A stretch of DNA of 64,000 nt from an uncultured Candidatus Saccharibacteria bacterium. GTDB lineage: Bacteria; Patescibacteriota; Minisyncoccia; Phycocordibacterales; UBA12445. This document shows positions 1 through 64,000 of the stretch, in pieces. Below the pieces are notes generated by a model. The model was not told where the DNA came from, made no database searches, and saw only the letters and a list, made by a program, of their open reading frames with translations. How positions within the stretch are numbered: position 1 is the stretch's first letter; the number at the start of each line of letters is the position of its first letter. The stretch covers positions 96,879 to 160,878 of the forward strand of contig CAZHDO010000001.1 in NCBI GenBank assembly GCA_964531375.1, given 5' to 3'. The position numbers and the translations under genes were made by a program.

Positions 1-984
1 GTTGGACCCTTTGACGCAGAGGTTCTAGAAAAAGTTTTTGCGCCAAAATTTACAGCAGAAGATATTGTAAATCTTGGTATGTATCAGATGTATTTATCTT
101 TAATGATAAATGGCGTCGGTTCTACTCCTTTTTCTGCAAAAGGAATGGCGCCAATTGCTCAACCGGAAGTAAAGGTGGTTGACGAAGTGATTGCTTACTC
201 TAGAGCTACTTATGCAAAGCCTCGCGACGTCGTAGAAGAAGAAATCAGAAAGTGGCACGAAGCTCCAATCGTTGAGGGTAAAATTTACGACAAAGTTGCG
301 GTTAAAAAAGAGTTGGATGTGATCAAGAAAGATTACGGAATAAAAGAATTTCCAGCTAAGAAAACTTTTCCTTCCAGTAATAATAATGGAACGTTTAATA
401 AGAATGAAAAAAAAGAATTTACACCAAACGCTTCACAGCAAAAAATCGCGCCAGTTCCAAATATGTCTTATAAAACAAGTACTCCGCCACAGGTAGTTGC
501 GCCGACACCTAAGCCTGTTTCCAATTTACAAAAAACTCTCGAAAAAACAGTGGGTCAGGTTATTGATAGTTCTATTAAAAACAACAAGCCTTTTGTTATT
601 AATATTACATCGAGCACACAAGAAAAAGTTTCGCTAAGTTCGTTAAACAAAGCACCTCAAGAAGACAAAAAATCTACAGGCAAAAATATGGCTGATTTTA
701 AGAGCGTTCTGTCTCAAGTTATGGAGTCAAAGGATAAAAGTTTTTCATTGGGAAAAATAGATGCAAAAAAAGATACTTCAGCTCCAGAGGATAGGGAGGT
801 TGTTATTGAAGACAAGGAGATTGAAACACAAAAGAAACCTATTTCCACTAATCCAGTTATAGATAAAAAGGTAGACGGGACTGAGGTTGTAAAAGAGGTT
901 CCAGAGCATGTATTGAGAAAGATTATTGATAATAAAGAAAGTGAAGATAAGAAAGGTAATGATTCTTTAACGAAAATAAATTAA
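1..984 (+). CDS. hypothetical protein, C-terminal part; the gene starts upstream of the window; K/E/P-rich low-complexity tail
   Basis: Frame 1 is open from base 1 and in frame with the tracked ORF 79..984. No recognisable catalytic motif. Confidence 0.4.
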   Translation, partial: VGPFDAEVLEKVFAPKFTAEDIVNLGMYQMYLSLMINGVGSTPFSAKGMAPIAQPEVKVVDEVIAYSRATYAKPRDVVEEEIRKWHEAPIVEGKIYDKVAVKKELDVIKKDYGIKEFPAKKTFPSSNNNGTFNKNEKKEFTPNASQQKIAPVPNMSYKTSTPPQVVAPTPKPVSNLQKTLEKTVGQVIDSSIKNNKPFVINITSSTQEKVSLSSLNKAPQEDKKSTGKNMADFKSVLSQVMESKDKSFSLGKIDAKKDTSAPEDREVVIEDKEIETQKKPISTNPVIDKKVDGTEVVKEVPEHVLRKIIDNKESEDKKGNDSLTKIN

Positions 985-988
985 TTTT

Positions 989-2194
989 ATGTCAAAGAGA
1001 GTATTGATTTTTTCTCTTGCTTATTATCCAGACCTTATTGGTGGCGCTGAAGTTGCAATAAAAGAAATTACAGACAGGATTCCTGGTAGTGAACTTGAAT
1101 TTGATATGGTCACGTGTTTGTTTAACAGTGAACTTCCAAGACATGAAAAGATTGGTAATATTAATATATACAGAGTCGGTTTCGGAAAAAGTAAACCAAC
1201 ACCCGAAGATCTTTTAAAATTTCCGCTTGTTCTAAATAAATATTTGTTTCCATTTTTTTCCTACGTAAAGGCTGTTGAGCTTAATAAAGTTCGTCACTAT
1301 GATACTACCTGGGCAATGATGGCTAATTATGCAGGTTTTGGGGCAATGTTTTTTAAACTCTTTCACTCAAAAATTTCTTATTTACTTTCTTTACAAGAGG
1401 GTGATCCAGTTGAATATATTAAAAAAAGAGTAAGGTTCGCGTATCCGTTATTTGAGAGAATTTTTACTAAGGCTGACCGAATACAGACCATATCAAACTA
1501 TCTTGCAGGTTTTGCAAAAGAGATGGGATACAAGGGTGAAATAGAAGTTATTCCAAACGGAGTTGATATAGAAAAATTTTCCAAAAAATACTCTGAAGAG
1601 GAGTTGGATAATATAAAACATAAATTAGGCAAAAGGACGGGAGACGTTTTTATTGTAACTGCTTCAAGGTTGGTGAAAAAAAATGCGATTTCCGATGTTA
1701 TAAATTCACTTTTATTTTTGCCGAATAATTATAAATTTATAATTTTAGGCTCAGGTCCAGATCTTAATATTTTAAAGAAATTAGTAGAAAGCGAAAAACT
1801 TAATTCCAGGGTAAAATTTTTAGGTTTAATTGCTTACAGTGAACTTCCTGGATATTTAAAAGCATCTGATATTTTTATACGACCCTCTTTGTCAGAGGGG
1901 ATGGGTAATTCCTTTGTGGAAGCCATGGCTGCTGAAATACCCGTAATTGCAACGCCAGTCGGGGGTATTGTTGATTTTCTTTTTGATCCTGATAAAAACA
2001 AAGACAAAAAACCAACTGGGTTATTTTGTGATGTTAGTGACCCTAAAAGTATTTCCGAAAAGGTTTTAAAAATAACAAAAGAACCGGAACTTAAAAATAA
2101 ATTGGTTAGGAACGCAAAAGAATTAGTAGCTGAAAAATATAATTGGAACATTATAGCGCAAGATATGTTAAGGTTATTTAAGGAGATATGTTAA
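989..2194 (+). CDS. glycosyltransferase family 4 (GT1-fold)
   Basis: C-terminal EGMGNSFVEAMAAEIPVIATPVGG motif (EX7E-type), typical of group 1 glycosyltransferases. Confidence 0.8.
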   Translation: MSKRVLIFSLAYYPDLIGGAEVAIKEITDRIPGSELEFDMVTCLFNSELPRHEKIGNINIYRVGFGKSKPTPEDLLKFPLVLNKYLFPFFSYVKAVELNKVRHYDTTWAMMANYAGFGAMFFKLFHSKISYLLSLQEGDPVEYIKKRVRFAYPLFERIFTKADRIQTISNYLAGFAKEMGYKGEIEVIPNGVDIEKFSKKYSEEELDNIKHKLGKRTGDVFIVTASRLVKKNAISDVINSLLFLPNNYKFIILGSGPDLNILKKLVESEKLNSRVKFLGLIAYSELPGYLKASDIFIRPSLSEGMGNSFVEAMAAEIPVIATPVGGIVDFLFDPDKNKDKKPTGLFCDVSDPKSISEKVLKITKEPELKNKLVRNAKELVAEKYNWNIIAQDMLRLFKEIC

Positions 2195-2235
2195 AAAAGT
2201 TTTACAGAAAAATAAATATTAAGATGGAGGAGAAA

Positions 2236-3777
2236 ATGCCGAGTGCCTATCTCTTTATGTATAAGAATCGACTTTTTGTTAAGTATCTTATTTCCGGCTT
2301 TTTTGCTGCCTTTGTTGATTTGTCGTCTTTGTATCTTTTAACCGAGTATGTTTTTAGTCCAAGGTTATATTTAGTATCTGTTGTTTTTGCTTTTATTTTT
2401 GCCTTTATGGCAAGCTTTTCTTTGCAGAAATTTTGGACATTTAAAGATAACTCAACCAAGCAGATGGGTCTTCAGGTTTTTATTTACTTTTTGGTTGCAG
2501 TTGCAAATCTTGCACTAAACTTATTTGTTATTTTTGTCCTTGTTGAGGTTTTTGATCTTTGGTATTTCTTTGCTCAGGTTGTGGCAGGTATTCTTCTCGC
2601 TGGTGTAAGTTTTGTTTTGTATAATCGTTTCGTTTTTAAACACTCTTTGGTGGTTAAGGGGAGTGTGCTTTTGGCCTGCGGAATATTTCCTCCAGACGTT
2701 GGTGGTCCAGCTACACATAATTTAAGATTTTTGAAAGGTTTGAATGATAGAGGTATTAAGACTGGTGTTGTTACATATTCTGATGTTAAGAAAAGTAATA
2801 TAAACGATAGTTCCTATGAAGTAGAAAGAGTTTCCAGAAAATATCTTTTTGGAATAAGACATCTAATATTTTTTTTCCGTCTATTAATTTCTTCTTTAAA
2901 ATATGAGATTATTTATGCTCAGGATATTACGGCCACTGGTGTTCCGGCTACAATTGTCGCTTTTTTATTTAAGAAAAGATTTTTCTTAAGAATTGGTGGT
3001 GATATTTTATGGGAAAGGATTGCGGAAAGTGGTAGAACAAACCTTTCAGTTGTTAATTTTTACAAAGAAAATAAGCATCTAAAATATTATCTTTACCATA
3101 TAGGTCAATCTGTATTAATGAAGGCCGAAAAGATAATTGTCCCAACTGATTTATTGGCGAATATTTATGAAAATTATTACGGAATACCAGAGAATAAAAT
3201 TATAGTTATTCCAAACCCATTACAGGTTGTTCAAAAAAGTGAAAATGTGGTCATAGAAAAAAATATTTTATTTGCTGGACGTTTTGTTAAATATAAGAAT
3301 TTACAAAGGCTGATTATTGCTTTTGCTAATATTTATAATGAAATCAAGCCTGCCAAGTTGGTATTGGTGGGTGAGGGGCCTGAAAAAAGAGATTTAGTTA
3401 GGCTTACAAAAAAACTTAATATCAAAAATCAAGTTTTGTTCAAGGATAAAATGAACCAGAATGGATTAATGAAAGAAATTGAAAGTAGCTCACTTTGTAT
3501 TGGTCCAGCTCTTACTGAGTTTAATCCAAATTTTATCTTGGAGTGTTTGTCTCTTGAGAAGCCAGTTTTGTTAACAAAAGAAAATGGATTATCTATTAAA
3601 TTACCACCCAGATTTTTATTGGATCCTGACGATATAAAAGACATGGAAAATCGTATTATTGACCTGCTTTCTTTAGGTGGTAGGGCAAATCAAGAATTAT
3701 TGAATTCGATAAAGAGTTCAAAAGTATTATCTTGGGACGGGATAATAGACGAACACATAAAAATATTTAATCAGTAA
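2236..3777 (+). CDS. GtrA-like membrane domain fused to a group 1 glycosyltransferase domain
   Basis: N-terminal FVKYLISGFFAAFVDLSSLYLL with four predicted TM helices (GtrA-like), followed by a GT-B fold region. Tracked ORF starts at 2188; start 2236 is preferred because GGAGG lies 5 nt upstream. Confidence 0.65.
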   Translation: MPSAYLFMYKNRLFVKYLISGFFAAFVDLSSLYLLTEYVFSPRLYLVSVVFAFIFAFMASFSLQKFWTFKDNSTKQMGLQVFIYFLVAVANLALNLFVIFVLVEVFDLWYFFAQVVAGILLAGVSFVLYNRFVFKHSLVVKGSVLLACGIFPPDVGGPATHNLRFLKGLNDRGIKTGVVTYSDVKKSNINDSSYEVERVSRKYLFGIRHLIFFFRLLISSLKYEIIYAQDITATGVPATIVAFLFKKRFFLRIGGDILWERIAESGRTNLSVVNFYKENKHLKYYLYHIGQSVLMKAEKIIVPTDLLANIYENYYGIPENKIIVIPNPLQVVQKSENVVIEKNILFAGRFVKYKNLQRLIIAFANIYNEIKPAKLVLVGEGPEKRDLVRLTKKLNIKNQVLFKDKMNQNGLMKEIESSSLCIGPALTEFNPNFILECLSLEKPVLLTKENGLSIKLPPRFLLDPDDIKDMENRIIDLLSLGGRANQELLNSIKSSKVLSWDGIIDEHIKIFNQ

Positions 3778-3816
3778 AATAATTTTAGTATCTTGGAATA
3801 AAATTTATAATTATAT

Positions 3817-4968
3817 ATGGATATTACCTTGAGAAAAATAAATGTTTTGTTTATTGGTAGTGATATGAAGATATTCGAAGAGGGTAGTGACGCTAATAGG
3901 CGAATGAAAGAATATGGAACCTTGGCCAACCGCTTAGATATTGCTGTTTATAATGGAAATATTTTTATGGGAAGCGAAGACGATGCCTATAAAGTGTCTT
4001 CTAACGTTTTTGCTTATCCAAGAGCTTTGTGGGGGTTGTTTTCTTTGTTTAAGATTAGAACCTGGAGGCTTTCTTTTGTTTTAAATCACAAAATAGATTT
4101 AGTGTCTCCCCAAGATCCTTTTGTTTTTGGTTTTTTGGGTTATGCGATAGCAAGGTGGCTTGGGGTACCATTACAACTACAGGTTCATACAGACCTACTA
4201 AGTCCATATTTTAGAAAGGAATCCCTAAAGAACAGAATCTATGTTTTTATTGCTAAATATCTTTTACCCAGAGCAAATGGTATTAGGGTTGTTTCAAACA
4301 AAATAAAAGAATCGATTGTAAAGGAAATTAAATTAAAAGTAGAACCAGAAGTTTTGCCAATTTGGATTAATACCGAAACTACCAAAATTTCACAGGTCAA
4401 GACAGATCTAAGAAAAAAATATCCGCAATTTGAAAATATAATTTTAATGGCATCAAGAATTACTGTTGAAAAAAATATTTCAATGGCGATTGAGGTTGTT
4501 GGAAATATTATAAAAAAGTTTAATAAGACAGGTTTAATAATTGTCGGAGAAGGTCCTTTGAAAAAGAAATTTGAAGAAGAAGTTTTGAATTTTGGTTTAG
4601 AAAAGAATGTTATTTTTGAACCATGGTCAGATGATCTACCTTCTTATTATAGGACTGCTGATATATTTTTGAATACATCAAACTATGAAGGTTATGGTAG
4701 GACGATTGTAGAAGCTCTGGCTGTTGGAACCCCAGTGATTACAACAGATGTTGGGTGTGCCGAAGAAGTAATTCAAAATAAAAAAAATGGTTATATAATT
4801 CCAGTTAATGGAAAAGATGAACTTCTTGATTGTTTAAATGAATTTATTGGAGATAAAAAAATAAAAGAAGAGATGAAGAAAGCTGTTAAGGATATAGGTT
4901 TAAAACTAATGTCAAAAAATGAATATTTGGATGGATATCTAAAGGGGTGGCTAGATTCTCTTAAATAA
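3817..4968 (+). CDS. glycosyltransferase family 4
   Basis: EGYGRTIVEALAVGTPVITTDVGCAEEVI motif. Confidence 0.8.
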   Translation: MDITLRKINVLFIGSDMKIFEEGSDANRRMKEYGTLANRLDIAVYNGNIFMGSEDDAYKVSSNVFAYPRALWGLFSLFKIRTWRLSFVLNHKIDLVSPQDPFVFGFLGYAIARWLGVPLQLQVHTDLLSPYFRKESLKNRIYVFIAKYLLPRANGIRVVSNKIKESIVKEIKLKVEPEVLPIWINTETTKISQVKTDLRKKYPQFENIILMASRITVEKNISMAIEVVGNIIKKFNKTGLIIVGEGPLKKKFEEEVLNFGLEKNVIFEPWSDDLPSYYRTADIFLNTSNYEGYGRTIVEALAVGTPVITTDVGCAEEVIQNKKNGYIIPVNGKDELLDCLNEFIGDKKIKEEMKKAVKDIGLKLMSKNEYLDGYLKGWLDSLK

Positions 4969-5011
4969 TGTAGAATGTTTAAATTATTATTTAATTAATA
5001 AAAATAAAGAT

Positions 5012-5557
5012 ATGTTTATATTTGGCATAATATTATTGTTTATTTTATACACTATTTATAGCTATAACGGTTTTGTGGTTATTGTTAACCGTGCAAAAGA
5101 GGCTTGGGCAGATATAGATGTTCAGCTGAAGAGAAGATACGATCTTATCCCTAATTTGGTAAATACTGTAAAAGGTTTTGCAACTCAGGAAAAAGGTGTT
5201 TTTGAGAATGTTGCAAAGGCTCGAGCTGTCGCTATGGGTGCGTCTACTCCAGCTGAGAAGGGGGCTGCAGAGGCTTCATTGTCTGGAACTCTTAAGACAT
5301 TGTTTGCTGTTTCTGAGGCGTATCCTGAACTTAAGTCAAATGAGAATTTTTTGGAATTACAAAGAGAGCTTTCCGATACAGAAGATAAAATTCAGGCAGC
5401 AAGAAGATTCTATAACGGAAATGTTCGCGATTTAAATACAGCAGTAGAAGTATTTCCAGGAAATGTAATTGCAAATATGTTTGGTTTTTCTAAGATGGAA
5501 TTCTTTGAACTTGAAGCAGGAAGTGCCGAAAGAGAAGTTGTTGAAGTAAAATTTTAA
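5012..5557 (+). CDS. lemA: LemA family protein
   Basis: N-terminal TM helix then VNRAKEAWADIDVQLKRRYDLIPNLV...ARRFYNG, the LemA signature. Confidence 0.85.
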   Translation: MFIFGIILLFILYTIYSYNGFVVIVNRAKEAWADIDVQLKRRYDLIPNLVNTVKGFATQEKGVFENVAKARAVAMGASTPAEKGAAEASLSGTLKTLFAVSEAYPELKSNENFLELQRELSDTEDKIQAARRFYNGNVRDLNTAVEVFPGNVIANMFGFSKMEFFELEAGSAEREVVEVKF

Positions 5558-5570
5558 TTTAATATAAAAT

Positions 5571-5604
5571 AAAAAACAGCGACCACAATGGTTGCTGTTT
5601 TTTA
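5571..5604 (+). terminator. rho-independent terminator hairpin after lemA
   Basis: AAAAAACAGCGACCACAATGGTTGCTGTTTTTT: a GC stem followed by a T-run. Confidence 0.7.
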
Positions 5605-5977
5605 ATACAAAAAATTGGCAAGTGAAAAGCCCCCTTCAGATGAATGAATGGGGGCTTGCGGAGTGAGGTGAAGCTAATCTATGTAATGAATGTCTTGGGA
5701 GACACTCTTGTTTTGCGTTATGCAGTGATTGTTTGTGAGACAATCGTTTTTTTTTCTGAGAAATGAATTTCACAGAAGAAGGTGCAATAAAGCAAAAAAT
5801 AGATTTTTTTTCTTGAAGAACTCAAGAAAATTTGAAGCTTTCACCTCGGCTTTAAATGTCAATGAACTCACTTAACAAATACATTATATCACCAAGATAA
5901 AATAATACAAGTTTAAAATTAAAAACAGGCTTCTGTGTGTTTTATTTTTTTTATTTATTCGCTATACTTATAAATAT

Positions 5978-6856
5978 ATGATTTACAACGAACAGGATAA
6001 AAACACTAGGAAAACATGGTTGTTAATGACCCTTTTCTTGGTATTTATAATTTTATTTACATGGGTTTTGGCTCAAGTTTATAATAACTCTTTTATTCTT
6101 TATTTTGGTGTTATTTTTTCTATTGGTTCTAATTTTCTTAGTTACTGGTATTCGGACAAAATTGTTCTTTCGATGTCGGGGGCCATACCAGCTGACAGGG
6201 AGAATTATTTTGATTTATATACAGTTGTTGAGAATCTCTCTATTACAGCTGGTTTACCAAAGCCGAAAGTTTACATAATAAATGATTCGGCTCCGAATGC
6301 GTTTGCAACGGGTCGTGATAAGGAACACGCGGTTGTTTGTGTCACAAGCGGACTTTTAAATATTCTAAATCGAACTGAGCTAGAAGGCGTTATTGCTCAC
6401 GAACTTTCCCATATAGGCAATAGGGACATTTTACTTTCTACCATTGTAGTTGTTTTGGTTGGTTTTGTTTCGATCGCTTCTGACTGGTTTTTGAGATCAG
6501 GCTTCAGAAGAAGCGATGATCGAGAAAGTAATAGTGGTTTATGGTTGATTCTTGGAATTGTTTTTGCAATACTTTCGCCGATAGTTACAAATCTTATCCA
6601 TTTAGCCATCTCAAGAAAAAGAGAATATTTAGCAGATGCTTCTGGTGCACTTCTAACAAGATATCCAGAAGGGCTTGCAAGCGCTTTGGAAAAAATAGGT
6701 GGATATTCTGGAGGTTTAAAAACAGCCAGTAATGCAACCGCGCATCTTTTTATTTCGAATCCTTTTGGAAATGTGACAAAGGGGATTGGTAATCTTTTTC
6801 AAACACACCCACCGATTGAAGAAAGGGTAAAAATTCTAAGAGGAATGGATTTGTAA
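5978..6856 (+). CDS. htpX: HtpX-like zinc metalloprotease (peptidase M48)
   Basis: HELSHIGNRD HExxH motif and TM helices. The LemA-HtpX pairing is common. Confidence 0.85.
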   Translation: MIYNEQDKNTRKTWLLMTLFLVFIILFTWVLAQVYNNSFILYFGVIFSIGSNFLSYWYSDKIVLSMSGAIPADRENYFDLYTVVENLSITAGLPKPKVYIINDSAPNAFATGRDKEHAVVCVTSGLLNILNRTELEGVIAHELSHIGNRDILLSTIVVVLVGFVSIASDWFLRSGFRRSDDRESNSGLWLILGIVFAILSPIVTNLIHLAISRKREYLADASGALLTRYPEGLASALEKIGGYSGGLKTASNATAHLFISNPFGNVTKGIGNLFQTHPPIEERVKILRGMDL

Positions 6857-6859
6857 ACT

Positions 6860-7087
6860 TTAGTCACCAATATATTTAAATCTCGGAATTTTTTCGCCAT
6901 TAATTTCGACATGCTCTGTGAACATGCTAAGTGGTCTTACCCAGATAGCGTTTGTTCCGAATTCTTTCGATTCATAGAGCGCTTTATAAACCACAAGCGA
7001 TTCTAGGGTTTCGCTATGGTGGGTGAGACCGATTACTTCATATTCTTTACCTTTGTAGTGTTTATATTTTCCGGGTTTTGGGAACAT
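6860..7087 (-). CDS. DUF1653 family protein
   Basis: YKHYKGKEYEVIGLTHHSETLESLVVYKALY...WVRPLSMF matches the DUF1653 pattern. Confidence 0.6.
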   Translation of the reverse strand: MFPKPGKYKHYKGKEYEVIGLTHHSETLESLVVYKALYESKEFGTNAIWVRPLSMFTEHVEINGEKIPRFKYIGD

Positions 7088-7094
7088 TGTTTTA

Positions 7095-7697
7095 TTATAT
7101 CTTCCTCGCGAAAATTTCCATGTGTCTTTTTGTTGTGAGACGATTGAATTCTATTATTTTAAAACCGTGATTTATGATTAGATTTTTAAAAGAATCTGGA
7201 GTAAGTCTTTTTTTGAGTATTTTAATAACATCAGCATCGTAAGCTTCGTAATCTTTTTCTTCGTCGCTTATTGCAGAGGTAATATAAAGAATACCCTCTT
7301 TTTTAAGTGAATTATTAAATATATTTAGAATGTCATCTTGCTCTGCGATAGAAATATGATGGAATACCGCCGAGCACCATATGCCGTCGTATTTTTTTTC
7401 TTTTGATAAATCTTTTAGGTTAAGAATCGCAAAGGCTGCTTTTGGGGCATATTTCTTTGAAAGCTTAATCATTTCCTCTGATCCATCAATACCAGTAACC
7501 GAGCAATTATTTTCAGATAAAAATTTTGAATCCTGGCCCCCGCCACAACCTGCGTCTAAAACATTGGCTTTGGGTGGAAGAAGGCCTAGGAACTTTTTTA
7601 GTGAAGGAAGTGCGTGGTGTTGGTCATAGCCAAATTTTTTAGCATATTCGTAAGCTGTTTCATTAAAGGCTTCTATGACTGTTTTTTGTTTTGTCAT
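7095..7697 (-). CDS. class I SAM-dependent methyltransferase
   Basis: VLDAGCGGGQDSKFL motif I (GxGxG). Confidence 0.8.
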   Translation of the reverse strand: MTKQKTVIEAFNETAYEYAKKFGYDQHHALPSLKKFLGLLPPKANVLDAGCGGGQDSKFLSENNCSVTGIDGSEEMIKLSKKYAPKAAFAILNLKDLSKEKKYDGIWCSAVFHHISIAEQDDILNIFNNSLKKEGILYITSAISDEEKDYEAYDADVIKILKKRLTPDSFKNLIINHGFKIIEFNRLTTKRHMEIFARKI

Positions 7698-7741
7698 GTT
7701 CTAGACATATTATCAAATTAATTTTAATTATAAAAATTTTT

Positions 7742-7856
7742 CAAGAGAGATTTGGTCATAGATAATTTTTCTGCGAAAAATTTCTACAACCCTGACTCAG
7801 CTTCCTTTCTTGTAGAAAGGGGCCCGCTTCCGTCTTTCGAATCTTGATTTTTGCGC
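7742..7856 (-). repeat. tRNA-3'-linked module, A-type (GGGCCCCTTTCTACAAGAAAGG core), distal copy downstream of tRNA-Ser(GGA)
   Basis: Minus-strand reading: CAAGATTCGAAAGACGGAAGCGGGCCCCTTTCTACAAGAAAGGAAGCTGAGTCAGGGTTG...GTGACCAAATCTCTC. Nearly identical to the cores at 22021-22075, 49640-49700 and 43300-43350(-). Confidence 0.8.
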
Positions 7857-7923
7857 TACAAAAATCATGTCGTAAGATTTCTGCAATAAAATTTCAAGAA
7901 ATTTACGACCAAACCTCTCGGCG

Positions 7924-7969
7924 CAACGACAAACCGTCTAAATGTTTGCACATTTAGACGGGTCGTTTG
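7924..7969 (-). terminator. hairpin between the two modules
   Basis: CAAACGACCCGTCTAAATGTGCAAACATTTAGACGGGTTTGTCGTTG: a long perfect inverted repeat. Confidence 0.5.
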
Positions 7970-8120
7970 CGGAGGGTGAGATTCGGCTTCGACTAAAATT
8001 TTCTTCCGAAAATTTTGTCTAGCCACCGCCTTGCTATTTTGTTCGCCAGATGCTCACAAAATTATAGCTCCAGCGTTCGAATCTCTCGCGCAGGCAAAGC
8101 AGTTTGCCTACTACCCTCCG
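7970..8120 (-). repeat. tRNA-3'-linked module, B-type (GCAAACTGCTTTGC loop inside a mirror copy of the tRNA 3' half), proximal to tRNA-Ser(GGA)
   Basis: Minus strand reads CGGAGGGT (rc of the acceptor 3' strand), then AGTAGGCAAACTGCTTTGCCTGCGC, then GAGAGATTCGAAC (rc of the T-arm). It ends with CCGAATCTCACCCTCCG, a direct copy of the tRNA 3' end. Confidence 0.8.
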
Positions 8121-8125
8121 TTCAA

Positions 8126-8151
8126 TAAAATCACCGCTTTTGGCGGGATTT
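8126..8151 (-). terminator. hairpin immediately 3' of tRNA-Ser(GGA)
   Basis: AAAATCCCGCCAAAAGCGGTGATTTT on the minus strand. Confidence 0.5.
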
Positions 8152-8159
8152 TAAACGAA

Positions 8160-8246
8160 CGGAGGGTGAGAGATTCGAACTCTCGGGGCGATTTCTCACC
8201 CACAGTCTTTCCAGGACTGCGCACTAGACCACTATGCGAACCCTCC
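8160..8246 (-). tRNA. tRNA-Ser (anticodon GGA), type II with long variable arm; CCA not encoded
   Basis: rc folds as acceptor GGAGGGT/ACCCTCC, anticodon arm CAGTC-CTGGAAA-GACTG, T-arm GAGAG-TTCGAAT-CTCTC, discriminator G. Confidence 0.8.
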
Positions 8247-8486
8247 AATATTATATTTTTTCTTTATCTTTTCTCTTTTATAACCTTTCTTATGTTCCTT
8301 TTCAATGACAACTGAATCTTTCTCGCTATCTGTTTTTGTTATTTCAAGAATTTTAAACGGTCTTCTTGATTTTGTGGAGGAAACTCTGCCATTGTTATGT
8401 TCAGATAACCGTCTTTCTAAATTATTGGTTCTGCCTATATAAAGTCCTTTGTCTTTATCGCTTTGAATTATATATATGTAGAACAT
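8232..8486 (-). CDS. GIY-YIG domain nuclease, small single-domain (COG2827/YhbQ-like)
   Basis: FYIYIIQSDKDKGLYIGRTNNLERRLSEHNNG contains the GIY...YIG...R...E...N motif order. The last 15 nt, including the stop, are the first 15 nt of tRNA-Ser. Confidence 0.75.
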   Translation of the reverse strand: MFYIYIIQSDKDKGLYIGRTNNLERRLSEHNNGRVSSTKSRRPFKILEITKTDSEKDSVVIEKEHKKGYKREKIKKKYNIGGFA

Positions 8487-8489
8487 TAT

Positions 8490-8545
8490 CGCACTGCTTT
8501 ACTAGACCCATGCCTGCCGGCAGGCAGGACTATGCGAACCCTTCA
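8490..8545 (-). repeat. partial duplicate of the tRNA-Ser(GGA) 5' segment, interrupted by a palindrome
   Basis: Minus strand: GAAGGGTTCGCATAGT, then CCTGCCTGCCGGCAGGCATGG, then GTCTAGT. Compare the tRNA 5' end GGAGGGTTCGCATAGTGGTCTAGTG. Confidence 0.65.
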
Positions 8546-8694
8546 ATATTTTAATACTATATACAAAATACTTGATACTTAATACTCGCTCAATAGGATA
8601 ATATAAATTATCTTTTATGCCAATAGCAGATTGAATATTTTAAAATGCTATAATATTTTTCAATATAGATATTGTTTGTTTAATTTAAATAAAA

Positions 8695-9102
8695 ATGGAT
8701 AAAATAATTTGGAAAATAGAATATAGCGTTGGTGTAAAGGAGATAGATGAACAACATCAGCACTTTTTCAGTGTTTTAAATGAATTGTATATATCTCAAT
8801 ATGCGAACAAAGAGAAAGAGTGGATGTTACATATTTTTGAACAGCTGGATGGTTACATAAGATTTCATTTTGCTACGGAAGAGAAATATTTTGATGAAAT
8901 AAAATATGAATATTCTGATCAGCATAAAAAGAGTCATCATGAGTTTATAAACAAAATAGAAAGTCTTAAGCAGGGTTTTGAGGACGGTAAAACAAATGTT
9001 GCTGAATCACTAGCAACTTATCTTGAAGATTGGTTTGTTAACCACATAGATAAGGCGGATAAAAAGTATACCGATATTTTTCACAAGAATAATATTTATT
9101 AA
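8695..9102 (+). CDS. hemerythrin-like metal-binding protein (bacteriohemerythrin)
   Basis: H-x3-H...E...H...H-x4-D ligand spacing: DEQHQHFF, HFATEEKYF, HKKSHHEF, NHIDKAD. Confidence 0.75.
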   Translation: MDKIIWKIEYSVGVKEIDEQHQHFFSVLNELYISQYANKEKEWMLHIFEQLDGYIRFHFATEEKYFDEIKYEYSDQHKKSHHEFINKIESLKQGFEDGKTNVAESLATYLEDWFVNHIDKADKKYTDIFHKNNIY

Positions 9103-9198
9103 TTTTTTAAAAATAACCTATTAATAGGTAGTGGAAAAATTCGGCTTGTTCGTGTTAGTATTAAATATACAGTTTATAAACAAGATAATTTAATAAAA

Positions 9199-9849
9199 AT
9201 GAGAGGATTTGATATTAAGAAGTCGGCAATCATTATTTTTACCATAATAGCGCTAGGGTTTGTCTTCTCTGATTATGTTATAAACCTAGATACAATCTTT
9301 GATAATTTTATGTCTGGTATCAGGACTGTGACAGGTATGAAATTTTTTGGTTGGCTAACTATTTTAGGTGATAAATATGTGATATCTTTTTTGGCTCTTG
9401 TTCTTACTTATTTTCTTTGGAGATTGCCACTATCGGGTTCTCGCTTTCTTCGGGTCTTTTGGATTTCCTTTTTGTTGGATGTGTCCACAGGCGCTGTTCT
9501 TAAATATATAGTAGGGAGAGATAGGCCACTCGGTGCTGAGGTATATGAGGGATTTACATATTCTTTTCCAAGCGGGCACGCAATCGCATCTATTTTCTTT
9601 TATGGTTTTATTGCGGTAGCTATGAATCGTCTAACAAAGATTGATATAAAATTAAAATATTTAACTAATTTTATTTGTTTTATTTTAGTTTTTTTAATTA
9701 GTTTTAGTCGCCTATATCTAGGTGTGCATTATTTAAGTGATGTTGTCGCCGGACTTGCAATCGGATGGTTTTGGTTGAATACAATTTTGTATTTTACGAG
9801 AGATATACAAATAGAAAGAAAAATTAATATTGTCAACGTAAAATCTTAG
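9199..9849 (+). CDS. PAP2 family phosphatase (undecaprenyl-diphosphatase-like)
   Basis: KYIVGRDRPL, SFPSGHA and SRLYLGVHYLSDV, the three PAP2 motifs. Multiple TM helices. Confidence 0.85.
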   Translation: MRGFDIKKSAIIIFTIIALGFVFSDYVINLDTIFDNFMSGIRTVTGMKFFGWLTILGDKYVISFLALVLTYFLWRLPLSGSRFLRVFWISFLLDVSTGAVLKYIVGRDRPLGAEVYEGFTYSFPSGHAIASIFFYGFIAVAMNRLTKIDIKLKYLTNFICFILVFLISFSRLYLGVHYLSDVVAGLAIGWFWLNTILYFTRDIQIERKINIVNVKS

Positions 9850-10009
9850 TATCTTTTAATCATATTTTAGGCTTATTAATTGCTATTTTTTGAAGTTCCT
9901 GTTTTACTCTAAATTTTTTTTGTTTTGAAGTAATTTAAAAAAGATAGTTATCCACACTATTTTTTTTATTTTGAATTAGAATGAGCAGGTTATTAGCTAT
10001 ATTAAAAAA

Positions 10010-12334
10010 ATGCCAGAGGAAAAGAAAATAATAAAAAGGAAGCCGGCAAAAATGCCAACGAAGATAACGAAGCGAGATGGGACTTCAGTCGATTTTGATA
10101 TAAATAAAATAACCAATGCAATTGCAAAGGCCATGGAGGCCTCTGGTGAAGGTAAGGAGGAGGACCTTAGGTATGTTGCGCACTCGGTTGTAAAAGAAAT
10201 CACACAAGTGATGAATGATGAAAAGGGATATATACCTACTGTTGAAGATGTTCAAGACGCGATTGAGAACGAGCTCATTATGATGAGTTACCCAAAAACA
10301 GCGAAAGCTTATATTCTTTATCGAGAGAAAAGAGCTGAGGCAAGAAGACACTCAGGTGTTGTTGTTCATGAGGAGGTTAGAACACTAGTCACGGAGAGTA
10401 AAAAATATTTTAGAAACGCATTGTCTGAATTTGTTTACTATAGTTCATATTCAAAATGGTTGCCTGAAAAAAGTAGAAGAGAGACATGGCTAGAGACTGT
10501 TGGAAGGTATATTGATTTTATGAAGGAGAATCTTGGCAAAAAATTAACGGATGCTGAGTACGAAGAGATACAGGATTATATGTTATCAATGAAGACGCTT
10601 GGTTCGATGAGACTTTTGTGGGCCGCCGGTAGAGCTGCAAAGTCGACAAACGTTGCTGCTTATAATTGTGCTTTTATCGCTCCGAAGTGTTGGCGAGATT
10701 TTGGAGAGATGATGTATGTTCTTATGTGCGGTACTGGGATTGGTTTTTCAGTTGAGAGACAGAATGTCGAAGTCCTTCCAATTATCAAAAGACAAACAGG
10801 AAAGAAATTACCAGTACATACTGTTCTCGATAGTAAGGAGGGTTGGGCAGACGCCTTGATTCTTGGTTTAGATACCTGGGCAGAAGGAGGAGATGTTGAT
10901 TTTGATTATTCTCAAGTAAGACCTCAGGGCTCAAGACTTGCAACTATGGGTGGTAGGGCTTCTGGTCCGGAACCATTGAAGGCTCTTTTGGATTTTTCAA
11001 GAAGCCAGATGATGTTAAGACAAGGAAGACATCTCACAACTGTTGATGTGCACGATATAATTTGCAAGATAGGGGAGGTTGTTGTTATGGGGGGTGTAAG
11101 AAGAAGTGCTTTGATATCTCTTTCGGAGTTAGATGATCCAGAGATGAGAGATGCTAAGAACGGTCAATTCTACTTATCGCACCCAGAAAGAAGCATGGCT
11201 AATAATTCAGTTGTATATAGCGAAAAGCCAACTGCGACACAATTTTTAGAAGAATGGATTAGCTTAATGAAGTCTGGTTCGGGAGAAAGAGGTATTTTTA
11301 ATAGAGGCAGTCTTTCAAAACAAATGCCAGAAAGAAGATGGAAGGTCTTTGAGAAAGATGCTGTTGATTCAGGAATAAATCCTTGTGGAGAAATTATTTT
11401 GAAATCAAAACAGTTTTGTAATTTGAGCGAAATCGTAGCCAGAAAAGAAGATACAGAAAAAACACTTCTTGATAAAGCAAGAATTGCTGCGATATTAGGA
11501 ACATACCAGGCAACCTTAACGAAGTTTCCGTATCTTTCTAGAGAGTGGAAAAAGAACTGTGAAGAAGAAGCCCTGCTTGGGGTTTCTATAACAGGACAGT
11601 GGGATTCAAAAGTTGTAAGAAATCCTAAGGTTTTGGAGAAGATGAGAGAGGTTATTGTTGAAACAAATAAAAAGTATGCAAAGAAGTTTGAGATAAATCC
11701 CGCAACGGCCGCCACTTGTGTAAAGCCTTCGGGAAATGGTTCACAACTTTTTGACTCCGCATCTGGTTGTCATCCTAGGCATTCAAAATATTACATAAGG
11801 AGGGTTAGAGTAGAGAATCATAATCCACTTTTTATGATGTTGAGAGAAATGGGTGTTCCACACCAGCCAGAAGTTGGGCAAGATGAAAGTAATGCAAAAA
11901 CATACGTATTGGAATTTCCTATAAAATCTCCAGATGGCGCAATTGTTAAAAACGACCTTTCGGCTATAGATCAACTAGACTACTGGAAGATTTTAAAAAC
12001 ACACTACACAGAACATAACCCTTCAGTCACAATTTCCGTAAGCAATGATGAGTGGCTTAAAGTTGGTAGTGCAGTTTATGAAAATTGGGATATGATTGGC
12101 GGACTTTCCTTTTTACCTAGAGATGAACATGTATACAGACTCGCTCCGTATGAAGAAATAACTGAAGAGGAATACAAGAAGAGGGCCGCTGCATTTCCAG
12201 AAATAGATTTTTCTAAACTGGTTTTGTATGAGTACAATGACCAAACTAAAGGTTCTAAAGAATTGGCTTGTACAGCTGGTCTTTGTGAAATAGAACCACC
12301 AACAAGTGTTTCTGGGGATAAAAGTAAGGAATAG
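10010..12334 (+). CDS. nrdJ: ribonucleotide reductase with N-terminal ATP-cone; class II (adenosylcobalamin-dependent) type inferred
   Basis: ATP-cone KITKRDGTSVDFDINKITNAIAKA. The large RNR catalytic region has an active-site Cys-containing NPCGEI segment. Class assignment is by overall architecture only. Confidence 0.7.
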   Translation: MPEEKKIIKRKPAKMPTKITKRDGTSVDFDINKITNAIAKAMEASGEGKEEDLRYVAHSVVKEITQVMNDEKGYIPTVEDVQDAIENELIMMSYPKTAKAYILYREKRAEARRHSGVVVHEEVRTLVTESKKYFRNALSEFVYYSSYSKWLPEKSRRETWLETVGRYIDFMKENLGKKLTDAEYEEIQDYMLSMKTLGSMRLLWAAGRAAKSTNVAAYNCAFIAPKCWRDFGEMMYVLMCGTGIGFSVERQNVEVLPIIKRQTGKKLPVHTVLDSKEGWADALILGLDTWAEGGDVDFDYSQVRPQGSRLATMGGRASGPEPLKALLDFSRSQMMLRQGRHLTTVDVHDIICKIGEVVVMGGVRRSALISLSELDDPEMRDAKNGQFYLSHPERSMANNSVVYSEKPTATQFLEEWISLMKSGSGERGIFNRGSLSKQMPERRWKVFEKDAVDSGINPCGEIILKSKQFCNLSEIVARKEDTEKTLLDKARIAAILGTYQATLTKFPYLSREWKKNCEEEALLGVSITGQWDSKVVRNPKVLEKMREVIVETNKKYAKKFEINPATAATCVKPSGNGSQLFDSASGCHPRHSKYYIRRVRVENHNPLFMMLREMGVPHQPEVGQDESNAKTYVLEFPIKSPDGAIVKNDLSAIDQLDYWKILKTHYTEHNPSVTISVSNDEWLKVGSAVYENWDMIGGLSFLPRDEHVYRLAPYEEITEEEYKKRAAAFPEIDFSKLVLYEYNDQTKGSKELACTAGLCEIEPPTSVSGDKSKE

Positions 12335-12345
12335 TTTATAAAGAG

Positions 12346-12376
12346 AAAAACCACTCATTTTGAAGAGTGGTTTTTC
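12346..12376 (+). terminator. terminator hairpin after the RNR gene
   Basis: AAAAACCACTCATTTTGAAGAGTGGTTTTTC. Confidence 0.7.
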
Positions 12377-12379
12377 ATT

Positions 12380-12723
12380 CGTCTGTACCTATAAGCCGAA
12401 TTTTGTTTCATTTCTGTGATTAAGCAGGAATGAAGATAGCTATTTATCTGGTATCAATATTACTATTGAAATCTAGCGGCACTCTTGACCTTGCGACCAA
12501 GCTCGGCCTTGCACTCAAGTAAGGATTTTGCCGTTTCACTTCTTGTATTTCTACAAGATTCACCCAGCCTCAAAAAGAAGTTGGGCGAATTTTATTTTTC
12601 AATAAAATTCGTCACTGTTCGCACCTCTATGATTACTCAAGACGGGGATTACCCGCTACTTTTTAATGAGTGTTCGGACTTTCCTCTCTTTGCAAAAGCA
12701 AAAAGTAGCTATCCGGTACAGGC
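12380..12723 (-). ncRNA. rnpB: RNase P RNA, bacterial type A
   Basis: Minus strand has P1 CUGUACC...GGUACAG, the P4 5' strand AGAGGAAAGUCCGAAC, and the 3' conserved block ACAGAAA...UUCGGCUUAUAGG. The P4 pairing CCGAA/UUCGG covaries relative to the consensus CCGGG/CCCGG. The tracked ORF 12485..12736(+) overlaps it and is spurious. Confidence 0.8.
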
Positions 12724-12857
12724 AAAAAAATTATAATACTAATTTTAGTATCTGTCTAGTTTGTATCATGTAACCTAAAATATTAGAATTAGTTCTATTA
12801 ACAGAGGTGTATTTTTTTTTATTATTCATATTTTAAATTATTAGATTAAAAAAAAAG

Positions 12858-15299
12858 ATGGAAAACTACAAAAGCACAGACGAAAATATAAATATGGTCG
12901 GAAGTAATGAAGATGGATCTCTTGAGGTTAGCGCACCAGTTTCATCGAGAGTTTCTTTTTTTGAAAAATTATCTCAGTGGATAATAATAGCTCTTGTATT
13001 TTTGCTTCCTGTTTTTATTTATAATCCCTTTCCGGGTTTCTCTTTGGATTTTAGTAAGAAATCTATTCTTTTCACTGGTGTAATTTTAGCACTTATCTCT
13101 TGGTTGATTGCAAGATTTGGAGATGGGAAGTTTTCTTTCCCTGGCGGTTATTTATTCAAGAGTACAGTTTTGCTTTTTTCATCTTTCTTCTTGTCTTCTA
13201 TTTTTCTTTTGAATTCTGCTGATCAGTCAGTTGGACAATCTGTTTTTGGGTTGGGTTTTGATACTGATACCCTTATGACAATGATTGTTATGCTTGCGCT
13301 GATGTTCTTGTCGTCTATCTATTTCCAGTCAATAAAAAGGTTGTCTTATTTTTACATAGCCCTCTTGTCTTCATTTGTTTTTGTCTTAATAGCTGAATTT
13401 GCTCAGCTTTATACTGGAGGTAAGGTTCTTGCTGATAGTGGTCTTGTGTACAATTTGATTGGCAAGTGGAATGACATGGGTATATTTTTTGGATTAGGAG
13501 CTGCGCTTTCTTTGTCAGCAATCGAACTTCTTGAATTAAATCTTTATCCAAAATTGGTTATTTGGTTTGTTCTCATTGCTTCTTTGGTTTCGGTTGGAAT
13601 TGTGAATTATAGTCCGGTATCTATTATGGTTGGTGTTTGTGCTCTTATTTCTCTAATCTACTCCGTATTCTTTAATGGAATGTTTAAGGAAGGTGAGGCA
13701 TATTCCAAAGGTAAAATACTAACAAGACCATCCTTCGCTGTTCTTGTTATTTGTGTCGCATTGTACTTTTCACAGGGTTGGTTAGGAGATCAGTTGGCAA
13801 AATACAATGTTGTAAATATTGACGTAAGACCTTCTCTTTCTGCAACAATTGATATCGCTCAGAATACAATGAAGGAGGGCACAAAAAATATTTTGTTTGG
13901 TGCTGGTCCAAATAATTTTTCTACTCAGTGGGTTAAGTTTAAGCCAAACGTTGTTAATGATACAATTTTCTGGAACGTTGATTTTAATTCAGGCGTTGGA
14001 AGAATTCCTTCATACGCGATTACCTTGGGATTGTTCGGTATCGTTTCTTGGATTATATTCTTGGGTTTGCTTTTGTATTATGGTTTCAGTACTGTTCTTT
14101 ATTCAAGTATACCAAGGTCATCTAAGTTTATTGTATTTACATCTTTTGTTGGTGTAATTTACCTCTGGGCATTTTCTTTAGTTTATGTTACAGACACTGT
14201 TCTCTTTGCACTTTCCTTTATGATAACCGGTGTGTTTATCGCATCTCTTGTTAAGTCAGGAGTTCTAAAGAATTTTGAGTTTTCTTTCTTAAATGACCCA
14301 AGACTTGGTTTTGCTTCTGTACTTGTTTTAGTTCTTTTGATAATTACAAGTATTTCCGGTGGTTACTTGATTAGCAAGAAATTTATTGCGAATTATTATT
14401 TCCAAACAGGAATGTATAATTTAAATGTTCAGGGTAATTTAGATGGAGCTCTTCAAAACATAAGATTAGCGAGCGAGTATGATGAACAGGATCTTTACTT
14501 TAGATCGTTGTCAGAGATAAATATTGTAAGCTTGCAGAAGTTTATCTCAGAACAAAAAATATCTGACAAAGAATCTTTGGCTAAACTTCAGGAAATGATT
14601 GTCGCCGCTTCTGCTAACGCAAGAAAATCTATTGATCTAAATAAATCCAACTACTTGAACTGGGTAAGTCTAGGTATGGTTGGTGAGGCAGTCGTTCCTT
14701 TGAAAGTTGTTGATGGATCTTATCAGTTGGCGTTAGATTCTTACAAAAAAGCATTTTCTTTGAACCCAAACAATCCAATGATTTTGCTTAATATTGCCAG
14801 ATTAGAAATCGCAAATAACGATACTAATAAAGCAAGAGAATATTTGAACCAATCCTTACAGCTTAAGAGTAACTTTACAGCAGCATTGTATTTATTGTCT
14901 CAAATAGAAGCTAGCCAGGGCCACTTGAAGGAGGCAATTGCAAAAGCAGAGCAGGCTTACTTATTTGCTCCAAATGACCTTGGTGTTTTATTCCAGCTTG
15001 GATTCTTGAAATTCTCAAATAAGGATTATGAAGGTTCTGTTGCTTCATTGGAAAGAGCTATTTCTATCAATCCTCAATATTCCAACGCAAAGTATTTCTT
15101 AGGATTAAGCTATGCTAAGCTTGGAAGAAATAGTTTGGCTTTAAAACAGTTCAAGGAGATTAGTGCCCTAAATCCAGATAATGATGAAGTTAGGTCTATC
15201 ATAAAGAATCTAACTGAAGGAAACGATCCTTTTGCCAAGGCTCCTGTTGTTAAGGCAGAGCCAGAGAAGAGAGAGAAGTTGCCAGTAAAAGAGAATTAG
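12858..15299 (+). CDS. polytopic membrane protein (O-antigen ligase/polymerase-like) with C-terminal TPR repeats
   Basis: About 12 hydrophobic helices in the N-terminal 500 aa. The C-terminal 300 aa has TPR-like repeats (AxxxYxxAxxLxPxN pattern). Confidence 0.55.
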   Translation: MENYKSTDENINMVGSNEDGSLEVSAPVSSRVSFFEKLSQWIIIALVFLLPVFIYNPFPGFSLDFSKKSILFTGVILALISWLIARFGDGKFSFPGGYLFKSTVLLFSSFFLSSIFLLNSADQSVGQSVFGLGFDTDTLMTMIVMLALMFLSSIYFQSIKRLSYFYIALLSSFVFVLIAEFAQLYTGGKVLADSGLVYNLIGKWNDMGIFFGLGAALSLSAIELLELNLYPKLVIWFVLIASLVSVGIVNYSPVSIMVGVCALISLIYSVFFNGMFKEGEAYSKGKILTRPSFAVLVICVALYFSQGWLGDQLAKYNVVNIDVRPSLSATIDIAQNTMKEGTKNILFGAGPNNFSTQWVKFKPNVVNDTIFWNVDFNSGVGRIPSYAITLGLFGIVSWIIFLGLLLYYGFSTVLYSSIPRSSKFIVFTSFVGVIYLWAFSLVYVTDTVLFALSFMITGVFIASLVKSGVLKNFEFSFLNDPRLGFASVLVLVLLIITSISGGYLISKKFIANYYFQTGMYNLNVQGNLDGALQNIRLASEYDEQDLYFRSLSEINIVSLQKFISEQKISDKESLAKLQEMIVAASANARKSIDLNKSNYLNWVSLGMVGEAVVPLKVVDGSYQLALDSYKKAFSLNPNNPMILLNIARLEIANNDTNKAREYLNQSLQLKSNFTAALYLLSQIEASQGHLKEAIAKAEQAYLFAPNDLGVLFQLGFLKFSNKDYEGSVASLERAISINPQYSNAKYFLGLSYAKLGRNSLALKQFKEISALNPDNDEVRSIIKNLTEGNDPFAKAPVVKAEPEKREKLPVKEN

Positions 15300-15308
15300 T
15301 CCTAAATT

Positions 15309-15343
15309 AAAAAAGCGGTCTTCTCAAGAGACTGCTTTTTTTA
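15309..15343 (+). terminator. terminator hairpin
   Basis: AAAAAAGCGGTCTTCTCAAGAGACTGCTTTTTTT. Confidence 0.7.
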
Positions 15344-15405
15344 TTACCTTGATTATTCGTGTGTAAACTTTGAAATATTGTTTATTTTCTTGTATATTAG
15401 ACCGC

Positions 15406-17202
15406 ATGGATAATATAAGAAATTTTTCTATTATAGCTCATATCGACCACGGTAAAAGTACTTTGGCCGATAGAATACTTGAAATAACTAACACAATAGA
15501 AAAAAGAAAGATGAAGGAACAGGTGCTTGATAGCATGGAGCTTGAAAGAGAGCGCGGTATTACTATCAAGATGCAGCCTGTACGCATAAAATACGCCCAC
15601 AATGGCATTGATTATATTTTGAACCTCATTGACACTCCTGGCCACATAGACTTCTCCTATGAGGTTTCTAGGGCCTTGAAGGCCGTTGAGGGGGCAATAT
15701 TACTTGTGGACGCAACTAAGGGTGTTCAGGCTCAAACACTGTCTACCTTAAGAGTCGCAAGAGAATCAGGTCTTAAAATAATTCCCGTAATCAATAAGGT
15801 TGACCTTCCTTCTGCAAACGTTGAAGAAGTTTCAATGGAAATCGCTCAGATACTAGAATGCGACCCAGGTGACATTATTAAGGTTTCTGGTAAGACTGGT
15901 TTTGGTGTTAAAGAGCTTTTGGAGGAAGTTATTAAAAAAGTTCCGCCCCCTGTGGATAATAATATAAATAGCGGAAATCTTAGTGCTCTTATTTTTGATT
16001 TCGAATATTCTAATCATCAAGGAATAATTGTATACGTCCGAGTTTTTGAGGGCGTTATGAAAACAGGAGATGATTTAATTTTCGCCACAACAGGAGAAAG
16101 ATTTAATGCAAACGAAACGGGATTTTTTATGCCGGAGAAAAATATTTTTCCTCAAATTTCAGCGGGGGAAATTGGTTATGTTGTGACCGGGATAAAAAAT
16201 TTAAACAGAGCAACTGTCGGTGATACTATTACTAAATTTTTTAAACCATCTCCTGCGCTTATCGGATATATGCAACCAAAGCCAGTTGTTTGGGCCTCTA
16301 TTTATCCGGAAAGTCAGGATGATTTTGGGTTATTAAAACACTCCCTCGAAAAACTTAAACTTTCTGATTCATCCCTTGGTTTCGAAGAAGAAAACTCAGC
16401 CTCTTTGGGAAGAGGATTCAAGTGTGGTTTTCTTGGAATGTTGCATTTGGAAATTATTACAGAGAGATTAAGAAGAGAGCATAATATAAATATAATTATC
16501 GCAGCTCCGACCGTTGGATATGAAGTTATCTATAAAGGTAGTGAAAAAAGAGAATTAATATATTCAGCTGCTCATTTTCCCGATAGAGATAAAATAGAAA
16601 AGGCATTTGAGCCGTGGGTAAACGCTCAAATAATTACACCACCAGAATATGTCGGTGAGGTTATGAAGATACTTTATGAGCACGAAGCTATTATAGGCGA
16701 CACGGAAATTTTTGGAGATAGTAGAAATAATCTTTTAGTTGAGATGCCACTCCGCGAGCTTATGAGGAATTTCTTTGATGAACTCAAAAGCGTTTCTTCT
16801 GGATATGCGTCACTTTCGTACAAAATGATAGGCATGAGAGAGGCTGACGTTGCAAGGATGGATGTTCTCCTTGCAGATGAACCCGTTACTGCCTTTTCAA
16901 GAATAATATCCAGAAGAAGAACCGATACGGAGGCAAATGAAATTGTTGAAAAATTAAAGAATCTTCTGCCGCGCCAAATGTTTGATTTTAAAATTCAATC
17001 TAAAATAGACGGAAGGATCGTTTCTTCACGAGCTGTGTCTGGAATGAAAAAAGATGTTGCGGGATATTTGTATGGTGGAGATATCACCAGAAAAATGAAA
17101 CTGAGAGAAAAACAAAAGAAAGGAAAGAAAAAAATGAAACAACTTGGAACTGTAAACATTCCATCAGAAGTTTTTTTGAAGGTTATGAAAGGTAAGGAAT
17201 AA
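15406..17202 (+). CDS. lepA: translation elongation factor 4 (LepA)
   Basis: NFSIIAHIDHGKSTLADRIL G1 motif, DTPGHIDF, NKVD, and a LepA-specific C-terminal domain. Start at ATG 15406; tracked ORF begins at 15370. Confidence 0.9.
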   Translation: MDNIRNFSIIAHIDHGKSTLADRILEITNTIEKRKMKEQVLDSMELERERGITIKMQPVRIKYAHNGIDYILNLIDTPGHIDFSYEVSRALKAVEGAILLVDATKGVQAQTLSTLRVARESGLKIIPVINKVDLPSANVEEVSMEIAQILECDPGDIIKVSGKTGFGVKELLEEVIKKVPPPVDNNINSGNLSALIFDFEYSNHQGIIVYVRVFEGVMKTGDDLIFATTGERFNANETGFFMPEKNIFPQISAGEIGYVVTGIKNLNRATVGDTITKFFKPSPALIGYMQPKPVVWASIYPESQDDFGLLKHSLEKLKLSDSSLGFEEENSASLGRGFKCGFLGMLHLEIITERLRREHNINIIIAAPTVGYEVIYKGSEKRELIYSAAHFPDRDKIEKAFEPWVNAQIITPPEYVGEVMKILYEHEAIIGDTEIFGDSRNNLLVEMPLRELMRNFFDELKSVSSGYASLSYKMIGMREADVARMDVLLADEPVTAFSRIISRRRTDTEANEIVEKLKNLLPRQMFDFKIQSKIDGRIVSSRAVSGMKKDVAGYLYGGDITRKMKLREKQKKGKKKMKQLGTVNIPSEVFLKVMKGKE

Positions 17203-17209
17203 AAAATTA

Positions 17210-17237
17210 AAAACACCACTCATAAGTGGTGTTTTTA
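17210..17237 (+). terminator. terminator hairpin after lepA
   Basis: AAAAACACCACTCATAAGTGGTGTTTTT. Confidence 0.7.
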
Positions 17238-17415
17238 ATAAATAACTTATGTAAAAAGCGCGGGTATGTAAAGCAAAATCATACTCACTATTACCAAGAG
17301 ACATATTACAGCCCAAATAGCACTAACTTTTTTTCTGTGTTTATTTTGTGACAACATATAGAATCTGTTTTTAAAATAACGTATAATTAAATAGAAACTT
17401 AATAATAGTATTAAA

Positions 17416-17811
17416 ATGAGAGATTTACAAGGGAGAAATAGCTGGAAAAGATTTTTTTATTCAGACATTGTGGCTATTGTGCTTCTGGTGATTTTGTTTT
17501 TTATAGCAAGAAATGTTTTTGATGTTTATACAAAAGACACAACTGCTCAGAAAAAATTAGAATTAGCTCAACTTAATCTTTCTGCCTTGAACGACAAAAA
17601 ACTTGCACTAAAAGACAATGTTGATAAATTAAAGACCGACCGCGGTGTCGAAGAAGAACTAAGAAGACGATTTCAGGTATCAAAAGAGGGGGAGCAAGTT
17701 TTGGTAATTGTCGACAAAAATGAAGGTAAGAAAGAGGTAGAAGTAGAAGTACCAAAAACATGGCTCCAAGATTTTTGGGATAAATTTTTAGATATTGTAA
17801 GTTTTAAATAA
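17416..17811 (+). CDS. septum formation initiator family protein (FtsB/DivIC-like)
   Basis: N-terminal TM helix, then a coiled coil LELAQLNLSALNDKKLALKDNVDKLKTDRGVEEELRRRFQVSKEGEQVLVIV, resembling the FtsB signature. Confidence 0.6.
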   Translation: MRDLQGRNSWKRFFYSDIVAIVLLVILFFIARNVFDVYTKDTTAQKKLELAQLNLSALNDKKLALKDNVDKLKTDRGVEEELRRRFQVSKEGEQVLVIVDKNEGKKEVEVEVPKTWLQDFWDKFLDIVSFK

Positions 17812-17866
17812 ACAATAAATAGTGGAAATTTATTACAGTTTTGTATATTATCTATTAAGAATTATT

Positions 17867-17937
17867 GCGGGTATGGTTTAGTGGTAGAACACGACCTTCC
17901 CAAGGTTGAGACGGGGTTTCGATTACCCCTACCCGCA
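17867..17937 (+). tRNA. tRNA-Gly (anticodon CCC); CCA not encoded
   Basis: Acceptor GCGGGTA/TACCCGC, anticodon arm CGACC-TTCCCAA-GGTTG, T-arm GGGGT-TTCGATT-ACCCC. Confidence 0.8.
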
Positions 17938-17985
17938 TAAAATAATGAAGTAAATATGCTAATATTTACTGACTATATTTTTTAA

Positions 17986-18240
17986 GGGTAGGGGTAATCG
18001 AAAAGCCGCAGTCGGGCCCCTTTCTGCAAGAAAGGGAGGCGAGGCGGGGCCGAGAGTACTTAGTCCGCGCAATATTGCGAAGCAATATGAGCAGACTTAG
18101 TAACTCGTGGCTCGATTACCCGCGCAAACAAACTGCTTTGTTTGCGCGGGTAATCGAAAAGCCGGAGTATATCGCCGAAGGCGATACGAGGCGGGGTAGC
18201 GGCCGAGCGGAGCGAGAGCTGTGACTCGATTACCCCTACC
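17986..18240 (+). repeat. two tandem tRNA-3'-linked modules downstream of tRNA-Gly
   Basis: Module 1: GGGTAGGGGTAATCG (rc of the tRNA-Gly 3' end), then AAAAGCCGCAGTC, then GGGCCCCTTTCTGCAAGAAAGGG, then AGGCGAGGCGGGGCCGAGAGTACTTAG...CTTAGTAACTCGTGGC-TCGATTACCC. Module 2: the GCGCAAACAAACTGCTTTGTTTGCGCGGGTAATCGAAAAGCC hairpin, then CGAGGCGGGG...GAGCTGTGAC, then TCGATTACCCCTACC, a direct copy of the tRNA 3' end. Confidence 0.8.
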
Positions 18241-18269
18241 TTAATAGCGAAAATATTCAGAAGTTGATA

Positions 18270-18330
18270 GTATATTGTGTAGTGATTTTATTTTAATTAT
18301 AATTATATAATATTAGATTAATGAAATAAG
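18270..18330 (+). repeat. promoter-like segment repeated at 20004-20060
   Basis: TTGTGTAGTGATTTTATTTTAATTATAAT compared with CTTGTGTAGTAATTTTATTTTAATTATAAT. Confidence 0.6.
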
Positions 18331-18337
18331 CTAAAAA

Positions 18338-19471
18338 ATGAAAAATATTGATAATCAGCAGGCGGGGGAGGCCCAGAGAACAAAAAAGGAAATCGATGAC
18401 AAAATGAACGATGAAAAGTTTTTGGATTTTTTAAAGAAGAATTCTGATGCTGTTAAAAATGCAACCGATGATGAATATCTGCTTAAAAAGATTGAAGTTT
18501 TTGAAAATATTAAGAAGGCCAGGCAGGAGATAACGAAGTATATTACGGGTGAATCAAGTGTTGAGTTTGGTGGTATTGTCAATGATGCTTTTTTGAATAG
18601 TATCGAAGATTCAGCAATAAAAAGTCCTGGGGATTTTTCTTCCTTTTTAAAAAAAATAATAAGGTATGCGGAAGTGAAGGAAAAAAGCAAAAAGTTAATG
18701 TCTGTGTATGGAGAAGTTTCAAAAAAACTTTTAGAGAGTGGACAGAGTGATTTCGAAAAAATGTCAATTGAGCAAAAAAGAGATTTTGTTAAAAAGGTTC
18801 ATGATTCGATCGAGGAGCGTAGGTCTGAAATTGATAAAGAAAAAACAACCAATGAAACAGAAAGAAGTTATCTCTCTTATATTCCAGTTACAGGTTCAAG
18901 AAAAGAGTGGCTAAAGCAGGCCGAAAACCTAAAGATTAAATTAGAGGAAATTAGGCAAGGAGAAAAAACATTAGAAGTAGACACCGTAAAATCTTCTTTG
19001 GATGAATTGCAAGCACTTAATGAAAGTTTTGCAGGCAATCAGTTTTTTGAAATTATCAGAAGTGCATTCAAAGACGAGGCTTTAAAAAAGACGAAAGATG
19101 TTATTGATAGTGGTTTTAGTGATCAAATTATTGAAAACAGGGGGGTGGTAGAAAAAATAAGGAACAATCAAAGTATTCTTCGGAATAATGATTTCGAGGC
19201 GATTGAAAAGGAGATTAGGGATGCTTTTAACAAAAACACTGAAGATGAAACGGTAAAGACTGTAGATCAGGGAAAAATTTTATCTGAAGTTGATAAAGGG
19301 GTAGATAATATGAGGAATAAGGGTTTGGAATTGGGACTTAGCGTAAAAGTGTGTAATGAACAAATTGCAGCTGCTTTAGATAAAAAGATTTCTGATATGA
19401 TCAAGGCTTCAGATCCGAAACTTAATATAAATATTATTTTAGCAAAAAGAATATTAGCTAAATTAAGATAG
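18338..19471 (+). CDS. hypothetical protein, K/E-rich, predicted coiled coil
   Basis: Long ORF with AT-rich codon usage typical of the window. No recognisable motif. Confidence 0.5.
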   Translation: MKNIDNQQAGEAQRTKKEIDDKMNDEKFLDFLKKNSDAVKNATDDEYLLKKIEVFENIKKARQEITKYITGESSVEFGGIVNDAFLNSIEDSAIKSPGDFSSFLKKIIRYAEVKEKSKKLMSVYGEVSKKLLESGQSDFEKMSIEQKRDFVKKVHDSIEERRSEIDKEKTTNETERSYLSYIPVTGSRKEWLKQAENLKIKLEEIRQGEKTLEVDTVKSSLDELQALNESFAGNQFFEIIRSAFKDEALKKTKDVIDSGFSDQIIENRGVVEKIRNNQSILRNNDFEAIEKEIRDAFNKNTEDETVKTVDQGKILSEVDKGVDNMRNKGLELGLSVKVCNEQIAAALDKKISDMIKASDPKLNINIILAKRILAKLR

Positions 19472-19475
19472 AAAT

Positions 19476-19760
19476 ATGACAAATAATACACAACAGGAAA
19501 ATATTGAAAAATTTAATGAAATTATTGGACGCGATATTAATGATTTGTTTGACCAAAAAATATCAAAAGAAGATTCAGATTTATTGGTACTACAAGAGGT
19601 TGGTGACATGATAAATGAGGTTGTTTTTATGGATAACAAGGGCAACGAATTATTATTAGAAACAAAAGATTCGCTGGATTTACTACAAGGAATTAAAAAA
19701 AGTGTAGACGATATTGAAAAAATAAGTCGAATTAAAGAAGATTTGGCGAATATAGTTTAA
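19476..19760 (+). CDS. hypothetical protein
   Basis: ORF lies 4 nt downstream of the previous gene. No motif. Confidence 0.45.
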   Translation: MTNNTQQENIEKFNEIIGRDINDLFDQKISKEDSDLLVLQEVGDMINEVVFMDNKGNELLLETKDSLDLLQGIKKSVDDIEKISRIKEDLANIV

Positions 19761-20223
19761 GGATTAGTTGCTGTTGATAGTGATTTAAAAGACCGTGTTT
19801 AATTTCTTGGATTTTTTCACCGAGTAGTTTTTGGTGTTGTTTCGCAGTAGGACGAGACCTTTTTGGGGTTGAGACAGTGTTCTGGTTACCATTCCACACA
19901 ATCTGAAATATAAAAATTTTTAATGGTAGATAAAATATTAGCGTTTTAATTAAAAAAATAAAGTATGGTCAAAAGGCGTTGTATTATAACACTAAAAAAC
20001 ACCTTGTGTAGTAATTTTATTTTAATTATAATGTCACCGCAATTGATTAGTTAAGTAAGTAAAAAATATTTTTTTGGAATATATTTGCAGAATATAGTTT
20101 AAAGATTAGTTACTATCAACAGCCGATTTAAAAAGACTGTTTTTTTATTGAATTTTAAAATTGAGTATTTTGTTTACATGTTATTTTAGCCTGATTAATT
20201 AAAATTATTTATTAAAAATAAAA

Positions 20224-21516
20224 ATGCCCAATAGCGAATTTGCCCCAAATTCAAAATCTTATTTTAACCAAGATAAAAAAACAGATATAGAGTCGCAAGA
20301 TCTTGTTGTTAAAAAGGAAAAAGAAGGTTGGAACGAATTTTTGAGTGAAAATATTGATGAATCACCCACGGTCTCTGGTGGGGCTTTTTATGGCAATAAA
20401 TTAAACAAGACGAGTGATAAAGAATCTAGCGAGGAACAACAGAAAATTGATACCCATGGCGAATTAATTAAGACGCCTGAATTATTAGTCGAAGGGGCTA
20501 GGAGTATTAATGATTTAAAAGAAGTTATTAAGAAAATAAATTCTTTTACATGGGTAACTGGCAATACATACCCGACAAAAAAAGTAATAAAACAAATAGA
20601 ATATATTCAAGAAAAATTACATAATTTTAAGAAAATTGGTTCTATATCCAAAAGCAAGGTGTCAGTCTCCATTCCAGAAGAATATGGTATTCGGGATAAG
20701 GTTATTGAGCTTTTTGATAATATTTTAGCGCCTAAAAATAATGAATTAAAAAAGGAAAATAAGAAGGCAAAAGAAAATATTTTTTTCAGCAATGTTGTTG
20801 ATAAAAAAATCCGTGGTAGTTTAGATAAAAATAATAGTGTAATTAATGACACAGATAAGGTAAGTGTTGACCACGACCGACTAGAACTCCTTGCTTTAAA
20901 ACAAAAACTTGAAAAAAATATCGGTATTATATATGGAGGTGTAAGTGATGAAGTCTTAAAATACCACTTGAGTTTAATAAATCACGACCACAAGCCTAGT
21001 GGTTCAGCAGGTGGTGTTTTGGTTGAAAAGGTTGAGAAGACAAATGGCAGTGTTCTTAAGATAGACAGTAAGGAGTCTCAACGAGAGTCTGTAGATAAAA
21101 TACAAATAGAAGATAAAGAAGGGATAATACAAAAAAATACACAAGATTTAAATAAATATTTTAAAGACTTAAAAATTGCTGATCTAGAGAGCTCTCTTAA
21201 AAAACTAGAGAGCAGGATGTGGATATCTAAAAATAGCTTATTAACACTTTCTAAAGAACACAGATTCCTTTTCGAAAAACGCAAAAAGCTTATTGAGGAT
21301 GAAGGTGTTTGGGGTTTGATAAAAAGCATTTTTGGTTATTCTGCAGAGAGGGACAGTTTGAATACTAAATTACAGTCACTTGAGATTCAGTTTGGGGACG
21401 AAGGGAGGGTTAAAAAAGAAATAGAAAAAGAAATACACGACACCATGAGTAGAATAGAGAAAGAAAAGAACATAACTGGAAATCTCGCAATAGCATCAGA
21501 AAACCTACAGGAATGA
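20224..21516 (+). CDS. hypothetical protein, K/E-rich
   Basis: Long ORF, no motif. Confidence 0.5.
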   Translation: MPNSEFAPNSKSYFNQDKKTDIESQDLVVKKEKEGWNEFLSENIDESPTVSGGAFYGNKLNKTSDKESSEEQQKIDTHGELIKTPELLVEGARSINDLKEVIKKINSFTWVTGNTYPTKKVIKQIEYIQEKLHNFKKIGSISKSKVSVSIPEEYGIRDKVIELFDNILAPKNNELKKENKKAKENIFFSNVVDKKIRGSLDKNNSVINDTDKVSVDHDRLELLALKQKLEKNIGIIYGGVSDEVLKYHLSLINHDHKPSGSAGGVLVEKVEKTNGSVLKIDSKESQRESVDKIQIEDKEGIIQKNTQDLNKYFKDLKIADLESSLKKLESRMWISKNSLLTLSKEHRFLFEKRKKLIEDEGVWGLIKSIFGYSAERDSLNTKLQSLEIQFGDEGRVKKEIEKEIHDTMSRIEKEKNITGNLAIASENLQE

Positions 21517-21851
21517 AAAAACTAAACCGACTTTCAAAAAGTTGGTTTTTCTATTATATTGTTTATATGTCACAAAAATTCCAACGAACAATTGAAGATT
21601 TTGAATGTGAAAAATGCGGTAATTTTGTAATTGGTACCGGATACACAAACCATTGTCCTAAATGTCTCTGGTGTAAGCATGTTGATATTTTCCCAGGAGA
21701 TAGGTTGAATGAGTGTTTGGGGCTAATGAAGCCAATTTCTGTTATTAATGAAAAAGGTGAATTTGTCTTGGTCCATAAGTGTGAAAAGTGTGGAGAAGAA
21801 AAAAGAAATAAGACATTAAAAGAAGATGACCTATCTGTGCTCTTGCACTAG
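21513..21851 (+). CDS. RNHCP domain-containing protein
   Basis: FECEKCGNFVIGTGYTNHCPKCLWCKHVD matches the RNHCP signature (CxxCG...NHCPxCLxSxHVD). Second Cys cluster HKCEKCG. Confidence 0.65.
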   Translation: MKKLNRLSKSWFFYYIVYMSQKFQRTIEDFECEKCGNFVIGTGYTNHCPKCLWCKHVDIFPGDRLNECLGLMKPISVINEKGEFVLVHKCEKCGEEKRNKTLKEDDLSVLLH

Positions 21852-21887
21852 ATTTTAGTGTAATTTTGTGTTACTTTTCATTAACAA

Positions 21888-21959
21888 GCTCCCATAGCTC
21901 AACGGATAGAGCAGTCCCGTCCTAAGGGAAAGATGTGGGTTCAATTCCTGCTGGGAGCA
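21888..21959 (+). tRNA. tRNA, most likely tRNA-Arg (anticodon CCT); CCA not encoded
   Basis: Acceptor GCTCCCA/TGGGAGC, D-arm GCTC-AACGGATA-GAGC, T-loop GGGTTCAATTCC. Anticodon loop GTCCTAA has an unusual G at position 32. Confidence 0.6.
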
Positions 21960-22006
21960 CAAAACAACCAAACAAATGTGAAAACATTTGGGTGGTTTTG
22001 TTTTGT
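21960..22006 (+). terminator. hairpin immediately 3' of the tRNA
   Basis: CAAAACAACCAAACAAATGTGAAAACATTTGGGTGGTTTTGTTTTG. Confidence 0.5.
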
Positions 22007-22007
22007 A

Positions 22008-22127
22008 GCCACAGCAGAAATTGAAAGACGGAGGCGGGCCCCTTTCTGCAAGAAAGGGAGCTGAGTCAGGGTCGCGGAAATTTTTATAATAAAAATTATC
22101 TGTGACCAATTCCTGCTGGGAGCACAA
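22008..22127 (+). repeat. tRNA-3'-linked module, A-type, downstream of tRNA-Arg
   Basis: CACAGCAGAAATTGAA (rc of the tRNA T-arm/acceptor region, 1 mismatch), then AGACGGAGGCGGGCCCCTTTCTGCAAGAAAGGGAGCTGAGTCAGGGTCGCGG, then ...TCTGTGACC, then AATTCCTGCTGGGAGCACAAA, a 21-nt direct copy of the tRNA 3' end. Confidence 0.85.
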
Positions 22128-22169
22128 ATCTGATAGTGTTTTATTTTTATAATATGATAAAATACCAAC

Positions 22170-22610
22170 ATGAAACCAAATAAGATTAAAAATAATCCAA
22201 AACAAAGGGTGGCTGATGAGAGTGGGCAAGAAAAAACAGACAGAGAATTGTTGACAGATAAATTGGGATTACCGAAGGATGTAGATTTTAAAATAATAAA
22301 AAAAGCCATTGAGATATTAAACGAGAAGGATAGTTTACCAACAAGAGCTCTTACAGTCGGCGTTCCAGAAAATAGCCCCGCAGAAGTTGTAGTGACGGCT
22401 GAGCTTTTGTTGAAGAAAAGGAATAGGGACGAGGATAGACGATATTTGCTTACGAAAATTTTTGATATACCAGATAATATGCCTGATGATTTTTATAAAA
22501 ATCCTATTTTTAATCAATCACTAATAAATTTAGCTAATAAATTTGGTTTGCCGATTGATTGTAGTTTGGAGGATATCTTAAATGCAAAAAGGTTAAAAGA
22601 TAAAAAATAA
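22170..22610 (+). CDS. hypothetical protein
   Basis: ORF only. Confidence 0.45.
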   Translation: MKPNKIKNNPKQRVADESGQEKTDRELLTDKLGLPKDVDFKIIKKAIEILNEKDSLPTRALTVGVPENSPAEVVVTAELLLKKRNRDEDRRYLLTKIFDIPDNMPDDFYKNPIFNQSLINLANKFGLPIDCSLEDILNAKRLKDKK

Positions 22611-22613
22611 TTT

Positions 22614-22901
22614 ATGGAAGATAAAACACAAGAAGAAATTTTAAATCTTACTCGAGAAAATAATAAAATTCTTAGGAGCATGAGGGGGTCTCAAAGACGA
22701 ACGAGTTTCTTTCAAGCTATTTATTGGTTGTTTATAATTGGTTCTGCGATGTCTGCTTATTATTATCTACAGCCAATGTTCGATTCTGCAATGAAGGGAT
22801 ACCAAGACACCGTCTCAAAAATAAACGACGCGAGTGACGCCCTGCCTTTAAAAATGGACACGGAAACAGTTCAAAAAATGCAAAAAGCTTTGGGTATTTG
22901 A
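22614..22901 (+). CDS. hypothetical small membrane protein
   Basis: One hydrophobic helix (FFQAIYWLFIIGSAMSAYYYL). Confidence 0.4.
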   Translation: MEDKTQEEILNLTRENNKILRSMRGSQRRTSFFQAIYWLFIIGSAMSAYYYLQPMFDSAMKGYQDTVSKINDASDALPLKMDTETVQKMQKALGI

Positions 22902-22938
22902 AATTCCTATAAATTTATGTAATATATAAAGGTAGCTT

Positions 22939-23014
22939 GCCGAGGTAGCTCAGTTGGTAGAGCATGTGCCTGAAGAGCATGGGGTCGGCGGTTCAAGTCC
23001 GCCCCTCGGCACCA
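22939..23014 (+). tRNA. tRNA-Phe (anticodon GAA), CCA encoded
   Basis: GCCGAGGTAGCTCAGTTGGTAGAGC...CTGAAGA loop...GGTTCAAGTCCGCCCCTCGGCACCA. Confidence 0.9.
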
Positions 23015-23052
23015 TTTAAAAAACAGACATATTTGTCTGTTTTTTAAATGGT
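23015..23052 (+). terminator. hairpin 3' of tRNA-Phe
   Basis: TTTAAAAAACAGACATATTTGTCTGTTTTTTAAA. Confidence 0.6.
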
Positions 23053-23229
23053 TTCGAGGGAGAAAGCAAACTGCTTTGCTTTTGGGCGGACTTGAAAAGC
23101 GGAGCCATGTTGCGAACCGCCCTTAGGCGGGAGGAACAGGCGAGCTGGGGCCGAAAGTACTTAGATTTTTATGAGCAAAGCGACATAAAAAACTTAGTAA
23201 CTTGTGGCCAAGTCCGCCCCTCGGCACCA
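23053..23229 (+). repeat. tRNA-3'-linked modules (B-type hairpin plus A/D-type tail) downstream of tRNA-Phe
   Basis: TGGTTTCGAGGG, then AGAAAGCAAACTGCTTTGCTTTT, then GGGCGGACTTGAA (rc of the Phe T-arm), then AAGCGGAGCC...GGCGAGCTGGGGCCGAAAGTACTTAG...CTTAGTAACTTGTGGC, then CAAGTCCGCCCCTCGGCACCA, a 21-nt direct copy of the tRNA 3' end including CCA. Confidence 0.85.
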
Positions 23230-23326
23230 AAAAATCAAAACCCCAGTAAAACTGGGATAAACTATCTCTTTCAGGTAGTTTGTTTGGTTATCTGGGGAAA
23301 ATAATGTTATTATTTGTCTATAATTT

Positions 23327-24196
23327 ATGGACATTGTACCCCAAATTATTATAAATAGTATTATTGCCGGATCACTTTATGCACTAGTTGCTTTGGGGTT
23401 TAATTTTGTTTATGGAACCACAAAGTTTTTTAACTTGGCTCATGGGGCTATTGCGGTAGCGGGTGGATATGTCGTTTATTTCTTCACAAAAATAATTGGC
23501 TGGACTGCGACCCCCTCTATTATAATAGGTTTACTCTTAGCTGGTCTTATTGGTTATTTATCTGAGCGTTTTGTCTATCGCCCTTTACGAGTCAGGAAAA
23601 GCTCTCATATGGTTTTACTTGTGGCTTCCCTTGGTGTTCTGACTGCGTTACAAGCTGTTATTGCCATACTCTTCACCAGCCAGTTTCAAACTCTTGGCCA
23701 GATGGATAGCGTAAATAGAAATTTTAATATTTTTGGTGGAGTGATTACCAAAATACAATTAATTATGCTTTTTACGGTCGTGGTCACAATGATTCTTTTA
23801 GCGCTAATCTTGAAATTTACTTTTTTTGGTAAGTCTGTCAAAGCTATTAGTGACGACGAAGAGGTGGCTCGAATGGTGGGTATTGATACCAATAACGTGG
23901 TGGGGATTGTTTTTTTTCTTGGTTCAATTATTGCTGGTTTGGCGGGAATACTTAATGGATACGATACGGGATTGGAGCCGACAATGGGTATGAGTTTTTT
24001 GTTGAAAGGAGTTATTTCTTCTATTGTTGGTGGTATCGGTAATGTCTATGGTGGGGTGCTTGGTGGATTCCTGCTTGGTTTTGTTGAAAACTTTGGTATT
24101 TGGAAAATCTCTGGCGAATGGAAAGATGCCATTGCCTTTGGCCTTCTTCTTATCTTCTTGCTCTTCAGGCCGAATGGAATATTGGGGAGGAAATAG
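23327..24196 (+). CDS. livH: branched-chain amino acid ABC transporter permease (LivH-like)
   Basis: Multi-TM permease with the conserved segment GLEPTMGMSFLLKGVISSIVGGIGNVYG. Confidence 0.8.
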   Translation: MDIVPQIIINSIIAGSLYALVALGFNFVYGTTKFFNLAHGAIAVAGGYVVYFFTKIIGWTATPSIIIGLLLAGLIGYLSERFVYRPLRVRKSSHMVLLVASLGVLTALQAVIAILFTSQFQTLGQMDSVNRNFNIFGGVITKIQLIMLFTVVVTMILLALILKFTFFGKSVKAISDDEEVARMVGIDTNNVVGIVFFLGSIIAGLAGILNGYDTGLEPTMGMSFLLKGVISSIVGGIGNVYGGVLGGFLLGFVENFGIWKISGEWKDAIAFGLLLIFLLFRPNGILGRK

Positions 24197-24199
24197 AAA

Positions 24200-24847
24200 T
24201 TATTTTTTTCTCACTATGTAAAGTATATAAACTGGTCTGTCCATATTTGGGTGTTGAAATTCTTTTTCTTTTAAAATTTCAAGACCATTTTCTGCGACTT
24301 GTTCTCTCGTTTCCTGTTCCGAAACAATATGGTCATCAAATTCTATATAATCACCACTAATTAGTCTCACTTTTAAGTGAACTTTGTTATTGGTTAATTT
24401 TTCGAAACTAATCAAATCTGAGTTGGTGGGAGACGCAAAAAGTCTTGAACTGGTTGTTAAAATATAAACCAGACCATTTTCTGCTACTATTTCACTGATT
24501 TTTTTAATGATAGCTTTTCTACCATTAGTAGGCTCTACGGACAAGATGTTGATAAGCAAGATTGTATTAAACGGAGTTGCAGACTGAAATTCTAAAATAT
24601 CTTGTTTTTGAAATGTGAAATTTTTACTATTTAGTAAATCGCTATTTTTATCAATGCCAAGCAACTTTTTGTCAGATTTTATTATTATTTCAGAAAAAAA
24701 ACCCGTTCCACAACCAAGATCAATGATTGGTTCTTTAAATACCAGACTTTCAAAATAAGGTTTTAGGAGGGTTTCTTTTAAAACTGTAGGTATTTTATAT
24801 TTTGGCAAATGTTTATCCCAAGATATTGTTTCTGGTGGTTTATCCAT
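24200..24847 (-). CDS. class I SAM-dependent methyltransferase
   Basis: IIDLGCGTGFFSE motif I. Confidence 0.7.
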   Translation of the reverse strand: MDKPPETISWDKHLPKYKIPTVLKETLLKPYFESLVFKEPIIDLGCGTGFFSEIIIKSDKKLLGIDKNSDLLNSKNFTFQKQDILEFQSATPFNTILLINILSVEPTNGRKAIIKKISEIVAENGLVYILTTSSRLFASPTNSDLISFEKLTNNKVHLKVRLISGDYIEFDDHIVSEQETREQVAENGLEILKEKEFQHPNMDRPVYILYIVRKK

Positions 24848-24929
24848 GTATATACATTAGCATTATTTTTTTAGTTGCCATACAGAGCTTGGGGGTGTAA
24901 ACTTTATAAAGTTAATTTATAAAAATAAT

Positions 24930-25994
24930 ATGAAAAAATATATCTGGTTTGTGATGGTAACGATTAGTATTTTATTGGTATTTGTTGTTGTTTATACAAA
25001 AAAAACCGAAATCTCTGAAAAAATAAAAGTGGGAGCTGTGTTTTCTATGACTGGATTTGGTCAACTTTATGGAGAAGAAACCCTAAAAGGGTTTGAGCTG
25101 TGTAAGAATGACAATATTGAACTTATTGTTGAAGATTCTCAGTCAAAGCCAGCTGTTGGTGTGACAGCTTTTAATAAATTGATTAGTGTTGATAAGCCAG
25201 ATATTGTTTTAGTAATGATGAGTTCTGTGGCTGAGTCTACTTTACCCTTAGTTAAAAATTATGCTGGCCCAGTTTTAGCTACTTCAGTTTCCGCTTCAAA
25301 AATTACCGAGAGGGGTGGGGAAAGGTATTTCAGATATTTTTCAACAGGCGAAACCGAATCAAGAACCTCCGCTGAATATATGTTGAACACCCTAAAAGTT
25401 AAAAAAGTTGGTGTTTTATATTTGAATTCAGATTATGGCCTAACTTATATTAACGGTATTACTGAGGTATTTGGAAAAGAATCTGTTGTTGGCGAACCCT
25501 TTAATCAAGGAACTACTGATTTTAAGACTCATATTATTAAACTTAAAGAAAATGGTGCTGATGCTATCTACATTGCTGGTTATGACAATGATTTATTGTT
25601 GTCTATAAAAGACATAAGACTTCTTAAATATAATGGTATTGTGTTTGCTAACGAAATATTTACAAATATTACCAGTAAGTTGGATAAAACAGTATTAGAT
25701 GGAATATACTTTTCCGCCTTGAGGTTTTTTACAACCGAAAAAAGTGATTCTTTCTATTTCAATTTTAAAGAAAAATATAACACCGAAGCCACTTGGTATG
25801 CTTCTATGGGTTGTGATATTGCTAGACAGATCAACGGAGATAAATCTAAAGATTTGTTAAGTTATTATTCTAATCTAAAAAAATTTAATGGTTTGAATGG
25901 TGATATTAATTCAAAAGGTAGAGAATTAGAAATTATGTCGGATATTGCAGTTTACAAAGACGGAGGTATTAAAATATTGAAGGTTATTAGATAA
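24930..25994 (+). CDS. ABC transporter substrate-binding protein (Leu/Ile/Val-binding family)
   Basis: N-terminal TM/signal anchor and a periplasmic-binding-protein type I fold pattern (KVGAVFSMTG...). Confidence 0.7.
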   Translation: MKKYIWFVMVTISILLVFVVVYTKKTEISEKIKVGAVFSMTGFGQLYGEETLKGFELCKNDNIELIVEDSQSKPAVGVTAFNKLISVDKPDIVLVMMSSVAESTLPLVKNYAGPVLATSVSASKITERGGERYFRYFSTGETESRTSAEYMLNTLKVKKVGVLYLNSDYGLTYINGITEVFGKESVVGEPFNQGTTDFKTHIIKLKENGADAIYIAGYDNDLLLSIKDIRLLKYNGIVFANEIFTNITSKLDKTVLDGIYFSALRFFTTEKSDSFYFNFKEKYNTEATWYASMGCDIARQINGDKSKDLLSYYSNLKKFNGLNGDINSKGRELEIMSDIAVYKDGGIKILKVIR

Positions 25995-26074
25995 GAAAAT
26001 CTCTCCTTTTATTCTTTTTCCGAAATACCACAAAGAGTGCGGAAAAATAATTAATAAAAGATGTAATATGTGAA

Positions 26075-26941
26075 ATGGAATATTTAATACACTTAGCCAT
26101 ATTGTTTGTTATCTATGTGCCGTTGGCTGTATCACTGAATCTGGTGGTTGGTTATGCTGGCCTGTTGTCTGTTACTCATGCGGCTTTTTATGGGGTAGGT
26201 GCTTATGCCACCGCTTTGTTTATGGTGGACTTAGGCTTGGGTTTTATTCCCGCATTACTCCTAGGGATGTTTTTATCTGGCCTACTTGCCACACTTTTTG
26301 GCCTTATTCTTAGCCGTTTTCGTGATGATTATTATGCCTTAGTTTCTTTTGGCTTCAATATTATTGTTTATAGTATTTTATTAAACTGGGGGGGGTTAAC
26401 TCGTGGGCCACTTGGTATCCCAGGTATCCCAAGACCAGAAATTTTTGGCTTCATCTTTGATTCTAATCTATCATTTTTGATTTTAGCCCTCATTTTGGCC
26501 TTGGTTGTTTATCTGGTCTCGGCTGGTATTGTAAAATCATCTTTTGGACGAGTCTTGAGGGGGATCAGAGAAGATGAAGAGGTGCTCGGAGTTTTTGGTT
26601 ATAATACAAAAATATTTAAACTAGTGATTTTTAGCGTAGCGGCAATGATGGCGGGTCTCGCGGGTGGGCTCTTCGCCACCTATATTACTTTTATTGATCC
26701 CTCTACTTTTGGTTTAAATGAAAGTATATTTATACTAGCCATGATTATCTTGGGCGGTCTAGCCAATATCCGTGGTTCCGTTCTTGGTGCCCTTTTTCTA
26801 ATTCTCCTGCCCGAAATCCTTCGTTTTGTCGGTTTTCCAACGGACACCGCCGCCCAAATGCGTCAGGTTGTGTACGGCCTCTTTCTTGTCCTGCTTATGC
26901 TTTATCGCCCCCAGGGCCTAGTCGGGGAATATAAATTATGA
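26075..26941 (+). CDS. livM: branched-chain amino acid ABC transporter permease (LivM-like)
   Basis: Multi-TM protein with the GGLANIRGSVLGALFL motif. Confidence 0.8.
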   Translation: MEYLIHLAILFVIYVPLAVSLNLVVGYAGLLSVTHAAFYGVGAYATALFMVDLGLGFIPALLLGMFLSGLLATLFGLILSRFRDDYYALVSFGFNIIVYSILLNWGGLTRGPLGIPGIPRPEIFGFIFDSNLSFLILALILALVVYLVSAGIVKSSFGRVLRGIREDEEVLGVFGYNTKIFKLVIFSVAAMMAGLAGGLFATYITFIDPSTFGLNESIFILAMIILGGLANIRGSVLGALFLILLPEILRFVGFPTDTAAQMRQVVYGLFLVLLMLYRPQGLVGEYKL

Positions 26942-27023
26942 TGTATTTTTGCAGTTTTTTGAGGCTAATTTATTAACAGTGTCGCTCCTTAATGAACGGT
27001 GCGATATAATTTCGTAAAATTAC

Positions 27024-28163
27024 ATGAGTAAAAAATTAATTTTGGCAATAGTTGTGGTTGTGGTGGTTTTGATTTGGTGGGGGGTAGCGAAGAATAACCC
27101 ACAGGGTGATATTGAGGTGATCAAGATAGGAGCTTCTCTTTCTCTAACTGGAAATTTTGCTTCAATTGGTAGTTCTGAAAGGAATGGCCTAATTTTAGCC
27201 TCAGAAGAAATAAATAAAAAGGGCGGTGTTGGGGGGAGAAAAATAGAAATAATTATTGAAGATAATTTTGGTGATCCGAAATCTGCCGTTAGTAACGTTC
27301 AAAAATTATTGAACATAGACAATGTGGATATTATTTTTACTGCTTTTACTCCTATAACTAAGGCCATTGCCCCAATCATTAAAGCCAAAAAAGTTCCAAT
27401 GATTTATGCGGCTGTTGATGGCTCTATCGCTTTTGAAAATGATTTAATTTACAGGGACTATGTTGATGCCGAACAAACAGCAGTAGCTTTGTTTAAAAAA
27501 ATCAAAGCAGATGGAGCAAAAAATATTAAATTCCTTTCTGAACAAAGTGACGCTGGTAAAATATTTGCCGACGCTCTTAAGAAGGAAGTTGTTTTATCTG
27601 ATATTAAAATAGTGGAAGAAGTTTACTTCCAACCCACGGAAAAAGATTTTAGAGCCTATCTTACAAAACTTAATCTGAAGAAGGATGATTTCCTTTTGAT
27701 TAATGCCCCGAAACACGCTAATTTAATTATTAAAAATATATTTAATTTAGGATTAATAGAAACACCAACATATCAATTTTTAGCTCCTTTCCTCGCAGCT
27801 TCAAAAGAGCCAGATATAACTGAATTATTTACTAAAAATAAAACCATTAGTAGTTGGTATGGGTTTGCAGATAATAATAACACGGAAGATCAGGAAAAAT
27901 TTATTATAAATTACAAAAATCGCTTTAATGAAGTTCCCATTGAAGATGGTTCTTTTGCCTATGACGACGTATACATATTAGCAAATATATTAAATAAATG
28001 TTTCTCTAAAAATGCGGTAGATAATAATTGTTTTAAATTACAAATGTCCAGTCTAGATTACAATGGAGTCGCTGGAAAAGTAAGTTTTGATGAACATGGT
28101 AGATCAAATCGAGAAACCCTAATTATTCAAGCTAAAAATAATGAATGGGTAACTGTTAAATAG
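27024..28163 (+). CDS. ABC transporter substrate-binding protein (second Liv-type SBP)
   Basis: Signal anchor and IKIGASLSLTGNFASIGSSERNGLILA, typical of the LivJ/K family. Confidence 0.7.
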   Translation: MSKKLILAIVVVVVVLIWWGVAKNNPQGDIEVIKIGASLSLTGNFASIGSSERNGLILASEEINKKGGVGGRKIEIIIEDNFGDPKSAVSNVQKLLNIDNVDIIFTAFTPITKAIAPIIKAKKVPMIYAAVDGSIAFENDLIYRDYVDAEQTAVALFKKIKADGAKNIKFLSEQSDAGKIFADALKKEVVLSDIKIVEEVYFQPTEKDFRAYLTKLNLKKDDFLLINAPKHANLIIKNIFNLGLIETPTYQFLAPFLAASKEPDITELFTKNKTISSWYGFADNNNTEDQEKFIINYKNRFNEVPIEDGSFAYDDVYILANILNKCFSKNAVDNNCFKLQMSSLDYNGVAGKVSFDEHGRSNRETLIIQAKNNEWVTVK

Positions 28164-29121
28164 CTTTTTTAAGAACTGCTAGGCCAAATTTACAGATGAT
28201 GTAAGTTTTTCCATCCTCCTCTATATAACCAGAGATGCCTAATTCAGTATCTTTTTTCTTGAGATCTTGGTTGGAAAAAAGGTTGCGCAATTTTGCTATT
28301 TTATCTTTGTCTTTTATGTTAAACCTGTCGGCATATATTTCCGATGATAAAAACATTGTAAGATTTTCGATGTAGCTAATTTTGTGATTTACACCCAGGC
28401 TCTCAGTAATCTTACCCATTTCTTCTAACGAAATTAGGTGCCTGTTTCCTTTGACAATAGTTAGCGGTATATTAGTTATTATTGAATCAATATTGGCATC
28501 AAATTCGTCTACAAAACAGGATTGTTTTTCCGTGTTAGTAGCCCAAGGCCATGTTACAATTAATTCGGCATCGGGTTTTAATACGCGCAACATTTCTTGA
28601 ATTGCGATAGGTTGATTTTCTTTGCTTATATATTGTATGGCAGATCTAGAATATCCTACGTCTACACTACTGGTTTCCAGAGGGATGTTTGTGAGGTCTC
28701 CTAAAATTCCATAAATTTTTCTGTTGCGATTGACATCTTCTTTAGAAATAAATTTGTCTTGCATTGTCTCTAGATGTTTGGGTGTGAAATCAATATTCAC
28801 TCCTTCTATTTTGTTATAGCCCTCTTCTGCTAATTGTTTAGTTATGGTATTCAATAAAACGCCATCTCCGCCACCAAAATCAGCTATTTTAATTTGTTGC
28901 TCAGTAGTTATTCCCCTTGCCTTAAGATTTTGTATTATCCTATTGGTAAATGTTTCTTTTATTAATTTTGGGTCAGTATAAAAAAGGATAAGGCGACCTT
29001 TGTGTTCGCAGAATCCCCAGTGATCTTTTTGTTTCTTATTTCCAACAATCTTCTTGCCAAGCTCAGAATAAGTTGTGGACATTTTTTCTCTTTTTTGAGT
29101 AAAATTATTAGGTTCAATCAT
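28156..29121 (-). CDS. class I SAM-dependent methyltransferase
   Basis: IADFGGGDGVLLN glycine-rich motif I. Confidence 0.65.
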   Translation of the reverse strand: MIEPNNFTQKREKMSTTYSELGKKIVGNKKQKDHWGFCEHKGRLILFYTDPKLIKETFTNRIIQNLKARGITTEQQIKIADFGGGDGVLLNTITKQLAEEGYNKIEGVNIDFTPKHLETMQDKFISKEDVNRNRKIYGILGDLTNIPLETSSVDVGYSRSAIQYISKENQPIAIQEMLRVLKPDAELIVTWPWATNTEKQSCFVDEFDANIDSIITNIPLTIVKGNRHLISLEEMGKITESLGVNHKISYIENLTMFLSSEIYADRFNIKDKDKIAKLRNLFSNQDLKKKDTELGISGYIEEDGKTYIICKFGLAVLKKAI

Positions 29122-29343
29122 CTTAAAAGCATATAGTATAATTATTATTGTCGCAAATGTTTTTTGTCTAATGGTTAGAGGTTGATAATTAATTTTTTAC
29201 CTATACAATCTTCTTGTCACCTTATTGTAATCTAGTTTACCAGTGCAGATTTTTACATAGCCAAAACCGTAACAAATTTAAAACTTTTTATAGTAAGACA
29301 AAAAATATTCCTAAAATTGAGTATTTTTTGCTATACTAATTAA

Positions 29344-30096
29344 GTGCTGGTGTTAAGAACACAAAATATTCATAAAAACTTTGGTGGTGTGAAAGCGGTA
29401 GACGGGGTGTCTATTGATTTTGTTCCGGGGAAAATTACAGGAATAATTGGTCCAAACGGTTCTGGAAAATCTACCCTGATTAATATTCTAACCGGTTTTT
29501 ATCCTTTTGATGCTGGTTTTATTTGCATTGGCGAACACACAAAACTTGAGCAGATACAATCTTCTGATTTACCAAATTTTGGTATTACTCGTACTTTTCA
29601 GGATATTCGCTTGTTTGAGCAAATGCCGGTTTTGGATAATATTTTGATCGTTATTACTTCTCGAAGCGTGTTCGGTTCTATCTTTGAAAAACATAAAAAA
29701 TATCATCTGGATATTGCTGAGAAGGTTTTAAAACAAGTAGGGCTTTGGAACAAGAGGAATAGCTTGGCTCACGATTTGTCATATGGTCAGAGAAAATTAC
29801 TAGAGATTGCTAGGGTTCTAGCTTTGAATGAAGATAGTTATGAAACCCTGCATACGGTTTTATTTGATGAGCCTTTTGCCGGACTTTTTCCAGAGATGAT
29901 AAAAACGGTGACGGAAATATTAAAACTCCTAAAGACTCAGGGTAAGATCGTGGTGCTTATAGAACATAATATGGATATTATCCGTGAATTATCTGATCAT
30001 GTTATTGTTCTTGATAGTGGCAAGATTATTGCGGAAGGTGCTCCAGTCCACACCCTCTCTCAATCTAATGTGATAGAGGCGTATTTGGGTAAGTAA
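29344..30096 (+). CDS. livG: ABC transporter ATP-binding protein (LivG-like)
   Basis: Walker A GPNGSGKST, signature LSYGQRKLLEIAR, Walker B LFDEP. Confidence 0.85.
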   Translation: MLVLRTQNIHKNFGGVKAVDGVSIDFVPGKITGIIGPNGSGKSTLINILTGFYPFDAGFICIGEHTKLEQIQSSDLPNFGITRTFQDIRLFEQMPVLDNILIVITSRSVFGSIFEKHKKYHLDIAEKVLKQVGLWNKRNSLAHDLSYGQRKLLEIARVLALNEDSYETLHTVLFDEPFAGLFPEMIKTVTEILKLLKTQGKIVVLIEHNMDIIRELSDHVIVLDSGKIIAEGAPVHTLSQSNVIEAYLGK

Positions 30097-30104
30097 CAGA
30101 TATT

Positions 30105-30827
30105 ATGAAAAAAGAACAATTATTGAGGCTTGAAAATGTAAGTGTAAACTTTGGTGGTGTGCGAGCGCTCAAAGACGTGTCTTTGTCTTTCGCTGAGGGG
30201 GAAATAATAGCCGTGATGGGGCCAAATGGCGCCGGTAAGTCTACTGTACTGAAAGCGATTTTTGGTTTAGTAGAAACAGCTGCCGGAAAAATATTGTGGA
30301 ATGAGCAGGAAATAAAGCCTATTCCACACGAAGTTGTAAAATTAGGGATATCTTTTGTGCCGCAAGGCAGAAGGGTGTTTAAATATTTGACAGTAAAAGA
30401 AAATTTGGAGATTGGTGGAGTGACGATAAAAAACAGAAATATCTTGAAGGAGAGAATTGAAGAAGTGCTTGTTTTGTTTCCAGTTTTAAGAGAAAAATTA
30501 AACAATAAGACAGGAACTTTATCTGGTGGTCAGCAGCAGATGGTGGCTATTGCTAGGGGGCTGGTTACTGCACCAAGGGTGTTGTTGCTAGACGAGCCGT
30601 CTTTGGGTTTATCACCTAAGATTGTGAAGGAGATGTTTGAAAAGATTAGAGAGATAAACGAAAAAAGAAAAATGACGATTATAATTGTTGAACATAATAT
30701 AAAATCTATTTTATCTATCACAAACAAAGCCTATATTTTAGATAAAGGGTTATTGGTCCACACTGGTGTGGGGGCAGAGATATTGAAGGATAATATTTTA
30801 GAGAAGGTGTTTTTGGCAAAAGTTTAA
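30105..30827 (+). CDS. livF: ABC transporter ATP-binding protein (LivF-like)
   Basis: Walker A GPNGAGKST, signature LSGGQQQMVAIAR, Walker B LLDEP. Confidence 0.85.
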   Translation: MKKEQLLRLENVSVNFGGVRALKDVSLSFAEGEIIAVMGPNGAGKSTVLKAIFGLVETAAGKILWNEQEIKPIPHEVVKLGISFVPQGRRVFKYLTVKENLEIGGVTIKNRNILKERIEEVLVLFPVLREKLNNKTGTLSGGQQQMVAIARGLVTAPRVLLLDEPSLGLSPKIVKEMFEKIREINEKRKMTIIIVEHNIKSILSITNKAYILDKGLLVHTGVGAEILKDNILEKVFLAKV

Positions 30828-30881
30828 GTTAAGATAAATATATCTTGGATCATTCTTAATTGCGTACTTTGATTTAATCTA

Positions 30882-30915
30882 AAAATCAAAACCCCAGTTG
30901 TGCTGGGGTTTTGAT
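30882..30915. terminator. bidirectional terminator hairpin
   Basis: AAAATCAAAACCCCAGTTGTGCTGGGGTTTTGATT. Confidence 0.7.
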
Positions 30916-30918
30916 TAA

Positions 30919-31371
30919 TTATACTGATTTTATTTTTAAGCTCTTCGATTTTTCTTTTAGTATTTTTGGAAGTTTTATTGTTAAGAGCCCGTGTTTTTCT
31001 ATTGCTTCGGCGTTATCAACATCTACTTCTTGTGGGAGGGTAATCGTTCTTGTGAAAGAACCCCAATAAAGTTCTTGGGTGAAAAAGTCACTGTCACCAA
31101 CTTCATTTGTCATACTTCTGTTTCCCCTGATTGTGATCATTTCTCTTCCAATTGATACCTGAAGGTCTTCTGGTTTAACACCGGCCACCATTGTTCTTAC
31201 TATTATCTCTGTGGGTGTTTGATACATATCTAGCGCAAGTTCTGCGTCTTCTGGAGTATTATCTGTTGTAATGGAATATTCTTCGTCGATATTTTCAATC
31301 GGTTTTATTTTTGATTCCTTGCTCCCTGTTAAGCGTTCAAAAAAAGATGTTTTTTCTTTATTATTTTTCAT
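30919..31371 (-). CDS. Hsp20/alpha-crystallin family small heat shock protein
   Basis: Alpha-crystallin domain pattern: LDMYQT...VRTMVAGVKPEDLQVS...GSFTRTITLPQEVD...GLLTIKLPK. Confidence 0.8.
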   Translation of the reverse strand: MKNNKEKTSFFERLTGSKESKIKPIENIDEEYSITTDNTPEDAELALDMYQTPTEIIVRTMVAGVKPEDLQVSIGREMITIRGNRSMTNEVGDSDFFTQELYWGSFTRTITLPQEVDVDNAEAIEKHGLLTIKLPKILKEKSKSLKIKSV

Positions 31372-31378
31372 AAATAAT

Positions 31379-32062
31379 TTATTTTTTTATATTTTTAATT
31401 TTTTCACAAACCAAGAGAAGTCCGACTGTGAACAACCATAATATTGCAAAAACAATCAGTATATTTTCTCCCTTGTTTCTTATTATAAAAAGATTAAACA
31501 TACTATGCAATGTGGTGGCTGTGAGTAACCCGAGAATAAGGTTAATTGTCTTGATTTTTTTGTTTTTATAAAAAGAGAAAGCTAAAAATACCCCAACAAT
31601 TGCCGATGCAAAAAGATGTAGGTTGGTTGCGCCAATAAAACGCATATTTGCAGTAATAATGGAAAGTAATGAAAACTCTGGTTTAACAAGAAAGAAGAAA
31701 TTTTCTGCAGCAGAAAAGCCGAGTGCCGCTGTTATTAGATATATTACAGCGTCCATTGGTTCGTCGTATTCTTTCGATCTTAATGCCACAATGTATGCAG
31801 AAAGATATTTTGCGATCTCTTCTGTGAGCGGCCACAGTATTAGTAGAGAATAATCATAACTGATTACTTTTGAGATTAATTGCTGAACAATGAACGTTGG
31901 AAAAATAGCGAACATTCCCGCAATAAAAGTCGCGACTATAGTGTTTCTCGGTTCTGGGTTTACACTATCTTCTCTCATCCAAAACCAAAGCCAAAATAGC
32001 GGTGGAATAATACCAGTTACGAGTGATAAAAAAACTGTGGATACTGTTATGCTTGTGGCCAT
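31379..32062 (-). CDS. intramembrane metalloprotease, PrsW/CPBP-like
   Basis: Multi-TM protein with an EEIAK (EExxK) motif and an FxxxH-like HSMFNLF. Family call is tentative. Confidence 0.5.
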   Translation of the reverse strand: MATSITVSTVFLSLVTGIIPPLFWLWFWMREDSVNPEPRNTIVATFIAGMFAIFPTFIVQQLISKVISYDYSLLILWPLTEEIAKYLSAYIVALRSKEYDEPMDAVIYLITAALGFSAAENFFFLVKPEFSLLSIITANMRFIGATNLHLFASAIVGVFLAFSFYKNKKIKTINLILGLLTATTLHSMFNLFIIRNKGENILIVFAILWLFTVGLLLVCEKIKNIKK

Positions 32063-34257
32063 GATTCTACCATTATAAGGGTAGAATCATTTTTACCAAA
32101 ATGTTTATTCACAATTTCCCAAATTTCTTCCGTGATGTATGGCATAAAAGGGTGCAGGAGCTTTAGATTTGTTTCAAGAATTTTCTTAAGCATCCATTTT
32201 GTGGCTATTCTTTCATCTATTTTGATATTTTCCCCATTAAGTTTTAGTTTTGAATCCTCAATTATTTTATCAGCAAAAGTGTGCCAGAAATAATGATAGA
32301 TTTCTTCCGCTGCAATATGAAATTTATTATTCTCTAGATTTTGTGTTGAGTTTTTAACAAGAGTATCAAGCTCCGCAAAAATTTCTTTATACTCCTGTGT
32401 GTATTCTTTTGGTTCTTCCTCTATGTTTTCTGTGTTTGATAATACGAACCGAGCAATGTTCCAAATTTTATTTGAAAAATGTTTGTACCCCTTTATTTTA
32501 TCTTCATAAATTCTAGTGTCTGTTCCCGGGCTTGATCCAATGATCAGTGACATTCTTGCGGCGTCGGCTCCATATTTATTTGAAATATCTATTGGGTCAA
32601 TTCCATTACCCAGAGATTTACTCATTTTTCTTCCTTGTTGGTCTCTTACTGTTCCATGAAAGTAAACAGTCTTAAACGGTATTTCTCCAATCAAATATCC
32701 GGTCATTAGTATCATTCTTGCAACCCAGAAGAAAATAATTTCATATCCAGTTTCAAGCATATTCGTGGGATGATATATCTTGAGGTCTTCTGTTTGTTCT
32801 GGCCAACCAAGTGTGCTAAAAGTCCAAAGTCCAGATGAAAACCAGGTATCAAGAGTGTCTGAATCTTGAACCCAGCCACCTTCTTTTGGGGCCTCCATTC
32901 CTGAATAAATTTCGTCGCCTTTATACCAAACAGGAATTCTGTGCCCAAACCAAATTTGTCTACTTATGCACCAGTCGCGAAGATTTTCTATCCAGTGAAA
33001 ATATGTTTTATTAAGGTGGTCGGGGATTATGTTTATTTGCCCATTCTCAACAGCCTTTTTCATTATCTCTTTAATAGTGGTTTCTTCGCCGGAATTAATT
33101 CCCTTGATATTTGAATAGGGAAGTTTGAATTTTTTATTTACATTTACGAACCATTGAAGTTTTGGTAATGGTTCAATTATTCCTCCTGTTCTTTCTGCTG
33201 TTGATATATTTTGGTTTACCTCTTCCTCCTTTTCTAATAGTCCTTCTTTTTTGAGCCATTCAACAATTATTTCTCGAGCTTCTGTTGTTTTTTTACCCCT
33301 AAGTTCAGGTGTATCAACTGTTATTTTTGCATACTCATTTATTACTTGTGGGCGAAGTAGATTGTGTCTTTCTGCAATGTCCCAGTCGGTCATGCTGTGT
33401 GCGGGTGTTACGCCAAGCGCGCCTGTTCCAAATTCCTTATCTACAGATTCATCCGCGATTATTTTTATGTGAATTGGAACACCGGCAAAATTCATATCGT
33501 ATTCTTTACCTACGAATTTTTTATATCTTTCGTCTTCTGGATGCACAGCGACTGCAGTATCACCAATTTTAGTTTCAGGTCTTGTTGTGGATATTGAGAT
33601 AGGGAAGTCTTTGGAATACTTGAACGTATACATTTTTGCCTTTCTCTCTTCATAAACAATTTCGTCGTCCGAAACAGTTGTCTGGCCTTTTGGATCCCAG
33701 TTTACAATTCTGTGTCCTCGATAAATGAGTCCGTCATCGTACATTTTCTTAAAAGCGGTCCTTACTGCAAAATTTCTTTTTTCGTCGAGTGTATATGCTT
33801 CACGACTCCAATCTAGTGAGGCACCCAATGTTTTTATTTGACTTACAATCGTGTCGTGACTGTCTTGGGCGAATTTATTTACGCGCTTTAAAAATTCATC
33901 ACGTCCTAGGTCGTGTCTGTTTTTGCCTTCGGCTTTATAGATATCTTTTTCAACTCTCGATTGGGTGGCAATAGCGGCGTGATCGGTTCCTGGAATCCAT
34001 AAGGTTCTTTTGCCCCTCATTCTGTTAAATCGGACCATTATATCTTCGATGGTAACCATCATTGCGTGGCCCATATGAAGAATACCCGTAACATTTGGTG
34101 GCGGAAGGACCATAGAAAAAACAGGCGCATCTTTTTTTGTTACGCCTTTTTTAATACAAACGTCGGGATTAAAAAACCCACTTTCTTCCCAGATTTTATA
34201 AATTTTAGCCTCAACCTCTTTTGGCTCATATGGCTTTAAAAGTTTTTCATTCATCAT
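32047..34257 (-). CDS. valS: valine--tRNA ligase
   Basis: LPPPNVTGILHMGHA (HIGH region, ValRS-type PPPNVTG) and KMSKSLGN. Shorter than the canonical ValRS. Overlaps the upstream gene by 16 nt. Confidence 0.85.
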   Translation of the reverse strand: MMNEKLLKPYEPKEVEAKIYKIWEESGFFNPDVCIKKGVTKKDAPVFSMVLPPPNVTGILHMGHAMMVTIEDIMVRFNRMRGKRTLWIPGTDHAAIATQSRVEKDIYKAEGKNRHDLGRDEFLKRVNKFAQDSHDTIVSQIKTLGASLDWSREAYTLDEKRNFAVRTAFKKMYDDGLIYRGHRIVNWDPKGQTTVSDDEIVYEERKAKMYTFKYSKDFPISISTTRPETKIGDTAVAVHPEDERYKKFVGKEYDMNFAGVPIHIKIIADESVDKEFGTGALGVTPAHSMTDWDIAERHNLLRPQVINEYAKITVDTPELRGKKTTEAREIIVEWLKKEGLLEKEEEVNQNISTAERTGGIIEPLPKLQWFVNVNKKFKLPYSNIKGINSGEETTIKEIMKKAVENGQINIIPDHLNKTYFHWIENLRDWCISRQIWFGHRIPVWYKGDEIYSGMEAPKEGGWVQDSDTLDTWFSSGLWTFSTLGWPEQTEDLKIYHPTNMLETGYEIIFFWVARMILMTGYLIGEIPFKTVYFHGTVRDQQGRKMSKSLGNGIDPIDISNKYGADAARMSLIIGSSPGTDTRIYEDKIKGYKHFSNKIWNIARFVLSNTENIEEEPKEYTQEYKEIFAELDTLVKNSTQNLENNKFHIAAEEIYHYFWHTFADKIIEDSKLKLNGENIKIDERIATKWMLKKILETNLKLLHPFMPYITEEIWEIVNKHFGKNDSTLIMVESWPQA

Positions 34258-34315
34258 GCTGTAAATGTTATCAAATTTAATCTCTTTTTTCTAATTTTAT
34301 TTAATTAAAATAAAA

Positions 34316-35485
34316 TTATTTTAAAACAAGATTGCCATTAGCTTTAATTTTGGATATTTTTTTCCAATCAAATTTTGGTTTATTTTTAACGCTTCTTAAA
34401 TATCCAGCAATTCCTATCATAACAGCGTTATCAACAGAAAGGTTTTTTTCTGGAATAAGCAAACTCACATCGATAAAGTCTTTTTTAACTATTCCAATAA
34501 GAGAATTTCTAAGTTTTGTGTTTGCAGAAACTCCACCGCCTACAATTAGTGTTTTAGCCTTATGTTTTATTAAAGCCTTTTTTGTTTTAGTGCCAAGGGT
34601 TTCTATAACAGAATTTTCAAATTCATGTGATATTTCTTTTTTGATATCATCAGTAAGCGTGCCAAGCTCTTTGACCTTATAAAGCACAGAAGTTTTTAAT
34701 CCCGAGAATGAGAAATCAAAATCTTTTGAACGTATCATCGGGCGAGGGAAGACTATTCCTGTCTTTTTGGTTTGATCGAATTCTTCTGCGAGCTTGGATA
34801 TTTTTGGTCCGCCAGGGTAGGCGAGGCCGATCATTCTGGCGACCTTGTCGAAAGCTTCACCTGCAGCATCATCGCGAGTGGCTCCAAGTATTTTGTATTT
34901 AAACCAATCTTTAATTAAGACGAGTTCTGTGTGTCCGCCACTTACCAATAATCCAACTGCAGGAAAAATTATTTTTCTAGAATTATTTTTTTCGTCCACA
35001 AGAGAGGAGAGTAAGTGTCCTTCCATGTGGTTTATAGAAATCACAGGTATTTTCCAAATAAAAGACAATGCCTTTGCGAGATTTATTCCAGTCCAAAGAG
35101 CTGGTTCCAGTCCTGGGCCGAATGTAACTGCGATTGCATCTATCTTTGGTTTAATGATTTTTGGTATAAGTAATTTAAGCGCTTTAAATAGTTCGGGCTC
35201 CCTTTTTAACATCTCTTCAATTTCAGCAGGGAAGTCCATTTCCTTTTTTGAGGAGTTGAGAAGGTGCGCGTTTATTAAAGAAGTTTCAAGTAAAGGGACT
35301 AAGTTTATCGAATGTTCTCTTTTTGCGAGAAAGGGCACAACACCACTCCACTTTGCATGTAACTCTATCTGTGAATGGGTTAAATTAGACAATACCTTAA
35401 AAACAGGCCTTTTAAGCCCTCCATTAGCCTCTATTATCGCGATGGCAGTATCATCACAACTTGTCTCGATAGCTAGTATGCGCAT
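34316..35485 (-). CDS. tsaD: tRNA N6-adenosine threonylcarbamoyltransferase
   Basis: MRILAIETSCDDTAIAI N-terminus and the metal-binding histidine pair HMEGHL. Confidence 0.85.
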   Translation of the reverse strand: MRILAIETSCDDTAIAIIEANGGLKRPVFKVLSNLTHSQIELHAKWSGVVPFLAKREHSINLVPLLETSLINAHLLNSSKKEMDFPAEIEEMLKREPELFKALKLLIPKIIKPKIDAIAVTFGPGLEPALWTGINLAKALSFIWKIPVISINHMEGHLLSSLVDEKNNSRKIIFPAVGLLVSGGHTELVLIKDWFKYKILGATRDDAAGEAFDKVARMIGLAYPGGPKISKLAEEFDQTKKTGIVFPRPMIRSKDFDFSFSGLKTSVLYKVKELGTLTDDIKKEISHEFENSVIETLGTKTKKALIKHKAKTLIVGGGVSANTKLRNSLIGIVKKDFIDVSLLIPEKNLSVDNAVMIGIAGYLRSVKNKPKFDWKKISKIKANGNLVLK

Positions 35486-35718
35486 AATTTTAGTGAGCCT
35501 AATCTAGCAAATTTAAGCCTTAAATGGAAGCCTCGACGGTATATCATGCGCTTGGTATTGACAAATTACCCAGTATATGTATAATTTAAAAAAGTAATAA
35601 TGTTATTTGAAAATTCTCAGCCATAGCTAGAAGATATTGAATTATTGATATTTTCTAGCTATGGCTGAATAAAAATATCAGCCCGCTGGCTAAAAAATCA
35701 AAAGGAGAAAACTGTTAT

Positions 35719-36297
35719 ATGGAAAAACAGAAAACCTTCGACTCACAAACGGCAAAATTTCTTTCTCGAGTGGCGGAAAATATGCGACAAATGACCGCGG
35801 ATGTAATGCGGTGGTGGATCCAGCACCCGAAAGAACTACAAGGGGCTCTTTCTGGTCTTGCGTATCCAAAGCGGTACGTTTATCGTTTTACGGTTGATTA
35901 CGATCTTTCTCTTGAGTCAATGATTAATCTGGGCTCTTATGACTGGGTAGAAGGTTTGATTACCGCAGGGGTGTTCGAGGTTTTTGGAAAGGGCAAGGAG
36001 AGTTTGTTGGCCGAGCTTGTTAAATTTGAGGATAACATTTCCTTTTGTAACCTGGATAGGTTTATGGATGAGATGGGATTTAGGCACGCGACGTTGGCAG
36101 AAATTTTGGCGTTTGGTGCAAAATACCCCAAGGCCCAAAGGCAATTTTCAGTTGCCGCACTTGGCTCTCGCCGAAATATTCATGACGGCTTTGAAATGCC
36201 CTGTTTGTCTCAAAGGGATTCGGAACGAACCCTGGATTTGTTTTATTGTGTTGATGATTGGTTGGCTAGTTCCACGTTTCTTGCTATCCGTAAATAA
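35719..36297 (+). CDS. hypothetical protein, compositionally atypical (GC-richer)
   Basis: 192-aa ORF. Local GC is clearly higher than the flanks and the protein is rich in W, R and A. Confidence 0.5.
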   Translation: MEKQKTFDSQTAKFLSRVAENMRQMTADVMRWWIQHPKELQGALSGLAYPKRYVYRFTVDYDLSLESMINLGSYDWVEGLITAGVFEVFGKGKESLLAELVKFEDNISFCNLDRFMDEMGFRHATLAEILAFGAKYPKAQRQFSVAALGSRRNIHDGFEMPCLSQRDSERTLDLFYCVDDWLASSTFLAIRK

Positions 36298-36335
36298 GAT
36301 TTTTTGTCTTTTTTTGTTTTAGTATAAGGCTCTCG

Positions 36336-36371
36336 AATCATCCCTGTGATTTCTATCACGGGGATTTTTTT
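36336..36371 (+). terminator. terminator hairpin
   Basis: AATCATCCCTGTGATTTCTATCACGGGGATTTTTTT. Confidence 0.7.
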
Positions 36372-36544
36372 ATTTTTCCTAATTTATGATTTTTAAAACG
36401 AAATATTTTCTAAATATAATAGGACGACTTATTCTCATGGTATAAATAAATTCATATTTGGCGAGATGTTGATAGTTAAGGGAGTCGTTGCGGGTTGAAA
36501 AAATGAATAAAAGATGATTTAATAGAATAACTTTTAAAAGTTTA

Positions 36545-36618
36545 GGGCGTTTAGCTCAGCTGGTTAGAGCGTTACATTGACATTGTAAAGGTCACAGGTT
36601 CGAGTCCTGTATCGCCCA
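36545..36618 (+). tRNA. tRNA-Val (anticodon GAC); CCA not encoded
   Basis: Anticodon arm TTACA-TTGACAT-TGTAA, T-arm ACAGG-TTCGAGT-CCTGT, acceptor GGGCGTT/ATCGCCC with one T-T mismatch. Confidence 0.8.
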
Positions 36619-36621
36619 CAT

Positions 36622-36650
36622 AAAAACTGTCCCTAAAAGGGCAGTTTTTG
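36622..36650 (+). terminator. hairpin 3' of tRNA-Val
   Basis: AAAAACTGTCCCTAAAAGGGCAGTTTTT. Confidence 0.65.
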
Positions 36651-36651
36651 T

Positions 36652-36780
36652 TTGGGCGATAGGAAGCAAACTGCTTTGCTTCCGACAGGACTCGAAAAGG
36701 TTCTCCGTTATGTTTAAGAAATTTTTATTTCTAAAACATCGGAAACCTATACAGTCCTCGTAGAGGAAGAGTCCTGTATC
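36652..36780 (+). repeat. tRNA-3'-linked module, B-type, downstream of tRNA-Val
   Basis: TGGGCGAT (rc of the acceptor), then AGGAAGCAAACTGCTTTGCTTCCG, then ACAGGACTCGAA (rc of the T-arm), then AAGG...ACAGTCCTCGTAGAGGAAGAGTCCTGTATC. The terminal copy matches the tRNA 3' end AGTCCTGTATC. Confidence 0.8.
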
Positions 36781-36842
36781 TTTTAATTGTGGTGTTTTTA
36801 ATCTAAAAACCCCGCCTACGCGGATATCTCGAGATTGTTGTA

Positions 36843-37430
36843 TTAATCTAAATTTTTCCTCAAGTCCACCTTCTCGCTTTCTTTACCAATCTTTTCTCCT
36901 TCGTAAATAATATAATCAACTGAGTTTTTTATGTCTTCGTCTAAATCTTCTATTTTTCTCATATAAGATTGTCCGCTTATATTCGCGGAGGTTGTTATGA
37001 ATGGTATGCCAGATTTTTCAATTATTTCAGTAAACCAGTGTTGGGGGATTCGTACACCGATTGAATCATCAAGCGGGTTTACTTCGTCGCTTATACAGTC
37101 TGTATTTTTTAAATCTAAAAATAAAGTATATCTTCCGGGAAGTTTTTCCAGCCATTTTTCTGTTTCTTTATCGGTCTCACAGTTTTCTTTTATCCAGTCG
37201 ATATTCGGAGCAATCACAGAAAAAGGTTTTGTTTCTCTTTGTTTTATTGTTCTAATTTTCATTACAAAGTCGTCTTTTGTTGCATTTGTACCTATTCCGT
37301 AAATAGTGTCTGTCGGATAAATAAAAACTAAACCGTCCTGAATGGCCTTAATTATCTCTTTTTGGTTGTTTTCGACGTATTCTTTGTCGATAAGTTTCAT
37401 AAAATAAAAATAACATTTAAATTTACCCAT
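36843..37430 (-). CDS. tsaC: L-threonylcarbamoyladenylate synthase (TsaC/YrdC/Sua5 family)
   Basis: VFIYPTDTIYGIGTNA (YrdC motif) and C-terminal ITTSANISG. The start may be the internal Met (MKLIDKEY, about 37400). Confidence 0.8.
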   Translation of the reverse strand: MGKFKCYFYFMKLIDKEYVENNQKEIIKAIQDGLVFIYPTDTIYGIGTNATKDDFVMKIRTIKQRETKPFSVIAPNIDWIKENCETDKETEKWLEKLPGRYTLFLDLKNTDCISDEVNPLDDSIGVRIPQHWFTEIIEKSGIPFITTSANISGQSYMRKIEDLDEDIKNSVDYIIYEGEKIGKESEKVDLRKNLD

Positions 37431-37474
37431 GGCAATACTAGTAAGCGCCTGTATGGTTGTGGTAAAATAGAAAA

Positions 37475-37855
37475 ATGAAAGTACTAATTATTGAAGATGA
37501 TCCTTTGTTGTCGGAGATGGTTGCACTAAGACTACAAAAGGACGGTTATGAGGTCAGTAGTTCTTTTAATGGAAAAGAAGGGTTGGTAAAAGCAAAAGAA
37601 GTTATTCCTCATATAATTTTGCTTGATTTAAATATGCCAATTATGAACGGTTTTGAGGTTTTAGAGAAATTAAAACAAGACTCTGAAATGAAAGAAATTC
37701 CTGTTATTATTTTTTCTAGTCTCGGAGATAGGGAGGAGAATGTTCAGAAGTGTAAAGCTCTTGGTGCCGATGATTTTATAATTAAATCTCAGTTGTCACT
37801 TCATGATATTTCTGGAAGAATAACCGAAGTTGCAAAAAGAAGGGGGGTTCTCTAG
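37475..37855 (+). CDS. response regulator receiver domain protein (CheY-like, stand-alone)
   Basis: EDD acidic pocket, LLDLNMP phospho-acceptor Asp, and the conserved T/S and K positions. Confidence 0.8.
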   Translation: MKVLIIEDDPLLSEMVALRLQKDGYEVSSSFNGKEGLVKAKEVIPHIILLDLNMPIMNGFEVLEKLKQDSEMKEIPVIIFSSLGDREENVQKCKALGADDFIIKSQLSLHDISGRITEVAKRRGVL

Positions 37856-37869
37856 AATTAGCTTTAATT

Positions 37870-37897
37870 AAAAAATCGCCAACAGTGGCGATTTTTT
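37870..37897. terminator. bidirectional terminator hairpin
   Basis: AAAAAATCGCCAACAGTGGCGATTTTTT. Confidence 0.7.
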
Positions 37898-39566
37898 ATT
37901 TTAACCCTATTTTGTTTTTTGTGGTCTTGATTAGATCAATCATTTCTTCTGACCTTAGAGATAGTGAGATAATTACAAAAGCTATTACTGCAAAAAAGGT
38001 TGAAAATGACAGTTGCGCCAATATTCCCAAGAAGGTTTTATTGTTTATAAATGGCTCAATAAAATAAAGACTTAGATAACCGCTTATTCCCGCTACAAGT
38101 CCAGCTGATAAATATTTTAAAAACGAAGTGCTAATTTTTTTTGCATCGATATCAATGTGTCCAAATTTCCACTTTAAAATTAAAAATAAAGCGACGGCAT
38201 TAAATAAAGAGGCAATAGAAAAACCAAACGGCAGGGCAAGTACTCTTAAATCACCTATTCCCTCTAGTTTCAAAAAGGCGACAGTTGTTTGAAAAAAAAT
38301 ACCATTAGAATCAAGGAGTAAAAGAAAGGAAAAGGTTCCGAGTACATTAACAACGATAGAGGATAGGCTTACCAGTAATGGTACAGTTGTGTTTTTTAAT
38401 GCGAAAAAAGCTCTTGATAATAAAGGCGTGAGTCCTTGAAAAATAAAACTACCTGCAAAAATCGCCAACGTGCCAGCGGCTAAACGTGTTTCTTGCCAAT
38501 CTAAATTTTTTGTACCCATTATTAATCGAATTATCTGGGCTCTAAAAATAAAAGTAAGGATTGAGAGTGGGATTAAGAAAAATAGAATTTGTCTGGCGGT
38601 GTATGAAAAATCGCGCTTAAAATCTTCAAAATTCTTTTTGGCGAGAGCACTGCTTAGGCTTGGAAAAACCGACACAACAAATGAGACTGCGAAAATCCCA
38701 ATAGGTAATGATTCTATGCTGTATACAAGATTGAAAATCGCGACACTTCCTACTGTTAACATAGACCCGATAAAAGTCCCGATTATTTGACTAATTTGCG
38801 AGGAATCGATAGCTAAGATTCGTGGAACAATCAATTTTACAATCTCTCTAACGCCATTATTTTTTAGGTCAATGACACTTCGCCATTTAAACCCAAATTT
38901 AACCGCACCGGGAATTTGAATTAAGATGTGCAATATTGCGCCCGCTATAACTGCAATAGCTACTCCATAAATACCAAGCGTCGGGGCAAGGAAAATAATC
39001 CCCAAAATAATTGCTGTGTTGTAGAGTAAGGGGGCCAGTGCTACTAAGAAGAAACTTCTAAACGAGTTTAAGATACTAGAGAAAATAGAACTTATGCTAA
39101 AGAGAAGCGGGGACAGCATTAATATTCTCGTTAAATTAACAGTCAGAAGGTACGTTTCATTTGAAAATCCAGGGCAGAGTAATTTTACAAAATAGGGAGC
39201 GCCAAGAAAGAAGAAAAAAGACAAAAGTCCCATTACTGTGATGGTCAGGTTTAAGATTGAATTTGCGATTTTCCAAGCTTCGTCTTTGTCTTTGTTTAAA
39301 TATTCGCAAAAAACAGGAATAAAGGCGACTGAGAGTGTGGCAGAAATTAATAAGTTGTAGGCAAAATTTGGTATTTGAAAAGCTGCAAAATAGGCATCAA
39401 GCTCACCGCCGACCCCGAAAGCACCAATAAGTAGTCTTTGTCTTATCACCCCAAGTAAACTGCTCGTTAAGGTGGCAATTCCAAGCATTAAAGCTGCCGA
39501 GGCAATGTTCTGGGTTTCGTCATTAAAGAATCGTTTAATAATTTTGTCTTTTATTTCTTTTACCAT
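37896..39566 (-). CDS. murJ: lipid II flippase MurJ
   Basis: 14-TM protein with N-terminal ASAALMLGIATLTSSLLGVIRQRLLIGAFGVG...DAYFAAFQIPN, typical of MurJ/MviN. Confidence 0.8.
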   Translation of the reverse strand: MVKEIKDKIIKRFFNDETQNIASAALMLGIATLTSSLLGVIRQRLLIGAFGVGGELDAYFAAFQIPNFAYNLLISATLSVAFIPVFCEYLNKDKDEAWKIANSILNLTITVMGLLSFFFFLGAPYFVKLLCPGFSNETYLLTVNLTRILMLSPLLFSISSIFSSILNSFRSFFLVALAPLLYNTAIILGIIFLAPTLGIYGVAIAVIAGAILHILIQIPGAVKFGFKWRSVIDLKNNGVREIVKLIVPRILAIDSSQISQIIGTFIGSMLTVGSVAIFNLVYSIESLPIGIFAVSFVVSVFPSLSSALAKKNFEDFKRDFSYTARQILFFLIPLSILTFIFRAQIIRLIMGTKNLDWQETRLAAGTLAIFAGSFIFQGLTPLLSRAFFALKNTTVPLLVSLSSIVVNVLGTFSFLLLLDSNGIFFQTTVAFLKLEGIGDLRVLALPFGFSIASLFNAVALFLILKWKFGHIDIDAKKISTSFLKYLSAGLVAGISGYLSLYFIEPFINNKTFLGILAQLSFSTFFAVIAFVIISLSLRSEEMIDLIKTTKNKIGLK

Positions 39567-39736
39567 TAAAGTACGCGATAAAATTGAAACATTTAATTTT
39601 ATTAGATTATAACAGAACTTGATAAACGAACATAGTTGGTTTTTTAGAAAGAAAAGAATTATGAATTTAAATAAAAAAACCCTCCCGAGATGGGGAGGAG
39701 TGTTTCGTGTGCGGAGCCGTAATATTTAAGAAAGTT

Positions 39737-39991
39737 TTAACCCTCCAGTATATCTTGTAAGATTAGTTTCTGGTTTGAACGATGGGATATGCCGATGGAT
39801 TTACAGGAAGATTTGCAGGGGTTTTTCCATGTATCTGGTCCTTCGTCTCGTGCGTTTTTCGCAGCGATTTCGCGGGCTTGTTTGGCATTTCTTGCGGATA
39901 CTATAACCCCGGAAACAGAGTCCCATTCCACCTTCATTTTATTGGTTAAAATCCAAATAAAGTTTTCCATCACTTTCTCCTTAGTTGTCAA
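39737..39991 (-). CDS. hypothetical protein
   Basis: ORF only. Confidence 0.35.
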   Translation of the reverse strand: MTTKEKVMENFIWILTNKMKVEWDSVSGVIVSARNAKQAREIAAKNARDEGPDTWKNPCKSSCKSIGISHRSNQKLILQDILEG

Positions 39992-40063
39992 AGAATTTGT
40001 GGGTTAAAAGAACACTATTATTTCAGCAGACTAGCATATCCTATTATTTTTGTTAAATTTTAC

Positions 40064-40564
40064 TTGTCTGGTAAAATACTTTGTATGAAATTATTAATCG
40101 AGAAAATGTTGTCAGAAAAGGGTGTTGAATTTAAATTACTTAAATTAGAACAAAAAGTTTATACGGTTGAAGATGTTAAAAAATTTAATAACGGTTTGGT
40201 TAATTTAGAAGAGATATGCAAAACGATAATACTGGTTGGAAAAAAGACTGGGTTAAAAATAGCTGTTTTGTTTAGGGGAAATGATCGTTTGAATTTTAAG
40301 CAAGTAAAGAAATTGTTTGGTGGAGAAATGCGGATAGCTGATGCGGAAGAGGTGAGGGGCTCAGGTGGTGGAGAAATTGGCGCAGTTTGTCCTTTTCTTG
40401 TAAATATCCCACTGTTTGTAGATAAAAAAGTTTTTCAGTTAGAAAAGATAAATTGCGGTTCAGGTGAACACTCCTGTGGTTTGGAGGTTCGAGTAATAGA
40501 TTTAGAAAAAATATCAAATTTTCAAGTTGTGGAGATTACTTGGGGGGTAAAAATGAGTTGGTAA
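40064..40564 (+). CDS. YbaK/ProX-like aminoacyl-tRNA deacylase domain protein (tentative)
   Basis: Size and the GGEIGAVCPFLV segment resemble the YbaK family. Confidence 0.4.
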   Translation: MSGKILCMKLLIEKMLSEKGVEFKLLKLEQKVYTVEDVKKFNNGLVNLEEICKTIILVGKKTGLKIAVLFRGNDRLNFKQVKKLFGGEMRIADAEEVRGSGGGEIGAVCPFLVNIPLFVDKKVFQLEKINCGSGEHSCGLEVRVIDLEKISNFQVVEITWGVKMSW

Positions 40565-40678
40565 ATTAAAATTATCAAAATCCTTGAGGGTGGTAATTTG
40601 TATTTTTGCTATCTAATTTTATTTTTTCAAAAATAAATACAACTTGTCTAAAAAATCACAAAGGATACAATTGATAAT

Positions 40679-41131
40679 ATGAAATTTTATAATGTTAAGG
40701 GCGAAGAACAAAAACCACCAAAAGAATATGGGTGGAGGCCTGCTGTGTATGGTGTCTTAGTTAAAGACAAAAAACTTCTGATTATTCAGCCTAATTGGGA
40801 TGATAAATATTGTCTTCCTGGCGGGTCGATCGATTTGGGAGAAACGCCAATAGAATCTCTCAAGAGAGAGTTTCTTGAGGAGACAGGGTGTTCGGTAAAA
40901 ATCGCCACTCAACCAATCTTTGTTGATAGTCATTTATTTGCAAATCCTGAAAAAGAAAAATATTTCCAGAGAATAAGTATCTATTATAATATAGAGTTGA
41001 TTTCTGAAAACCAGTCAAAAGATTTAGACAAAGAATCAACTGCCGTAGTTTGGAAAAATTTGGACGAAATAAGTAGTGACGATTTTACTTATTTTCAAAG
41101 AGAATTGTTGGGTGTTATTTTGAAGAAATAA
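40679..41131 (+). CDS. NUDIX hydrolase
   Basis: Nudix box GGSIDLGETPIESLKREFLEETG. Confidence 0.85.
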   Translation: MKFYNVKGEEQKPPKEYGWRPAVYGVLVKDKKLLIIQPNWDDKYCLPGGSIDLGETPIESLKREFLEETGCSVKIATQPIFVDSHLFANPEKEKYFQRISIYYNIELISENQSKDLDKESTAVVWKNLDEISSDDFTYFQRELLGVILKK

Positions 41132-41149
41132 AAGTAAAAAACAATAAAC

Positions 41150-42238
41150 ATGAGCAATATGGATAATATTAACAACCTACCAGTACCAGCAAGGTTTCAA
41201 AAAGAAAAAATTGAAAGAATAGAGGATATGTTTAAAAGAAGAAAAAACATAAGCGTTGAAATTGTTAAAAAGGCGTTTCAAATTAAGGAGTTTGAGTTAG
41301 TGGGCAAGAAAATTAAAATAGTTGGTGTTAGTCACCACCCGTTGACTTTAGAAATTCCGGAGTTTCGGACAGAGATTGAAAATGCGATTGAAAATTCTTC
41401 TTCTGTTGTTTTAGAAGCAGCTCCTTCTGTTGACACAGAGTACACGCTCGATGATTTAAAAAAAATGTTGCTATCTGCAGATTTATTTTCAAAAGAAGAA
41501 GCGGATATCATGCTTCCTGTTTACATCAAGGGGTGGAAAGAGGACCCCACAGAGGATTTTTTTAAAAAAATAGAAGATATTGTAGCCAAAAACAAAAAGA
41601 GATTAACCATAGTAGATCCTAATTTAGATTCATTTAAAAACATAGAACTTAAGTCAGGAGATGCTAGTATTAAAAAAGTAAAATTTATTTCAGAGCTTTT
41701 TGTTTTAGGGTATGGTTATTTAAGCTTAAGAGATCTTACAAGGATAATAAAACCGATAGCGCAACCTAATAAACAAAAAAATAAAAAAGATAAAGATGTT
41801 TTGGTTGAGTCAGAAAAAAAAGGAATAACTAGAAGGGAATTTTTAAAATTAGGAGCAGTCACGGCGTTGGGTGCGCTTGGTGTCGGTTCGTTAATTAGCG
41901 ATTTTTCTTCAACAAGAAGAGAAGTTTCCGCTGAAAGTAGAGATAGAGATGCATTTGATCATTTTCTTTATAATCTGGTTGACTATCGTGATGCCGTTAT
42001 TGCCGATGAATTAGATAAACTTTCCAGAGACAGTATTGATTCAAAACCCATAGTTTTAATATATGGTTCGGGACATATTTCAGGCATACATTATTATTCA
42101 TTAAACCCAAGAGAAAGAAAATTAAAAATACAATTATATCGCCCCTTTTTTGAAAAAGAAGATGATAATACAAAATCATTTTTGTATGATTCTCTTGATA
42201 AGAAATGGGAAAAACAAGTAAAGCCAAATAAAAATTAA
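41150..42238 (+). CDS. hypothetical protein with an internal twin-arginine-like segment
   Basis: ORF. Residues about 225-250 read ITRREFLKLGAVTALGALGVGSLI, the RRxFLK motif plus a hydrophobic stretch. Confidence 0.45.
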   Translation: MSNMDNINNLPVPARFQKEKIERIEDMFKRRKNISVEIVKKAFQIKEFELVGKKIKIVGVSHHPLTLEIPEFRTEIENAIENSSSVVLEAAPSVDTEYTLDDLKKMLLSADLFSKEEADIMLPVYIKGWKEDPTEDFFKKIEDIVAKNKKRLTIVDPNLDSFKNIELKSGDASIKKVKFISELFVLGYGYLSLRDLTRIIKPIAQPNKQKNKKDKDVLVESEKKGITRREFLKLGAVTALGALGVGSLISDFSSTRREVSAESRDRDAFDHFLYNLVDYRDAVIADELDKLSRDSIDSKPIVLIYGSGHISGIHYYSLNPRERKLKIQLYRPFFEKEDDNTKSFLYDSLDKKWEKQVKPNKN

Positions 42239-42240
42239 CA

Positions 42241-42768
42241 ATGAATATTGAGAATAAACAACAAGGAAAGCCCGAGGTAATTTCTAAAACAAGGGAAAAA
42301 TTGATTTCTTTGGAAAAAGAAGGGAAATATGTTTTTCATGGTGGACCTACTTTACTTGAAAAATTAGAACCAAGACAACAGACTAGCTATTGTAAGGAAA
42401 CGGGCAAGAATGAGAACGATGGTGAGCCGTCTGTTTATGTAACTCCTTTTGCAGATATAGCGATATTTAGAGCTATTGTTAATCCCAAAAATTCGCCGTC
42501 GAAAAAATACCACAGTCGTTTTGGTGTTACTATTGACGAGAATGGTACGGTTATCGATATAAATTTAAAAACAACACCGGAAGCGGTTGATGAGGTGCGG
42601 GATAAGCACGGATATGTTTATGTGTTGGATAAAAGTCAATTTGAAAAATTTTCTGATCACGAAATGAGGGCCAGAAAAGAAATTAAACCAATAGAAATAA
42701 TAAAAGTATTTTTCAAGGATTTACCAAGCTTTCAACAGCTACCGGTAGAGTTCTTTAGAAAAAAATAA
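42241..42768 (+). CDS. hypothetical protein
   Basis: ORF only. Confidence 0.45.
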   Translation: MNIENKQQGKPEVISKTREKLISLEKEGKYVFHGGPTLLEKLEPRQQTSYCKETGKNENDGEPSVYVTPFADIAIFRAIVNPKNSPSKKYHSRFGVTIDENGTVIDINLKTTPEAVDEVRDKHGYVYVLDKSQFEKFSDHEMRARKEIKPIEIIKVFFKDLPSFQQLPVEFFRKK

Positions 42769-42829
42769 ATTATTCTATGGTGTAAACCTAGAGTGGTTTA
42801 TTCACTAAAGAAAAAATTCTTTAATGAGG

Positions 42830-43012
42830 TTATGTGGAAATCTCTAAAGAAGACGGATCTTCATTTTCTATATAAAGTGCAGTAGCTTCTCTTATATTGT
42901 TTTCTAGTTCCGGTAATGTTTTTCCGAATGTAAAAATAGGGAAATCCACCGCCTTAGCGCAGTAAACATCATCCTCATCTTTTTTGATTGTAAATTGAAT
43001 TATACTTGACAT
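42830..43012 (-). CDS. HicB-like antitoxin family small protein (tentative)
   Basis: 60-aa protein YCAKAVDFPIFTFGKTLPELENNIREATALYIE, resembling the UPF0150/HicB-N fold signature. Confidence 0.45.
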   Translation of the reverse strand: MSSIIQFTIKKDEDDVYCAKAVDFPIFTFGKTLPELENNIREATALYIENEDPSSLEIST

Positions 43013-43134
43013 ATAGTGATTATATACTATTTTTTTAATATGATCAGGCGCCTTTCTTCCTAATTTTCATTTAGGATTTTTCTCGTCGAAATAGTACGGG
43101 TTTTGTTCCTGGGGTCGTTAGGACAATCAACCTT

Positions 43135-43430
43135 TCTAAAACCTACGGGGAATTTCGGTTGTTACACAACCAGTAGCCTGATTGGATTTTTTCTTCGTTC
43201 TTCGAACTCCAAAAAATGCTCAATCAGGTTTCGAATCCCCGCCGAAATATGGAGGGATACTCGGTCACGCATAAATTTCTTGGCAGAAATTTTGCTCGAC
43301 CCCGACTCAGCTCCCTTTCTTGCAGAAAGGGGCCCGCTTCCGTCTTTCGAATCCCCGTAGGGGCCCATTAAAACAAAATCACCGAATGCTTTCGCATCCG
43401 GCTCATTTGTTTTATGACCCTACGGGGATG
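43135..43430 (-). repeat. orphan pair of tRNA-3'-linked modules (A-type plus C-type) with tRNA-Glu-derived flanks
   Basis: Minus strand: ATCCCCGTAGGGTCAT, then a hairpin, then GGGCCCCTACGGGGATTCGAAAGACGGAAGCGGGCCCCTTTCTGCAAGAAAGGGAGCTGAGTCGGGGTCG...GTGACC, then ...GGGGATTCGAAACCTGATTGAGCATTTTTTG...GAAATTCCCCGTAGG. Confidence 0.8.
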
Positions 43431-43515
43431 GAAATGGAACTCTTTATTTGAAAATATAAAGAAGATTGTCGATTTGCGGGAGGAGAAAAGTTTCTAGATT
43501 AAAAGTTTTTTAAAA

Positions 43516-44748
43516 TCATTTCGTGTATTTTTCAAGGAGTTCTGTAGATGTTGAAGTTTCTGTGATATTTTTAGTTTCAATGTAAGAAACTATATTTTTA
43601 TTTATTTGTAGTGCTCTGCCGTTTTTATTATTTGTGGCCACAACAAATAAAAATTGGTTGTCTTCTCCGATAAGAAATATTTTTTCGTGATTAAAAACAA
43701 GTGTCGAATCGTTTGCAATAATTTTAACAAGTCGAGGTTCGCCACCCCCTATTACAAATGATATTTTTGGGAAAATTGTGGCGCCAAAGATAAATAATGA
43801 TGCCAATAGGGGGATGACTAGTTGTTGGGCTACAATCTGTAAATTTCCATAATTACTTATATGTTCAATAAACTTTAATTTAAGTTGTTCGGCAGGCAAT
43901 TCTGTGTTGTTTAAAAATATATATATGGTAAAAATTGAAGAAAATAACCAAGAAAATAGAAGCCCTTCGTTTATTGGCTGAAAGTAAGAAAAAGACTGGA
44001 AATCAAATAACTCAATACGAAGTTTTAAAAATGAGCAAATAGCAGTAGAAATATATAGACAGATAATTAATATGTCTAAGCTAAAAATAAAAAAAGAAAA
44101 ATAATTATTATAGGTTTTATCTTTTTCTTTTTCAGTTATAAGTATCGCCAACTGGGAAACATCGGTTTTATCAATATCTTTTTTTATCTCACACTTCCTT
44201 CTAAGAGATATTATCCAGGAGTTGATGGTTGTTAGGCATGCTATGGCAATAATAAATAGGAACAAATAAGAAAAAGAATAAAGCCAGAACTTTAATATGA
44301 AGTTTGCACCCAATGAAATATTTATCGGAATTTGTAAAATTTTTTCGCCAATAAAATCATAATTACCAAACAATGGTTTAAATATTAATATCTGATTATT
44401 TAGTGGGGTTGTATATAAACCGATTTTCATCAATTGAGATAAGGCAAGATCTGCTATCAAAAGATAAATTAATATTTGTAGATGATTTAGAAATCTTTTT
44501 TTCCAACTTTTTATTTCAAATAGTTTATCAATTGGGATATGTGCATACATCAACCATGATAGAAACATTGCCACAGTTAGAGATAGTAGTGGGTAAATTC
44601 CAGCTATAATATAACGGGTATTTATTAAATCGAAACTTACTATCCCAAACCGAGAAAGATATGCGTTTATACAGATAAAACCAAAGAAGTATAAAATAGC
44701 AGACGGTATGATGAGTATTTTAGATACTTCTTTTAGTTTGTCGAACAT
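43516..44748 (-). CDS. hypothetical polytopic membrane protein with C-terminal soluble domain (island cargo)
   Basis: About 8 hydrophobic helices. No motif. Confidence 0.5.
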   Translation of the reverse strand: MFDKLKEVSKILIIPSAILYFFGFICINAYLSRFGIVSFDLINTRYIIAGIYPLLSLTVAMFLSWLMYAHIPIDKLFEIKSWKKRFLNHLQILIYLLIADLALSQLMKIGLYTTPLNNQILIFKPLFGNYDFIGEKILQIPINISLGANFILKFWLYSFSYLFLFIIAIACLTTINSWIISLRRKCEIKKDIDKTDVSQLAILITEKEKDKTYNNYFSFFIFSLDILIICLYISTAICSFLKLRIELFDFQSFSYFQPINEGLLFSWLFSSIFTIYIFLNNTELPAEQLKLKFIEHISNYGNLQIVAQQLVIPLLASLFIFGATIFPKISFVIGGGEPRLVKIIANDSTLVFNHEKIFLIGEDNQFLFVVATNNKNGRALQINKNIVSYIETKNITETSTSTELLEKYTK

Positions 44749-44924
44749 ATTTTTTATAAAAAATATAAATTAAGTATCACTTTAAATTTAAGAAAATTCT
44801 TATTCTCTGTGTGGTTGTATTGTGTCGATACTTTTATCATATTTTTTAGTTTTATACAATAAAAATTATTTAATTTAAAAACCCTACATAGTAAATGCAA
44901 TAAATCTTTTTTTTATTAAAAAAA

Positions 44925-45136
44925 TTAAAAATCAGTAAGCTCGTTGACTTTTAGCCCTAGTGCTCCAGAGATTTTATCCATATTTGTAAGAGTAATATTT
45001 TTTTCTGCTCGTTCAATCATCCCGATATATGTTCTGTGACTTTAGCCAGTGCGCCAAGTTTTTCTTGAGAGATACCTCTTTTCATTCTTTCTTCTCGAAC
45101 CCTTTTGCCGAATTTTATAAGTATTTGTTTGTTCAT
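44925..45136 (-). pseudogene. XRE-family (Cro/CI-type HTH) transcriptional regulator carrying a frameshift
   Basis: The first frame reads MNKQILIKFGKRVREERMKRGISQEKLGALAKVTEHISG then a stop. The +2 frame continues GMIERAEKNITLTNMDKISGALGLKVNELTDF, the rest of the HTH_XRE domain. This implies a 1-nt deletion near 45017. Confidence 0.6.
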
Positions 45137-45221
45137 ATCTACACTAAAAGTGTAGATTCTTGCTAACTTTAGCTCTACATACTATAGTTAGCACATATAT
45201 TTAAATAAATGTAATTAAAAT

Positions 45222-45716
45222 ATGTTCTTAATATTAATTTTTGTGGTTATTTTATGGCTTCTGGTAAAATCATTGACCTATGATAATCAGGCAAACGATA
45301 TTGAAGTCAAAAAAGAAACCGTTATTGAATATTTGCCTTATTATAAAAAGAATTACTTGATGACAGGAGCCGAACATAACTTTTTTAAAGTTTTAAATTC
45401 TATTGTTGATAATAAATATTATATTATTCCTCAGGTTGGATTATCTAAAATCGTGGGTATTAACGGTTCTGATAGATATAACTATACTTATTTAAATAAA
45501 ATAGATAGAAAATCTTTGGATTTTGTCCTTTTCGATAAAGATAGTTTTTCTCCCATTGTGATTATCGAACTAGATGATAGCTCCCATGAAAGAGAAGATA
45601 GAAAAGAGAGAGATTCTTTTGTTGATAAAATTGCCCAAAAAATTGGTTTAAAAATTGTTCATATCAAAACTTCTTATAATTACGATTTAGAAATGTTAAA
45701 GAAAGATATTTTTTAA
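45222..45716 (+). CDS. DUF2726 domain protein (restriction-endonuclease-like fold)
   Basis: HNFFKVLNSIV...YYIIPQVGLSKIV...SLDFVLFDKDSFSPIVIIELDDSSH...KIGLKIVHI matches the DUF2726 pattern. Confidence 0.6.
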   Translation: MFLILIFVVILWLLVKSLTYDNQANDIEVKKETVIEYLPYYKKNYLMTGAEHNFFKVLNSIVDNKYYIIPQVGLSKIVGINGSDRYNYTYLNKIDRKSLDFVLFDKDSFSPIVIIELDDSSHEREDRKERDSFVDKIAQKIGLKIVHIKTSYNYDLEMLKKDIF

Positions 45717-45956
45717 ATAATTATTTCTTTGCATTTTTGTGTTAGCACAAGATAATGAGCTTGGGCATTGCTCATGTAGTATTTTCCCTTATAAGGAAGA
45801 AAATCAACCACAGGGTTTTGAACAAGTTAAGGGGTTAAATAAAGCGAATGGAATGAGCCCGGTATTGCGGTAATCAACCATAGAATCTTGCTTGTCGTTT
45901 TTGTAGGTGGACAAGATTGGTGAATTTAAAGAAATTTTAAGTGACTACTAGGTTAG

Positions 45957-46667
45957 GTGATCATGGACATTTTGTTATTTCGTGTTAGATTTCTATTTAT
46001 GGATAGTTATCTAGCAGATAAGATTAAAATTTTAGAGATGATTTGTGCGTCTTTGCCTCCGATAAATGTAATCGAGAATGACGATATAGAGTTATCATAT
46101 TTTGAAGACGAGTTTGTGTTTGAAGGATTATCCTATAATACAGCAATTAATTTATTGAGGGAGGTATTGGGCAAGGGTTTGATAAATAATTTTAATCCAA
46201 ATATTTTTGAGAATAATAAAAGAGGGATTAAATTTACTGTCGGGCGGGATATAGAAATTTATCTGAGGAAGATTAAATATCCAGGCTATGAAGATGGACT
46301 TTTGGGTGCATATATGGAACATCAAATTTTCGATAATGAAGTCCCTAAGGGTGTTTTAAAAACTCCTATTATTATTAATGATAAAAAAGGTATTTATAGA
46401 TTAGATAAACCCGAGTTGTTTTATGGAGTAAAAAATCCATCAAAGCGTTTTGATTTAATTATTTATCTTAGCTGTAAAGACAAGGTCTCGGTTTCGGAAT
46501 TAGCGAAAGAAACAAAACAGGGTCAAGCTGTAATTATGAAAGAAATAAAAAATATAAATTCTATTTTTAGAAAAAAATTAGCCGTTGTTAGTGATTTAAT
46601 TAAACATATTGAAACTAGTGGATATTCTCTTAATAAGGATGACTTTGATATAAAGATTCAAACATAA
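45957..46667 (+). CDS. hypothetical protein (island cargo), possible C-terminal winged-helix segment
   Basis: ORF. VSVSELAKETKQGQAVIMKEIKNIN is HTH-like. Confidence 0.4.
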   Translation: MIMDILLFRVRFLFMDSYLADKIKILEMICASLPPINVIENDDIELSYFEDEFVFEGLSYNTAINLLREVLGKGLINNFNPNIFENNKRGIKFTVGRDIEIYLRKIKYPGYEDGLLGAYMEHQIFDNEVPKGVLKTPIIINDKKGIYRLDKPELFYGVKNPSKRFDLIIYLSCKDKVSVSELAKETKQGQAVIMKEIKNINSIFRKKLAVVSDLIKHIETSGYSLNKDDFDIKIQT

Positions 46668-46781
46668 CCTTTGGTGGGTGTTAACAACCTCTTTTACAAG
46701 ACCTTAAAATAAGGTCTTTTTTGTCTGTAGGGTTGTCTAAAAGTTATCTTGTTAATTGATTAATCTTGTTGCTAGTCACGT

Positions 46782-46810
46782 TTCCTGCTGTCGCTTAAGC
46801 GAAGCAGGAA
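46782..46810 (+). promoter_or_regulatory. candidate rolling-circle double-strand origin hairpin upstream of rep
   Basis: TTCCTGCTGTCGCTTAAGCGAAGCAGGAA is a perfect inverted repeat, followed by the GTCGAGCGAAGCGAGAC iteron-like repeat. Confidence 0.4.
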
Positions 46811-46863
46811 GTCGAGCGAAGCGAGACTGTTTACTTGATTATAACAACACTTAGAGAGAAAGT

Positions 46864-47664
46864 ATGAAAGTTACTAATTTAAAGGTTATCGTTACTGGTT
46901 CTATAATTGAGGTTTATTTTTATCCTGAAAGGGTGCTTGCCTATGACTATCAATCAAATAAAGGCGTTAATTCTGGTGTGAATAGAATTATTGACCAAGA
47001 AGAAGATCTTAGAAACAAGGAATCATCTGTTAATCGGACTAGGTCTAATCTAAAAAGATTAATTAATGCAAATGTCTATATTCCAAACAATCCTTTTTCT
47101 CCTGTGTTTTGGACATTAACCTTTAAAGAAAATATTCAGGATTTAAAGGTTGCCAATAAAATATTTTCTAAATTTATCAAAAGACTTAATTATTTTGTCG
47201 GAAACGGGACAAAAAAGACTTTTTTAAAATATGTTGTTGTTCATGAGTTTCAAGAAAGGGGAGCTGTTCATTATCATGCTATATTCTTTAATCTTAAATT
47301 TATTCATGTAAATATTCTTGCTGATATCTGGGGTCAGGGTTTTATTAAAATAAATAAAATTGATTGCGTTAAAAATATCGGTTCTTATATTTCTAAATAT
47401 TTAGGTAAAGATCTTGCTGGTGGTAAGTTGGATGGACATAAGAGATATTTTTCAAGTAGAAATTTAAAACGTCCTATTTTTATAAAAAATCAACAGGCTT
47501 GTGAAGAAATATTAAAAAATATTCCCAAGGAATTTTTGGTTGACAGTAGGGAGTTTCAAAGTGAATATCACGGAAAGGTTTTTTATACTCAATTTAATAT
47601 TGGTAATAGTGGATATCATGCAGGTTTAATTAAAAGAGTAGCAGGACCTTGCGATAATGATTGA
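46864..47664 (+). CDS. rep: HUH-superfamily rolling-circle replication initiator (Rep)
   Basis: Motif 1 FWTLTF, motif 2 GAVHYHAIFF (HUH), motif 3 SYISKYLGK (YxxK). Confidence 0.75.
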   Translation: MKVTNLKVIVTGSIIEVYFYPERVLAYDYQSNKGVNSGVNRIIDQEEDLRNKESSVNRTRSNLKRLINANVYIPNNPFSPVFWTLTFKENIQDLKVANKIFSKFIKRLNYFVGNGTKKTFLKYVVVHEFQERGAVHYHAIFFNLKFIHVNILADIWGQGFIKINKIDCVKNIGSYISKYLGKDLAGGKLDGHKRYFSSRNLKRPIFIKNQQACEEILKNIPKEFLVDSREFQSEYHGKVFYTQFNIGNSGYHAGLIKRVAGPCDND

Positions 47665-47842
47665 TCTCCAGAAATGCCGACAAATTGCACCTGAACTTTC
47701 TGATATATCAGACGAAGATCTTCAAAAAATTCTTGATTCTCTTTACGAATTGGGTAATTTGGCTTTTGATGTTTGGATTGATAAAAATAAGAGTTCGAAA
47801 TATCCCCATAGGTCAAATGGATTAATTAAGGAGGATAAGTAA
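47657..47842 (+). CDS. hypothetical small protein (island)
   Basis: 61-aa ORF between rep and the recombinase; overlaps the rep stop. Confidence 0.3.
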   Translation: MIDLQKCRQIAPELSDISDEDLQKILDSLYELGNLAFDVWIDKNKSSKYPHRSNGLIKEDK

Positions 47843-47848
47843 AATACT

Positions 47849-49378
47849 ATGAATATGGCCGAAACAAGAAATGGAATAATTTATTGCCGAGTTTCTTCTT
47901 TGGAACAGGTAGACGGCACAAGTCTCGAATCTCAAGAGAGGGTTTGTAAGGAATATGCTCAAAGATTAAATATTAATATTACTGGAATCTTTATTGAAAA
48001 AGGAGAGTCAGCTAAAACAGCAGATAGAACAGAATTTAATAAGGCGGTAGCTTTCTGTTCTGTTAAAAAGAATCAGATCGAATATTTTATTGTATACAAA
48101 CTAGATAGGTTTGCTCGAAATCAAAATGACCATGTAGCTGTTAAGCAGATTCTAAGCAAACACGGGGTCAAATTACGCTCTACAACAGAACCTGTTGATG
48201 ACACACCAACAGGCAAACTCATGGAGGGTGTTCTCTCTTCTTTTGCGGAGTTTGATAATAATATCAGGAGAGAGAGAAGCGCTGGTGGTATGAGAGAAAG
48301 AATGAAGCAGGGGATTTGGGTTTGGAGAGTTCCTCTTGGTTACTCTCGTGTTGGTAAGGGTAAGGGAATAAATATTTCTCCAGATCCAAAATATGCCCCA
48401 TATGTTAAATTAGCTTTTGAAGAATATTCTAAAGGTATTTATACATTTAAATCACTGGCTAACTTTTTAAATGAAAGGGGTTTTGTAACTGAAAACAACA
48501 AGCGAGCCGTTCCGCAGTTAACGGAAAAATTAATTAAAAATAAATTATATTGCGGAATAATAAGTGTTCCAGATTGGAATATTGAAACCAAGGGAATTTT
48601 TGAACCAATAATAAGTGAGGATTTATTTTATAAATGTCAGGTTGGGGGCAAAAGAAGTATTCCTCATCTTGAAAAGAATATCCTATTTCCTTTAAGAAAG
48701 TTTGTCGTTTGTGAGCTTTGTAATAATCCTTTTACAGGTAGCTCTTCTACTGGAAAATGTGGCGTTAAATATCCTTATTACCATCATCAGAAACAAAAAT
48801 GTATCCATGCTCAATATATCTCCAAGGACGATTTAGAAAATAAGTTTGTGGAACTTCTAAATAAAATTAATCCTAGTCAAAAGTTTTTAAAATTATTTAG
48901 AGAAGTTGTTTTGGATATTTGGAAAAATAATTATCAAAAGATTTCAAATGATAACAAAATAATTAAAAGGGATATCGATAATTTAGAGTTAAAAAAACGA
49001 ACAATATTTAATAAACATCAATCGGGAGTTTACACAGACCAAGAGTTTATCTTTGAGAAAGATCTTGTTAATAGACAGATAGCTGAGAAGAATCTTTTAA
49101 TAAAAGACGAAAGGGAAGATAACTTTAATATGGAAGAAGCATTGGACTTTAGTATTGGATACATTAAAAACACTTCCAAAACATGGCTGGATTTAGAAAA
49201 TGATTTTGACAAGAGAATAAGGTTCCAAAAATTGATTTTTGAACAAAAATTAAAATTTATTAAAAATGAATTTGGAACTCCAAAATTAAGCCCAATTTAT
49301 GAGCTTAATAAGCAGTTTTTAGTTAATCCAACAACGTTGGTGACCCTACGGGGATTCGAACCCCGATTTCCACCGTGA
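47849..49378 (+). CDS. large serine recombinase (integrase)
   Basis: N-terminal resolvase domain GIIYCRVSSLEQ (catalytic Ser) plus YKLDRFARN, then a recombinase domain and a Cys-rich zinc-ribbon region (CELCNNP...C). The C-terminus reads through the tRNA-Glu 3' end. Confidence 0.85.
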   Translation: MNMAETRNGIIYCRVSSLEQVDGTSLESQERVCKEYAQRLNINITGIFIEKGESAKTADRTEFNKAVAFCSVKKNQIEYFIVYKLDRFARNQNDHVAVKQILSKHGVKLRSTTEPVDDTPTGKLMEGVLSSFAEFDNNIRRERSAGGMRERMKQGIWVWRVPLGYSRVGKGKGINISPDPKYAPYVKLAFEEYSKGIYTFKSLANFLNERGFVTENNKRAVPQLTEKLIKNKLYCGIISVPDWNIETKGIFEPIISEDLFYKCQVGGKRSIPHLEKNILFPLRKFVVCELCNNPFTGSSSTGKCGVKYPYYHHQKQKCIHAQYISKDDLENKFVELLNKINPSQKFLKLFREVVLDIWKNNYQKISNDNKIIKRDIDNLELKKRTIFNKHQSGVYTDQEFIFEKDLVNRQIAEKNLLIKDEREDNFNMEEALDFSIGYIKNTSKTWLDLENDFDKRIRFQKLIFEQKLKFIKNEFGTPKLSPIYELNKQFLVNPTTLVTLRGFEPRFPP

Positions 49379-49412
49379 AAGGGTGATGTCCTAACCATTA
49401 GACGATAAGGCC
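49338..49412 (-). tRNA. tRNA-Glu (anticodon TTC), CCA encoded
   Basis: rc: GGCCTTATCGTCTAATGGTTAGGACATCACCCTTTCACGGTGGAAATCGGGGTTCGAATCCCCGTAGGGTCACCA. The acceptor has two G-U pairs. Confidence 0.8.
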
Positions 49413-49487
49413 GTTTGTATTTAAAATACAAAACTAATATAACATTATTTTGAAAAAATGCAAAAAGTGTGGTAGTTTTTAGGTACT

Positions 49488-49574
49488 GGAGGCGTGGGTG
49501 AGTGGTTGAAATCACCGCATTCGAAACGCGGCAGACCTTAACGGGTCTCGGAGGTTCAAATCCTCCCGCCTCCG
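49488..49574 (+). tRNA. tRNA-Ser (anticodon CGA), type II; CCA not encoded
   Basis: Acceptor GGAGGCG/CGCCTCC, anticodon loop TTCGAAA, long variable arm AGACC..GGTCT, T-arm GGAGG-TTCAAAT-CCTCC, discriminator G. Confidence 0.75.
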
Positions 49575-49860
49575 TAAATGGCCCACTTAAATTTGAAAAC
49601 ATTTAAGTGGTTCGCCATTTTAAGAGGCGAGAGGATTTGAAGGACGGAGTCGGGCCCCTTTCTGCAAGAAAGGGAGACGAGTCGGGGTCGAACAAAATTT
49701 TCGTAGAAAATTTATGTGTGACCAAATCCTCCCGCCTCCGCAGGAGTTTGAAAGCAATTTTAAATTGCTTTCAAAAAGAGGATTTGAAGCCTGATTGAGC
49801 ATTTTTTGTCTGTAAGATTCAAATCCTCCACTGGTGGTTTTGAAAGTTAACAGTAAAATT
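49575..49860 (+). repeat. tRNA-3'-linked modules (hairpin, A-type, hairpin, C-type) downstream of tRNA-Ser(CGA)
   Basis: Hairpin CCACTTAAAT...ATTTAAGTGG. Then GAGGATTTGAA (rc of the T-arm), GGACGGAGTCGGGCCCCTTTCTGCAAGAAAGGGAGACGAGTCGGGGTCG...GTGTGACC, then CAAATCCTCCCGCCTCCG, a direct 3' copy. Then hairpin GAAAGCAATTTTAAATTGCTTTC. Then GAGGATTTGAAGCCTGATTGAGCATTTTTTG...ATTCAAATCCTCC. Confidence 0.85.
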
Positions 49861-49927
49861 CTTATTTTGCAGTATGTTCTAAAAAAGAAATTATCAAAAA
49901 TTATTGAATCATAAAGCAGTTTGAATT

Positions 49928-50797
49928 ATGGAAAAAATCGAATCACAACAAAAGCATAAAGAATCAATAAAGATCTCTGAAAAGGCGGATTATAAAGAAG
50001 TTTTGGATGGTGCAGAAAAAATTGCCAATATTGAAAAAATACCCCAAGGTCATTTTGAATTAATTGATATCGATAAAGAAACTGAACTTTTTTACTCATT
50101 TATGAAAAGGGGAAGATTTTCCTCTGCTTTTGATAAGATGTATCCGGGATTACGAGTAATACAAGAAGAATGCAAAGATAAGGATGAGTGCACAAAAAGG
50201 TATAGAAAATTTCTTGAAGATTTGCGAATCACCAAAGAGGAAGAAATGTTGGTTGCAAGGGAACAGATTGAATCTGAATGGAAAAAAATAGAAGTAGTTT
50301 TTTTAAAGACACTGTCAGAACATTTTGAAACCGAGTGGCCGGGGGATAAGCCAAATATCGTTGGCTATGTCTCAAATTTACCAATTTTTCCAAGATTTTT
50401 AGATAATTATCAGTTTTGTGTTGGTTATAAAAAAATATCTGATTCAATAGAAACTTCAGCCCATGAAATAGTTCATTTCCTTTGGTTTAAAAAGTGGAAA
50501 GAAGTTTTTCCTGAAATTGAGCGGAAAGAATACGAGGTTCCCCATTTGGCGTGGCGCTTAAGTGAGATTATGGATCCTATTATTTTACAGTGTCATCCTA
50601 AGATTAAAGAAATAATCAAGCCAAAAAGGTGGGGGTATACATCTTTTGAAAGCATTAAAATTGGTGATGTGGGTATGGTAGATTTTTTTAAAAAGATATA
50701 TCTGGATTGTATTAATTCTGGTGATAATTTTGAAACCATTTTGAAAAAGCTTTGGGATGAGGCTAAAAAACATGAAAAAGAGATTAGTGTATTTTAA
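49928..50797 (+). CDS. hypothetical protein with HExxH motif (putative zinc-dependent hydrolase)
   Basis: SAHEIVHFLW contains HEIVH. Confidence 0.4.
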   Translation: MEKIESQQKHKESIKISEKADYKEVLDGAEKIANIEKIPQGHFELIDIDKETELFYSFMKRGRFSSAFDKMYPGLRVIQEECKDKDECTKRYRKFLEDLRITKEEEMLVAREQIESEWKKIEVVFLKTLSEHFETEWPGDKPNIVGYVSNLPIFPRFLDNYQFCVGYKKISDSIETSAHEIVHFLWFKKWKEVFPEIERKEYEVPHLAWRLSEIMDPIILQCHPKIKEIIKPKRWGYTSFESIKIGDVGMVDFFKKIYLDCINSGDNFETILKKLWDEAKKHEKEISVF

Positions 50798-50808
50798 TAA
50801 TAATTTTT

Positions 50809-51264
50809 ATGAATGACAAACATTTTTTACAAATAGCGATTTCTAAGGCAGGAGAATCGGTTTCTTTGGGTGGTTTTCCTGCTGGTGCGATTCTTGTTAA
50901 AGATGGCCAGATTATTGGAGAGGGTGTGAGTGTCGGCAATAAATTAAATGATCCTACGAGCCATGGTGAAATGGTTTCAATAAGAGAGGCTTGTAAAAAA
51001 CTAAAAACGACGGAACTTTCTGGTTCTGTTTTGTATTCCTCAATGCAACCATGTTTGATGTGTTTGGGTGCGTCTATGTGGGGTTCTGTTTCAAAAATTA
51101 TTTACGCTTGTTCAAAAGAAAAAGTTGATGTTGGTTATTATGGCGGGGAATACCTTGCTTCTGAAATAAACTCAAAATTAATACGCCCTATTGAATTAAT
51201 TCATTTTGCAGAATTAGAAGAAGAATCTTTGAAGATTGTTCGAGGTTGGGAGAAAACTTTGTAA
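50809..51264 (+). CDS. CMP/dCMP-type nucleoside deaminase (TadA/guanine deaminase-like)
   Basis: HGEMVSIREA (H-x-E) and PCLMCLGA (PCxxC) zinc-binding motifs. Confidence 0.8.
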   Translation: MNDKHFLQIAISKAGESVSLGGFPAGAILVKDGQIIGEGVSVGNKLNDPTSHGEMVSIREACKKLKTTELSGSVLYSSMQPCLMCLGASMWGSVSKIIYACSKEKVDVGYYGGEYLASEINSKLIRPIELIHFAELEEESLKIVRGWEKTL

Positions 51265-51274
51265 GTTTTTTTTA

Positions 51275-52774
51275 TTAAACTTTGTGCGCTTTTAGGTAAT
51301 TGCGTATAACAGACATAAACATTTCTCCGAACCTTGAAAGTTTTTGATTTCCGACACCGTTGATGTCCAAAAAGGCTTTTGAGGTTTGCGGGAGACTGGT
51401 AGACATCTCACGGAGTGATTTGTCTCCAAAAATAATATAAGGAGGGACTTTTAATCTTTTGGCCTCCTGTGTTCTTATTGTTCTTAATTCTTCAAATAGC
51501 TCAGCGTTAAATGTTTTTGCGCCGGAGACAGAGCGGGTGGTTTTTGGTTTTATAATCTTTAGGCTTATTTGATTTATATTTAACGGAGTTTGTGCGACAC
51601 ATCCATCACAGTTTCCGCAGTTTGTTTGTTCCCATACTTCGTTAAAATATTGAAGTAAGAATTGGCGACGGCACCCATGCAGATTTCCGTAAGAGATAAC
51701 GTGTTCTAGCTTTTCTTGTGCCTTTTCTTTTTCTATTTCACTTGGCATATTACGTATAAAATAGTCATGCTTGAATTTATCGGCATAAGAAAAGAATAAA
51801 GCACATCTTGATGGAAGACCGTCTCGTCCAGCGCGACCGGTTTCTTGATAGTATCCTTCTATTGATTTAGGTAGGCTATGGTGTATTACAAGTCGCACGT
51901 CTGGTTTATTGATTCCCATTCCAAAAGCGATAGTCGCGACCATAATATTGATTTCGTCTCTAATAAAACGCTCTTGATTGTCTTTTCTTTTTTCTGTAGG
52001 CAGGCCAGCGTGATAGGCGGCGGCTTTTAATCCGTATTTTTTCAGATCAATAACTAGTTTTTCCGTATCACTACGCGAGAAACAGTATATAATTACACTT
52101 TCATTTTTATATTCACTAAGAAGCGCTAGTATTGATTTTAAAGAATCTTTTTTGGGTAAAACTTCATAACTTAAATTAGGACGATTAAAGCTTGAAATAA
52201 AAGTTTTTGAGTTTTTTATATTCAGTTGTTTAATAATATCTTCTCGAACTTTTGGTGTTGCTGTTGCGGTAAGTGCAATTATCGGAATTAAAGGGAATTT
52301 TTTTCTTAACATTTTTAAGTTTCTGTAGTCAGGTCTAAAATCATGACCCCACTCAGAAATACAATGTGCTTCATCAATAGCAAATAAACTTATTTTCAAA
52401 GTATTTAAAAAATCTTCAAATCCTGGAACGCTAAGCCTCTCTGGTGCCAGGTAGAGTATTTTTACTTTCCCATCTTTGATTCTGTTTGTTACGTCAGTAA
52501 TTTCGTCTGAGGTTAGTGTGCTGTTTATTAGCTCGGCTGTGATACCGTTTGCGCATAAAGCGTCGACTTGATCTTTCATAAGGGAAATAAGTGGAGAAAT
52601 GACGATTGTTATGCCAGGAAGTACAAGGGCGGGGAGTTGGAAGCAGAGCGATTTTCCTCCCCCTGTAGGCATCAAAACAACGCAATCTTCGCCTTTTAAT
52701 ACCAGCCCTATAATTTCTTCTTGGAGCGGTCTAAATTCATCATAACCAAAATGTTTTTTGAGTAGTTTTTTCAT
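51275..52774 (-). CDS. recQ: ATP-dependent DNA helicase RecQ (no HRDC extension)
   Basis: Walker A MPTGGGKSLCFQLPAL and DEAH box IDEAHCISEWGHDFRPDY. RecQ-Ct zinc-binding Cys cluster CGNCDGC. Confidence 0.85.
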   Translation of the reverse strand: MKKLLKKHFGYDEFRPLQEEIIGLVLKGEDCVVLMPTGGGKSLCFQLPALVLPGITIVISPLISLMKDQVDALCANGITAELINSTLTSDEITDVTNRIKDGKVKILYLAPERLSVPGFEDFLNTLKISLFAIDEAHCISEWGHDFRPDYRNLKMLRKKFPLIPIIALTATATPKVREDIIKQLNIKNSKTFISSFNRPNLSYEVLPKKDSLKSILALLSEYKNESVIIYCFSRSDTEKLVIDLKKYGLKAAAYHAGLPTEKRKDNQERFIRDEINIMVATIAFGMGINKPDVRLVIHHSLPKSIEGYYQETGRAGRDGLPSRCALFFSYADKFKHDYFIRNMPSEIEKEKAQEKLEHVISYGNLHGCRRQFLLQYFNEVWEQTNCGNCDGCVAQTPLNINQISLKIIKPKTTRSVSGAKTFNAELFEELRTIRTQEAKRLKVPPYIIFGDKSLREMSTSLPQTSKAFLDINGVGNQKLSRFGEMFMSVIRNYLKAHKV

Positions 52775-52915
52775 TGATAAAGACTGCCGGTGTTATTTTC
52801 TTATAAGATAATTTTATATAATCATACATCTTTAAATTAATTTATACTAAAGGTTATTTTGCACACCAAACAAAAAACACCAAATTTTTGTTTGGTGTTT
52901 TTTGTTGATCAATTA

Positions 52916-54160
52916 TTATTTTGATTTTCTTCTTAAGAATGCTGGGACTGAAGACCATTTATCATCATCAGTATCAACTTCTTCGTCCTTGTCTTCTTCT
53001 GGTTCTTTTGGTTCAACCACTTTCTCTCTTTCTCGAACGGGTTCTTCTCTCTTTGGGGTTGGTTTGTGTTCGATAATTGGCCTAACTGGTTCTTTGTATT
53101 CAACAACTCTTGGTTGTTCTACTACTCGCACAGGTTCAGTTCTTGATTCAGAAGCAAAGGGTCTTGGGTCTGCAATTCTTTCTCTTGTGGCAACTGTTCT
53201 TTTGTCTGTTGAGAAACCTGTGGCAATAACTGTAACTTTTATTTCATCCTTCTTTAGTTTAGGATCTCGAATGGCTCCGAAAATAACTTTTGCATCTGGG
53301 TCAATCGATTCTGTAATTACTTTTGCAGCTTCTTGGATTTCAAACATTGTCATATCATCACCTCCCGCAATTGCAAACAAAACACCATGAGCACCTTCGA
53401 TTGATATATCTAGAAGAGGGGAATTGATAGCGGCTTTTGCAGCTTCTTCTGCTCTATTTTCTCCAGAAGCAGAACCTACACCCATTAATGCTGAACCTGC
53501 ATTTTGCATAACAGCTTTTATATCTGCGAAGTCGACATTGATGATACCAGGAGTTGTGATTAAATCTGAAATACCCTCAACAGCTTGTCTTAATATTTCA
53601 TCACACATCGCAAAAGCTGAAAGACAGGATGTGGATTTATCGATAATGCTAAGTAGTCTGTCGTTTGGAATTACAATAAGAGCGTCAACTTCATTTCTGA
53701 GCCTTTCTAGTCCTTCGTTGGCCAATCTCATTCTCTGTGCCCCTTCAAAAAAGAAAGGCTTGGTAACCACACCAACGGTGAGAGAACCTTGCTCTTTAGC
53801 TGTTTTAGCGATAATAGGGGCAGCTCCTGTACCTGTTCCACCACCCATTCCACAAGCGATAAACACCATATCAGCGCCTTTAGTAACACCCTGAACCTCT
53901 TCGATGGTCTCTTCGGCTGCTCTTTTGCCAATTTCAGGATTCATTCCTGTGCCTAGTCCACGGGTTAGATTCTTACCGATGTGAATTTTTTTAGAAGCTA
54001 GCGATTTGTGGAGATCTTGAGCATCTGTGTTCATTGCAACGAACTCAACGCCACCAATCTTGGAATTAACCATATGATTTATAGCATTGCCCCCGGATCC
54101 TCCAACTCCAATTACCTTAATTCTTGCAAAAGACTCAATCTCGGGATTAATTTTTGGCAT
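52916..54160 (-). CDS. ftsZ: cell division protein FtsZ
   Basis: Tubulin signature GGGTGTGAAPIIA. Acidic C-terminal tail. Confidence 0.9.
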   Translation of the reverse strand: MPKINPEIESFARIKVIGVGGSGGNAINHMVNSKIGGVEFVAMNTDAQDLHKSLASKKIHIGKNLTRGLGTGMNPEIGKRAAEETIEEVQGVTKGADMVFIACGMGGGTGTGAAPIIAKTAKEQGSLTVGVVTKPFFFEGAQRMRLANEGLERLRNEVDALIVIPNDRLLSIIDKSTSCLSAFAMCDEILRQAVEGISDLITTPGIINVDFADIKAVMQNAGSALMGVGSASGENRAEEAAKAAINSPLLDISIEGAHGVLFAIAGGDDMTMFEIQEAAKVITESIDPDAKVIFGAIRDPKLKKDEIKVTVIATGFSTDKRTVATRERIADPRPFASESRTEPVRVVEQPRVVEYKEPVRPIIEHKPTPKREEPVREREKVVEPKEPEEDKDEEVDTDDDKWSSVPAFLRRKSK

Positions 54161-54224
54161 AGCTTTAATATAGGTTAATAATTTAACTTTTGTTTTAATG
54201 AATTAATAATAGCAGAACGCAAAA

Positions 54225-55430
54225 TTAAGGCAAGAATTGTTGAGAAAGTTGGTGGAGAGACCTTTTTATTCTTTTTATGAAATTTTTGAAAGAAGAACCA
54301 CTGCTACTTTCTCCTTTTGATTCGTCGAATAAAGTACAGAGGCCATATGCTACAGCCCAAGAAGAATCGATGACTTTTTTATTTACAATTCCATCACCAG
54401 ACATTTGTGTTGGATAAGAAACCACCGGCACTACAAGTGAGGAGGCGTGAGCTGGTAGGTCTAAATATTCTTTTGCAAAACTATCAATTGTTTCCAAATT
54501 TGCACCACCTCCGATAATTATTGCACCTGCTGGCAATAAACTATTTTTACCAATTTTTTTTAAATGAGATTGTACTAGCTCGAAGATATCAGAAAGTCTT
54601 GCGTTAATTATTTCGTCGAGTTTTTTCTTTGTTGAACCAATATCTCTTCTTTGGACTTTTAAGAGTTCAGCCTCTTCAAGCGGAATTCTAAAACCAAGGG
54701 CAATGTCATTTGTAATATCGGTTGAGCCAAGCGGGAAAACTTCAAGCGAGATAGGAATACCATCTTCAAAGACCGCCAGTGAGACCGTTTCTGCCCCAAC
54801 ATCAACAAGTACTGAACCTGCTGTTTTTTGGATTTTTGTAAGTGTAATATAACTTGCTGCGATGGGGGAAGCTGTCACTCCTTCTAGCATTATTCCTGCA
54901 TTTTCAATTGCGCTAATTAAAGAGAGTCTATGTTGTTCAAGACATGAAATGAAAAGAGTTTTTACTTCAAGAGTGCTACCTTTCATTCCGATTGGAGTTC
55001 CAAGCGTTTTTTTGCCATCAACTTTAAAGTAGACAGAATAATTTTGTAAAATAAATTTGTTTGCAGATTTTTTTAAATTGGACTCGCTTGCTTCAATTAC
55101 TTTTTTAATATCTTCTTCTTTTATTTCTTTATCCTCACTGATTATTTCGATAGATCCATGAGCAATAGAAGATTCCAAACTGACCCCACCTATTCCAGCT
55201 TGCGCATATTCAATTTTTGTTTTAGAAATTTTTTCAGCATCCGCAACTGCTTCTTTTATTGATTTTGTGACCTCATCGATGTTTGTAATGTAGCCATGTC
55301 TGACACCTTTTGACTTTTTATTTATCATAGCCAAAATGCGGGGGAGCTCTTCTCCCTTTATGCATTCTGACATCACAATCCTAATAGATGATGTGCCTAC
55401 GTCTATTCCTGTGGTTATTATTCTATTCAC
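54225..55430 (-). CDS. ftsA: cell division protein FtsA
   Basis: Actin-fold ATPase segments (GIDVGTSSIRIV, DVGAETVSLAVF). Position immediately upstream of ftsZ. Confidence 0.85.
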   Translation of the reverse strand: MNRIITTGIDVGTSSIRIVMSECIKGEELPRILAMINKKSKGVRHGYITNIDEVTKSIKEAVADAEKISKTKIEYAQAGIGGVSLESSIAHGSIEIISEDKEIKEEDIKKVIEASESNLKKSANKFILQNYSVYFKVDGKKTLGTPIGMKGSTLEVKTLFISCLEQHRLSLISAIENAGIMLEGVTASPIAASYITLTKIQKTAGSVLVDVGAETVSLAVFEDGIPISLEVFPLGSTDITNDIALGFRIPLEEAELLKVQRRDIGSTKKKLDEIINARLSDIFELVQSHLKKIGKNSLLPAGAIIIGGGANLETIDSFAKEYLDLPAHASSLVVPVVSYPTQMSGDGIVNKKVIDSSWAVAYGLCTLFDESKGESSSGSSFKNFIKRIKRSLHQLSQQFLP

Positions 55431-55469
55431 GCTTAGTGAGTAGGGGTTATTATTAAAGAAGAAGGAAAG

Positions 55470-55841
55470 TTAAGAGAAATTTTTTCTTATTCTTTCTTCC
55501 TCTTCCTCCATTTTACTACCATGATCGAAACCTTTCAAATGAGTTATCCCATGTATGAATAAATATTTGAAATATTCCTGAAAAGTTTCATTAATTTTAT
55601 TTGCTTCAGCCTTTGCGATTAGTGGACAAATAAAAATTTCTCCTTCTGTTTTTGTAAGAGGGAAGCTTAATATATTTGTAGCTTTGTCTTTTTGTCTATA
55701 TTTAAAGTTTAGATTTCTTATGAATTTTTTGCCGACAAAAACTAGGCTTAATTCATAATTTTCCCCTAAAGCAAAATCGGCTAATTTTTCATAGCCGATT
55801 TTTAAAATATCTGAACGTGTTTTATTTCTTATGAGCACCAT
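55470..55841 (-). CDS. ybeY: rRNA maturation RNase YbeY
   Basis: HGITHLKGFDH metal-binding H-x3-H-x5-H motif. Confidence 0.85.
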   Translation of the reverse strand: MVLIRNKTRSDILKIGYEKLADFALGENYELSLVFVGKKFIRNLNFKYRQKDKATNILSFPLTKTEGEIFICPLIAKAEANKINETFQEYFKYLFIHGITHLKGFDHGSKMEEEEERIRKNFS

Positions 55842-56073
55842 TTCTAGGAGTGTCTTTAATTTTTCCTAACTTCTTTAGTTTTTCAATTTCTTCTCTGTTT
55901 TTAATTCTCTTAAGAGTCGCCATTTTCTTCTTGTAGTAAGAAAGTTTTCTCTCGTTATATCGCAAGCTTTTTGCTCGTCTGATAACACCAGATTCTTGAA
56001 CTCTTTTTGTAAACCTTCTTATAAGGCTTGTCGGGCTTTCGCTATTAGTTTTTGTTACTTGAATTAATATCAT
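55822..56073 (-). CDS. rpsU: 30S ribosomal protein S21
   Basis: SLIRRFTKRVQESGVIRRAKSLRYNERK follows the S21 pattern. Confidence 0.65.
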   Translation of the reverse strand: MILIQVTKTNSESPTSLIRRFTKRVQESGVIRRAKSLRYNERKLSYYKKKMATLKRIKNREEIEKLKKLGKIKDTPRNGAHKK

Positions 56074-56129
56074 ATATGGCGATTAGGTTAACATATTGTT
56101 GTTTTTTATGCAACCTTTATTTTTGTAAT

Positions 56130-57533
56130 TTACTTAAGTTTCTTGATATATTCTGTTAATTTGTCTAGTTTTATTTCCTCTTGGGACCTGTCGTCCATAT
56201 TTCTTACAATTACGGTTCCATCCATAACTTCTTTTTGTCCAAGAAGAATAGCATAAGGAATTTGTAGTTTTTCAGCGGTCGCTAATTGAGAAGATAGGCT
56301 GTCTTTGCTTAGCGAGTGCATTACCCCAACCTTTGCCTTTCTTAATATTTCGATTATCGATAAGCTTTTTAGTTTTGCGCTAAATCCTAATTGTATAAAG
56401 AAGAATTTTGGTTTTTTAATAATTCTAGGCATTACCGGGTCAAATCCTTTTGCCATTATTACTCGATCTACTCCAATTCCAAATCCAACCGCGGGAACAT
56501 CTTTTTTGTTTCCAAGAGCTTTTGCGAGGTAGTCATATCTTCCACCGCCACCAAGAGCCAGAGATGTAAATTCTCTTGAGTCATCCTCAAGTCCTAATTT
56601 CATTGTGGCAGTATCAACTTCTTCTTCGACGCATTCTTCTGTTTTTTCTTCGAGTGGTTTTTCGGTATTTTGTTTTGTATTTTCAACTTTTGAAATAACC
56701 TCAAACACTGTTCTTGTGTAATAATCCAAACCTCTTACAAGATTATTGTTGATAGTGTATTCGATTCCAAGAAATTCTAAATACTCGAGAACTTCTTTAA
56801 AGTGTATTTTGCATGGATCACAAAGGAAGCTAACTGATTGTGGTGCTTTTTCCTTTACTGGTTGGCATTTTGGATCTTTACAGTCGAGGAGCCTAAGGGG
56901 GTTTGTTTTAATTCTCAATTTACAGTCTTTGCAGATTTCGCTTGTGTGTTTTTTGTAGTAATTAAGGAGGTCTCTTCTGTATGAGCCTCTGCAAGATTTA
57001 TCACCAATACTGTTTATTTGGACAGAAAGATTTTTTAATCCAGCTTCCTCGAACATTGTCACAGCTGCCTTTATTATAATTGCGTCCGCAATACTTTTCT
57101 CTGTTCCAAGAATTTCTAGTCCAAACTGGCGTAATTCTCTAAATCTGCCACGTTGTGGTTTTTCGTGTCTAAAAAATGGGCCATAATAATAGAGCATTAC
57201 GGGTTGTGGCCAGCTCTGCATTCCGTGTTCGATGTATGCGCGAACTACTCCGGCGGTGCCTTCTGGTCTTAGTGTGAGTTGGTCGCCACCTTTTGTTTTA
57301 AGAGAAAACATTTCCTTCTCAACAATATCTGTATCTGTTCCTATTCCAGAAGTGAATAGGGAAGTATCTTCTAGTACAGGAGTTTCTATTGGCTTGAAAC
57401 CATAATACTCTGCAATTTCTGCGGATTTTTCGTAAAAACCTTGATAGTCGTAGTAATCTTTACCAATTATATCTCTCATTCCCTTTGGCGCCTGTGGTGG
57501 AACTCTTTTGCCTCCTGTTTTCTTTTTTTCCAT
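56130..57533 (-). CDS. hisS: histidine--tRNA ligase with a Cys-rich insertion
   Basis: Class II motif 2 FRHEKPQRGRFRELRQFGLEILG and the HisRS-specific GGGRYD. The insertion carries CKDCK...CKDPKC...CDPCK. Confidence 0.85.
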   Translation of the reverse strand: MEKKKTGGKRVPPQAPKGMRDIIGKDYYDYQGFYEKSAEIAEYYGFKPIETPVLEDTSLFTSGIGTDTDIVEKEMFSLKTKGGDQLTLRPEGTAGVVRAYIEHGMQSWPQPVMLYYYGPFFRHEKPQRGRFRELRQFGLEILGTEKSIADAIIIKAAVTMFEEAGLKNLSVQINSIGDKSCRGSYRRDLLNYYKKHTSEICKDCKLRIKTNPLRLLDCKDPKCQPVKEKAPQSVSFLCDPCKIHFKEVLEYLEFLGIEYTINNNLVRGLDYYTRTVFEVISKVENTKQNTEKPLEEKTEECVEEEVDTATMKLGLEDDSREFTSLALGGGGRYDYLAKALGNKKDVPAVGFGIGVDRVIMAKGFDPVMPRIIKKPKFFFIQLGFSAKLKSLSIIEILRKAKVGVMHSLSKDSLSSQLATAEKLQIPYAILLGQKEVMDGTVIVRNMDDRSQEEIKLDKLTEYIKKLK

Positions 57534-57587
57534 ATCTATATTCTAGCTGACCTATTATAAAATAGGCTTAGTTTTCTGATAATAATC

Positions 57588-58205
57588 TTAAATTATTTTA
57601 GCCACAGCGCCAGGAAGTACTTCGGCTTTTGAAATTGGAAGTAGTCTGAGAAGAACACGTCCTGTGATTAAATTTTTACTCACAGGTCCCCAGTCTCTGG
57701 AATCTGAACTAGCACCTCGATTGTCTCCCATCACGAAGTATTCGGAATCTCCTAATTTAACCTCAATGTCTCTTTTTTGGAAATCTAAATTTTTGACATA
57801 TTTTTCGTTAAGAATAAATCCCTCATCGTTTTCTTTGTTTTTAATTGTAACTTGGTTATCTTTAACAATCAGTGTCTCTCCCGGAAGGCCAATAATTCTC
57901 TTGATAAAGTACTTTGAAGGATTTTTAGGATATCGAAAAACGACAACCTCGTCTCTTGCTGGGGTGTTGAAATAATAGGATATTTCATCAATAATTAAAT
58001 ATTGACCATCAGCAAAAGTAGGATCCATTGAGCTTCCACTAACAAGAAAGGGTTGCGCGATATAGAATCTTATTGGTAGAACGATTATTAAGGACAAAAC
58101 TGTAAACCTTGTTATTTCTTTGAAGAAATCCCACCATGTTTCAGGCTTCTCTTCATTGATTGTGGGGCTTAAATTAACATTATTTTCTAATTTTTCCTCG
58201 TTCAT
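57588..58205 (-). CDS. lepB: signal peptidase I
   Basis: GSSMDPTF (Ser box), GDNRGASSDSR, KRIIGLPGE. Confidence 0.85.
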   Translation of the reverse strand: MNEEKLENNVNLSPTINEEKPETWWDFFKEITRFTVLSLIIVLPIRFYIAQPFLVSGSSMDPTFADGQYLIIDEISYYFNTPARDEVVVFRYPKNPSKYFIKRIIGLPGETLIVKDNQVTIKNKENDEGFILNEKYVKNLDFQKRDIEVKLGDSEYFVMGDNRGASSDSRDWGPVSKNLITGRVLLRLLPISKAEVLPGAVAKII

Positions 58206-58373
58206 ATACGTGCTATGATACTATAAAAATTGCGTTTGTGCAAGCTATTGATTTTTTGTGGGTTTTATTGTGTTTTTTAATATTTAACCAAGTTTTTTGT
58301 TCTAAACGCTATTATTCTTTTTAATTTGCTCAAAAAGATATAAAATAGGGTATTATCATTTTTTACTAAATTT

Positions 58374-58973
58374 ATGTTTATTATTGTCGGACTAGGAAAT
58401 CCCGGAGAAGAATATGTGGACACAAGACACAACGCAGGGAGGATTATTTTAGAATATATAAAAAAAGCACTATCTAAGGATGAAGATTTTTCTGACTGGG
58501 AAAATGACAAAAAATTAAAGGCACTCGTGAGTAATGGTCAAATAGGAAAAGAAAAGGTGCTATTACTGGAGCCTGATAATTTTATGAACAATTCGGGTTC
58601 GAGCTTAAAGCCACTTATTACAAACAAGAAAAAGGCAGAGAGTCTTGTTGTAATTCATGATGATTTAGATTTGCCAGTTGGCAAGCATAAAATAACTTTT
58701 AATCGTGGTTCAGGTGGTCACAAGGGCGTGGATTCAATAATCAGCAATATTAAGACGGAGGCGTTTGTGCGTTATCGAATTGGAATTAGTCCAGTTACAC
58801 CCGGCGGTAAAATGAAAAAGCCAAAAGGAGAAAAAGATGTTACATCTTTAATAATGGGAAGTTTTAAAGAAAAAGAAACGGAAGAGTTGAAAAAGCTTGG
58901 AAAGAAATTAGCTGAGGCTACTCAAATGATGATTAAAGAAAGCAGAGATAAGGCAATGAGTTTATATAATTAG
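58374..58973 (+). CDS. pth: peptidyl-tRNA hydrolase
   Basis: MFIIVGLGNPGEEYVDTRHNAG N-terminus; HDDLDLPVG. Confidence 0.85.
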   Translation: MFIIVGLGNPGEEYVDTRHNAGRIILEYIKKALSKDEDFSDWENDKKLKALVSNGQIGKEKVLLLEPDNFMNNSGSSLKPLITNKKKAESLVVIHDDLDLPVGKHKITFNRGSGGHKGVDSIISNIKTEAFVRYRIGISPVTPGGKMKKPKGEKDVTSLIMGSFKEKETEELKKLGKKLAEATQMMIKESRDKAMSLYN

Positions 58974-58980
58974 GATTAAC

Positions 58981-59016
58981 AAAAAACACCCACCAGATAA
59001 GGTGAGTGTTTTTTTG
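58981..59016. terminator. bidirectional terminator hairpin
   Basis: AAAAAACACCCACCAGATAAGGTGAGTGTTTTTTTG. Confidence 0.7.
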
Positions 59017-59025
59017 TTTAAAATT

Positions 59026-60165
59026 TTATTTTACCTCTTCTGCTAGTTTTACTTCAACTCCATCTTCCATAAGAACTAAAGTCATCCTCTGCTCCTTTGG
59101 TTCAAAAAGATTTATTGAGAAGTTGTATGTTTTTCCTAATTCAAGCTTTTGTTTCATTTTCTCTTCTGTTCCAAAGTTTGAAATATGGACTAGTCCAGCA
59201 ACACCTTCCTCTATACTTACAAGGATTCCGTGTTTGTTGTACTTTATTGGTACGCCAGAAACTTTCATTCCTTTTTTGTATTTTGCCTCAGCGTTTTTCC
59301 AAGGGCTCTCCTTTAGTGCTTTTATTGAGAGTGACATTTTACCGTCTTTGATCTCAATTACTTGTACTTTTACGCTGTCACCAACCTTGAATAGTTTTCT
59401 TGGGTTATCTACGAGTGACCAATCCATTTCTGAGATATGAACTAGACCTTCTAATCCATTCTCAACCTTAACGAAGATACCGAAATCAACAACTCCTGTA
59501 ACTTCGCCATTTAGTGTATCTCCAACTTTGTATTTTTCAACAAGTTCTGTTTTGTCTTTTTGGTCGACTGTTTTTTCAGAAAAGATAAGCTTGTCTTCCT
59601 TTGGTGTTGCTCCAATAATTGTAACAGCGATTTTCTTTCCGACTAATTTTCGTAATTCATCAAGAATTCTGTCTTTGTTTCCATCTGTAACTCTAGGGTA
59701 GTGCTCTTCTTTTAATTGAGATGCTGGCAAGAAACCTGAAACACTCTGCCAATCGAGCATAAGTCCTCCTTTGTTTGCATCCTTAACCATAAGTTCAAAA
59801 ATAGTTTTGTTCTTTATGGCTTCTTCTGCGTCGCTCCAAATAGCAGCTTGTCTTGCTTCTTTTAGTGAAAGACCAATGTATCCGTCATCTGTTTCTGGTT
59901 CAATTACTTTTGCTGTAATTATGTCGCCAGGTTTTACATTTTTTATAACATCTCTCGCGTTTAAATATTCTCTACCATATATAACCGCAGTTCCAAAAGG
60001 CTTAATATCGATAAATAGAGAAAGTTTCTCTTGTCCGATAACTTTACCTTCTACTAATTGACCCACCTGTGGAGGTGCTTGCGTATCTCGCAAGATCTTA
60101 TCCATAAAGGTCAGATTTTTTGCGGGTATTGTTTTATCAACAATTATTGTCATTTTAATTCCCAT
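59026..60165 (-). CDS. rpsA: 30S ribosomal protein S1 (four S1 domains)
   Basis: Repeated S1 OB-fold segments (GxV.G.V....GAFV). Start is probably MGIKMTIIVD with GGGG 5 nt upstream; tracked ORF extends to 60219. Confidence 0.8.
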   Translation of the reverse strand: MGIKMTIIVDKTIPAKNLTFMDKILRDTQAPPQVGQLVEGKVIGQEKLSLFIDIKPFGTAVIYGREYLNARDVIKNVKPGDIITAKVIEPETDDGYIGLSLKEARQAAIWSDAEEAIKNKTIFELMVKDANKGGLMLDWQSVSGFLPASQLKEEHYPRVTDGNKDRILDELRKLVGKKIAVTIIGATPKEDKLIFSEKTVDQKDKTELVEKYKVGDTLNGEVTGVVDFGIFVKVENGLEGLVHISEMDWSLVDNPRKLFKVGDSVKVQVIEIKDGKMSLSIKALKESPWKNAEAKYKKGMKVSGVPIKYNKHGILVSIEEGVAGLVHISNFGTEEKMKQKLELGKTYNFSINLFEPKEQRMTLVLMEDGVEVKLAEEVK

Positions 60166-60326
60166 TTTTGCCCCTTTGTTGGGATTCGGGGGGTTCTGCT
60201 TGTTCTTAAATCGGCACAAGCAGTGTTATTTAATAATATGGCCAGTATACATATAAATAAGGAAAAGTAAACTTGTAAAGGTTAGAAATTATCCACTCTT
60301 GTGTCTCTGGTGATAATTATGCAATA

Positions 60327-61664
60327 ATGTTTCAAATGAATTCAGATTGGAAAAAAATTAGTTCAATTTTAGTTTCGCTCGTCATTATTGGCGCGGCCTT
60401 TGGTGTCGGGGTTGGAGTTGGAGTTAATTCACGACCAGAAATAGAAAAGGTTGTTGAAATTAAGAATAAAGAAACGTTGGCAACTACGCAGACAGATTTT
60501 GCACCTTTTTGGACAACATGGAATCTTATTAATCAAAAATATGTAAATAGTGGAATGGGTACAGCGACCCAAGCAAGCGCAACTTCTTCATTGGTAAAAA
60601 AGATGCCAACAGATCAGGATAAGGTCTGGGGAGCGATATCTGGGTTAGTTGGCTCTTTGAACGATCCTTATTCAGTATTTATGCCACCAGAACAGGCAAA
60701 GAGCTTTTCGAGTCAAATCAGCGGTACTTTTGAAGGCGTTGGAATGGAGCTTGGAATTAAAGACGGCGTCATTACGGTAATTGCGCCACTTGAAGGCACA
60801 CCTGCAAAAAGGGCGGGTATAAAAGCTGGAGACAAGGTTGTTTCAATAAATGGCAAGACATCTATGGGTATGGGTGTGGAAGACGCTATTTTGCTTATTA
60901 GGGGTAAAAAAGGCACAGAAGTCGCTTTGTCTATTGCAAGAGAAGGAGAAGAGGCTCCGCTTGAAATTAAGATTATTCGCGATGTTATTGATATGCCGAC
61001 TATTCAGCTTGGTAATGGAAAAACAAAAGATGGCAAAGTTGTTTTGGGCAACAATACTGGTGATGGATTGAGAGATGATGGAACTTTCGTAATAAGGTTA
61101 TTTAATTTCTCGGCAAACTCTGCAGAACTATTTAGGGAAGCATTAAAGAAATTTATTTCTTCTGGTTCAAATAAATTAATTCTTGATCTCAGAGGGAATC
61201 CTGGAGGTTATCTTGAGGCTGCTGTTGATATGGCAAGCTGGTTTCTTCCTGCTGATAAACTGATTGTTAAGGAATCGTTTGGAAAGAATAGTAATATTGG
61301 AGACAAGATTCACATGAGTAAGGGTTATAATGTTTTCAATGATAAGTTAAAGATGGTAATTCTGATTGATCGAGGTTCAGCTTCCGCTTCTGAAATTTTA
61401 GCGGGTGCATTGAATGAGCATAAGGTTGCGACTTTGATAGGCGAGAAGAGTTTTGGAAAAGGTTCAGTTCAAGAACTTGTTCCTATTACCGAAGATACTT
61501 TCTTGAAAATAACAGTTGCTAAGTGGCTTACACCAGGCGGTCATTCAATTTCTGATTTCGGACTTACACCAAGTATTACTGTTGCTGTTACAAAAGAAGA
61601 CGTTAAGGCTGGTAAGGATGCGCAGTTAGAAAGAGCCGCTGAATTTTTAGTTAAAGGTAAGTAA
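60327..61664 (+). CDS. ctpA: carboxy-terminal processing protease (S41, CtpA/Prc family)
   Basis: PDZ segment then LIDRGSASASEILAGALNEHKVATLIGEKSFGKGSVQ, with the catalytic Ser/Lys region. Confidence 0.85.
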   Translation: MFQMNSDWKKISSILVSLVIIGAAFGVGVGVGVNSRPEIEKVVEIKNKETLATTQTDFAPFWTTWNLINQKYVNSGMGTATQASATSSLVKKMPTDQDKVWGAISGLVGSLNDPYSVFMPPEQAKSFSSQISGTFEGVGMELGIKDGVITVIAPLEGTPAKRAGIKAGDKVVSINGKTSMGMGVEDAILLIRGKKGTEVALSIAREGEEAPLEIKIIRDVIDMPTIQLGNGKTKDGKVVLGNNTGDGLRDDGTFVIRLFNFSANSAELFREALKKFISSGSNKLILDLRGNPGGYLEAAVDMASWFLPADKLIVKESFGKNSNIGDKIHMSKGYNVFNDKLKMVILIDRGSASASEILAGALNEHKVATLIGEKSFGKGSVQELVPITEDTFLKITVAKWLTPGGHSISDFGLTPSITVAVTKEDVKAGKDAQLERAAEFLVKGK

Positions 61665-61695
61665 AATAATATTATTGGATTGCTGATATAAAAAT

Positions 61696-62139
61696 ATGAA
61701 AATAATTTTAACAAAAGATGTTCCAAAGGTTGGTAGAAGATTTGAGATATTAGAAGTCTCTGATGGATACGCACGAAATTTTATTTTAAAAAATAAACTT
61801 GGCGAGATTGCTACGAGCGAGGTCATAAATAAAATGGATGCTCAAAAGAAAAAGAATGAGGAGGCTCGAAAACAGAGAGAGAAGGAAGTTATTTTAAAAC
61901 TAGAGAGCGTCGCATCTCTTGGGCTTTCTATAAATGCGAAAGTTAATAAGGAAGGTCACTTGTTTGCTGGGATAAAGAAAGATGACATATACAAACTCGT
62001 AACCGAAAAAGGAGTTGAAATAAAAGATGAGGAATTAATTTTCGATAAACCAATTAAAGAAGTTGGCGACTACGATATTGTTGTAAAAATAGGGGAGAAG
62101 AACACAAAATTCAAGCTTTCTGTGGTGGCTCTAGAATAA
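61696..62139 (+). CDS. rplI: 50S ribosomal protein L9
   Basis: MKIILTKDVPKVGRRFEILEVSDGYARNFIL. Confidence 0.85.
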   Translation: MKIILTKDVPKVGRRFEILEVSDGYARNFILKNKLGEIATSEVINKMDAQKKKNEEARKQREKEVILKLESVASLGLSINAKVNKEGHLFAGIKKDDIYKLVTEKGVEIKDEELIFDKPIKEVGDYDIVVKIGEKNTKFKLSVVALE

Positions 62140-62217
62140 AAAAGTAATAAAATTATCTTATATTACCTTCGCTTTTTAACAGCAGGCTTTTTTTCTTCGT
62201 TTGACAAATTTGACAGG

Positions 62218-63105
62218 TTGTGCTATACTATGTCTAATATGTTAGAAATTACACACAAAAACAAAGAAATATTCATGTCTGGCTTGATAATAGGCGTTAT
62301 TTTGTCTGTATTAATAACCACTTTTCCTGCTAGTATTCTTGGTCGTATTGAGAATATGCCCAACAATAATATAAGCCAGGTAAGTAATGCTTTTCAGTTT
62401 AATGTTGAACCTGTTTCAAGTATTTCTAGTGTGGTAGACCTGGAGAGTGAACCAACTAAACGTGTTCCTGTTTCCAATTATATCGGAATGATTGTTCATA
62501 TTATTTGTCCTATTTCTGATGGTGTTATAACGGGTAGTGGGATAATAATTTCAGGAGATAGTTCTGGAAATGCCAGGGTGCTTACAAGTAAACATATTTT
62601 GAAGAATATGACTGGGGTATGTAAGGTTTATCAGTCTGAATCTTATGACGAGCAACCAAGTTTATTTTTTAAAACTTCAAATAATTTTGTATTCAGTCAA
62701 AAATATGATTTGGCGATACTTTCCTATTCAGACGATTTTTCGATGAATAGTTCAAATTTAAATTTTGAATTTGCTAAAAAGTCAGAAGGTTTGTTTGAAG
62801 ATGTATTCGTATTCGGTTTTCCACCATCTGCTGGAAGTAATATAACTTTTACAAAGGGTGTGATTAGTGGGGCTGAGAAAATTGCCGGAGATACTATGCT
62901 CAAGACTGATGCAAAGATTGATAATGGTAGTTCAGGTGGCCCAGTATTTAATAAAGCTGGTAATCTTATCGGTATTACAACATATGCTTCACAAGGAACA
63001 TATTCTTCTTATGGATATATAATTCCATCTGAGATTGTTAAGGAATTTATTAATGATGTTGCACTGCAAGACAGTAATAAGATTGGTACAGTCATTATTA
63101 GATAA
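62218..63105 (+). CDS. trypsin-like serine protease (S1 family), membrane-anchored
   Basis: N-terminal TM helix and GSSGGPVFN around the catalytic Ser; His and Asp regions upstream. Confidence 0.75.
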   Translation: MCYTMSNMLEITHKNKEIFMSGLIIGVILSVLITTFPASILGRIENMPNNNISQVSNAFQFNVEPVSSISSVVDLESEPTKRVPVSNYIGMIVHIICPISDGVITGSGIIISGDSSGNARVLTSKHILKNMTGVCKVYQSESYDEQPSLFFKTSNNFVFSQKYDLAILSYSDDFSMNSSNLNFEFAKKSEGLFEDVFVFGFPPSAGSNITFTKGVISGAEKIAGDTMLKTDAKIDNGSSGGPVFNKAGNLIGITTYASQGTYSSYGYIIPSEIVKEFINDVALQDSNKIGTVIIR

Positions 63106-63120
63106 ACTCAAAATATAATT

Positions 63121-63154
63121 AAAAAACCGACCATTAAATTGTGGTCGGTTTTTT
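63121..63154. terminator. bidirectional terminator hairpin
   Basis: AAAAAACCGACCATTAAATTGTGGTCGGTTTTTT. Confidence 0.7.
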
Positions 63155-63168
63155 AATTTGTTTTTAAA

Positions 63169-63441
63169 TTAGTTTACATTAACAACTGTCTTTCTCTTTA
63201 TCTTTCCGTTGAATCCAACTTTTCTTTTTGTACTAAAGGAAACTTTTCCTTCTTTTGTTGCAAATAATGTGTGATCTTTTGCGCACAAAACATTATCGCC
63301 AGCAATAATAACTGTTCCTCTTTGTCTTATTATAATACTTCCAGCCTTAGCTGTTTCTCCGCCATAAAGTTTGGTTCCTAGATATTTAGGCTTTGAATCC
63401 CTCAGGTTTTTTGCGCTACCACCAGCTTTTGTATGTGCCAT
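63169..63441 (-). CDS. rpmA: 50S ribosomal protein L27
   Basis: [29 protein letters not shown]. Confidence 0.85.
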
Positions 63442-63534
63442 ATAAAATTAGTTATAAGGTTATAATGTTAAAAAGTTCACATGTTCCTGTAAAAATTTGG
63501 AATTTCCCAAGAAATATACTAACCTTTTATAATA

Positions 63535-63896
63535 TGGTGATATTAAATCATTTGTGGGAAAAAATCAAGGCTTATCAGGAAGAGATTTACTTATTGCTTA
63601 TAATCGTGCTTTCTGGATTTTTCGGTTTCGGACTCGGTAGGCTTTCTCAAATAGAAGATCGGAAGGTGCCGATAACCATCGAAGATGTTGGGAATACTCC
63701 TGTAAATGCAACAAGTTCTGAAAAAATAGACCAAAGCAAAGATTCTTTTGTGGCTTCAAAAAACGGGAAGAAGTATTATTTTTCTTGGTGCGATGGGGCC
63801 CAAAAGATTAGTAAAAAGAACATAGTTTCTTTTAATTCTAGAGAAGAAGCCGAGAAAGCTGGCTACGACAAGGCTTCGAATTGTCCAGGGTTATAA
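63535..63896 (+). CDS. hypothetical membrane-anchored protein with C-terminal Ada-like metal-binding motif (tentative)
   Basis: TM helix LLIIVLSGFFGFGL. C-terminus YYFSWCDGAQKISKKNIVSFNSREEAEKAGYDKASNCPG resembles the Ada Zn-binding pattern. The tracked ORF start 63393 overlaps rpmA, so the internal Met is preferred. Confidence 0.35.
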
Positions 63897-64000
63897 ACAC
63901 CCTTGCACTTGATTTTGTTAAACTAAATGATATTATGGCTTTTCTCGTTAAAGGTCGAAGAAGTTTGTTAGAGTATTTTTTTAAATTCAAATGAATAATA

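What the first reader, a model, noticed from the sequence alone, without database searches (positions are those of the whole stretch)
7742..49860. Every tRNA is trailed by small modules built from a mirror copy and a direct copy of that tRNA's own 3' half around conserved hairpin cores
Read directly from the sequence. All seven tRNA genes in the window have on their 3' side one to three modules of 120-300 nt with a common plan:
(i) often a terminator-like hairpin first;
(ii) a reverse-complement copy of the adjacent tRNA's own T-arm/acceptor 3' strand, for example GGGCGGACTTGAA after Phe, GGGTAGGGGTAATCG after Gly, GAGGATTTGAA after Ser(CGA), TGGGCGAT...ACAGGACTCGAA after Val;
(iii) a short purine-rich linker, GAAAAGCC or GAAAGACGG;
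(iv) one of three conserved cores;
(v) GTGRC(C) followed by a direct copy of 15-22 nt of the same tRNA's 3' end. After Phe this copy includes the CCA.

The three cores are:
- type A/D, GGGCCCCTTTCTGCAAGAAAGGG followed by AG-YGAG-KC-RGGG, at 7790-7850(-), 18014-18036, 22029-22075, 43300-43350(-) and 49648-49690. Type D variants have a CCGCCCTTAGGCGG or TATATCGCCGAAGGCGATA hairpin instead, plus GGCGAGSYGGGGCCGARAGTACTTAG...CTTAGTAACTYGTGGC;
- type B, a GCAAACTGCTTTGC loop inserted between the mirrored acceptor and T-arm copies, at 8088-8120(-), 18122-18163, 23066-23090 and 36660-36685;
- type C, CCTGATTGAGCATTTTTTG between a mirrored and a direct T-arm copy, at 43206-43230(-) and 49775-49800.

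The cores are conserved between loci while the flanks track whichever tRNA is adjacent. So each module is an extended stem-loop whose 3' strand is the local tRNA acceptor/T-arm 3' strand, a minihelix-like duplex carrying a conserved structured loop. A tRNA-flank element with this plan is not known to me.

Possible roles, all inference:
- structured pre-tRNA trailers or minihelix mimics that act as decoys or substrates for RNase P, RNase Z, the CCA-adding enzyme or an aaRS. Four of the seven tRNAs lack encoded CCA;
- non-autonomous elements that retarget to tRNA 3' ends by copying them;
- recombination scaffolds.
Basis: partly seen in the sequence, partly recalled or inferred. Interest (0 to 1): 0.92.

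Follow-up and report, generated by a model that had tools for sequence, protein, structure and literature searches.

The report
Structured repeat elements trailing tRNA genes
In this uncultured Parcubacteria genome almost every tRNA gene (and, in a relative, the tmRNA gene) is followed by small non-coding elements, not found in Rfam or the papers I could search, that clamp a conserved folded core between an inverted and a direct copy of that tRNA's own 3' end and that look mobile; how they work is unknown.

Summary
All motifs sit at the stated coordinates and never appear in shuffled sequence.

What the elements are:
- A/D-type unit: terminator-like hairpin H, reverse complement of tRNA positions 54-72 (X'), conserved three-way-junction core, direct copy of tRNA positions 56 to about 64-73 (X). 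A second class (B+E) has the same plan with another core.
- Both classes have strong covariation support. All 28 modules tested fold better in the tRNA-sense strand.

Where they are:
- A covariance model finds 33 copies in 244 kb of related Parcubacteria DNA and none in 810 kb of unrelated DNA.
- Every copy lies 3' of a same-strand tRNA, tmRNA or displaced tRNA 3' end. One hit at a contig end could not be checked.
- The tRNA-Glu modules are 6 kb away because a serine-recombinase island inserted between them.

Why they look mobile:
- Modules are present or absent at orthologous tRNAs of close relatives, and they duplicate in tandem.
- The same H plus core lineage occurs at different tRNAs with different arms.

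Rfam has no match and I found no description in the literature.

Best reading (about 0.45): a non-autonomous family of insertion elements specific for tRNA 3' ends, probably expressed as read-through trailer RNA. The mobilising enzyme and the way the arms are copied are unknown. A host-beneficial trailer RNA is the main rival.

The parts
8159..8247 (-). tRNA-Ser(GGA), anchor of module array 7745-8158
   Evidence: ARAGORN; Rfam tRNA
7970..8158 (-). Ser(GGA) hairpin H (about 8124-8158) plus module 1. Parts: inverted acceptor copy 8111-8123, B hairpin 8091-8110, inverted T copy 8076-8090, D-like core, direct copy 7970-7985.
   Evidence: Sequence; arm matches; model R1 hit 7971-8092, 31.7 bits
7863..7969 (-). 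Ser(GGA) intermediate hairpins: an H-like hairpin at 7925-7969 and a hairpin of a type shared with L005
   Evidence: Sequence; by-eye comparison with L005
7745..7862 (-). Ser(GGA) module 3, type A (GTAG, arm, core A with 2 mismatches, direct arm)
   Evidence: R1 hit 7740-7852, 100.4 bits
17866..17938 (+). tRNA-Gly(CCC)
17939..18125 (+). Gly hairpin region plus module 1, type A with long P3. Inverted arm 17984-18002, direct arm 18112-18125.
   Evidence: R1 hit 17987-18126, 88.4 bits; 33-nt palindrome with the tRNA
18112..18240 (+). Gly module 2. A B-like hairpin is formed by the previous direct arm and the next inverted arm. D-type core, direct arm 18226-18240.
   Evidence: I8; R1 hit 18143-18240, 32.9 bits
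21888..21960 (+). tRNA-Arg(CCT)
21961..22125 (+). Arg hairpin H (21961-22004), GTAG, inverted arm 22008-22025, core A 22026-22106, direct arm 22107-22125
   Evidence: R1 hit 22009-22121, 116.1 bits
22939..23014 (+). tRNA-Phe(GAA), CCA encoded
23015..23229 (+). Phe hairpin H (23015-23048), inverted acceptor copy 23049-23060, B hairpin 23061-23083, inverted T copy 23084-23096, D-type core, direct arm with CCA 23209-23229
   Evidence: R1 hit 23080-23223, 59.5 bits
36545..36619 (+). tRNA-Val(GAC)
36620..36780 (+). Val hairpin H, inverted acceptor copy 36653-36661, B hairpin 36662-36683, inverted T copy 36684-36696, E-type core 36697-36768, direct arm 36769-36780
   Evidence: consensus structure with 21 of 40 compensatory pairs
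49338..49412 (-). tRNA-Glu(TTC). Its 3' end is supplied by the integrated island.
43415..43429 (-). Displaced original tRNA-Glu 3' end copy, ATCCCCGTAGGGTCA (attR-like)
   Evidence: Sequence compared with the tRNA
43251..43414 (-). Glu hairpin H (43370-43414), inverted arm 43346-43367, core A, diverged direct arm 43251-43263
   Evidence: R1 hit 43249-43362, 105.7 bits; alignment with L005
43141..43250 (-). Glu second module, type C (E-like). Inverted arm GGGGATTCGAA, long hairpin CCTGATTG...CAATCAGG, CTACTG, mini hairpin, direct arm AAATTCCCCGTAGG.
   Evidence: parsed by eye
49487..49575 (+). tRNA-Ser(CGA)
49576..49740 (+). Ser(CGA) hairpin H, inverted arm 49622-49641, core A, direct arm 49723-49740
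   Evidence: R1 hit 49625-49737, 112.7 bits
49741..49829 (+). Ser(CGA) second unit: hairpin 49747-49775, inverted arm 49777-49788, type C core 49789-49817, direct arm 49818-49829

Best explanation
These are copies of a lineage-specific family of small, non-coding, non-autonomous insertion elements, about 110-190 nt per unit. They live only at the 3' end of tRNA and tmRNA genes in a subclade of Parcubacteria (Paceibacterota).

Anatomy of one A/D-type unit:
- H, a terminator-like hairpin whose sequence is itself conserved.
- X', a 19-nt reverse complement of tRNA positions 54-72.
- A conserved three-way-junction core. P1 is formed by the arms. The junction strand reads GAAR. P2 carries a GGA/GA internal loop. 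P3 carries an invariant G.U pair.
- X, a direct copy of tRNA positions 56 to about 64-73.
A second class (B+E) has the same plan with a different core and a CUGC-loop hairpin at the acceptor/T-stem boundary.

How it sits in the genome: each unit lies between two direct copies of the tRNA 3' end, the tRNA's own and X. It therefore has the form of an insertion into the segment from the T-loop to the 3' end that duplicates or restores that segment, so the tRNA stays intact.

Dynamics: units are gained or lost, they duplicate in tandem, and the same H plus core lineage sits at different tRNAs with different arms.

Shown here: the anatomy, the exclusive tRNA/tmRNA association, the covariation, the strand, the presence/absence pattern and the arm tracking.

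Inferred:
1. The arms are re-templated from the recipient tRNA. The simplest route is fold-back (template-switch) synthesis at the two hairpin-forming parts: H turns X into X', and the core turns X' back into X.
2. The elements are expressed as read-through 3' trailer RNA. In that RNA, P1 sequesters the antisense arm so that it cannot unfold the tRNA.
3. A trans-acting enzyme, not yet identified, mobilises them.
For: Association:
- 29 of 33 model R1 hits lie 49-354 nt 3' of a same-strand tRNA or tmRNA. Three of the other four follow displaced tRNA 3' ends behind islands or insertions (Glu in the window, L019, L017); the L014 hit is cut by the contig end, and only synteny with L015 suggests a tRNA-Leu beyond it. 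The two L009 copies also follow a tRNA-Glu-like 3' end remnant.
- There are 0 hits in 810 kb of unrelated DNA and 0 in 18 kb of tRNA-free flank from the same genome.
- The RNase P RNA gene has no module, while tmRNA has one.

Structure:
- Type A: 87.7% of cells paired against 76.7% when shuffled and about 40% when slid. 23 pairs show double changes. 0 of 500 shuffles reach the observed value.
- B+E: 21 of 40 pairs are compensatory.
- Core helices hold 22 G.U against 1 A.C. The sense strand folds better in 28 of 28 modules, mean -53.4 against -44.5 kcal/mol.

Arms:
- X' is complementary to its own tRNA in 9-14 of 14 modules at every position from 54 to 72. X is identical at positions 56-64.
- X' is a true reverse complement, not a copy of the tRNA 5' strand. 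The T-stem wobble pairs of tRNA-Arg show this.

Mobility signs:
- Filled and empty orthologous sites. For Gly: window, L003 and L118 are filled; L116, L119 and L120 are empty. For Arg: window and L116 are filled; four others are empty.
- The inserted block in L118 is bounded by 18-19-nt direct repeats of the tRNA end, and the original spacer follows.
- L009 holds a tandem duplication (two hits with identical scores, 182 nt apart).
- The nearest neighbours of cores sit at different tRNAs.
- Glu(window) against Ile(L005): H 89% identical, core 90%, arms 45-46%.
- No gene is conserved next to the modules.
Against: - No integrase, transposase or reverse transcriptase lies beside any module. The only recombinase in the window belongs to a separate island.
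- No free or circular form and no demonstrably fresh insertion was seen.
- Empty sites could all be secondary losses by recombination between the direct repeats.
- Within-genome similarity of the cores could come from gene conversion rather than transposition.
- The strong conservation of junction and internal-loop nucleotides would also fit a host function.
- The arm-copying mechanism is pure inference. A simple outward extension of the H palindrome predicts the best match next to H, but mismatches cluster there instead.
- There is no expression data.
- All sequences come from metagenome assemblies. However, the same arrays recur in independent assemblies.
Confidence: 0.45

Rival explanations
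1. Host-beneficial structured 3' trailer RNA, that is, a small RNA derived from the 3' external transcribed spacer. The module is co-transcribed with the tRNA by read-through of H. It then acts in tRNA biology or as an independent small RNA, protein-binding RNA or ribozyme. X' is kept complementary to the tRNA by selection. P1 serves as a processing or stability stem.
For: - Sense-strand-specific structure with invariant junction and loop nucleotides and an invariant G.U pair.
- The first module starts at a fixed 49-52 nt after the tRNA end.
- X' stays complementary through acceptor positions 66-72 even where the module's own direct arm has lost that part.
- In L116, X' matches the current tRNA while X matches another allele.
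- The read-through RNA can fold so that the module's X replaces the tRNA's own 3' half.
- tRNA trailers acting as small RNAs are known in E. coli (3'ETS-leuZ; from my own knowledge).
Against: - Patchy distribution. A relative with 78% LepA identity (L119) has no module at any of four tRNAs, and orthologous tRNAs differ in module number and type.
- Tandem, truncated and degenerate copies exist.
- H looks like a bidirectional intrinsic terminator placed between the tRNA and the module.
- There is no promoter signal above chance.
Confidence: 0.25
2. Passive by-product of palindrome-driven template switching and gene conversion. Hairpins next to tRNA genes extend their stems by copying the constrained flank (the tRNA 3' half) into the free flank. 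Cores are merely hairpin-forming sequences homogenised between loci. There is no dedicated mobility and no function.
For: - Alternating orientation of the tRNA 3'-half copies across successive hairpins.
- The longest inverted repeats in the window are tRNA/X' pairs centred on H.
- L119 Val has an H-like hairpin with only a 7-9-nt partial X' and no core.
Against: - Terminator palindromes after protein genes in the same window stop at the gene ends and never copy coding sequence.
- Cores occur only at tRNA or tmRNA ends.
- Mismatches in X' cluster next to H instead of far from it.
- Covariation and invariant non-canonical pairs in the core argue for selection on a fold.
Confidence: 0.12
3. Miniature remnants or satellites of integrase-driven integrative elements, similar to cis-mobilisable elements. 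X is the att duplication produced by a recombinase that crosses over in the T-loop. X':X forms a folded single-stranded DNA copy of the attachment site, in the style of integron attC sites or the CTX phage.
For: - Direct repeats run from the T-loop (position 56) to the tRNA end, as in T-loop-class tRNA and tmRNA integration sites (own knowledge of Williams 2002).
- tmRNA is also a target.
- Tandem arrays occur.
- tRNA 3' ends in these genomes are real integration sites (the island in tRNA-Glu).
- Strand-specific folding is also typical of single-stranded DNA recombination sites.
Against: - No integrase sits in or beside the modules.
- One core lineage would have to carry different, tRNA-specific attachment sequences.
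- Module orientation follows the tRNA on both replication strands. GC skew is uniform across the window, yet modules sit on both strands.
- There are no GTTRRRY-type boxes.
- No copies were found in viral contigs.
Confidence: 0.1
4. Orphan guide-type or retron-like RNA. The conserved scaffold (P2, P3) binds a trans-encoded enzyme such as a reverse transcriptase, a TnpB- or IscB-like nuclease, or an IS110-like recombinase. The tRNA-derived arms act as guide and anti-guide, or as the a1/a2 stem of a retron non-coding RNA.
For: - The layout is conserved, variable, conserved, variable.
- The topology 'arm, G, structured P2, variable hairpin P3, arm' equals retron a1-msr-msd-a2 (own knowledge).
- The scaffold followed by a 3' target-identical segment resembles TnpB omega RNA (own knowledge).
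Against: - No such enzyme gene lies in the 64-kb window or in the flanks examined.
- There are no Rfam hits to the HEARO or IS605-orfB families.
- The two arms are complementary to each other rather than to adjacent halves of a target.
- A guide matching an essential tRNA gene would target the host itself.
Confidence: 0.05

Closest known systems
Integrative elements that target the 3' end of tRNA and tmRNA genes (T-loop sublocation class; cis-mobilisable elements)
   Same: - Sits immediately 3' of tRNA or tmRNA genes.
- Is flanked by a direct repeat of the tRNA segment from the T-loop to the 3' end, and the tRNA stays intact.
- Forms tandem arrays.
- Is patchy between strains.
   Different: - Only 110-190 nt, with no integrase and no cargo.
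- Carries an additional inverted copy of the same tRNA segment.
- One conserved core occurs with many different tRNA-specific arms.
- The core has an RNA-like, strand-specific fold.
REP / BIME / REPIN elements and bacterial MITEs
   Same: - Small, non-coding, hairpin-forming intergenic repeats downstream of genes.
- Mosaic combinations of a few hairpin types.
- Non-autonomous.
- A GTAG tetranucleotide precedes the palindrome in 12 of 20 type-A modules (compare PMC3733652).
   Different: - The stem sequence is not family-specific; it is copied from the neighbouring tRNA.
- Found only at tRNA and tmRNA ends rather than dispersed.
- The loop is a 60-100-nt three-way-junction core.
- No RAYT or IS partner was seen.
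Integron attC sites and cassette arrays
   Same: - Structure conserved more than sequence.
- Strand-specific folding with conserved non-canonical positions.
- Same-orientation tandem arrays at one site.
   Different: - No R'/R'' GTTRRRY boxes.
- No IntI gene and no attI site.
- No open reading frames in the 'cassettes'.
- The site is a tRNA end.
tRNA 3' external-transcribed-spacer small RNAs, and tRNA-like processing elements (plant mitochondrial t-elements, mascRNA)
   Same: - Located in the tRNA trailer on the same strand.
- The closing stem reproduces the acceptor and T-stem strands.
   Different: - The T-loop is absent and the elbow is missing.
- The acceptor part is often unpaired.
- There are many paralogous copies with swapped arms.
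- Expression has not been shown.
Retron non-coding RNA, TnpB/IscB omega RNA and IS110 bridge RNA
   Same: - A conserved structured scaffold combined with short variable segments that match a target.
- A closing stem plus conserved hairpins plus a hairpin of variable length.
   Different: - No adjacent reverse transcriptase, nuclease or recombinase gene.
- Multicopy.
- The arms pair with each other and both derive from the same tRNA segment.

Membership tests
Any Rfam 15 family (including hammerhead, twister, pistol, hatchet, HDV-like, HEARO, IS605-orfB, tRNA, tmRNA) | Covariance-model match at the gathering score or at E<=10 | tested here: not met
   Only the tRNAs, RNase P RNA and chance-level hits were found; nothing on the modules.
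tRNA-targeting integrative element | Direct repeat of the tRNA 3' segment flanking the inserted DNA, with the tRNA restored | tested here: met
   (L118 filled against L116 empty)
tRNA-targeting integrative element | Integrase gene carried by the element or adjacent to it | tested here: not met
   The modules contain no ORFs. Neighbouring genes are housekeeping genes. The only recombinase belongs to the separate 6-kb Glu island.
MITE | Terminal inverted repeats conserved among copies and related to an autonomous IS | tested here: not met
   The inverted arms differ between copies and equal the local tRNA. No IS was found.
REP / REPIN (RAYT-mobilised) | GTAG (or CGTC) tag at the foot of a palindrome whose sequence is family-specific | tested here: inconclusive
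   GTAG or ATAG precedes X' in 12 of 20 type-A modules. It can be read as a constant GTA plus G72'. The palindrome sequence is not family-specific.
REP / REPIN (RAYT-mobilised) | RAYT (Y1 HUH transposase) gene in the genome | not testable with these tools
   None in the 64-kb window or in 18 kb of flanks.
Integron attC | R''/R' core sites RYYYAAC and GTTRRRY, and an IntI integrase nearby | tested here: not met
   The junctions read ...TYGAA|RRNCGG and GTGRC|C56. No IntI was found.
Retron non-coding RNA | Reverse transcriptase gene immediately downstream of msr-msd | tested here: not met
   Downstream genes are unrelated and have no RT domain.
Retron non-coding RNA | a1/a2 inverted repeats closing a structured msr plus an msd hairpin | tested here: inconclusive
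   The topology is compatible (P1, G of GAAR, P2, variable P3). That is a resemblance only.
tRNA-like structure / minihelix mimic | Acceptor stem stacked on a T-arm with an intact T-loop and a free 3' NCCA | tested here: not met
   The T-loop nucleotides are base-paired and replaced by the core. The acceptor part is present in only about half of the direct arms. The CCA is paired in the Phe module.
3' ETS-derived small RNA | Encoded in the tRNA trailer on the same strand | tested here: met
3' ETS-derived small RNA | Transcribed and released from the tRNA precursor | not testable with these tools
   No expression data. H looks like a terminator between the tRNA and the module.

The most novel reading that the evidence does not exclude
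The modules are a new class of programmable mobile element, or the RNA part of an RNA-guided recombination or reverse-transcription system. The element recognises the T-arm/acceptor 3' strand of any tRNA or tmRNA. At each insertion it re-synthesises that 19-nt segment in both orientations around a conserved three-way-junction scaffold. The target is therefore copied into the element rather than the element evolving to match the target.
Probability: 0.18. Interest if true: 0.9.

Novelty: new variant of a known kind. Interest (0 to 1): 0.72.

Why it matters
- It would add a mobile or repeat element type whose specificity-bearing arms are taken from the target tRNA itself. Its conserved part is a well-folded three-way junction with no match in Rfam.
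- It marks tRNA and tmRNA 3' ends of Candidate Phyla Radiation bacteria as sites of unusual genome dynamics: arrays, islands and allele replacement.
- It affects annotation, because tRNA 3' fragments and pseudo-att sites in these genomes are parts of these elements.
- If the arms are truly re-templated at insertion, the responsible enzyme would be a target-copying activity of biotechnological interest.
- If instead the RNA acts on tRNA maturation, it would be a new layer of tRNA biology in reduced genomes.

Tried and rejected
1. Known RNA families. Rfam at gathering score and at E<=10 gave nothing. By-eye comparison with hammerhead, HDV-like, twister and group II domain V cores failed on the conserved nucleotides.
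2. X' as a copy of the tRNA 5' acceptor and T-stem strands, that is, a degenerate tandem tRNA. Rejected: where the T stem has U.G or G.U pairs (tRNA-Arg in the window and in L116), X' follows the complement of the 3' strand.
3. Antisense transcription unit sharing the terminator H. Rejected: 22 G.U against 1 A.C in core helices, and 28 of 28 modules are more stable in sense.
4. Kissing between the B loop CUGC and a 'GUAG' loop of the E-type mini hairpin. Weakened: the consensus fold makes the mini hairpin a GUA triloop.
5. Simple outward growth of the H palindrome. This does not fit the position of the mismatches, nor the absence of such growth at protein-gene terminators.
6. Phage origin. Core A gave 0 hits in viral contigs. 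The 96 loci fetched with two shorter patterns look like chance matches; the 94 readable ones gave 0 R1 hits.
7. Promoter and terminator consensus scans gave nothing above chance near the modules.
8. Literature searches found no description of such elements.
9. One look-up of a window protein was not on record.

Full report
**1.

- The window has 34% G+C, a bacterial class A RNase P RNA and seven tRNA genes.
  - Core A occurs five times, with none expected by chance.
  - Core B occurs four times next to tRNAs.
  - Core C occurs twice, and the D-type tail twice.
  - All are on the strand of the nearby tRNA.
- Downstream of six tRNAs there are exact reverse-complement and direct copies of that tRNA's 3' half.
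- In the first 200 nt downstream, the reverse complement of positions 54-65 matches 10-12 of 12, against at most 9 of 12 in upstream controls.
- tRNA-Glu is the exception. Its 3' end is overlapped by a large serine recombinase gene (47849-49378). That gene belongs to an island of about 6 kb that also carries a Rep and a DUF2726 gene.
- A 15-nt copy of the tRNA-Glu end lies at 43415-43429, directly followed by Glu-type modules. These modules once abutted the tRNA.
- Five of the seven tRNA genes lack an encoded CCA, not four.

**2. Anatomy**

On the tRNA-sense strand a type A/D unit reads as follows.
- First comes the tRNA 3' end, or a direct copy of it.
- Then comes hairpin H, flanked by an A-tract and a T-tract.
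- Then comes X', the reverse complement of tRNA positions 72 down to 54, often preceded by GTA.
- Then comes the core, and finally X, a direct copy starting at C56.

The RNA fold is a three-way junction (z-scores of -4.6 to -5.0).
- P1 is X':X.
- The joining strand is GAAR.
- P2 is 3 bp, a GGA/GA internal loop, 3 bp, an asymmetric loop GGGM/A, and an apical hairpin.
- P3 is GGYCG.../...YGTGRCC with a variable tip.

Support on 15 distinct type-A modules (alignment A1):
- 87.7% of cells are paired, against 76.7% in shuffles and about 40% with slid partners.
- 23 pairs have changes on both sides, and 0 of 500 shuffles reach the observed values.
- Core helices hold 313 Watson-Crick pairs, 22 G.U pairs and only 1 A.C pair. 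One G.U pair is invariant, with an adjacent A.G or C-G position.
- All 28 modules tested are more stable in the tRNA-sense strand than in the opposite strand, mean -53.4 against -44.5 kcal/mol.

The folded form is therefore a single strand of tRNA polarity. It follows the tRNA on both DNA strands, although GC skew is uniform across the window. This points to RNA rather than to replication-linked single-stranded DNA.

A second class, B+E, follows tRNA-Val here and several tRNAs elsewhere. It has the same plan with another core and a hairpin with a CUGC tetraloop (7 of 8 aligned modules), inserted in X' exactly at the acceptor/T-stem boundary. RNAalifold predicts its helices independently, with 21 of 40 pairs compensatory. 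Type C looks like a variant of E (by eye).

**3. One family, bound to tRNA-like 3' ends**

- A scan of species-representative genomes with core A gave six loci in the Patescibacteria MAG RA.bin60 and one contig binned as Bacteroidota. A metagenome scan gave 11 more loci.
- In these loci the core follows tRNA-Lys, Gly, Ile, Val, His, Leu and Arg, and also the tmRNA gene. Arms match the local gene each time.
- A covariance model built from A1 (R1) recognises A, D and the Ser(GGA) module 1 as one family. It finds 33 copies in 244 kb of Parcubacteria loci.
- It finds none in 810 kb of unrelated viral contigs, and none in 18 kb of tRNA-free flank of the same genome.
- 29 of the 33 copies lie 49-354 nt behind a same-strand tRNA or tmRNA. 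The first type-A module starts 49-52 nt after the gene.
- Three of the four exceptions follow displaced tRNA 3' ends behind islands or insertions. The L014 hit is cut by the contig end; synteny with L015 suggests a tRNA-Leu beyond it. Two further copies in L009 follow a tRNA-Glu-like 3' end remnant.
- The RNase P RNA gene has no module.

**4. The arms**

- Across 14 first modules, X' is complementary to its own tRNA in 9-14 cases at every position from 54 to 72.
- X is identical at positions 56-64 in 12-14 cases, but only about half keep positions 65-72.
- X' is a genuine reverse complement of the 3' strand. In tRNA-Arg, whose T stem has U.G and G.U pairs, X' follows the complement of the 3' strand and not the 5' strand.
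- The tRNA 3' half, H and X' together form the longest palindromes in the window. Terminator palindromes after protein genes stop at the gene ends.
- A read-through transcript of the Arg locus folds, at minimum free energy, with the tRNA's own 3' half paired to X' and the module's X completing the acceptor and T stems. The two copies are thus interchangeable in principle.

**5. Dynamics**

- LepA homologues place the window in Parcubacteria/Paceibacterota. The window is GCA_037130235.1 contig JBAXTJ010000001.1, or near-identical to it.
- Syntenic loci from relatives show presence and absence at orthologous tRNAs.
  - tRNA-Gly carries two modules here and one each in L003 and L118. It carries none in L116, where 9 nt separate it from the next start codon, and none in L119 or L120.
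  - tRNA-Arg carries one module here and in L116, and none in four other loci.
  - L119 (78% LepA identity) has none at four tRNAs, while L120 (66%) has one at Phe.
  - Vogelbacteria-like and Nomurabacteria loci have none.
- Comparing filled L118 with empty L116 delimits the extra block as H, X', core and a copy of tRNA positions 56-73. The original short spacer follows.
- L009 holds a tandem duplication of the unit (two identically scoring copies 182 nt apart).
- Core sequences do not group by tRNA. Ile(L005) and Glu(window) differ at 2 of 69 core columns, and Lys and tmRNA at 5 of 69. Orthologous Val or Lys loci carry different subtypes.
- Between Glu(window) and Ile(L005), H is 89% identical and the core 90%, but X' is 45% and X 46%. 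The variable arms are embedded in one element lineage.

**6. Interpretation**

- The data fit best a non-autonomous element family that targets the 3' end of tRNA-like genes. It is bounded by a duplication of the segment from the T-loop to the 3' end, as tRNA-integrating elements are. Its arms are re-specified for each recipient tRNA.
- How this happens is inference. Fold-back synthesis at the two hairpin-forming parts would produce X' from X and then X from X', and would explain the zig-zag of orientations.
- No mobilising protein is encoded near any module.
- The main rival is a host-useful trailer RNA. The invariant junction nucleotides, the fixed spacing and the fidelity of X' to the current tRNA (also in L116) speak for it. 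The patchy distribution and the degenerate or tandem copies speak against it.
- A purely mutational palindrome by-product, remnants of integrase attachment sites, and an orphan retron-like or guide RNA are less likely, for the reasons given under each rival.

**7. Comparison and novelty**

- The family shares the att-like duplication and the tmRNA/tRNA target with integrative elements.
- It shares small size, mosaic hairpins and a possible GTAG tag with REP/BIME elements (PMC3733652).
- It shares arrays and strand-specific folds with attC sites.
- It shares the scaffold-plus-variable-segment logic with guide RNAs.
- It fails at least one defining feature of each (see the membership table).
- Rfam has no match, and six literature searches found no description.
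- I rate it a new variant of known kinds (tRNA-end-targeting, non-autonomous structured repeats). There is a real chance, about 0.18, that the target-copying arms reflect a new mechanism.

Noticed in passing
window 43430-49337: An island of about 6 kb is integrated into the 3' end of tRNA-Glu. It carries a large serine recombinase (47849-49378, whose 3' end overlaps the tRNA), a Rep_ORF2/G2P-type replication protein (46864-47664), a DUF2726 protein (45222-45716), and a 410-aa ORF without Pfam hits (43516-44748, minus strand). A 15-nt att-like repeat lies at 43415-43429.
   Followed up: partly
window 12376-12724 (-): Bacterial class A RNase P RNA (121 bits). Only about 40 nt separate it from the convergent ribonucleotide reductase gene, and it has no trailing module, unlike the tRNAs and the tmRNA.
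   Followed up: partly
window 8232-8486 (-): An 84-aa ORF lies directly upstream of tRNA-Ser(GGA) and overlaps its 5' end. It is annotated with GIY-YIG / T5orf172 nuclease domains in the matching NCBI contig (L123 2827-3081).
   Followed up: no
L019 6411-9230 (= L004): A 2.4-kb insert (HTH protein, methyltransferase, DUF3977) is flanked by a duplicated block of about 70 nt: tRNA-Ala 3' end, H and the start of a B+E module. It contains a further Ala-type module ending in CCA at about 8470-8640. It looks like cassette exchange by recombination within modules.
   Followed up: partly
L009 6312-6620 (-) and L017 7200-7560: Module units, including a tandem duplication with a 182-nt period, sit behind mere remnants of tRNA 3' ends next to foreign-looking genes. 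This suggests that islands have displaced the tRNAs there too.
   Followed up: partly
L116 20700-20915 (-): The inverted arm matches the current tRNA (3' half CCTGGCATGCGCAC). The direct arm instead matches another tRNA-Val allele (TGTGTCGCCTAC). This suggests that the tRNA gene plus the left half of the module was replaced.
   Followed up: no
L005 (JBAXRP010000226.1): A contig binned as a Bacteroidota MAG carries a tRNA-Ile with modules about 90% identical to those of the window genome. It is probably a mis-binned Parcubacteria contig.
   Followed up: no
L119 12700-12900: Downstream of a module-less tRNA-Gly lies a G+C-rich, apparently structured stretch of about 150 nt (GGAGATTGATTGGCCCGTGAATGCAAGCGGG...). 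It is unrelated to the modules and was not identified.
   Followed up: no
window 21513-21851 and syntenic loci: A small RNHCP-domain gene is conserved between tRNA-Gly and tRNA-Arg in the syntenic relatives examined (L003, L116-L121). This made the filled/empty comparison possible.
   Followed up: partly

Follow-up and report, generated by a model that had tools for sequence, protein, structure and literature searches.

A compact tRNA-Ser cassette with a GIY-YIG gene and a palindrome-split tRNA copy, a candidate homing-type element of Patescibacteria

tRNA genes are classical integration sites, and the integrative elements that target them rely on tyrosine or serine recombinases; what they duplicate is nearly always the 3' part of the gene, and the duplicated segment restores the tRNA. 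On a smaller scale, REP/REPIN sequences with RAYT, palindrome-associated elements derived from IS200/IS605 and the GC clusters of yeast mitochondria are all small mobile palindromes. Classical GIY-YIG homing endonucleases carry a DNA-binding module for their long targets; SLX1 ends C-terminally in a RING-type zinc finger and requires SLX4, and for UPF0213 proteins we know of no assigned function or described genomic context. For mobA/gene 60 of phage T4, Bonocora et al. reportedly described in 2011 a 'hop' cassette in which a homing endonuclease gene is paired with a short insertion in the target gene next to it. The T4 protein SegB is a GIY-YIG homing endonuclease whose recognition site includes the conserved tRNA TpsiC motif (PMC2330249), and it drives tandem tRNA-segB amplification (PMC13096335).

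Here we compare these systems with a unit of ~330 nt at tRNA-Ser genes of Patescibacteria, in which a partial tRNA copy split by a 20-nt palindrome (PAL) precedes a small GIY-YIG gene and a complete tRNA. We found no description of a tRNA-Ser/GIY-YIG/palindrome cassette in the searchable literature, and it looks like a previously undescribed selfish element. Its likeness to SegB of phages T4 and T6 lies in a free-standing GIY-YIG gene among tRNA genes and a site with a conserved tRNA motif, and SegB propagates its own gene along with adjacent tRNA genes. However, SegB is a phage protein with an extra DNA-binding region on an I-TevI-like branch (a weaker structural match to our protein, Foldseek E ~0.3), whereas the cassette is chromosomal, is tied to one tRNA amino-acid family, and contains a palindrome-split partial tRNA copy of a kind not reported at SegB loci. 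In the mobA/gene 60 case, too, the nuclease gene reportedly moves as one with a short, structured insertion, which interrupts the target; there, however, the interrupted gene codes for a protein and ribosomes bypass the insertion, whereas here it is the dead tRNA copy that harbours PAL and the functional copy is uninterrupted. With integrative elements the cassette shares insertion in or at a tRNA gene, a partial duplicate and the survival of a complete tRNA, but it has no recombinase, duplicates the 5' part, and measures ~330 nt as a whole. PAL resembles the small mobile palindromes in being short, GC-rich, intergenic, dispersed, sometimes nested and presumably moved in trans by an enzyme; it differs from them in its length of only 20 nt, its low copy number, and its identity across hosts of 31-71% GC, which makes it not species-specific.

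Table 1. Coordinates of the cassette parts and of the adjoining element in the window
Feature	Position	Strand	Remarks
Flank copy AATATT	8545..8550	-	Equals the 6 nt preceding the intact tRNA (8247-8252); left boundary of the duplication
Left arm of partial copy, tRNA-Ser nt 1-16	8529..8544	-	GAAGGGTTCGCATAGT with G2>A; read directly
PAL, 20-nt palindrome	8509..8528	.	CCTGCCTGCCGGCAGGCATG, exactly between tRNA nt 16 and 17; on the ORF strand CCTGCCTGCCGGCAGGCAtG; family consensus ending ...CAGG
Right arm, tRNA nt 17-24	8501..8508	-	GGTCTAGT; read directly
8-nt insertion, then GCG (tRNA nt 25-27)	8490..8500	-	Read directly
GIY-YIG nuclease ORF	8232..8486	-	84 aa, catalytic domain only; stop TAG at 8234-8232, within the tRNA
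Intact tRNA-Ser(GGA)	8160..8246	-	87 nt, class II, long variable arm; ARAGORN and Rfam
ORF-less element 3' of the tRNA	7970..8127	-	Neighbour of the cassette

On the minus strand of the window, by which we mean the whole 64,000-nt stretch analysed, the split tRNA copy, the GIY-YIG ORF and the intact tRNA-Ser(GGA) follow one another from 5' to 3' (Table 1), a layout proposed in the initial annotation and confirmed as real by ARAGORN, Rfam and Pfam. The tRNA is called at 8159-8247(-) by ARAGORN and at 8160-8246(-) by the Rfam tRNA model (52.2 bits), and its nucleotides 1-15 encode the ORF's final four codons, GGA GGG TTC GCA (GGFA), and TAG; the overlap had been recognised correctly, with five codons counted where there are four and a stop. 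At the other end of the ORF, only ATA separates the ATG from the right arm (8490..8508). The 22-nt repeat AATATTGRAGGGTTCGCATAGT has exactly two copies in the window, at 8231-8252 and 8529-8550 (0 expected from 100 shuffles), and the target is duplicated over ~33 nt, from flank position -6 to tRNA nucleotide 27, rather than over the ~25 nt first estimated. PAL occurs once in the window, with none expected by chance. A 21-mer had been quoted there as a perfect palindrome, but the perfect core is only 16 nt, TGCCTGCCGGCAGGCA, and the 20-mer is one base off the family consensus CCTGCCTGCCGGCAGGCAGG. The folded leader shows the PAL hairpin, the whole leader being no stabler than shuffles (z = -0.66). 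With Rfam covariance models at E<=1, the interval 7000-9500 yielded the tRNA itself only, leaving the fragment-PAL leader and the downstream element unmatched, and six related loci scanned at E<=0.1 yielded tRNAs only. A promoter/terminator consensus scan of the locus gave no decisive promoter. A TATAAT in the codons for Tyr-Asn (8255-8250) was rejected as the tRNA promoter, since it ends 3 nt before tRNA nucleotide 1, and co-transcription of ORF and tRNA is thus only presumed.

The genes within ~3 kb encode hemerythrin, PAP2, ribonucleotide reductase (RNR), a methyltransferase, DUF1653 and an M48 peptidase. At its start, the ORF-less element beyond the tRNA repeats the tRNA 3' end in inverted orientation, as GGAGGGT followed by a 25-nt hairpin insert and GAGAGATTCGAAC, and it closes with a direct copy of the same end, GAATCTCACCCTCCG. 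It was rejected as a tmRNA, SRP RNA, 6S RNA or tRNA-Sec, having no ARAGORN or Rfam call, no G3:U70 pair and no proper T-arm.

The cassette is rare, with ~50 hits among 185,579 species genomes. Its close homologues, L001-L036, come from diverse Patescibacteria, and 35 of them could be assessed after exclusion of L032, which ends at a contig edge. All 35 are occupied loci with the same internal order of split upstream copy, PAL, ORF and tRNA-Ser; the tRNA has anticodon GGA, GCT or TGA, and its distance from the ORF stop lies between -40 and +102 nt. The ORF is 80-84 aa long and its stop abuts or overlaps tRNA nucleotide 1; given the range of these gaps, the overlap is incidental, and an in-frame TAG is limited to tRNAs with the D-arm sequence GCATAG. 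PAL lies exactly at 16|17 of the upstream copy in ~30 of the 35 loci. ORF-tRNA overlaps elsewhere that lacked a duplicate had been named as an observation that would speak against insertion; the other loci instead carry a duplicate matching their own resident tRNA-Ser, with 0 mismatches over nucleotides 1-16 in most. The fragment ends anywhere between tRNA nucleotides 23 and 42, giving a right arm of 7-26 nt, and the distance from there to the ATG is 12-34 nt, so that no leader fold is conserved beyond PAL itself.

The split tRNA fragment is a conserved, selected part of the cassette, common to at least 35 loci, and this does not fit the simple target-site duplication by a single event that the initial annotation had envisaged. 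Nor do two loci, L012 and L019, where the fragment resembles the tRNA of another host and appears to have travelled with the ORF instead of having been copied from the resident tRNA. These two loci and those with resident-identical fragments point in opposite directions, so both 16|17 and -1|+1 are candidates for the junction. Near-identity of the fragment to the resident tRNA at an ORF dS of ~1 would require repeated re-homing, gene conversion or selection.

The GIY-YIG assignment is supported by a profile search, in which residues 1-76 match Pfam PF01541 at 56.7 bits (cut-off 22.6; E=3.1e-15). The GIY and YIG strands, the catalytic Arg and the metal-binding Glu are all conserved: Y16, G18, R26, E29, H30, E62 and K66 are invariant in 51 homologues, and Y5, R25 and N31 nearly so. 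The AlphaFold2 model (pLDDT 91.4) predicts E2-9, E15-20, H23-32, E44-52, H55-66 and H68-77, the beta-beta-alpha-beta-alpha-alpha fold of GIY-YIG domains, and its significant Foldseek matches (E<=0.02, ranks 1-9) are GIY-YIG domains without exception. The best PDB matches by sequence are the UPF0213 proteins BH0048 (1zg2, E=7e-11) and EF2693 (1ywl, 5e-9), followed by SLX1 (1e-5); by structure, SLX1 matches the model best (TM 0.6-0.7, rmsd 1.8-2.7 A over ~70 residues). Judged by its sequence, the predicted protein belongs to the UPF0213/Slx1-like clade as a bare catalytic domain, and it would be expected to have nuclease activity. It resembles UPF0213/YhbQ-type proteins in fold, in catalytic motifs and in consisting of a bare domain of ~80-100 aa. 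Neither Pfam nor the model reveals a second domain, whether a RING/zinc finger or a separate DNA-binding domain, and unlike SLX1 the cassette thus offers no zinc finger and also no SLX4; the protein may act like the SLX1 nuclease domain and is not an SLX1 orthologue. The searchable literature holds no palindrome or tRNA link for UPF0213 or SLX1. In tblastn against 50,697 phage records (E<=1e-4) the protein had no match; PADLOC gave insignificant matches only, NCBIfam none above the cut-off, and the matches among PHROGs are generic endonuclease families.

PAL is the most strongly conserved part of the upstream copy, with a column identity of 97.7%, whereas the tRNA-derived arms on either side reach 76% and 71%. 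None of the 35 cassettes has a change in the PAL 5' arm; the 12 arm changes are confined to the 3' arm, and the 11 that are C>T keep G.U pairing on the sense strand only. L008, L017 and L019 share all 20 positions despite an ORF dS of ~1. Exact PALs also stand by themselves, in 47 viral-contig and at least 120 metagenome stretches of 31-71% GC, the nuclease being present at only 3 of these loci, and PAL is found within the loops of other hairpins, within other PALs and in tRNA loops. Around solo copies, stems of >=7 bp flank 8% of sites versus 1.1% of random positions, and direct repeats of >=7 nt flank 15% versus 3.4%. This is enrichment only, and we rejected the idea that solo PALs always lie in hairpin loops or have target duplications. 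With C13>T as strand marker, their orientation relative to flanking genes is 8 versus 4. The 191 kb surrounding cassettes contain another five solo PALs, of which four are no more than 550 nt away from the ORF, and none was found in 183 kb of other CPR-like DNA. An unsystematic look showed no association with HUH transposases.

As in SegB-like homing, the target exists in occupied and unoccupied form, distribution is sporadic, flanks are unrelated and degenerate copies occur; a separate sequence-specific DNA-binding domain is missing. The unoccupied site is that of L224, the closest relative found by RNR identity (85%). Its tRNA-Ser(GGA) differs from that of the window at two variable-arm positions only, a compensatory pair, and has no ORF, PAL or fragment; the neighbourhood is non-syntenic, with only PAP2-RNR in common. 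This empty gene, together with flanks that are unrelated between hosts, supports the insertion or homing event first suspected. Similarity among L008, L017 and L019 runs from fragment nucleotide 1 to the tRNA 3' end, and their flanks are unrelated. The protein tree (neighbour-joining, 80-aa protein, weakly resolved) shows isoacceptor switches. Decayed or truncated copies are found at L005, L028, L036, L048 and L049, and ORF-less mini-copies, built of PAL, nucleotides 17-26, ~42 nt and nucleotides 1-16, likewise occupy the 16|17 position in L018, L179 and L024, the last being syntenic with L022, from which the mini-copy is absent. Same-strain contigs with an identical hemerythrin neighbour (L099-L101) are all occupied, and among contigs with that neighbour there is no within-species empty allele. 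L018, L024 and L179 carry arrays, a parallel to the SegB tandem repeats, which arise because the tRNA 5' end shares microhomology with the gene 3' end; unequal crossing-over, instead of re-insertion, could have been their source.

We consider it somewhat probable, at roughly 60%, that this is a homing-type mobile cassette of Patescibacteria for which tRNA-Ser is the landing site and is kept intact. The mobile unit would comprise the dead copy of tRNA-Ser nucleotides 1 to ~27-40 that is split by PAL, a short leader and the Slx1/UPF0213-type GIY-YIG gene. The nuclease would break an unoccupied tRNA-Ser gene in or beside the part coding for the D-loop, and the break would be repaired from an occupied copy with the tRNA sequence itself as homology, nucleotides 1-16 as left arm and 17-88 as right arm; equivalently, a single crossover would take place inside nucleotides 1-16. 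The cassette would thereby be copied in and a complete tRNA regenerated downstream. Since both homology arms would be tRNA sequence, landing in unrelated flanks and switching between serine isoacceptors would be possible. PAL may be a required cis element whose active form is a hairpin in single strands of ORF sense, either the leader of the mRNA or the non-template DNA. It might mark the cassette boundary, might interrupt the 16+~20-nt direct repeat so that this is neither target nor deletion substrate, or might bind the structure-specific nuclease. The bare catalytic domain, without a DNA-binding module, counts against homing, and the occupied allele keeps an intact target in its downstream tRNA, so that self-cleavage is not obviously avoided.

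A broader version of this mechanism, which we hold to be doubtful, would make PAL the smallest member of a hairpin-based mobile system, with the tRNA-Ser cassette as autonomous form and an Slx1-like, structure-specific nuclease that recognises single-stranded hairpins or cruciforms. PAL, loops of tRNA genes and terminator loops would be the recognised sites, into which PAL-led segments are pasted, and the hundreds of solitary PALs of unrelated bacteria and phage-like contigs would be non-autonomous copies moved in trans. If this were true, the large orphan UPF0213 family (14,491 clusters, E<=1e-3) would acquire a function, its members serving as nucleases for mobile elements of a new, structure-targeting class.

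The same observations can be read without current mobility. The nuclease and tRNA-Ser might form a domesticated, vertically stable operon of the host, with the fragment and PAL as a tRNA-mimicking 5' leader; as riboregulator or processing signal, this leader would link expression of the nuclease to the transcription or processing of tRNA-Ser. The ORF is under strong purifying selection (dN/dS 0.02-0.1) and mostly intact, so that a benefit to the host is possible, and purely selfish, decaying homing genes are usually less constrained and less often intact. Strong selection on PAL, the strand asymmetry of its changes, which suits an RNA hairpin, and the continued match of the fragment to the resident tRNA all point the same way, as do the synteny kept in the pairs L022/L024 and L034/L035 and a tRNA-Cys ~2.3 kb upstream in six loci. 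We nevertheless judge such domestication improbable: the cassette is rare and patchy, occupies three isoacceptors with switches in the tree, lies in unrelated flanks even where closely related, is absent from the closest relative, and leaves truncated and ORF-less copies, and neither its variable right arm and ATG distance nor the folding energy of the leader suggests a conserved leader. It is similarly unlikely that two events are merely superimposed, namely a GIY-YIG insertion with partial duplication and an independent, self-spreading hairpin parasite, without function for the cassette, that landed in the dead tRNA copy through a preference for loops. The abundance of exact PALs without the nuclease and their nesting in other loops would fit this, and so would the dead tRNA copies of L159, L040, L041, L046 and L171, which bear different GC-rich hairpins. 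However, PAL is present in every complete tRNA-Ser cassette, in ~30 of 35 between the same two nucleotides, is conserved far above the neutral sites of the same cassettes and opens the mini-copies, and five further solo copies lie in the DNA around cassettes.

Two further explanations seem much more remote. The locus could be what deletion has left of an island integrated at tRNA-Ser, with the GIY-YIG gene as left-over cargo, in keeping with the classical role of tRNA genes as integration sites and with the fact that each of the two tRNA-Ser genes in the window is followed by a piece that terminates with the tRNA 3' end in copy. But there is no tyrosine or serine recombinase gene within ~3 kb of the window locus, the duplicated part is the 5' end and not the 3' end, and so small a unit with the same internal order at 35 loci is unlike a random deletion remnant; we regard this as very improbable. 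The split or permuted tRNA offered as an alternative in the initial annotation, in which the upstream piece would be a functional 5' half joined to a 3' half in RNA, has a negligible probability in our view. The existence of a same-strand 5' fragment is the sole point for it, whereas a complete tRNA that scores as normal class II lies directly downstream, the upstream piece has no orphan 3' half, its end position varies between loci, and G2>A in the window's fragment would mispair with the acceptor 3' strand.

If the cassette does home, it would provide a testable function and a natural substrate candidate for the UPF0213/YhbQ clade, whose structures are solved and which has gone ~20 years with its function unassigned. 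Its compact design would let a selfish gene occupy an essential tRNA gene without destroying the tRNA, and with the tRNA itself as homology it could cross between genomes. It would also document traffic of mobile elements in Patescibacteria, a group with reduced genomes that are usually considered poor in them. The nearly invariant PAL, which is both a part of the cassette and a solitary sequence of very different genomes, merits separate study. Finally, the cassette is a pitfall for annotation: the repeat breaks contigs, the end of L101 corresponding to window position 8218, and ORF calls are over-extended through the palindrome, as in P0031 with '...CLPAGR...'.

In the window (34% GC), the tRNA and ORF calls by ARAGORN, Rfam and Pfam, a direct reading of the leader sequence, and the repeat and palindrome counts bear out the layout described in the initial annotation, except in three details: tRNA nt 1-15 double as the final four codons of the ORF (not five) plus its TAG stop, the palindrome taken to be perfect over 21 nt is so over 16 nt, and the duplication spans ~33 nt instead of ~25 nt. 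Upstream of the start codon the sequence reads AATATT-GAAGGGTTCGCATAGT-CCTGCCTGCCGGCAGGCATG-GGTCTAGT-(8-nt insertion)-GCG-ATA-ATG, in which 6 flank bases and tRNA nt 1-16 are followed by a 20-nt palindrome (hereafter PAL) and tRNA nt 17-27. The 22-nt repeat of flank plus nt 1-16 has exactly two copies in the 64 kb and the palindrome a single one, neither being expected by chance. Position 1 of L101, from an independent assembly of the same strain, corresponds to window position 8218, exactly where the duplicated tRNA segment ends on its inner side; the repeat therefore disrupts short-read assembly. Gene callers also differ at this locus: the nuclease gene is uncalled in the ENA copy (L100), and some database proteins (P0031) continue across the palindrome, where they read ...CLPAGR....

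Coordinates and composition of features in the window and at related loci (L numbers)
Feature	Location	Strand	Call or detail
tRNA-Ser(GGA)	window 8159-8247	minus	ARAGORN
tRNA-Ser(GGA)	window 8160-8246	minus	Rfam, 52.2 bits
GIY-YIG ORF, 84 aa	window 8486-8232	minus	Pfam GIY-YIG, E=3.1e-15
Class II ribonucleotide reductase (RNR)	window 10010-12334		
Downstream piece	window 7970-8127	minus	
Downstream piece	window 49624-49740	plus	
Downstream piece	L224 797-913		
Hairpin splitting downstream piece	window 8096-8120	minus	AGTAGGCAAACTGCTTTGCCTGCGC
Hairpin splitting downstream piece	L008		TCCTGCCCCTGGCAGGA
PAL as splitting hairpin	L014 3438		
PAL as splitting hairpin	L021 3429		
PAL as splitting hairpin	L022 3543		
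Hairpin from tRNA-Ser(CGA) T-arm	window 49778-49829	plus	GAGGATTTGAAGCC...AGATTCAAATCCTC
Partial tRNA copy	L046		5' copy; CCGCCttaGGCGG in place of anticodon arm
Partial tRNA copies	L040, L041		3' copies; TCCCGCC..GGCGGGA and TCCCGACttttaGTCGGGA in place of arms
Partial tRNA copy	L038		3' copy plus trailer
Partial tRNA copy	L044		T-arm with PAL-like insert
Partial tRNA copy	L171		PAL plus second hairpin
PAL with GIY-YIG homologue	L093		D-loop of another tRNA
PAL with GIY-YIG homologue	L171		tRNA-Asn, between nt 10 and 11
PAL with GIY-YIG homologue	L179		tRNA-Ser
Tandem GIY-YIG ORFs	L045 1431-1940		first ends ~1660; second 1691-1940
Repeated dead tRNA-Ala copies	L159 1-1360		
tRNA copy 3' of cassette	L093 822-980		

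A one-genome-per-species scan yielded 51 loci, among which the close homologues (L001-L036; 51-65% identity) belong to Saccharibacteria, Paceibacterota, Magasanikbacteria, Taylorbacteria, Nomurabacteria, Wolfebacteria, Adlerbacteria and Sungiibacteriota. In each of the 35 loci that could be assessed, a same-strand tRNA-Ser with anticodon GGA, GCT or TGA begins at -40 to +102 nt relative to the ORF stop, and every complete copy has in front of it a truncated repeat of its own tRNA-Ser that is broken by PAL, CCTGCCTGCCGGCAGGCAGG. In ~30 loci PAL sits exactly between nt 16 and 17, in the D-loop immediately before G18 G19; exceptions lie after nt 8 (L004) and nt 9 (L023), PAL is nested in PAL in L015, L029 and L048, and L033 carries PAL plus CAGG. 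The duplication usually starts at tRNA nt 1 or ≤5 nt away, its left arm (nt 1-16) mostly having zero mismatches to the resident tRNA; the right arm starts at nt 17 and stops at nt 23-42, with 12-34 nt between PAL and start codon. Whether ORF and tRNA overlap as they do in the window is a matter of tRNA sequence, an in-frame TAG being provided by tRNAs with a ...GCATAG... D-arm (resulting C-termini include GGFA, GGVA, RGFA and GEVA).

The cassette is a conserved three-part unit under selection. ORF dN/dS is 0.02-0.1 in seven pairs, and dS is ~1 among L008, L017 and L019. Across 35 cassettes, column identity is 97.7% in PAL versus 76% and 71% in the arms on either side, themselves of conserved tRNA origin; PAL positions 1-8 do not vary, and all 12 PAL arm changes fall in the 3' arm, 11 of them C>T (C13>T at ten loci spread over several clades, C17>T in L018), without a single compensatory double change. 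PAL is thus constrained in sequence. The C>T changes keep G.U pairing on the ORF-sense strand only, and the asymmetry between arms suggests that PAL acts as a single-stranded sense-strand hairpin, in RNA or non-template DNA, the relatedness of the loci weakening a formal asymmetry test.

The homing or insertion event at the tRNA 5' end proposed in the initial annotation is supported by evidence for mobility. The cassette is present or absent between relatives: in L224, which among the relatives found is closest in RNR sequence (85% identity), the tRNA-Ser(GGA) differs from that of the window solely at two variable-arm positions that form a compensatory pair, the trailer TTCGTTTAAAATC...GCGGTGATTTTATTGAA is common to both, and neither ORF, PAL nor fragment occurs 5' of the tRNA. 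Because surrounding genes are rearranged, this empty site is imperfectly syntenic; the same-strain contigs are all occupied. The cassette also moves between unrelated flanks and between serine isoacceptors. Nucleotide similarity among L008, L017 and L019 extends from the first base of the fragment to the tRNA 3' end, with unrelated flanks, and the protein tree groups partially by isoacceptor, with switches between L011 (TGA) and L023 (GGA), the window (GGA) and L004 (GCT), and L006 (GGA) and L014 (GCT). The position between nt 16 and 17 is used recurrently and decay products exist: cassettes are decayed or truncated in L005, L028, L036, L048 and L049, and the syntenic L022 and L024 differ by a mini-copy lacking the ORF (PAL, nt 17-26, 42 nt, nt 1-16), which occupies this position of the intact tRNA. 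In L018 and L179 fragment-PAL units flank the ORF on both sides, the L179 mini-copy being recognisable as an ORF-deleted cassette; arrays of the L018/L179/L024 type could also come from unequal crossing-over. The cassette is rare: a non-exhaustive peptide-pattern search gave ~50 cassette matches in 185,579 species genomes.

Two modes of insertion predict identical sequence. A unit PAL-b-ORF-a (a, nt 1-16; b, nt 17 onward) could insert between nt 16 and 17, equivalent to a single crossover within nt 1-16, or a-PAL-b-ORF could insert directly 5' of the tRNA. In L019 and L012 the PAL-bearing fragment appears to travel with the ORF, since fragment nt 17-38 in L019 look like the kind of tRNA present in the related L008 and L017 and not like the resident one, and the entire L012 fragment is unlike its resident tRNA-Ser(TGA). 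At other loci the fragment tracks the resident tRNA, as it matches host-specific bases (e.g. GGAGAC in L008) despite dS ~1; this is compatible with repeated homing in which the tRNA provides homology arms, with element-level selection for matching arms, or with gene conversion. In the mechanism we propose, the nuclease would break the DNA of a tRNA-Ser gene close to the D-loop, repair or a crossover inside the tRNA sequence would copy the cassette in and regenerate an intact tRNA, and PAL would be a cis-acting hairpin. SLX1-type nucleases act on branched and hairpin DNA, not long sequences, so a 20-nt palindrome or cloverleaf-forming tRNA-gene DNA would suit such an enzyme as candidate substrate, and structure recognition would account for target finding by a protein that is no more than an 80-aa domain. 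Difficulties for this mechanism are that the occupied allele retains an intact target and that the ORF is under strong purifying selection.

The best solved relatives of the nuclease by sequence are UPF0213 BH0048 (E=7e-11), EF2693 and then the SLX1 nuclease domain. An AlphaFold2 model of the 84-aa protein (pLDDT 91.4), which has no second domain, superposes best on BH0048 and SLX1 (Foldseek; TM 0.6-0.7, rmsd 1.8-2.7 Å) and clearly more poorly on I-TevI and UvrC; none of the catalytic Tyr, Arg, Glu and His positions varies among 51 homologues. Among 1.84 billion representatives, the close-family profile matched 14,491 clusters at E≤1e-3, falling to 1,920 at E≤1e-10, so the wider family is large; no homologues were found in 50,697 phage records. 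Thirteen of the 15 distant homologues (L037-L051; Bacteroidota, Marinimicrobia, CPR) have a tRNA (His, Glu, Gln, Pro, Ala, Val, Met or Ser) within a few hundred nt. In 6 of 12 tested loci (eleven of L037-L051, plus L171), a significant partial copy of the neighbouring tRNA lies on the far side of the ORF or beyond the tRNA, where a hairpin likewise disables it. In general, the nuclease gene has an intact tRNA on one side and, on the other, a partial copy broken by a hairpin. L045 carries two ORFs of the nuclease family in tandem.

Searching for the exact 20-mer (Y allowed at position 13) outside the cassette, we found PAL in 47 viral-contig and at least 120 metagenome stretches spanning 31-71% GC (L052-L098, L102-L181), as a solitary dispersed 20-mer, CCTGCCTGCCGG[C/T]AGGCAGG. 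Among the matches listed, only L093, L171 and L179 have a GIY-YIG homologue beside it; the rest are solitary and intergenic, as in the rpsB/tsf gap of L129. Some solo PALs sit at tips of other hairpins, centred in another PAL (L145, L146, L150, L152), in tRNA loops (the variable loop of tRNA-Met, L082; the T-loop and anticodon-hairpin of dead tRNA-Ala copies, L159) or between imperfect direct repeats, contexts that are enriched yet a minority. Some contigs have multiple copies, IMGVR_UViG_3300037242_000417 having six. The 191 kb of CPR cassette surroundings hold five further solo PALs, four ≤550 nt from the ORF, and 183 kb of other CPR-like DNA none. The 1.4-kb contig L159 bears two tRNA-Ala genes and repeated dead 3' copies with several different GC-rich hairpins (TCCCGACGTACGTCGGGA in place of the anticodon arm, two in the T-loop, one before the acceptor strand), one copy having PAL at the tip of the first hairpin. 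In viral contig L093, the 'intact' tRNA 3' of the cassette is normal to the anticodon-loop position and then diverges; it has no ARAGORN call and may contain an intron.

Among known systems, the closest in function is T4 and T6 phage SegB, a GIY-YIG homing endonuclease in a tRNA cluster whose site includes the conserved TpsiC motif (PMC2330249), which is statistically associated with tRNA genes in phages and drives tandem tRNA-segB amplification via microhomology between tRNA 5' end and segB 3' end (PMC13096335). In contrast, the cassette nuclease is of another GIY-YIG clade, and the cassette differs in size, is chromosomal in Patescibacteria, restricted to tRNA-Ser 5' ends, and equipped with a palindrome-split decoy. 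Of all its parts, the palindrome departs most from described systems; our literature search found neither its sequence nor anything comparable to the dispersed 20-mer.

A Vogelbacteria homologue of the window RNR, P0301 (1,115 aa), has PF14528 and PF14890 matches, presumably intein/LAGLIDADG-type domains, which the window RNR and the other listed homologues lack.

An ORF-less piece of ~117-160 nt lies 3' of both window tRNA-Ser genes and of tRNA-Ser in relatives (L224, L008, L010, L014, L015, L021, L022). An inverted copy of the 3' end of the same tRNA (T-loop 3' half and acceptor strand) opens the piece and a direct copy closes it, so its ends can pair over ~19 bp. The piece has no Rfam or ARAGORN call and could be a second type of tRNA-Ser-targeting mini-element or an unknown tRNA-like RNA. 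The L224 piece shares the core GTCGGGCCCCTTTCTG[A/C]AAGAAAGGGAGACGAG with the second window piece and sits between tRNA and trailer, whereas in the window the same trailer directly follows the tRNA, as would be expected of insertion at a tRNA 3' end. At the acceptor/T-stem junction, a GC-rich hairpin interrupts the inverted copy of the first window piece and those of L008, L010 and L015; in L014, L021 and L022 the interruption is PAL. Insertion of hairpins into repeats derived from tRNAs appears to be general in these genomes. Just 3' of the second window piece lies a further hairpin, formed from inverted tRNA-Ser(CGA) T-arm halves.

Follow-up and report, generated by a model that had tools for sequence, protein, structure and literature searches.

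Positions 43415-49355 of the window, the whole 64,000-nt stretch of DNA that was analysed, probably represent a 5.9-kb site-specific integrative rolling-circle replicon of Patescibacteria (CPR) without virion genes; the probability of this reading is put at about 0.72. The host is a member of this group. An earlier note on the same DNA had proposed an integrated element that pairs a Rep with a serine integrase at a tRNA gene, and this proposal is upheld by the boundaries of the element, by profile matches, by its recurrence in a family, by a mobile relative and by GC content, which is 29.8% within the element but 35.2% and 35.6% on its two sides. As judged from sequence comparison, the element is a member of a widespread family related to filamentous phages and mini-plasmids. 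Its features are collected in Table 1.

Table 1. Features of the element and its junctions (positions in the window).
Feature	Position	Strand	Basis or remark
Displaced original tRNA-Glu terminator, hairpin GCCGGATGC-GAAA-GCATTCGGT, then T-run	43381-43402	-	Terminator scan
15-bp direct repeat TGACCCTACGGGGAT	43415-43429 and 49341-49355		Exact match, both copies
attL	43415-43445	.	15-bp copy of tRNA-Glu 3' end plus P' arm of the element
P' motif GGAAATGGAAC	43431-43441		Inner side of left repeat, P' arm of attL
Polytopic membrane protein, 410 aa (putative cargo)	43516-44748	-	ORF; 7 hydrophobic 19-aa segments
XRE/HTH_3 regulator, frameshifted at ~45017-45020	44925-45136	-	Two ORFs, overlapping ATGA
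DUF2726 protein (putative cargo)	45222-45716	+	Pfam PF10881, 4.6e-27, only firm match
Pre-Rep protein, ORF of 236 aa	45957-46667	+	ORF
Candidate double-strand origin	46782-46850	+	Hairpin, GCGAAGC motif and conserved box
GC-rich hairpin	46782-46810	+	Fold; near-perfect, modestly stable, z = -2.25
GCGAAGC motif	46816-46822	+	Part of candidate origin
Conserved 17-nt box CTTGATTATAnnnACAC (= CTTGATTATAACAACAC)	46834-46850	+	Alignment of 11 upstream regions
HUH rolling-circle Rep, two-tyrosine	46864-47664	+	PF23343, PHROG 3419, motifs
61-aa conserved protein between Rep and LSR	47657-47842	+	Local HMM search
Large serine recombinase (LSR, integrase), 509 aa	47849-49378	+	Pfam, PHROG and PDB matches
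tRNA-Glu(UUC), intact, = attR	49338-49412	-	ARAGORN; Rfam 62.4 bits
attR core copy	49341-49355		Within tRNA-Glu 49338-49412(-)
tRNA-Ser(cga)	49487-49575	+	ARAGORN

Target site and boundaries of the element

The tRNA-Glu gene named in the earlier note was found again by ARAGORN and is intact, as its Rfam score shows. The 15-bp direct repeat of the tRNA 3' end that the note had described is exact at both ends of the element, whereas shuffled sequences give an expectation of 0.03 chance matches even with two mismatches allowed. The left copy spans the discriminator back to the T-loop. On its inner side lies the P' motif, the family form of which (GGAAnTGGAAC) is kept at the left junctions of related elements; as (G/A)ATTGGAAC, about 20 nt from the GTGA core, it is kept in the left junctions of L033/35, L039, L071, L076 and L079. 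The junction motif of attL is absent from the other six tRNAs of the genome and is therefore not a general feature of tRNA trailers. On the outer side, 12 nt downstream of the tRNA fragment and on the strand of the tRNA, is the displaced terminator, which is host DNA immediately outside the element. Beyond the left repeat and this terminator stands the trailer unit that is found after every other tRNA of the genome, at the canonical distance. With terminator and trailer unit outside the left repeat and a family-conserved motif inside it, both boundaries proposed earlier have independent support.

At attR, the sequence shows that the bases 3' of the crossover, including the encoded CCA, come from the element. 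The att core measures 15 bp here compared with 7-9 bp in relatives (attL and attR were rebuilt in six elements), and part of the 15-bp identity is therefore P'/B' arm similarity and not crossover sequence. Because several family members share the core TGA(C/T)CC, the crossover can be placed provisionally at about tRNA nucleotides 71-73.

The large serine recombinase

The recombinase gene had been described as ending within tRNA-Glu with about 41 nt in common, and this is borne out: the 509-aa ORF overlaps the tRNA gene by exactly 41 nt, its last 13 codons being the antisense strand of tRNA-Glu. Its identity as a recombinase was confirmed by profile search, with matches to Resolvase (PF00239, 1.1e-32, residues 10-156), Recombinase (PF07508, 8e-12) and Zn_ribbon_recom (PF13408, 25.9 bits against a cut-off of 25.3). 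It also matches PHROG 95 'integrase' (2e-79) and, in the PDB, the TP901-1 catalytic domain (3bvp) and the C-terminal domain of the A118 integrase (4kis/6dnw, 5e-07 to 6e-07), and the motif YCRVSS..Q is invariant in an alignment of 10 sequences. There are 1259 homologues at E<=1e-50, and the clade comprises more than 1,200 clusters. Its members are directed at the final nucleotides of tRNA genes (Glu, Ala, Arg), with an attP that overlaps the stop codon of the integrase itself.

Rep and the candidate origin

Three motifs (FWTLTF, HYHAIFF and YISKY) had led the earlier note to an HUH Rep. The profile search agrees, with PF23343 REP_ORF2-G2P matched at 7e-22 (78 bits against a cut-off of 27.8) and PHROG 3419 'rolling circle DNA replication initiation' at 3.6e-25, and the motifs are invariant or near-invariant columns of an 18-sequence alignment (invariant residues F82/T84/T86/F87, H136/H138 and Y175/K178/Y179). 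Homologues of this Rep number 371.

The note had also named a perfect hairpin upstream of Rep as a candidate origin. The hairpin is present but near-perfect, and the position upstream of Rep stands, although the conserved 17-nt box fits an origin better than the hairpin itself. The box lies 24 nt downstream of the hairpin and 14 nt upstream of rep. It occurs once, on the strand of Rep, upstream of Rep in all close relatives, is conserved across Reps of 36-64% identity, and is also found in most Zot-carrying CPR inovirus contigs and in some 1-3-kb circular plasmids. This box is likely the double-strand origin. It resembles the phiX174 origin, the sequence of which was checked at 4299-4328. The nick position of phiX174 gpA is established, and on that model a nick is predicted between 46837 and 46838. 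No structured single-strand origin was detected, and the intergenic folds were non-significant.

Other genes of the element

The membrane protein, the frameshifted XRE regulator and the DUF2726 protein listed in the earlier note were all recovered. The 410-aa membrane protein has no match in Pfam, PHROG or PADLOC, but 168 clusters of homologues, about 400 aa long, were found among 1.84 billion representatives. The XRE halves lie at 45017-45136(-) and 44925-45020(-). When joined they match HTH_3 over its full length (profile 1-55/55, 29.7 bits) whereas the first half alone covers 1-22, so the frameshift is real; it is present in four of four independent assemblies. The DUF2726 protein, which presumably has a nuclease-like fold, has a homologue (40% identical) adjoining a related Rep in locus L126.

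The pre-Rep protein probably starts at 45999, which gives 222 aa. A search of 5.8 billion proteins returned only three homologues, and L030-32 and L077 have partial homologues at the equivalent place. Its AlphaFold model is poor (pLDDT 59) and Foldseek gave only non-significant MarR/winged-helix matches; it is possibly a DNA-binding protein. All 29 loci of close relatives encode the 61-aa protein, and so does one Zot contig, which ends within the gene. The protein has no meaningful Pfam match and may act as a recombination directionality factor or as an accessory to Rep. Pfam searches found no Zot among the proteins of the element, and tblastn of two CPR-inovirus Zot proteins against the whole window gave nothing meaningful. 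The element also carries no FtsK-like gene (Pfam) and no virion or conjugation genes.

A family of related elements

The Rep-61aa-LSR module recurs with varying cargo in at least 25 loci from many CPR genomes, at 47-64% identity for Rep and 54-86% for the LSR. The LSR stop falls inside tRNA-Glu(ttc), tRNA-Glu(ctc) or tRNA-Ala(tgc) in every sufficiently long locus except L071. Cargo includes a restriction-modification system, a response regulator, DUF2726 proteins and membrane proteins. One relative of 6,430 bp is present at two tRNA-Glu genes (ttc and ctc), in copies that differ solely at the anticodon base and have unrelated flanks, which shows recent mobility. Locus L076 has two attL-like scars, and the integrase of L029 is broken by a stop codon. 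No earlier description of the Rep-61aa-LSR family was found in the literature.

Proposed mechanism

Sequence and family comparison show that the LSR recombined attP, which takes in the 3' terminus of the LSR gene, with the very last bases of tRNA-Glu(UUC). Integration produced an intact tRNA at attR, its discriminator and CCA supplied by the element, and an attL that keeps the 15-bp tRNA fragment and the original terminator of the tRNA. After excision, a 5,926-bp circle would be replicated by the two-tyrosine HUH Rep, which is expected to nick the box CTTGATTATAACAACAC 14 nt upstream of rep, in a rolling-circle mode as in the related mini-plasmids and inoviruses with the same Rep and box. For the excision (directionality) factor the strongest candidate is the 61-aa protein, the XRE regulator may have controlled the switch before its frameshift, and the 410-aa membrane protein and the DUF2726 protein would be variable cargo. 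Since virion and conjugation genes are absent, the element would behave as an integrative plasmid.

Relationship to inoviruses and mini-plasmids

IMG/VR contigs with a Rep 36-39% identical to that of the element encode, besides a Zot/pI ATPase, a protein of about 565 aa and have small ORFs of coat-protein size. The Rep is also 35-40% identical to the Reps of Firmicutes plasmids of 1.5-1.8 kb, and many contigs of 1.2-2 kb with terminal overlaps (circular assemblies) carry this kind of Rep only.

The first of these relationships allows another explanation, namely that the element is a satellite or morphogenesis-deficient derivative of CPR inoviruses which has kept only the Rep/origin and integration modules, and whose ssDNA is packaged and exported by a helper sharing the origin family. 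This is considered unlikely. In Vibrio, RS1 and TLC depend on CTX-phi, and RS1 has the architecture seen here of a regulator and a Rep without morphogenesis genes. The Zot/pI-bearing contigs carry this related Rep, preceded in most cases by a 17-nt box of identical sequence. A 268-aa inovirus protein shares 47% identity with the pre-Rep protein of L039/40/68, and in inovirus contig L058 a homologue of the 61-aa protein comes after Rep. However, the window contains no helper, a packaging signal was not found, and the cargo of the family is plasmid- or island-like. Also, the LSR has no close relative among the 2.9 million viral contigs of IMG/VR and is only about 30% identical to the serine recombinases of the Zot contigs. 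That the element belongs to a large population of helper-dependent CPR filamentous-phage satellites, exported as ssDNA in inovirus capsids via the shared box, is more doubtful still.

State of the integrated copy

The four assemblies of the strain are clonal (identical), and all have an occupied site. The predicted attB pattern had no matches in JGI metagenomes, no circular contig or attP junction was found for the element, and circular forms among relatives were the Rep-only ones alone. A Logan unitig crosses attR and has no branch at the att core, which suggests that the excised form was rare or absent in that sample. The XRE frameshift may mean that this copy is decaying or deregulated.

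The element could be a fixed remnant, with real repeat and genes but inert and inherited with the chromosome. The frameshift in all assemblies, the occupied sites, the unbranched assembly graph and the stop-interrupted integrase of the relative L029 all agree with this. It is nevertheless rather improbable, given that the reading frames of Rep, the 61-aa protein and the 509-aa LSR are undamaged and keep all conserved residues, that the origin box and both att arms are intact, and that loss of a repressor would favour activity, not prevent it.

An integrative mobilizable element is very improbable. In that case the conserved box would be an oriT with Rep as its relaxase, and the element would not replicate vegetatively but be transferred by conjugation-like or type IV machinery whose genes lie elsewhere. 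Streptococcal IMEs do combine rolling-circle-initiator-type relaxases with serine integrases, and T4SS_pilin genes occur in the host flank of related locus L037, but a coupling protein or other transfer gene was found in no family member examined, and the same Rep family sustains Rep-only circles of 1.2-2 kb, Firmicutes mini-plasmids and inoviruses, which makes Rep an initiator of replication.

Implications

Few mobile elements of Patescibacteria (CPR) were found in the literature. Read as an integrative replicon, this locus defines the Rep-61aa-LSR family, compact elements of 5-7 kb that recur in reduced CPR genomes and carry restriction-modification systems, regulators and membrane proteins from one tRNA-Glu or tRNA-Ala site to another. 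One Rep and origin link three lifestyles: integrated element, Zot-bearing inovirus and 1-2-kb mini-plasmid. The tRNA-targeting LSR clade offers compact natural enzymes whose att sites can be predicted and which, combined with the origin, might provide a start for genetic tools where such tools are scarce or lacking. If the satellite explanation were true, rolling-circle replicons would form the basis of a phage-satellite system in ultra-small CPR bacteria, and serial integrations would explain part of the tRNA 3'-end scars behind every tRNA gene of the genome.

Comparison with known systems

Like the element, AICEs of the pSAM2 type are small, sit at a tRNA 3' end, restore the tRNA and use an HUH rolling-circle Rep to replicate the excised circle. 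However, they are Actinomycete elements of about 11 kb with RepSA, and pSAM2 has a tyrosine integrase, Xis and an FtsK-like transfer protein, whereas the element is a 5.9-kb CPR element with an LSR and no transfer gene. Assignment to the AICEs was rejected on the serine recombinase, the sub-threshold RepSA match (24.1 against 34 bits) and the lack of an FtsK-like gene.

Integrated inoviruses, including the CPR-associated ones in IMG/VR, share with the element the Rep family (36-43% identity), the 17-nt box and integration at tRNAs or att repeats. Serine recombinases are known in some inoviruses (Roux et al. 2019, PMC6813254), and some of the Rep-related Zot/inovirus contigs here also carry them. 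However, inoviruses have a pI/Zot ATPase, a large adsorption-type protein and coat genes, all three of which the element lacks. Membership was rejected, with no Zot in the element, the window or any close-relative locus. The likeness to RS1/TLC of CTX-phi is conceptual only: these too are integrated and combine a rolling-circle initiator and a regulator without morphogenesis genes, but they integrate via host XerCD at dif and not with their own LSR at a tRNA.

The LSRs of phages (A118/LI, TP901-1, phiC31, Bxb1) have the same resolvase, recombinase and zinc-ribbon domains and a short att core identity. Characterised phage large serine integrases mostly target protein-coding genes and are coupled to a tailed-phage genome, whereas the clade described here targets tRNA 3' ends with an attP overlapping the integrase stop, and the LSR of the element is coupled to a rolling-circle Rep. 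The Firmicutes mini-plasmids (for example 1.8-kb NC_004938 of Brevibacillus borstelensis and 1.5-kb NC_022994 of Geobacillus) and the 1.2-2-kb metagenomic circles have a homologous Rep (35-46%), and some of the circles share the origin box. These are autonomous and have no integrase or att site, whereas the element adds an LSR and cargo and resides in the chromosome.

Gene content of the element

The genes that the earlier note had proposed for the element were recovered by profile and ORF analysis. The integrase matched Pfam Resolvase, Recombinase and Zn_ribbon_recom as well as PHROGs 'integrase' (2e-79), and the HUH Rep matched PF23343 (7e-22) and PHROGs 'rolling circle DNA replication initiation' (4e-25). 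The XRE frameshift is real: the two small ORFs give a complete HTH_3 match when fused, and the first half alone covers only profile positions 1-22. The DUF2726 protein has its Pfam match; a role in defense was rejected, as the sole PADLOC match (0.0018) was not accepted. The 410-aa polytopic membrane protein has seven hydrophobic segments and belongs to a family of about 168 clusters, none of them annotated. The protein encoded before Rep has three homologues among 5.8 billion proteins; its AlphaFold model was poor, and Foldseek returned nothing significant, the matches to MarR/winged-helix proteins being non-significant. Profile searches with the 61-aa ORF between Rep and the large serine recombinase (LSR) gave no informative match, and by position and size this ORF is a candidate directionality factor. 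The element has a GC content of 29.8% compared with 35.2% and 35.6% in the flanks.

The recombinase ORF indeed stops 41 nt within tRNA-Glu, which scores 62.4 bits against Rfam and is thus intact. The 15-bp direct repeat is exact at both ends, where shuffled sequences gave an expectation of 0.03 matches with 2 mismatches tolerated. A further ORF, of 60 aa, has the host genes on one side and the tRNA-Glu trailer units on the other; it weakly matches a HicB-like antitoxin (0.0025), and no HicA-like toxin was seen adjoining it.

Features of the element and its surroundings, with att sequences (window positions)
Feature	Position	Strand	Remark
60-aa ORF	42830-43012	-	HicB-like match
Terminator hairpin and T-run	43402 to 43381	tRNA-Glu strand	left of element
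Element	43415-49355		5.9 kb
Left repeat	43415-43429		TGACCCTACGGGGAT
Right repeat	49341-49355		TGACCCTACGGGGAT
attL junction	43415-43445		...GTTTTATGACCCTACGGGGATGGAAATGG
attR junction	within tRNA-Glu		...ACGTTGGTGACCCTACGGGGATTCGAACC
attP, predicted			ACGTTGGTGACCCTACGGGGATGGAAATGG
attB, predicted			GTTTTATGACCCTACGGGGATTCGAACC
Pre-Rep protein	45957-46667	+	222-236 aa
Hairpin upstream of Rep	46782-46810
17-nt box	46834-46850	+	CTTGATTATANNNACAC
Rep	46864-47664	+	HUH initiator
61-aa ORF	47657-47842	+
LSR	47849-49378	+	509 aa
LSR end within tRNA-Glu	49338-49378	+
tRNA-Glu(ttc)	49338-49412	-	ARAGORN
tRNA-Ser(cga)	49487-49575	+	ARAGORN
Composite units after tRNAs	7800-8158, 17939-18260, 21961-22130, 23015-23235, 36620-36785, 43100-43414, 49576-49830

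Boundaries and attachment sites

Three independent lines of evidence support the boundaries. An independent terminator scan placed a hairpin with a T-run on the tRNA's strand, 12 nt beyond the left repeat, which is how the tRNA's own terminator would look if it had been displaced by the insertion. The second line is a composite unit found downstream of all seven tRNA genes in the window (7/7). A terminator hairpin comes first, then the 3' end of the respective tRNA in inverted orientation (+48 to +72), followed by ~75-110 nt of structured scaffold and, last, that 3' end again as a direct copy from the T-loop on (+147 to +195). Every other tRNA of the window is trailed by this layout, with the direct copy at ~+150 to +195, and the region left of 43415 has it too, the inverted copy occupying +53 to +69 as counted from 43415. 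The layout there fits only if 43415-43429 was formerly the end of tRNA-Glu. The third line is the inner side of the left repeat, GGAAATGGAAC. In left junctions of relatives, which were recognized from a comparison of occupied sites, (C)GGAATTGGAAC stands at an equal distance from a GTGA(C/T)CC core (loci L033/L035, L039, L071, L076 twice, and L079); judged from these sequences, a conserved attP has this motif as its P' arm.

Relatives had no direct repeats of at least 10 nt, and comparison of their junctions gave a core of only 7-9 bp. When aligned on the tRNA, the common part of the core is TGA(C/T)CC, which matches tRNA nucleotides 68-73, comprising the end of the acceptor stem and the discriminator. 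We infer that crossover would occur within this stretch, near nucleotides 71-73, in which case the remainder of the 15-bp identity would stem from similarity of the P' arm to the tRNA arm. The discriminator and encoded CCA come from the element (GGGTCA-CCA), and the displaced original reads GGGTCA-TAAAAC. The LSR ORF traverses the att core, and its last 7-13 residues come from the strand antisense to the host tRNA. In an excised circle the ORF would extend into the P' arm, with a predicted tail ~15 aa longer. Since the predicted tails of two elements were unrelated, a conserved C-terminal extension in the circular form was rejected and the longer tail is probably dispensable. The tRNA-Glu terminator is lost on integration, so read-through from this tRNA would run antisense to int.

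Among the composite units, five share the scaffold core CCCTTTCTTGCAGAAAGGGG and others have a mini-hairpin with GCAAACTGCTTTGC; a further unit of more degenerate form often comes next. Pairing of the inverted with the direct copy gives a stem of 17-20 bp, which differs in sequence with the neighboring tRNA and encloses a two-hairpin junction. The unit was absent from Rfam, the other CPR loci fetched and IMG/VR, and the M scaffold had 0 matches in viral contigs. The units are possibly scars of serial integration, non-autonomous integrative elements of ~150 bp, or a structured RNA.

Related elements and mobility

Rep had 371 homologues, many named from Parcubacteria-type CPR lineages. Their contexts, analyzed locally on the encoding contigs and in scans of viral and metagenome contigs, fell into four groups. 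In group A (Rep 47-64% identical) Rep was always accompanied by the 61-aa ORF and an LSR 54-86% identical, and the LSR stop was 25-41 nt within an opposite-strand tRNA, with the exception of L071. The tRNAs were tRNA-Glu(ttc) (L033/36/37/38/76), tRNA-Glu(ctc) (L030/31/34/35/39/40/68/70/77/78) and tRNA-Ala(tgc) (L029/72/79). Group A cargo varied and included an NgoPII-type restriction-modification system, a response regulator, DUF6941 and DUF4352, among others. Zot, the pI-type inovirus morphogenesis ATPase, was found in none of the group A loci; the 61-aa ORF was found in all of them and in one Zot contig, there at the contig end. Group B (Rep 36-39% identical) comprised 5-9-kb IMG/VR contigs with a Zot/pI ATPase (Pfam), a ~565-aa protein and small ORFs, and these inovirus-like genomes are of a kind that Roux et al. 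(PMC6813254) reported for CPR. Group C (Rep 38-46% identical) comprised dozens of 1.2-2.0-kb contigs with Rep alone and terminal overlaps of 43-141 nt (many of L084-L145, e.g. L086, L095, L103 and L106), the overlaps indicating circular assemblies. Such Rep-only circles are among the smallest conceivable rolling-circle replicons; a 4.0-kb circle, L104, carried Rep and a Zot-like ATPase. In group D, Rep adjoined distant LSRs.

One group A relative, measuring 6,430 bp from left core to tRNA end, was found at two loci, with L033 6143-12572 identical to L035 1615-8044 except for the anticodon base. One site is a tRNA-Glu(ttc) by tRNA-Ser/Val and the other a tRNA-Glu(ctc) by murE-ftsI-mraZ; the flanks are unrelated, and the two isoacceptors are identical outside the anticodon. 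This relative, whose cargo is an NgoPII-type restriction enzyme and a C5 DNA methylase, is, on these sequences, direct evidence of mobility. Locus L076 has two attL-like sites (5461-5500 and 6105-6145, GTGACCCTAATTATAC(G/A)GAATTGGAAC) 644 bp apart upstream of one element, which suggests a scar left by a previous integration or else a tandem remnant. At L071 and L148 the integrase ended outside any recognizable tRNA. In L071 (255-300, 5370-5826) the element lies between the end of a murF-like gene and a repeat-rich non-tRNA flank, and in L148 (1680-1780) a 518-aa integrase is followed by a repeated CCTTCTCGAGA motif. Secondary sites, tRNAs that have decayed and further classes of target could each account for these ends.

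The LSR clade comprised 1,259 clusters at E<=1e-50, and close relatives were absent from IMG/VR with both a single-protein query and a 10-sequence profile. A 700-kb CPR contig, L149, encodes an LSR 53% identical (10001-11549) that overlaps tRNA-Arg(tct) by 41 nt, with no PF23343 Rep near or upstream of it. This indicates that the clade targeting tRNA ends is not confined to the Rep elements. Just past the same tRNA-Arg(tct) there is a tyrosine integrase. In two GTDB Patescibacteria genomes, serine recombinases 26-27% identical were located <~0.6 kb from the 3' ends of tRNA-Arg(ccg) and tRNA-Lys(ttt) (L006 5388-6293, L007 1067-2002), which hints that tRNA-associated serine integrases are common in Patescibacteria.

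Replication module

Alignment of the regions upstream of Rep (n=11) revealed an invariant CTTGATTATA..CACACTTA immediately before the ribosome-binding site, preceded by GC-rich hairpins of variable sequence. The pattern CTTGATTATANNNACAC occurred once per locus, upstream of Rep and on its strand, in all group A loci and most Zot contigs, and likewise in some small circles and in L141 and L144, where Rep is accompanied by a distant LSR; within the window it occurred only at the box before Rep. That a non-coding 17-mer is conserved among Reps with no more than 36-64% identity argues that this box is the Rep recognition and nick site. The hairpin that the earlier note had put forward as a candidate origin does exist, but its stability is modest and its sequence is not conserved, and it is probably a part of the origin region and not the nick site. 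Folds within 45717-45960 were not significant for a single-strand origin.

The 17-nt box resembles the phiX174 origin CAACTTG/ATATTAATAACAC, verified at 4299-4328, in which the slash marks the established cleavage position. Extended to ACTTGATTATAACAACAC (46834-46853), it resembles the phiX174/G4 origin ACTTGATATTAATAACAC (phiX174 4301-4323), including the CTTG/A nick context. This resemblance is a lead by analogy, and a phiX174-like box fits a two-tyrosine, gpA-like Rep. The Rep carries the two-tyrosine motif YxxKY and shares 27-39% identity with inovirus-like, plectrovirus and microvirus initiators and 35-40% with Reps of 1.5-1.8-kb Firmicutes plasmids.

Host, empty site and circular form

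The right-flank protein had relatives solely in Patescibacteria/CPR (Paceibacteria and 'Saccharibacteria'-labelled MAGs), at identities reaching 71%. The NCBI entry for Rep, on a 312-kb contig, bears the annotation 'MAG: Rep protein [bacterium]'. When genome contigs were scanned with the right-flank protein, the tRNA-Glu/tRNA-Ser synteny was kept in 0/26 CPR loci. The exact flank protein was present in four assemblies (two Logan runs, one ENA and one NCBI) that were 99.995-100% identical to the window, and there was no empty site among them, all four being occupied by the element. The predicted attB junction TTTTATGACCCTACGGGGATTCGAA had 0 matches in JGI metagenomes. The only integrase-bearing Logan contig was collinear with the integrated state; its breaks fall at the M repeat and the tRNA anticodon and spare the att core.

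Interpretation

The element is best read as an integrative rolling-circle replicon, i.e. an integrative plasmid, which would have integrated by its own LSR at the tRNA-Glu 3' end and could in principle excise and then replicate from the conserved box. The present copy may be deregulated or decaying, as suggested by the XRE frameshift, the occupied sites and the lack of an excised form in the data. The element could also be a satellite or defective inovirus, since Zot-bearing genomes share its origin and Rep. An IME that uses Rep as its relaxase is unlikely.

The element is of interest mainly for mobile-element biology in CPR and for the compact integrases and origins that it could supply. No description of the Zot-less Rep-61aa-LSR family, or of a serine-integrase clade that targets the last tRNA nucleotides with attP over its own stop codon, turned up in full-text searches of the literature. 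Integrated Rep-plus-integrase elements at tRNA genes are already known from pSAM2-type AICEs, and inovirus prophages with serine recombinases are already known as well.
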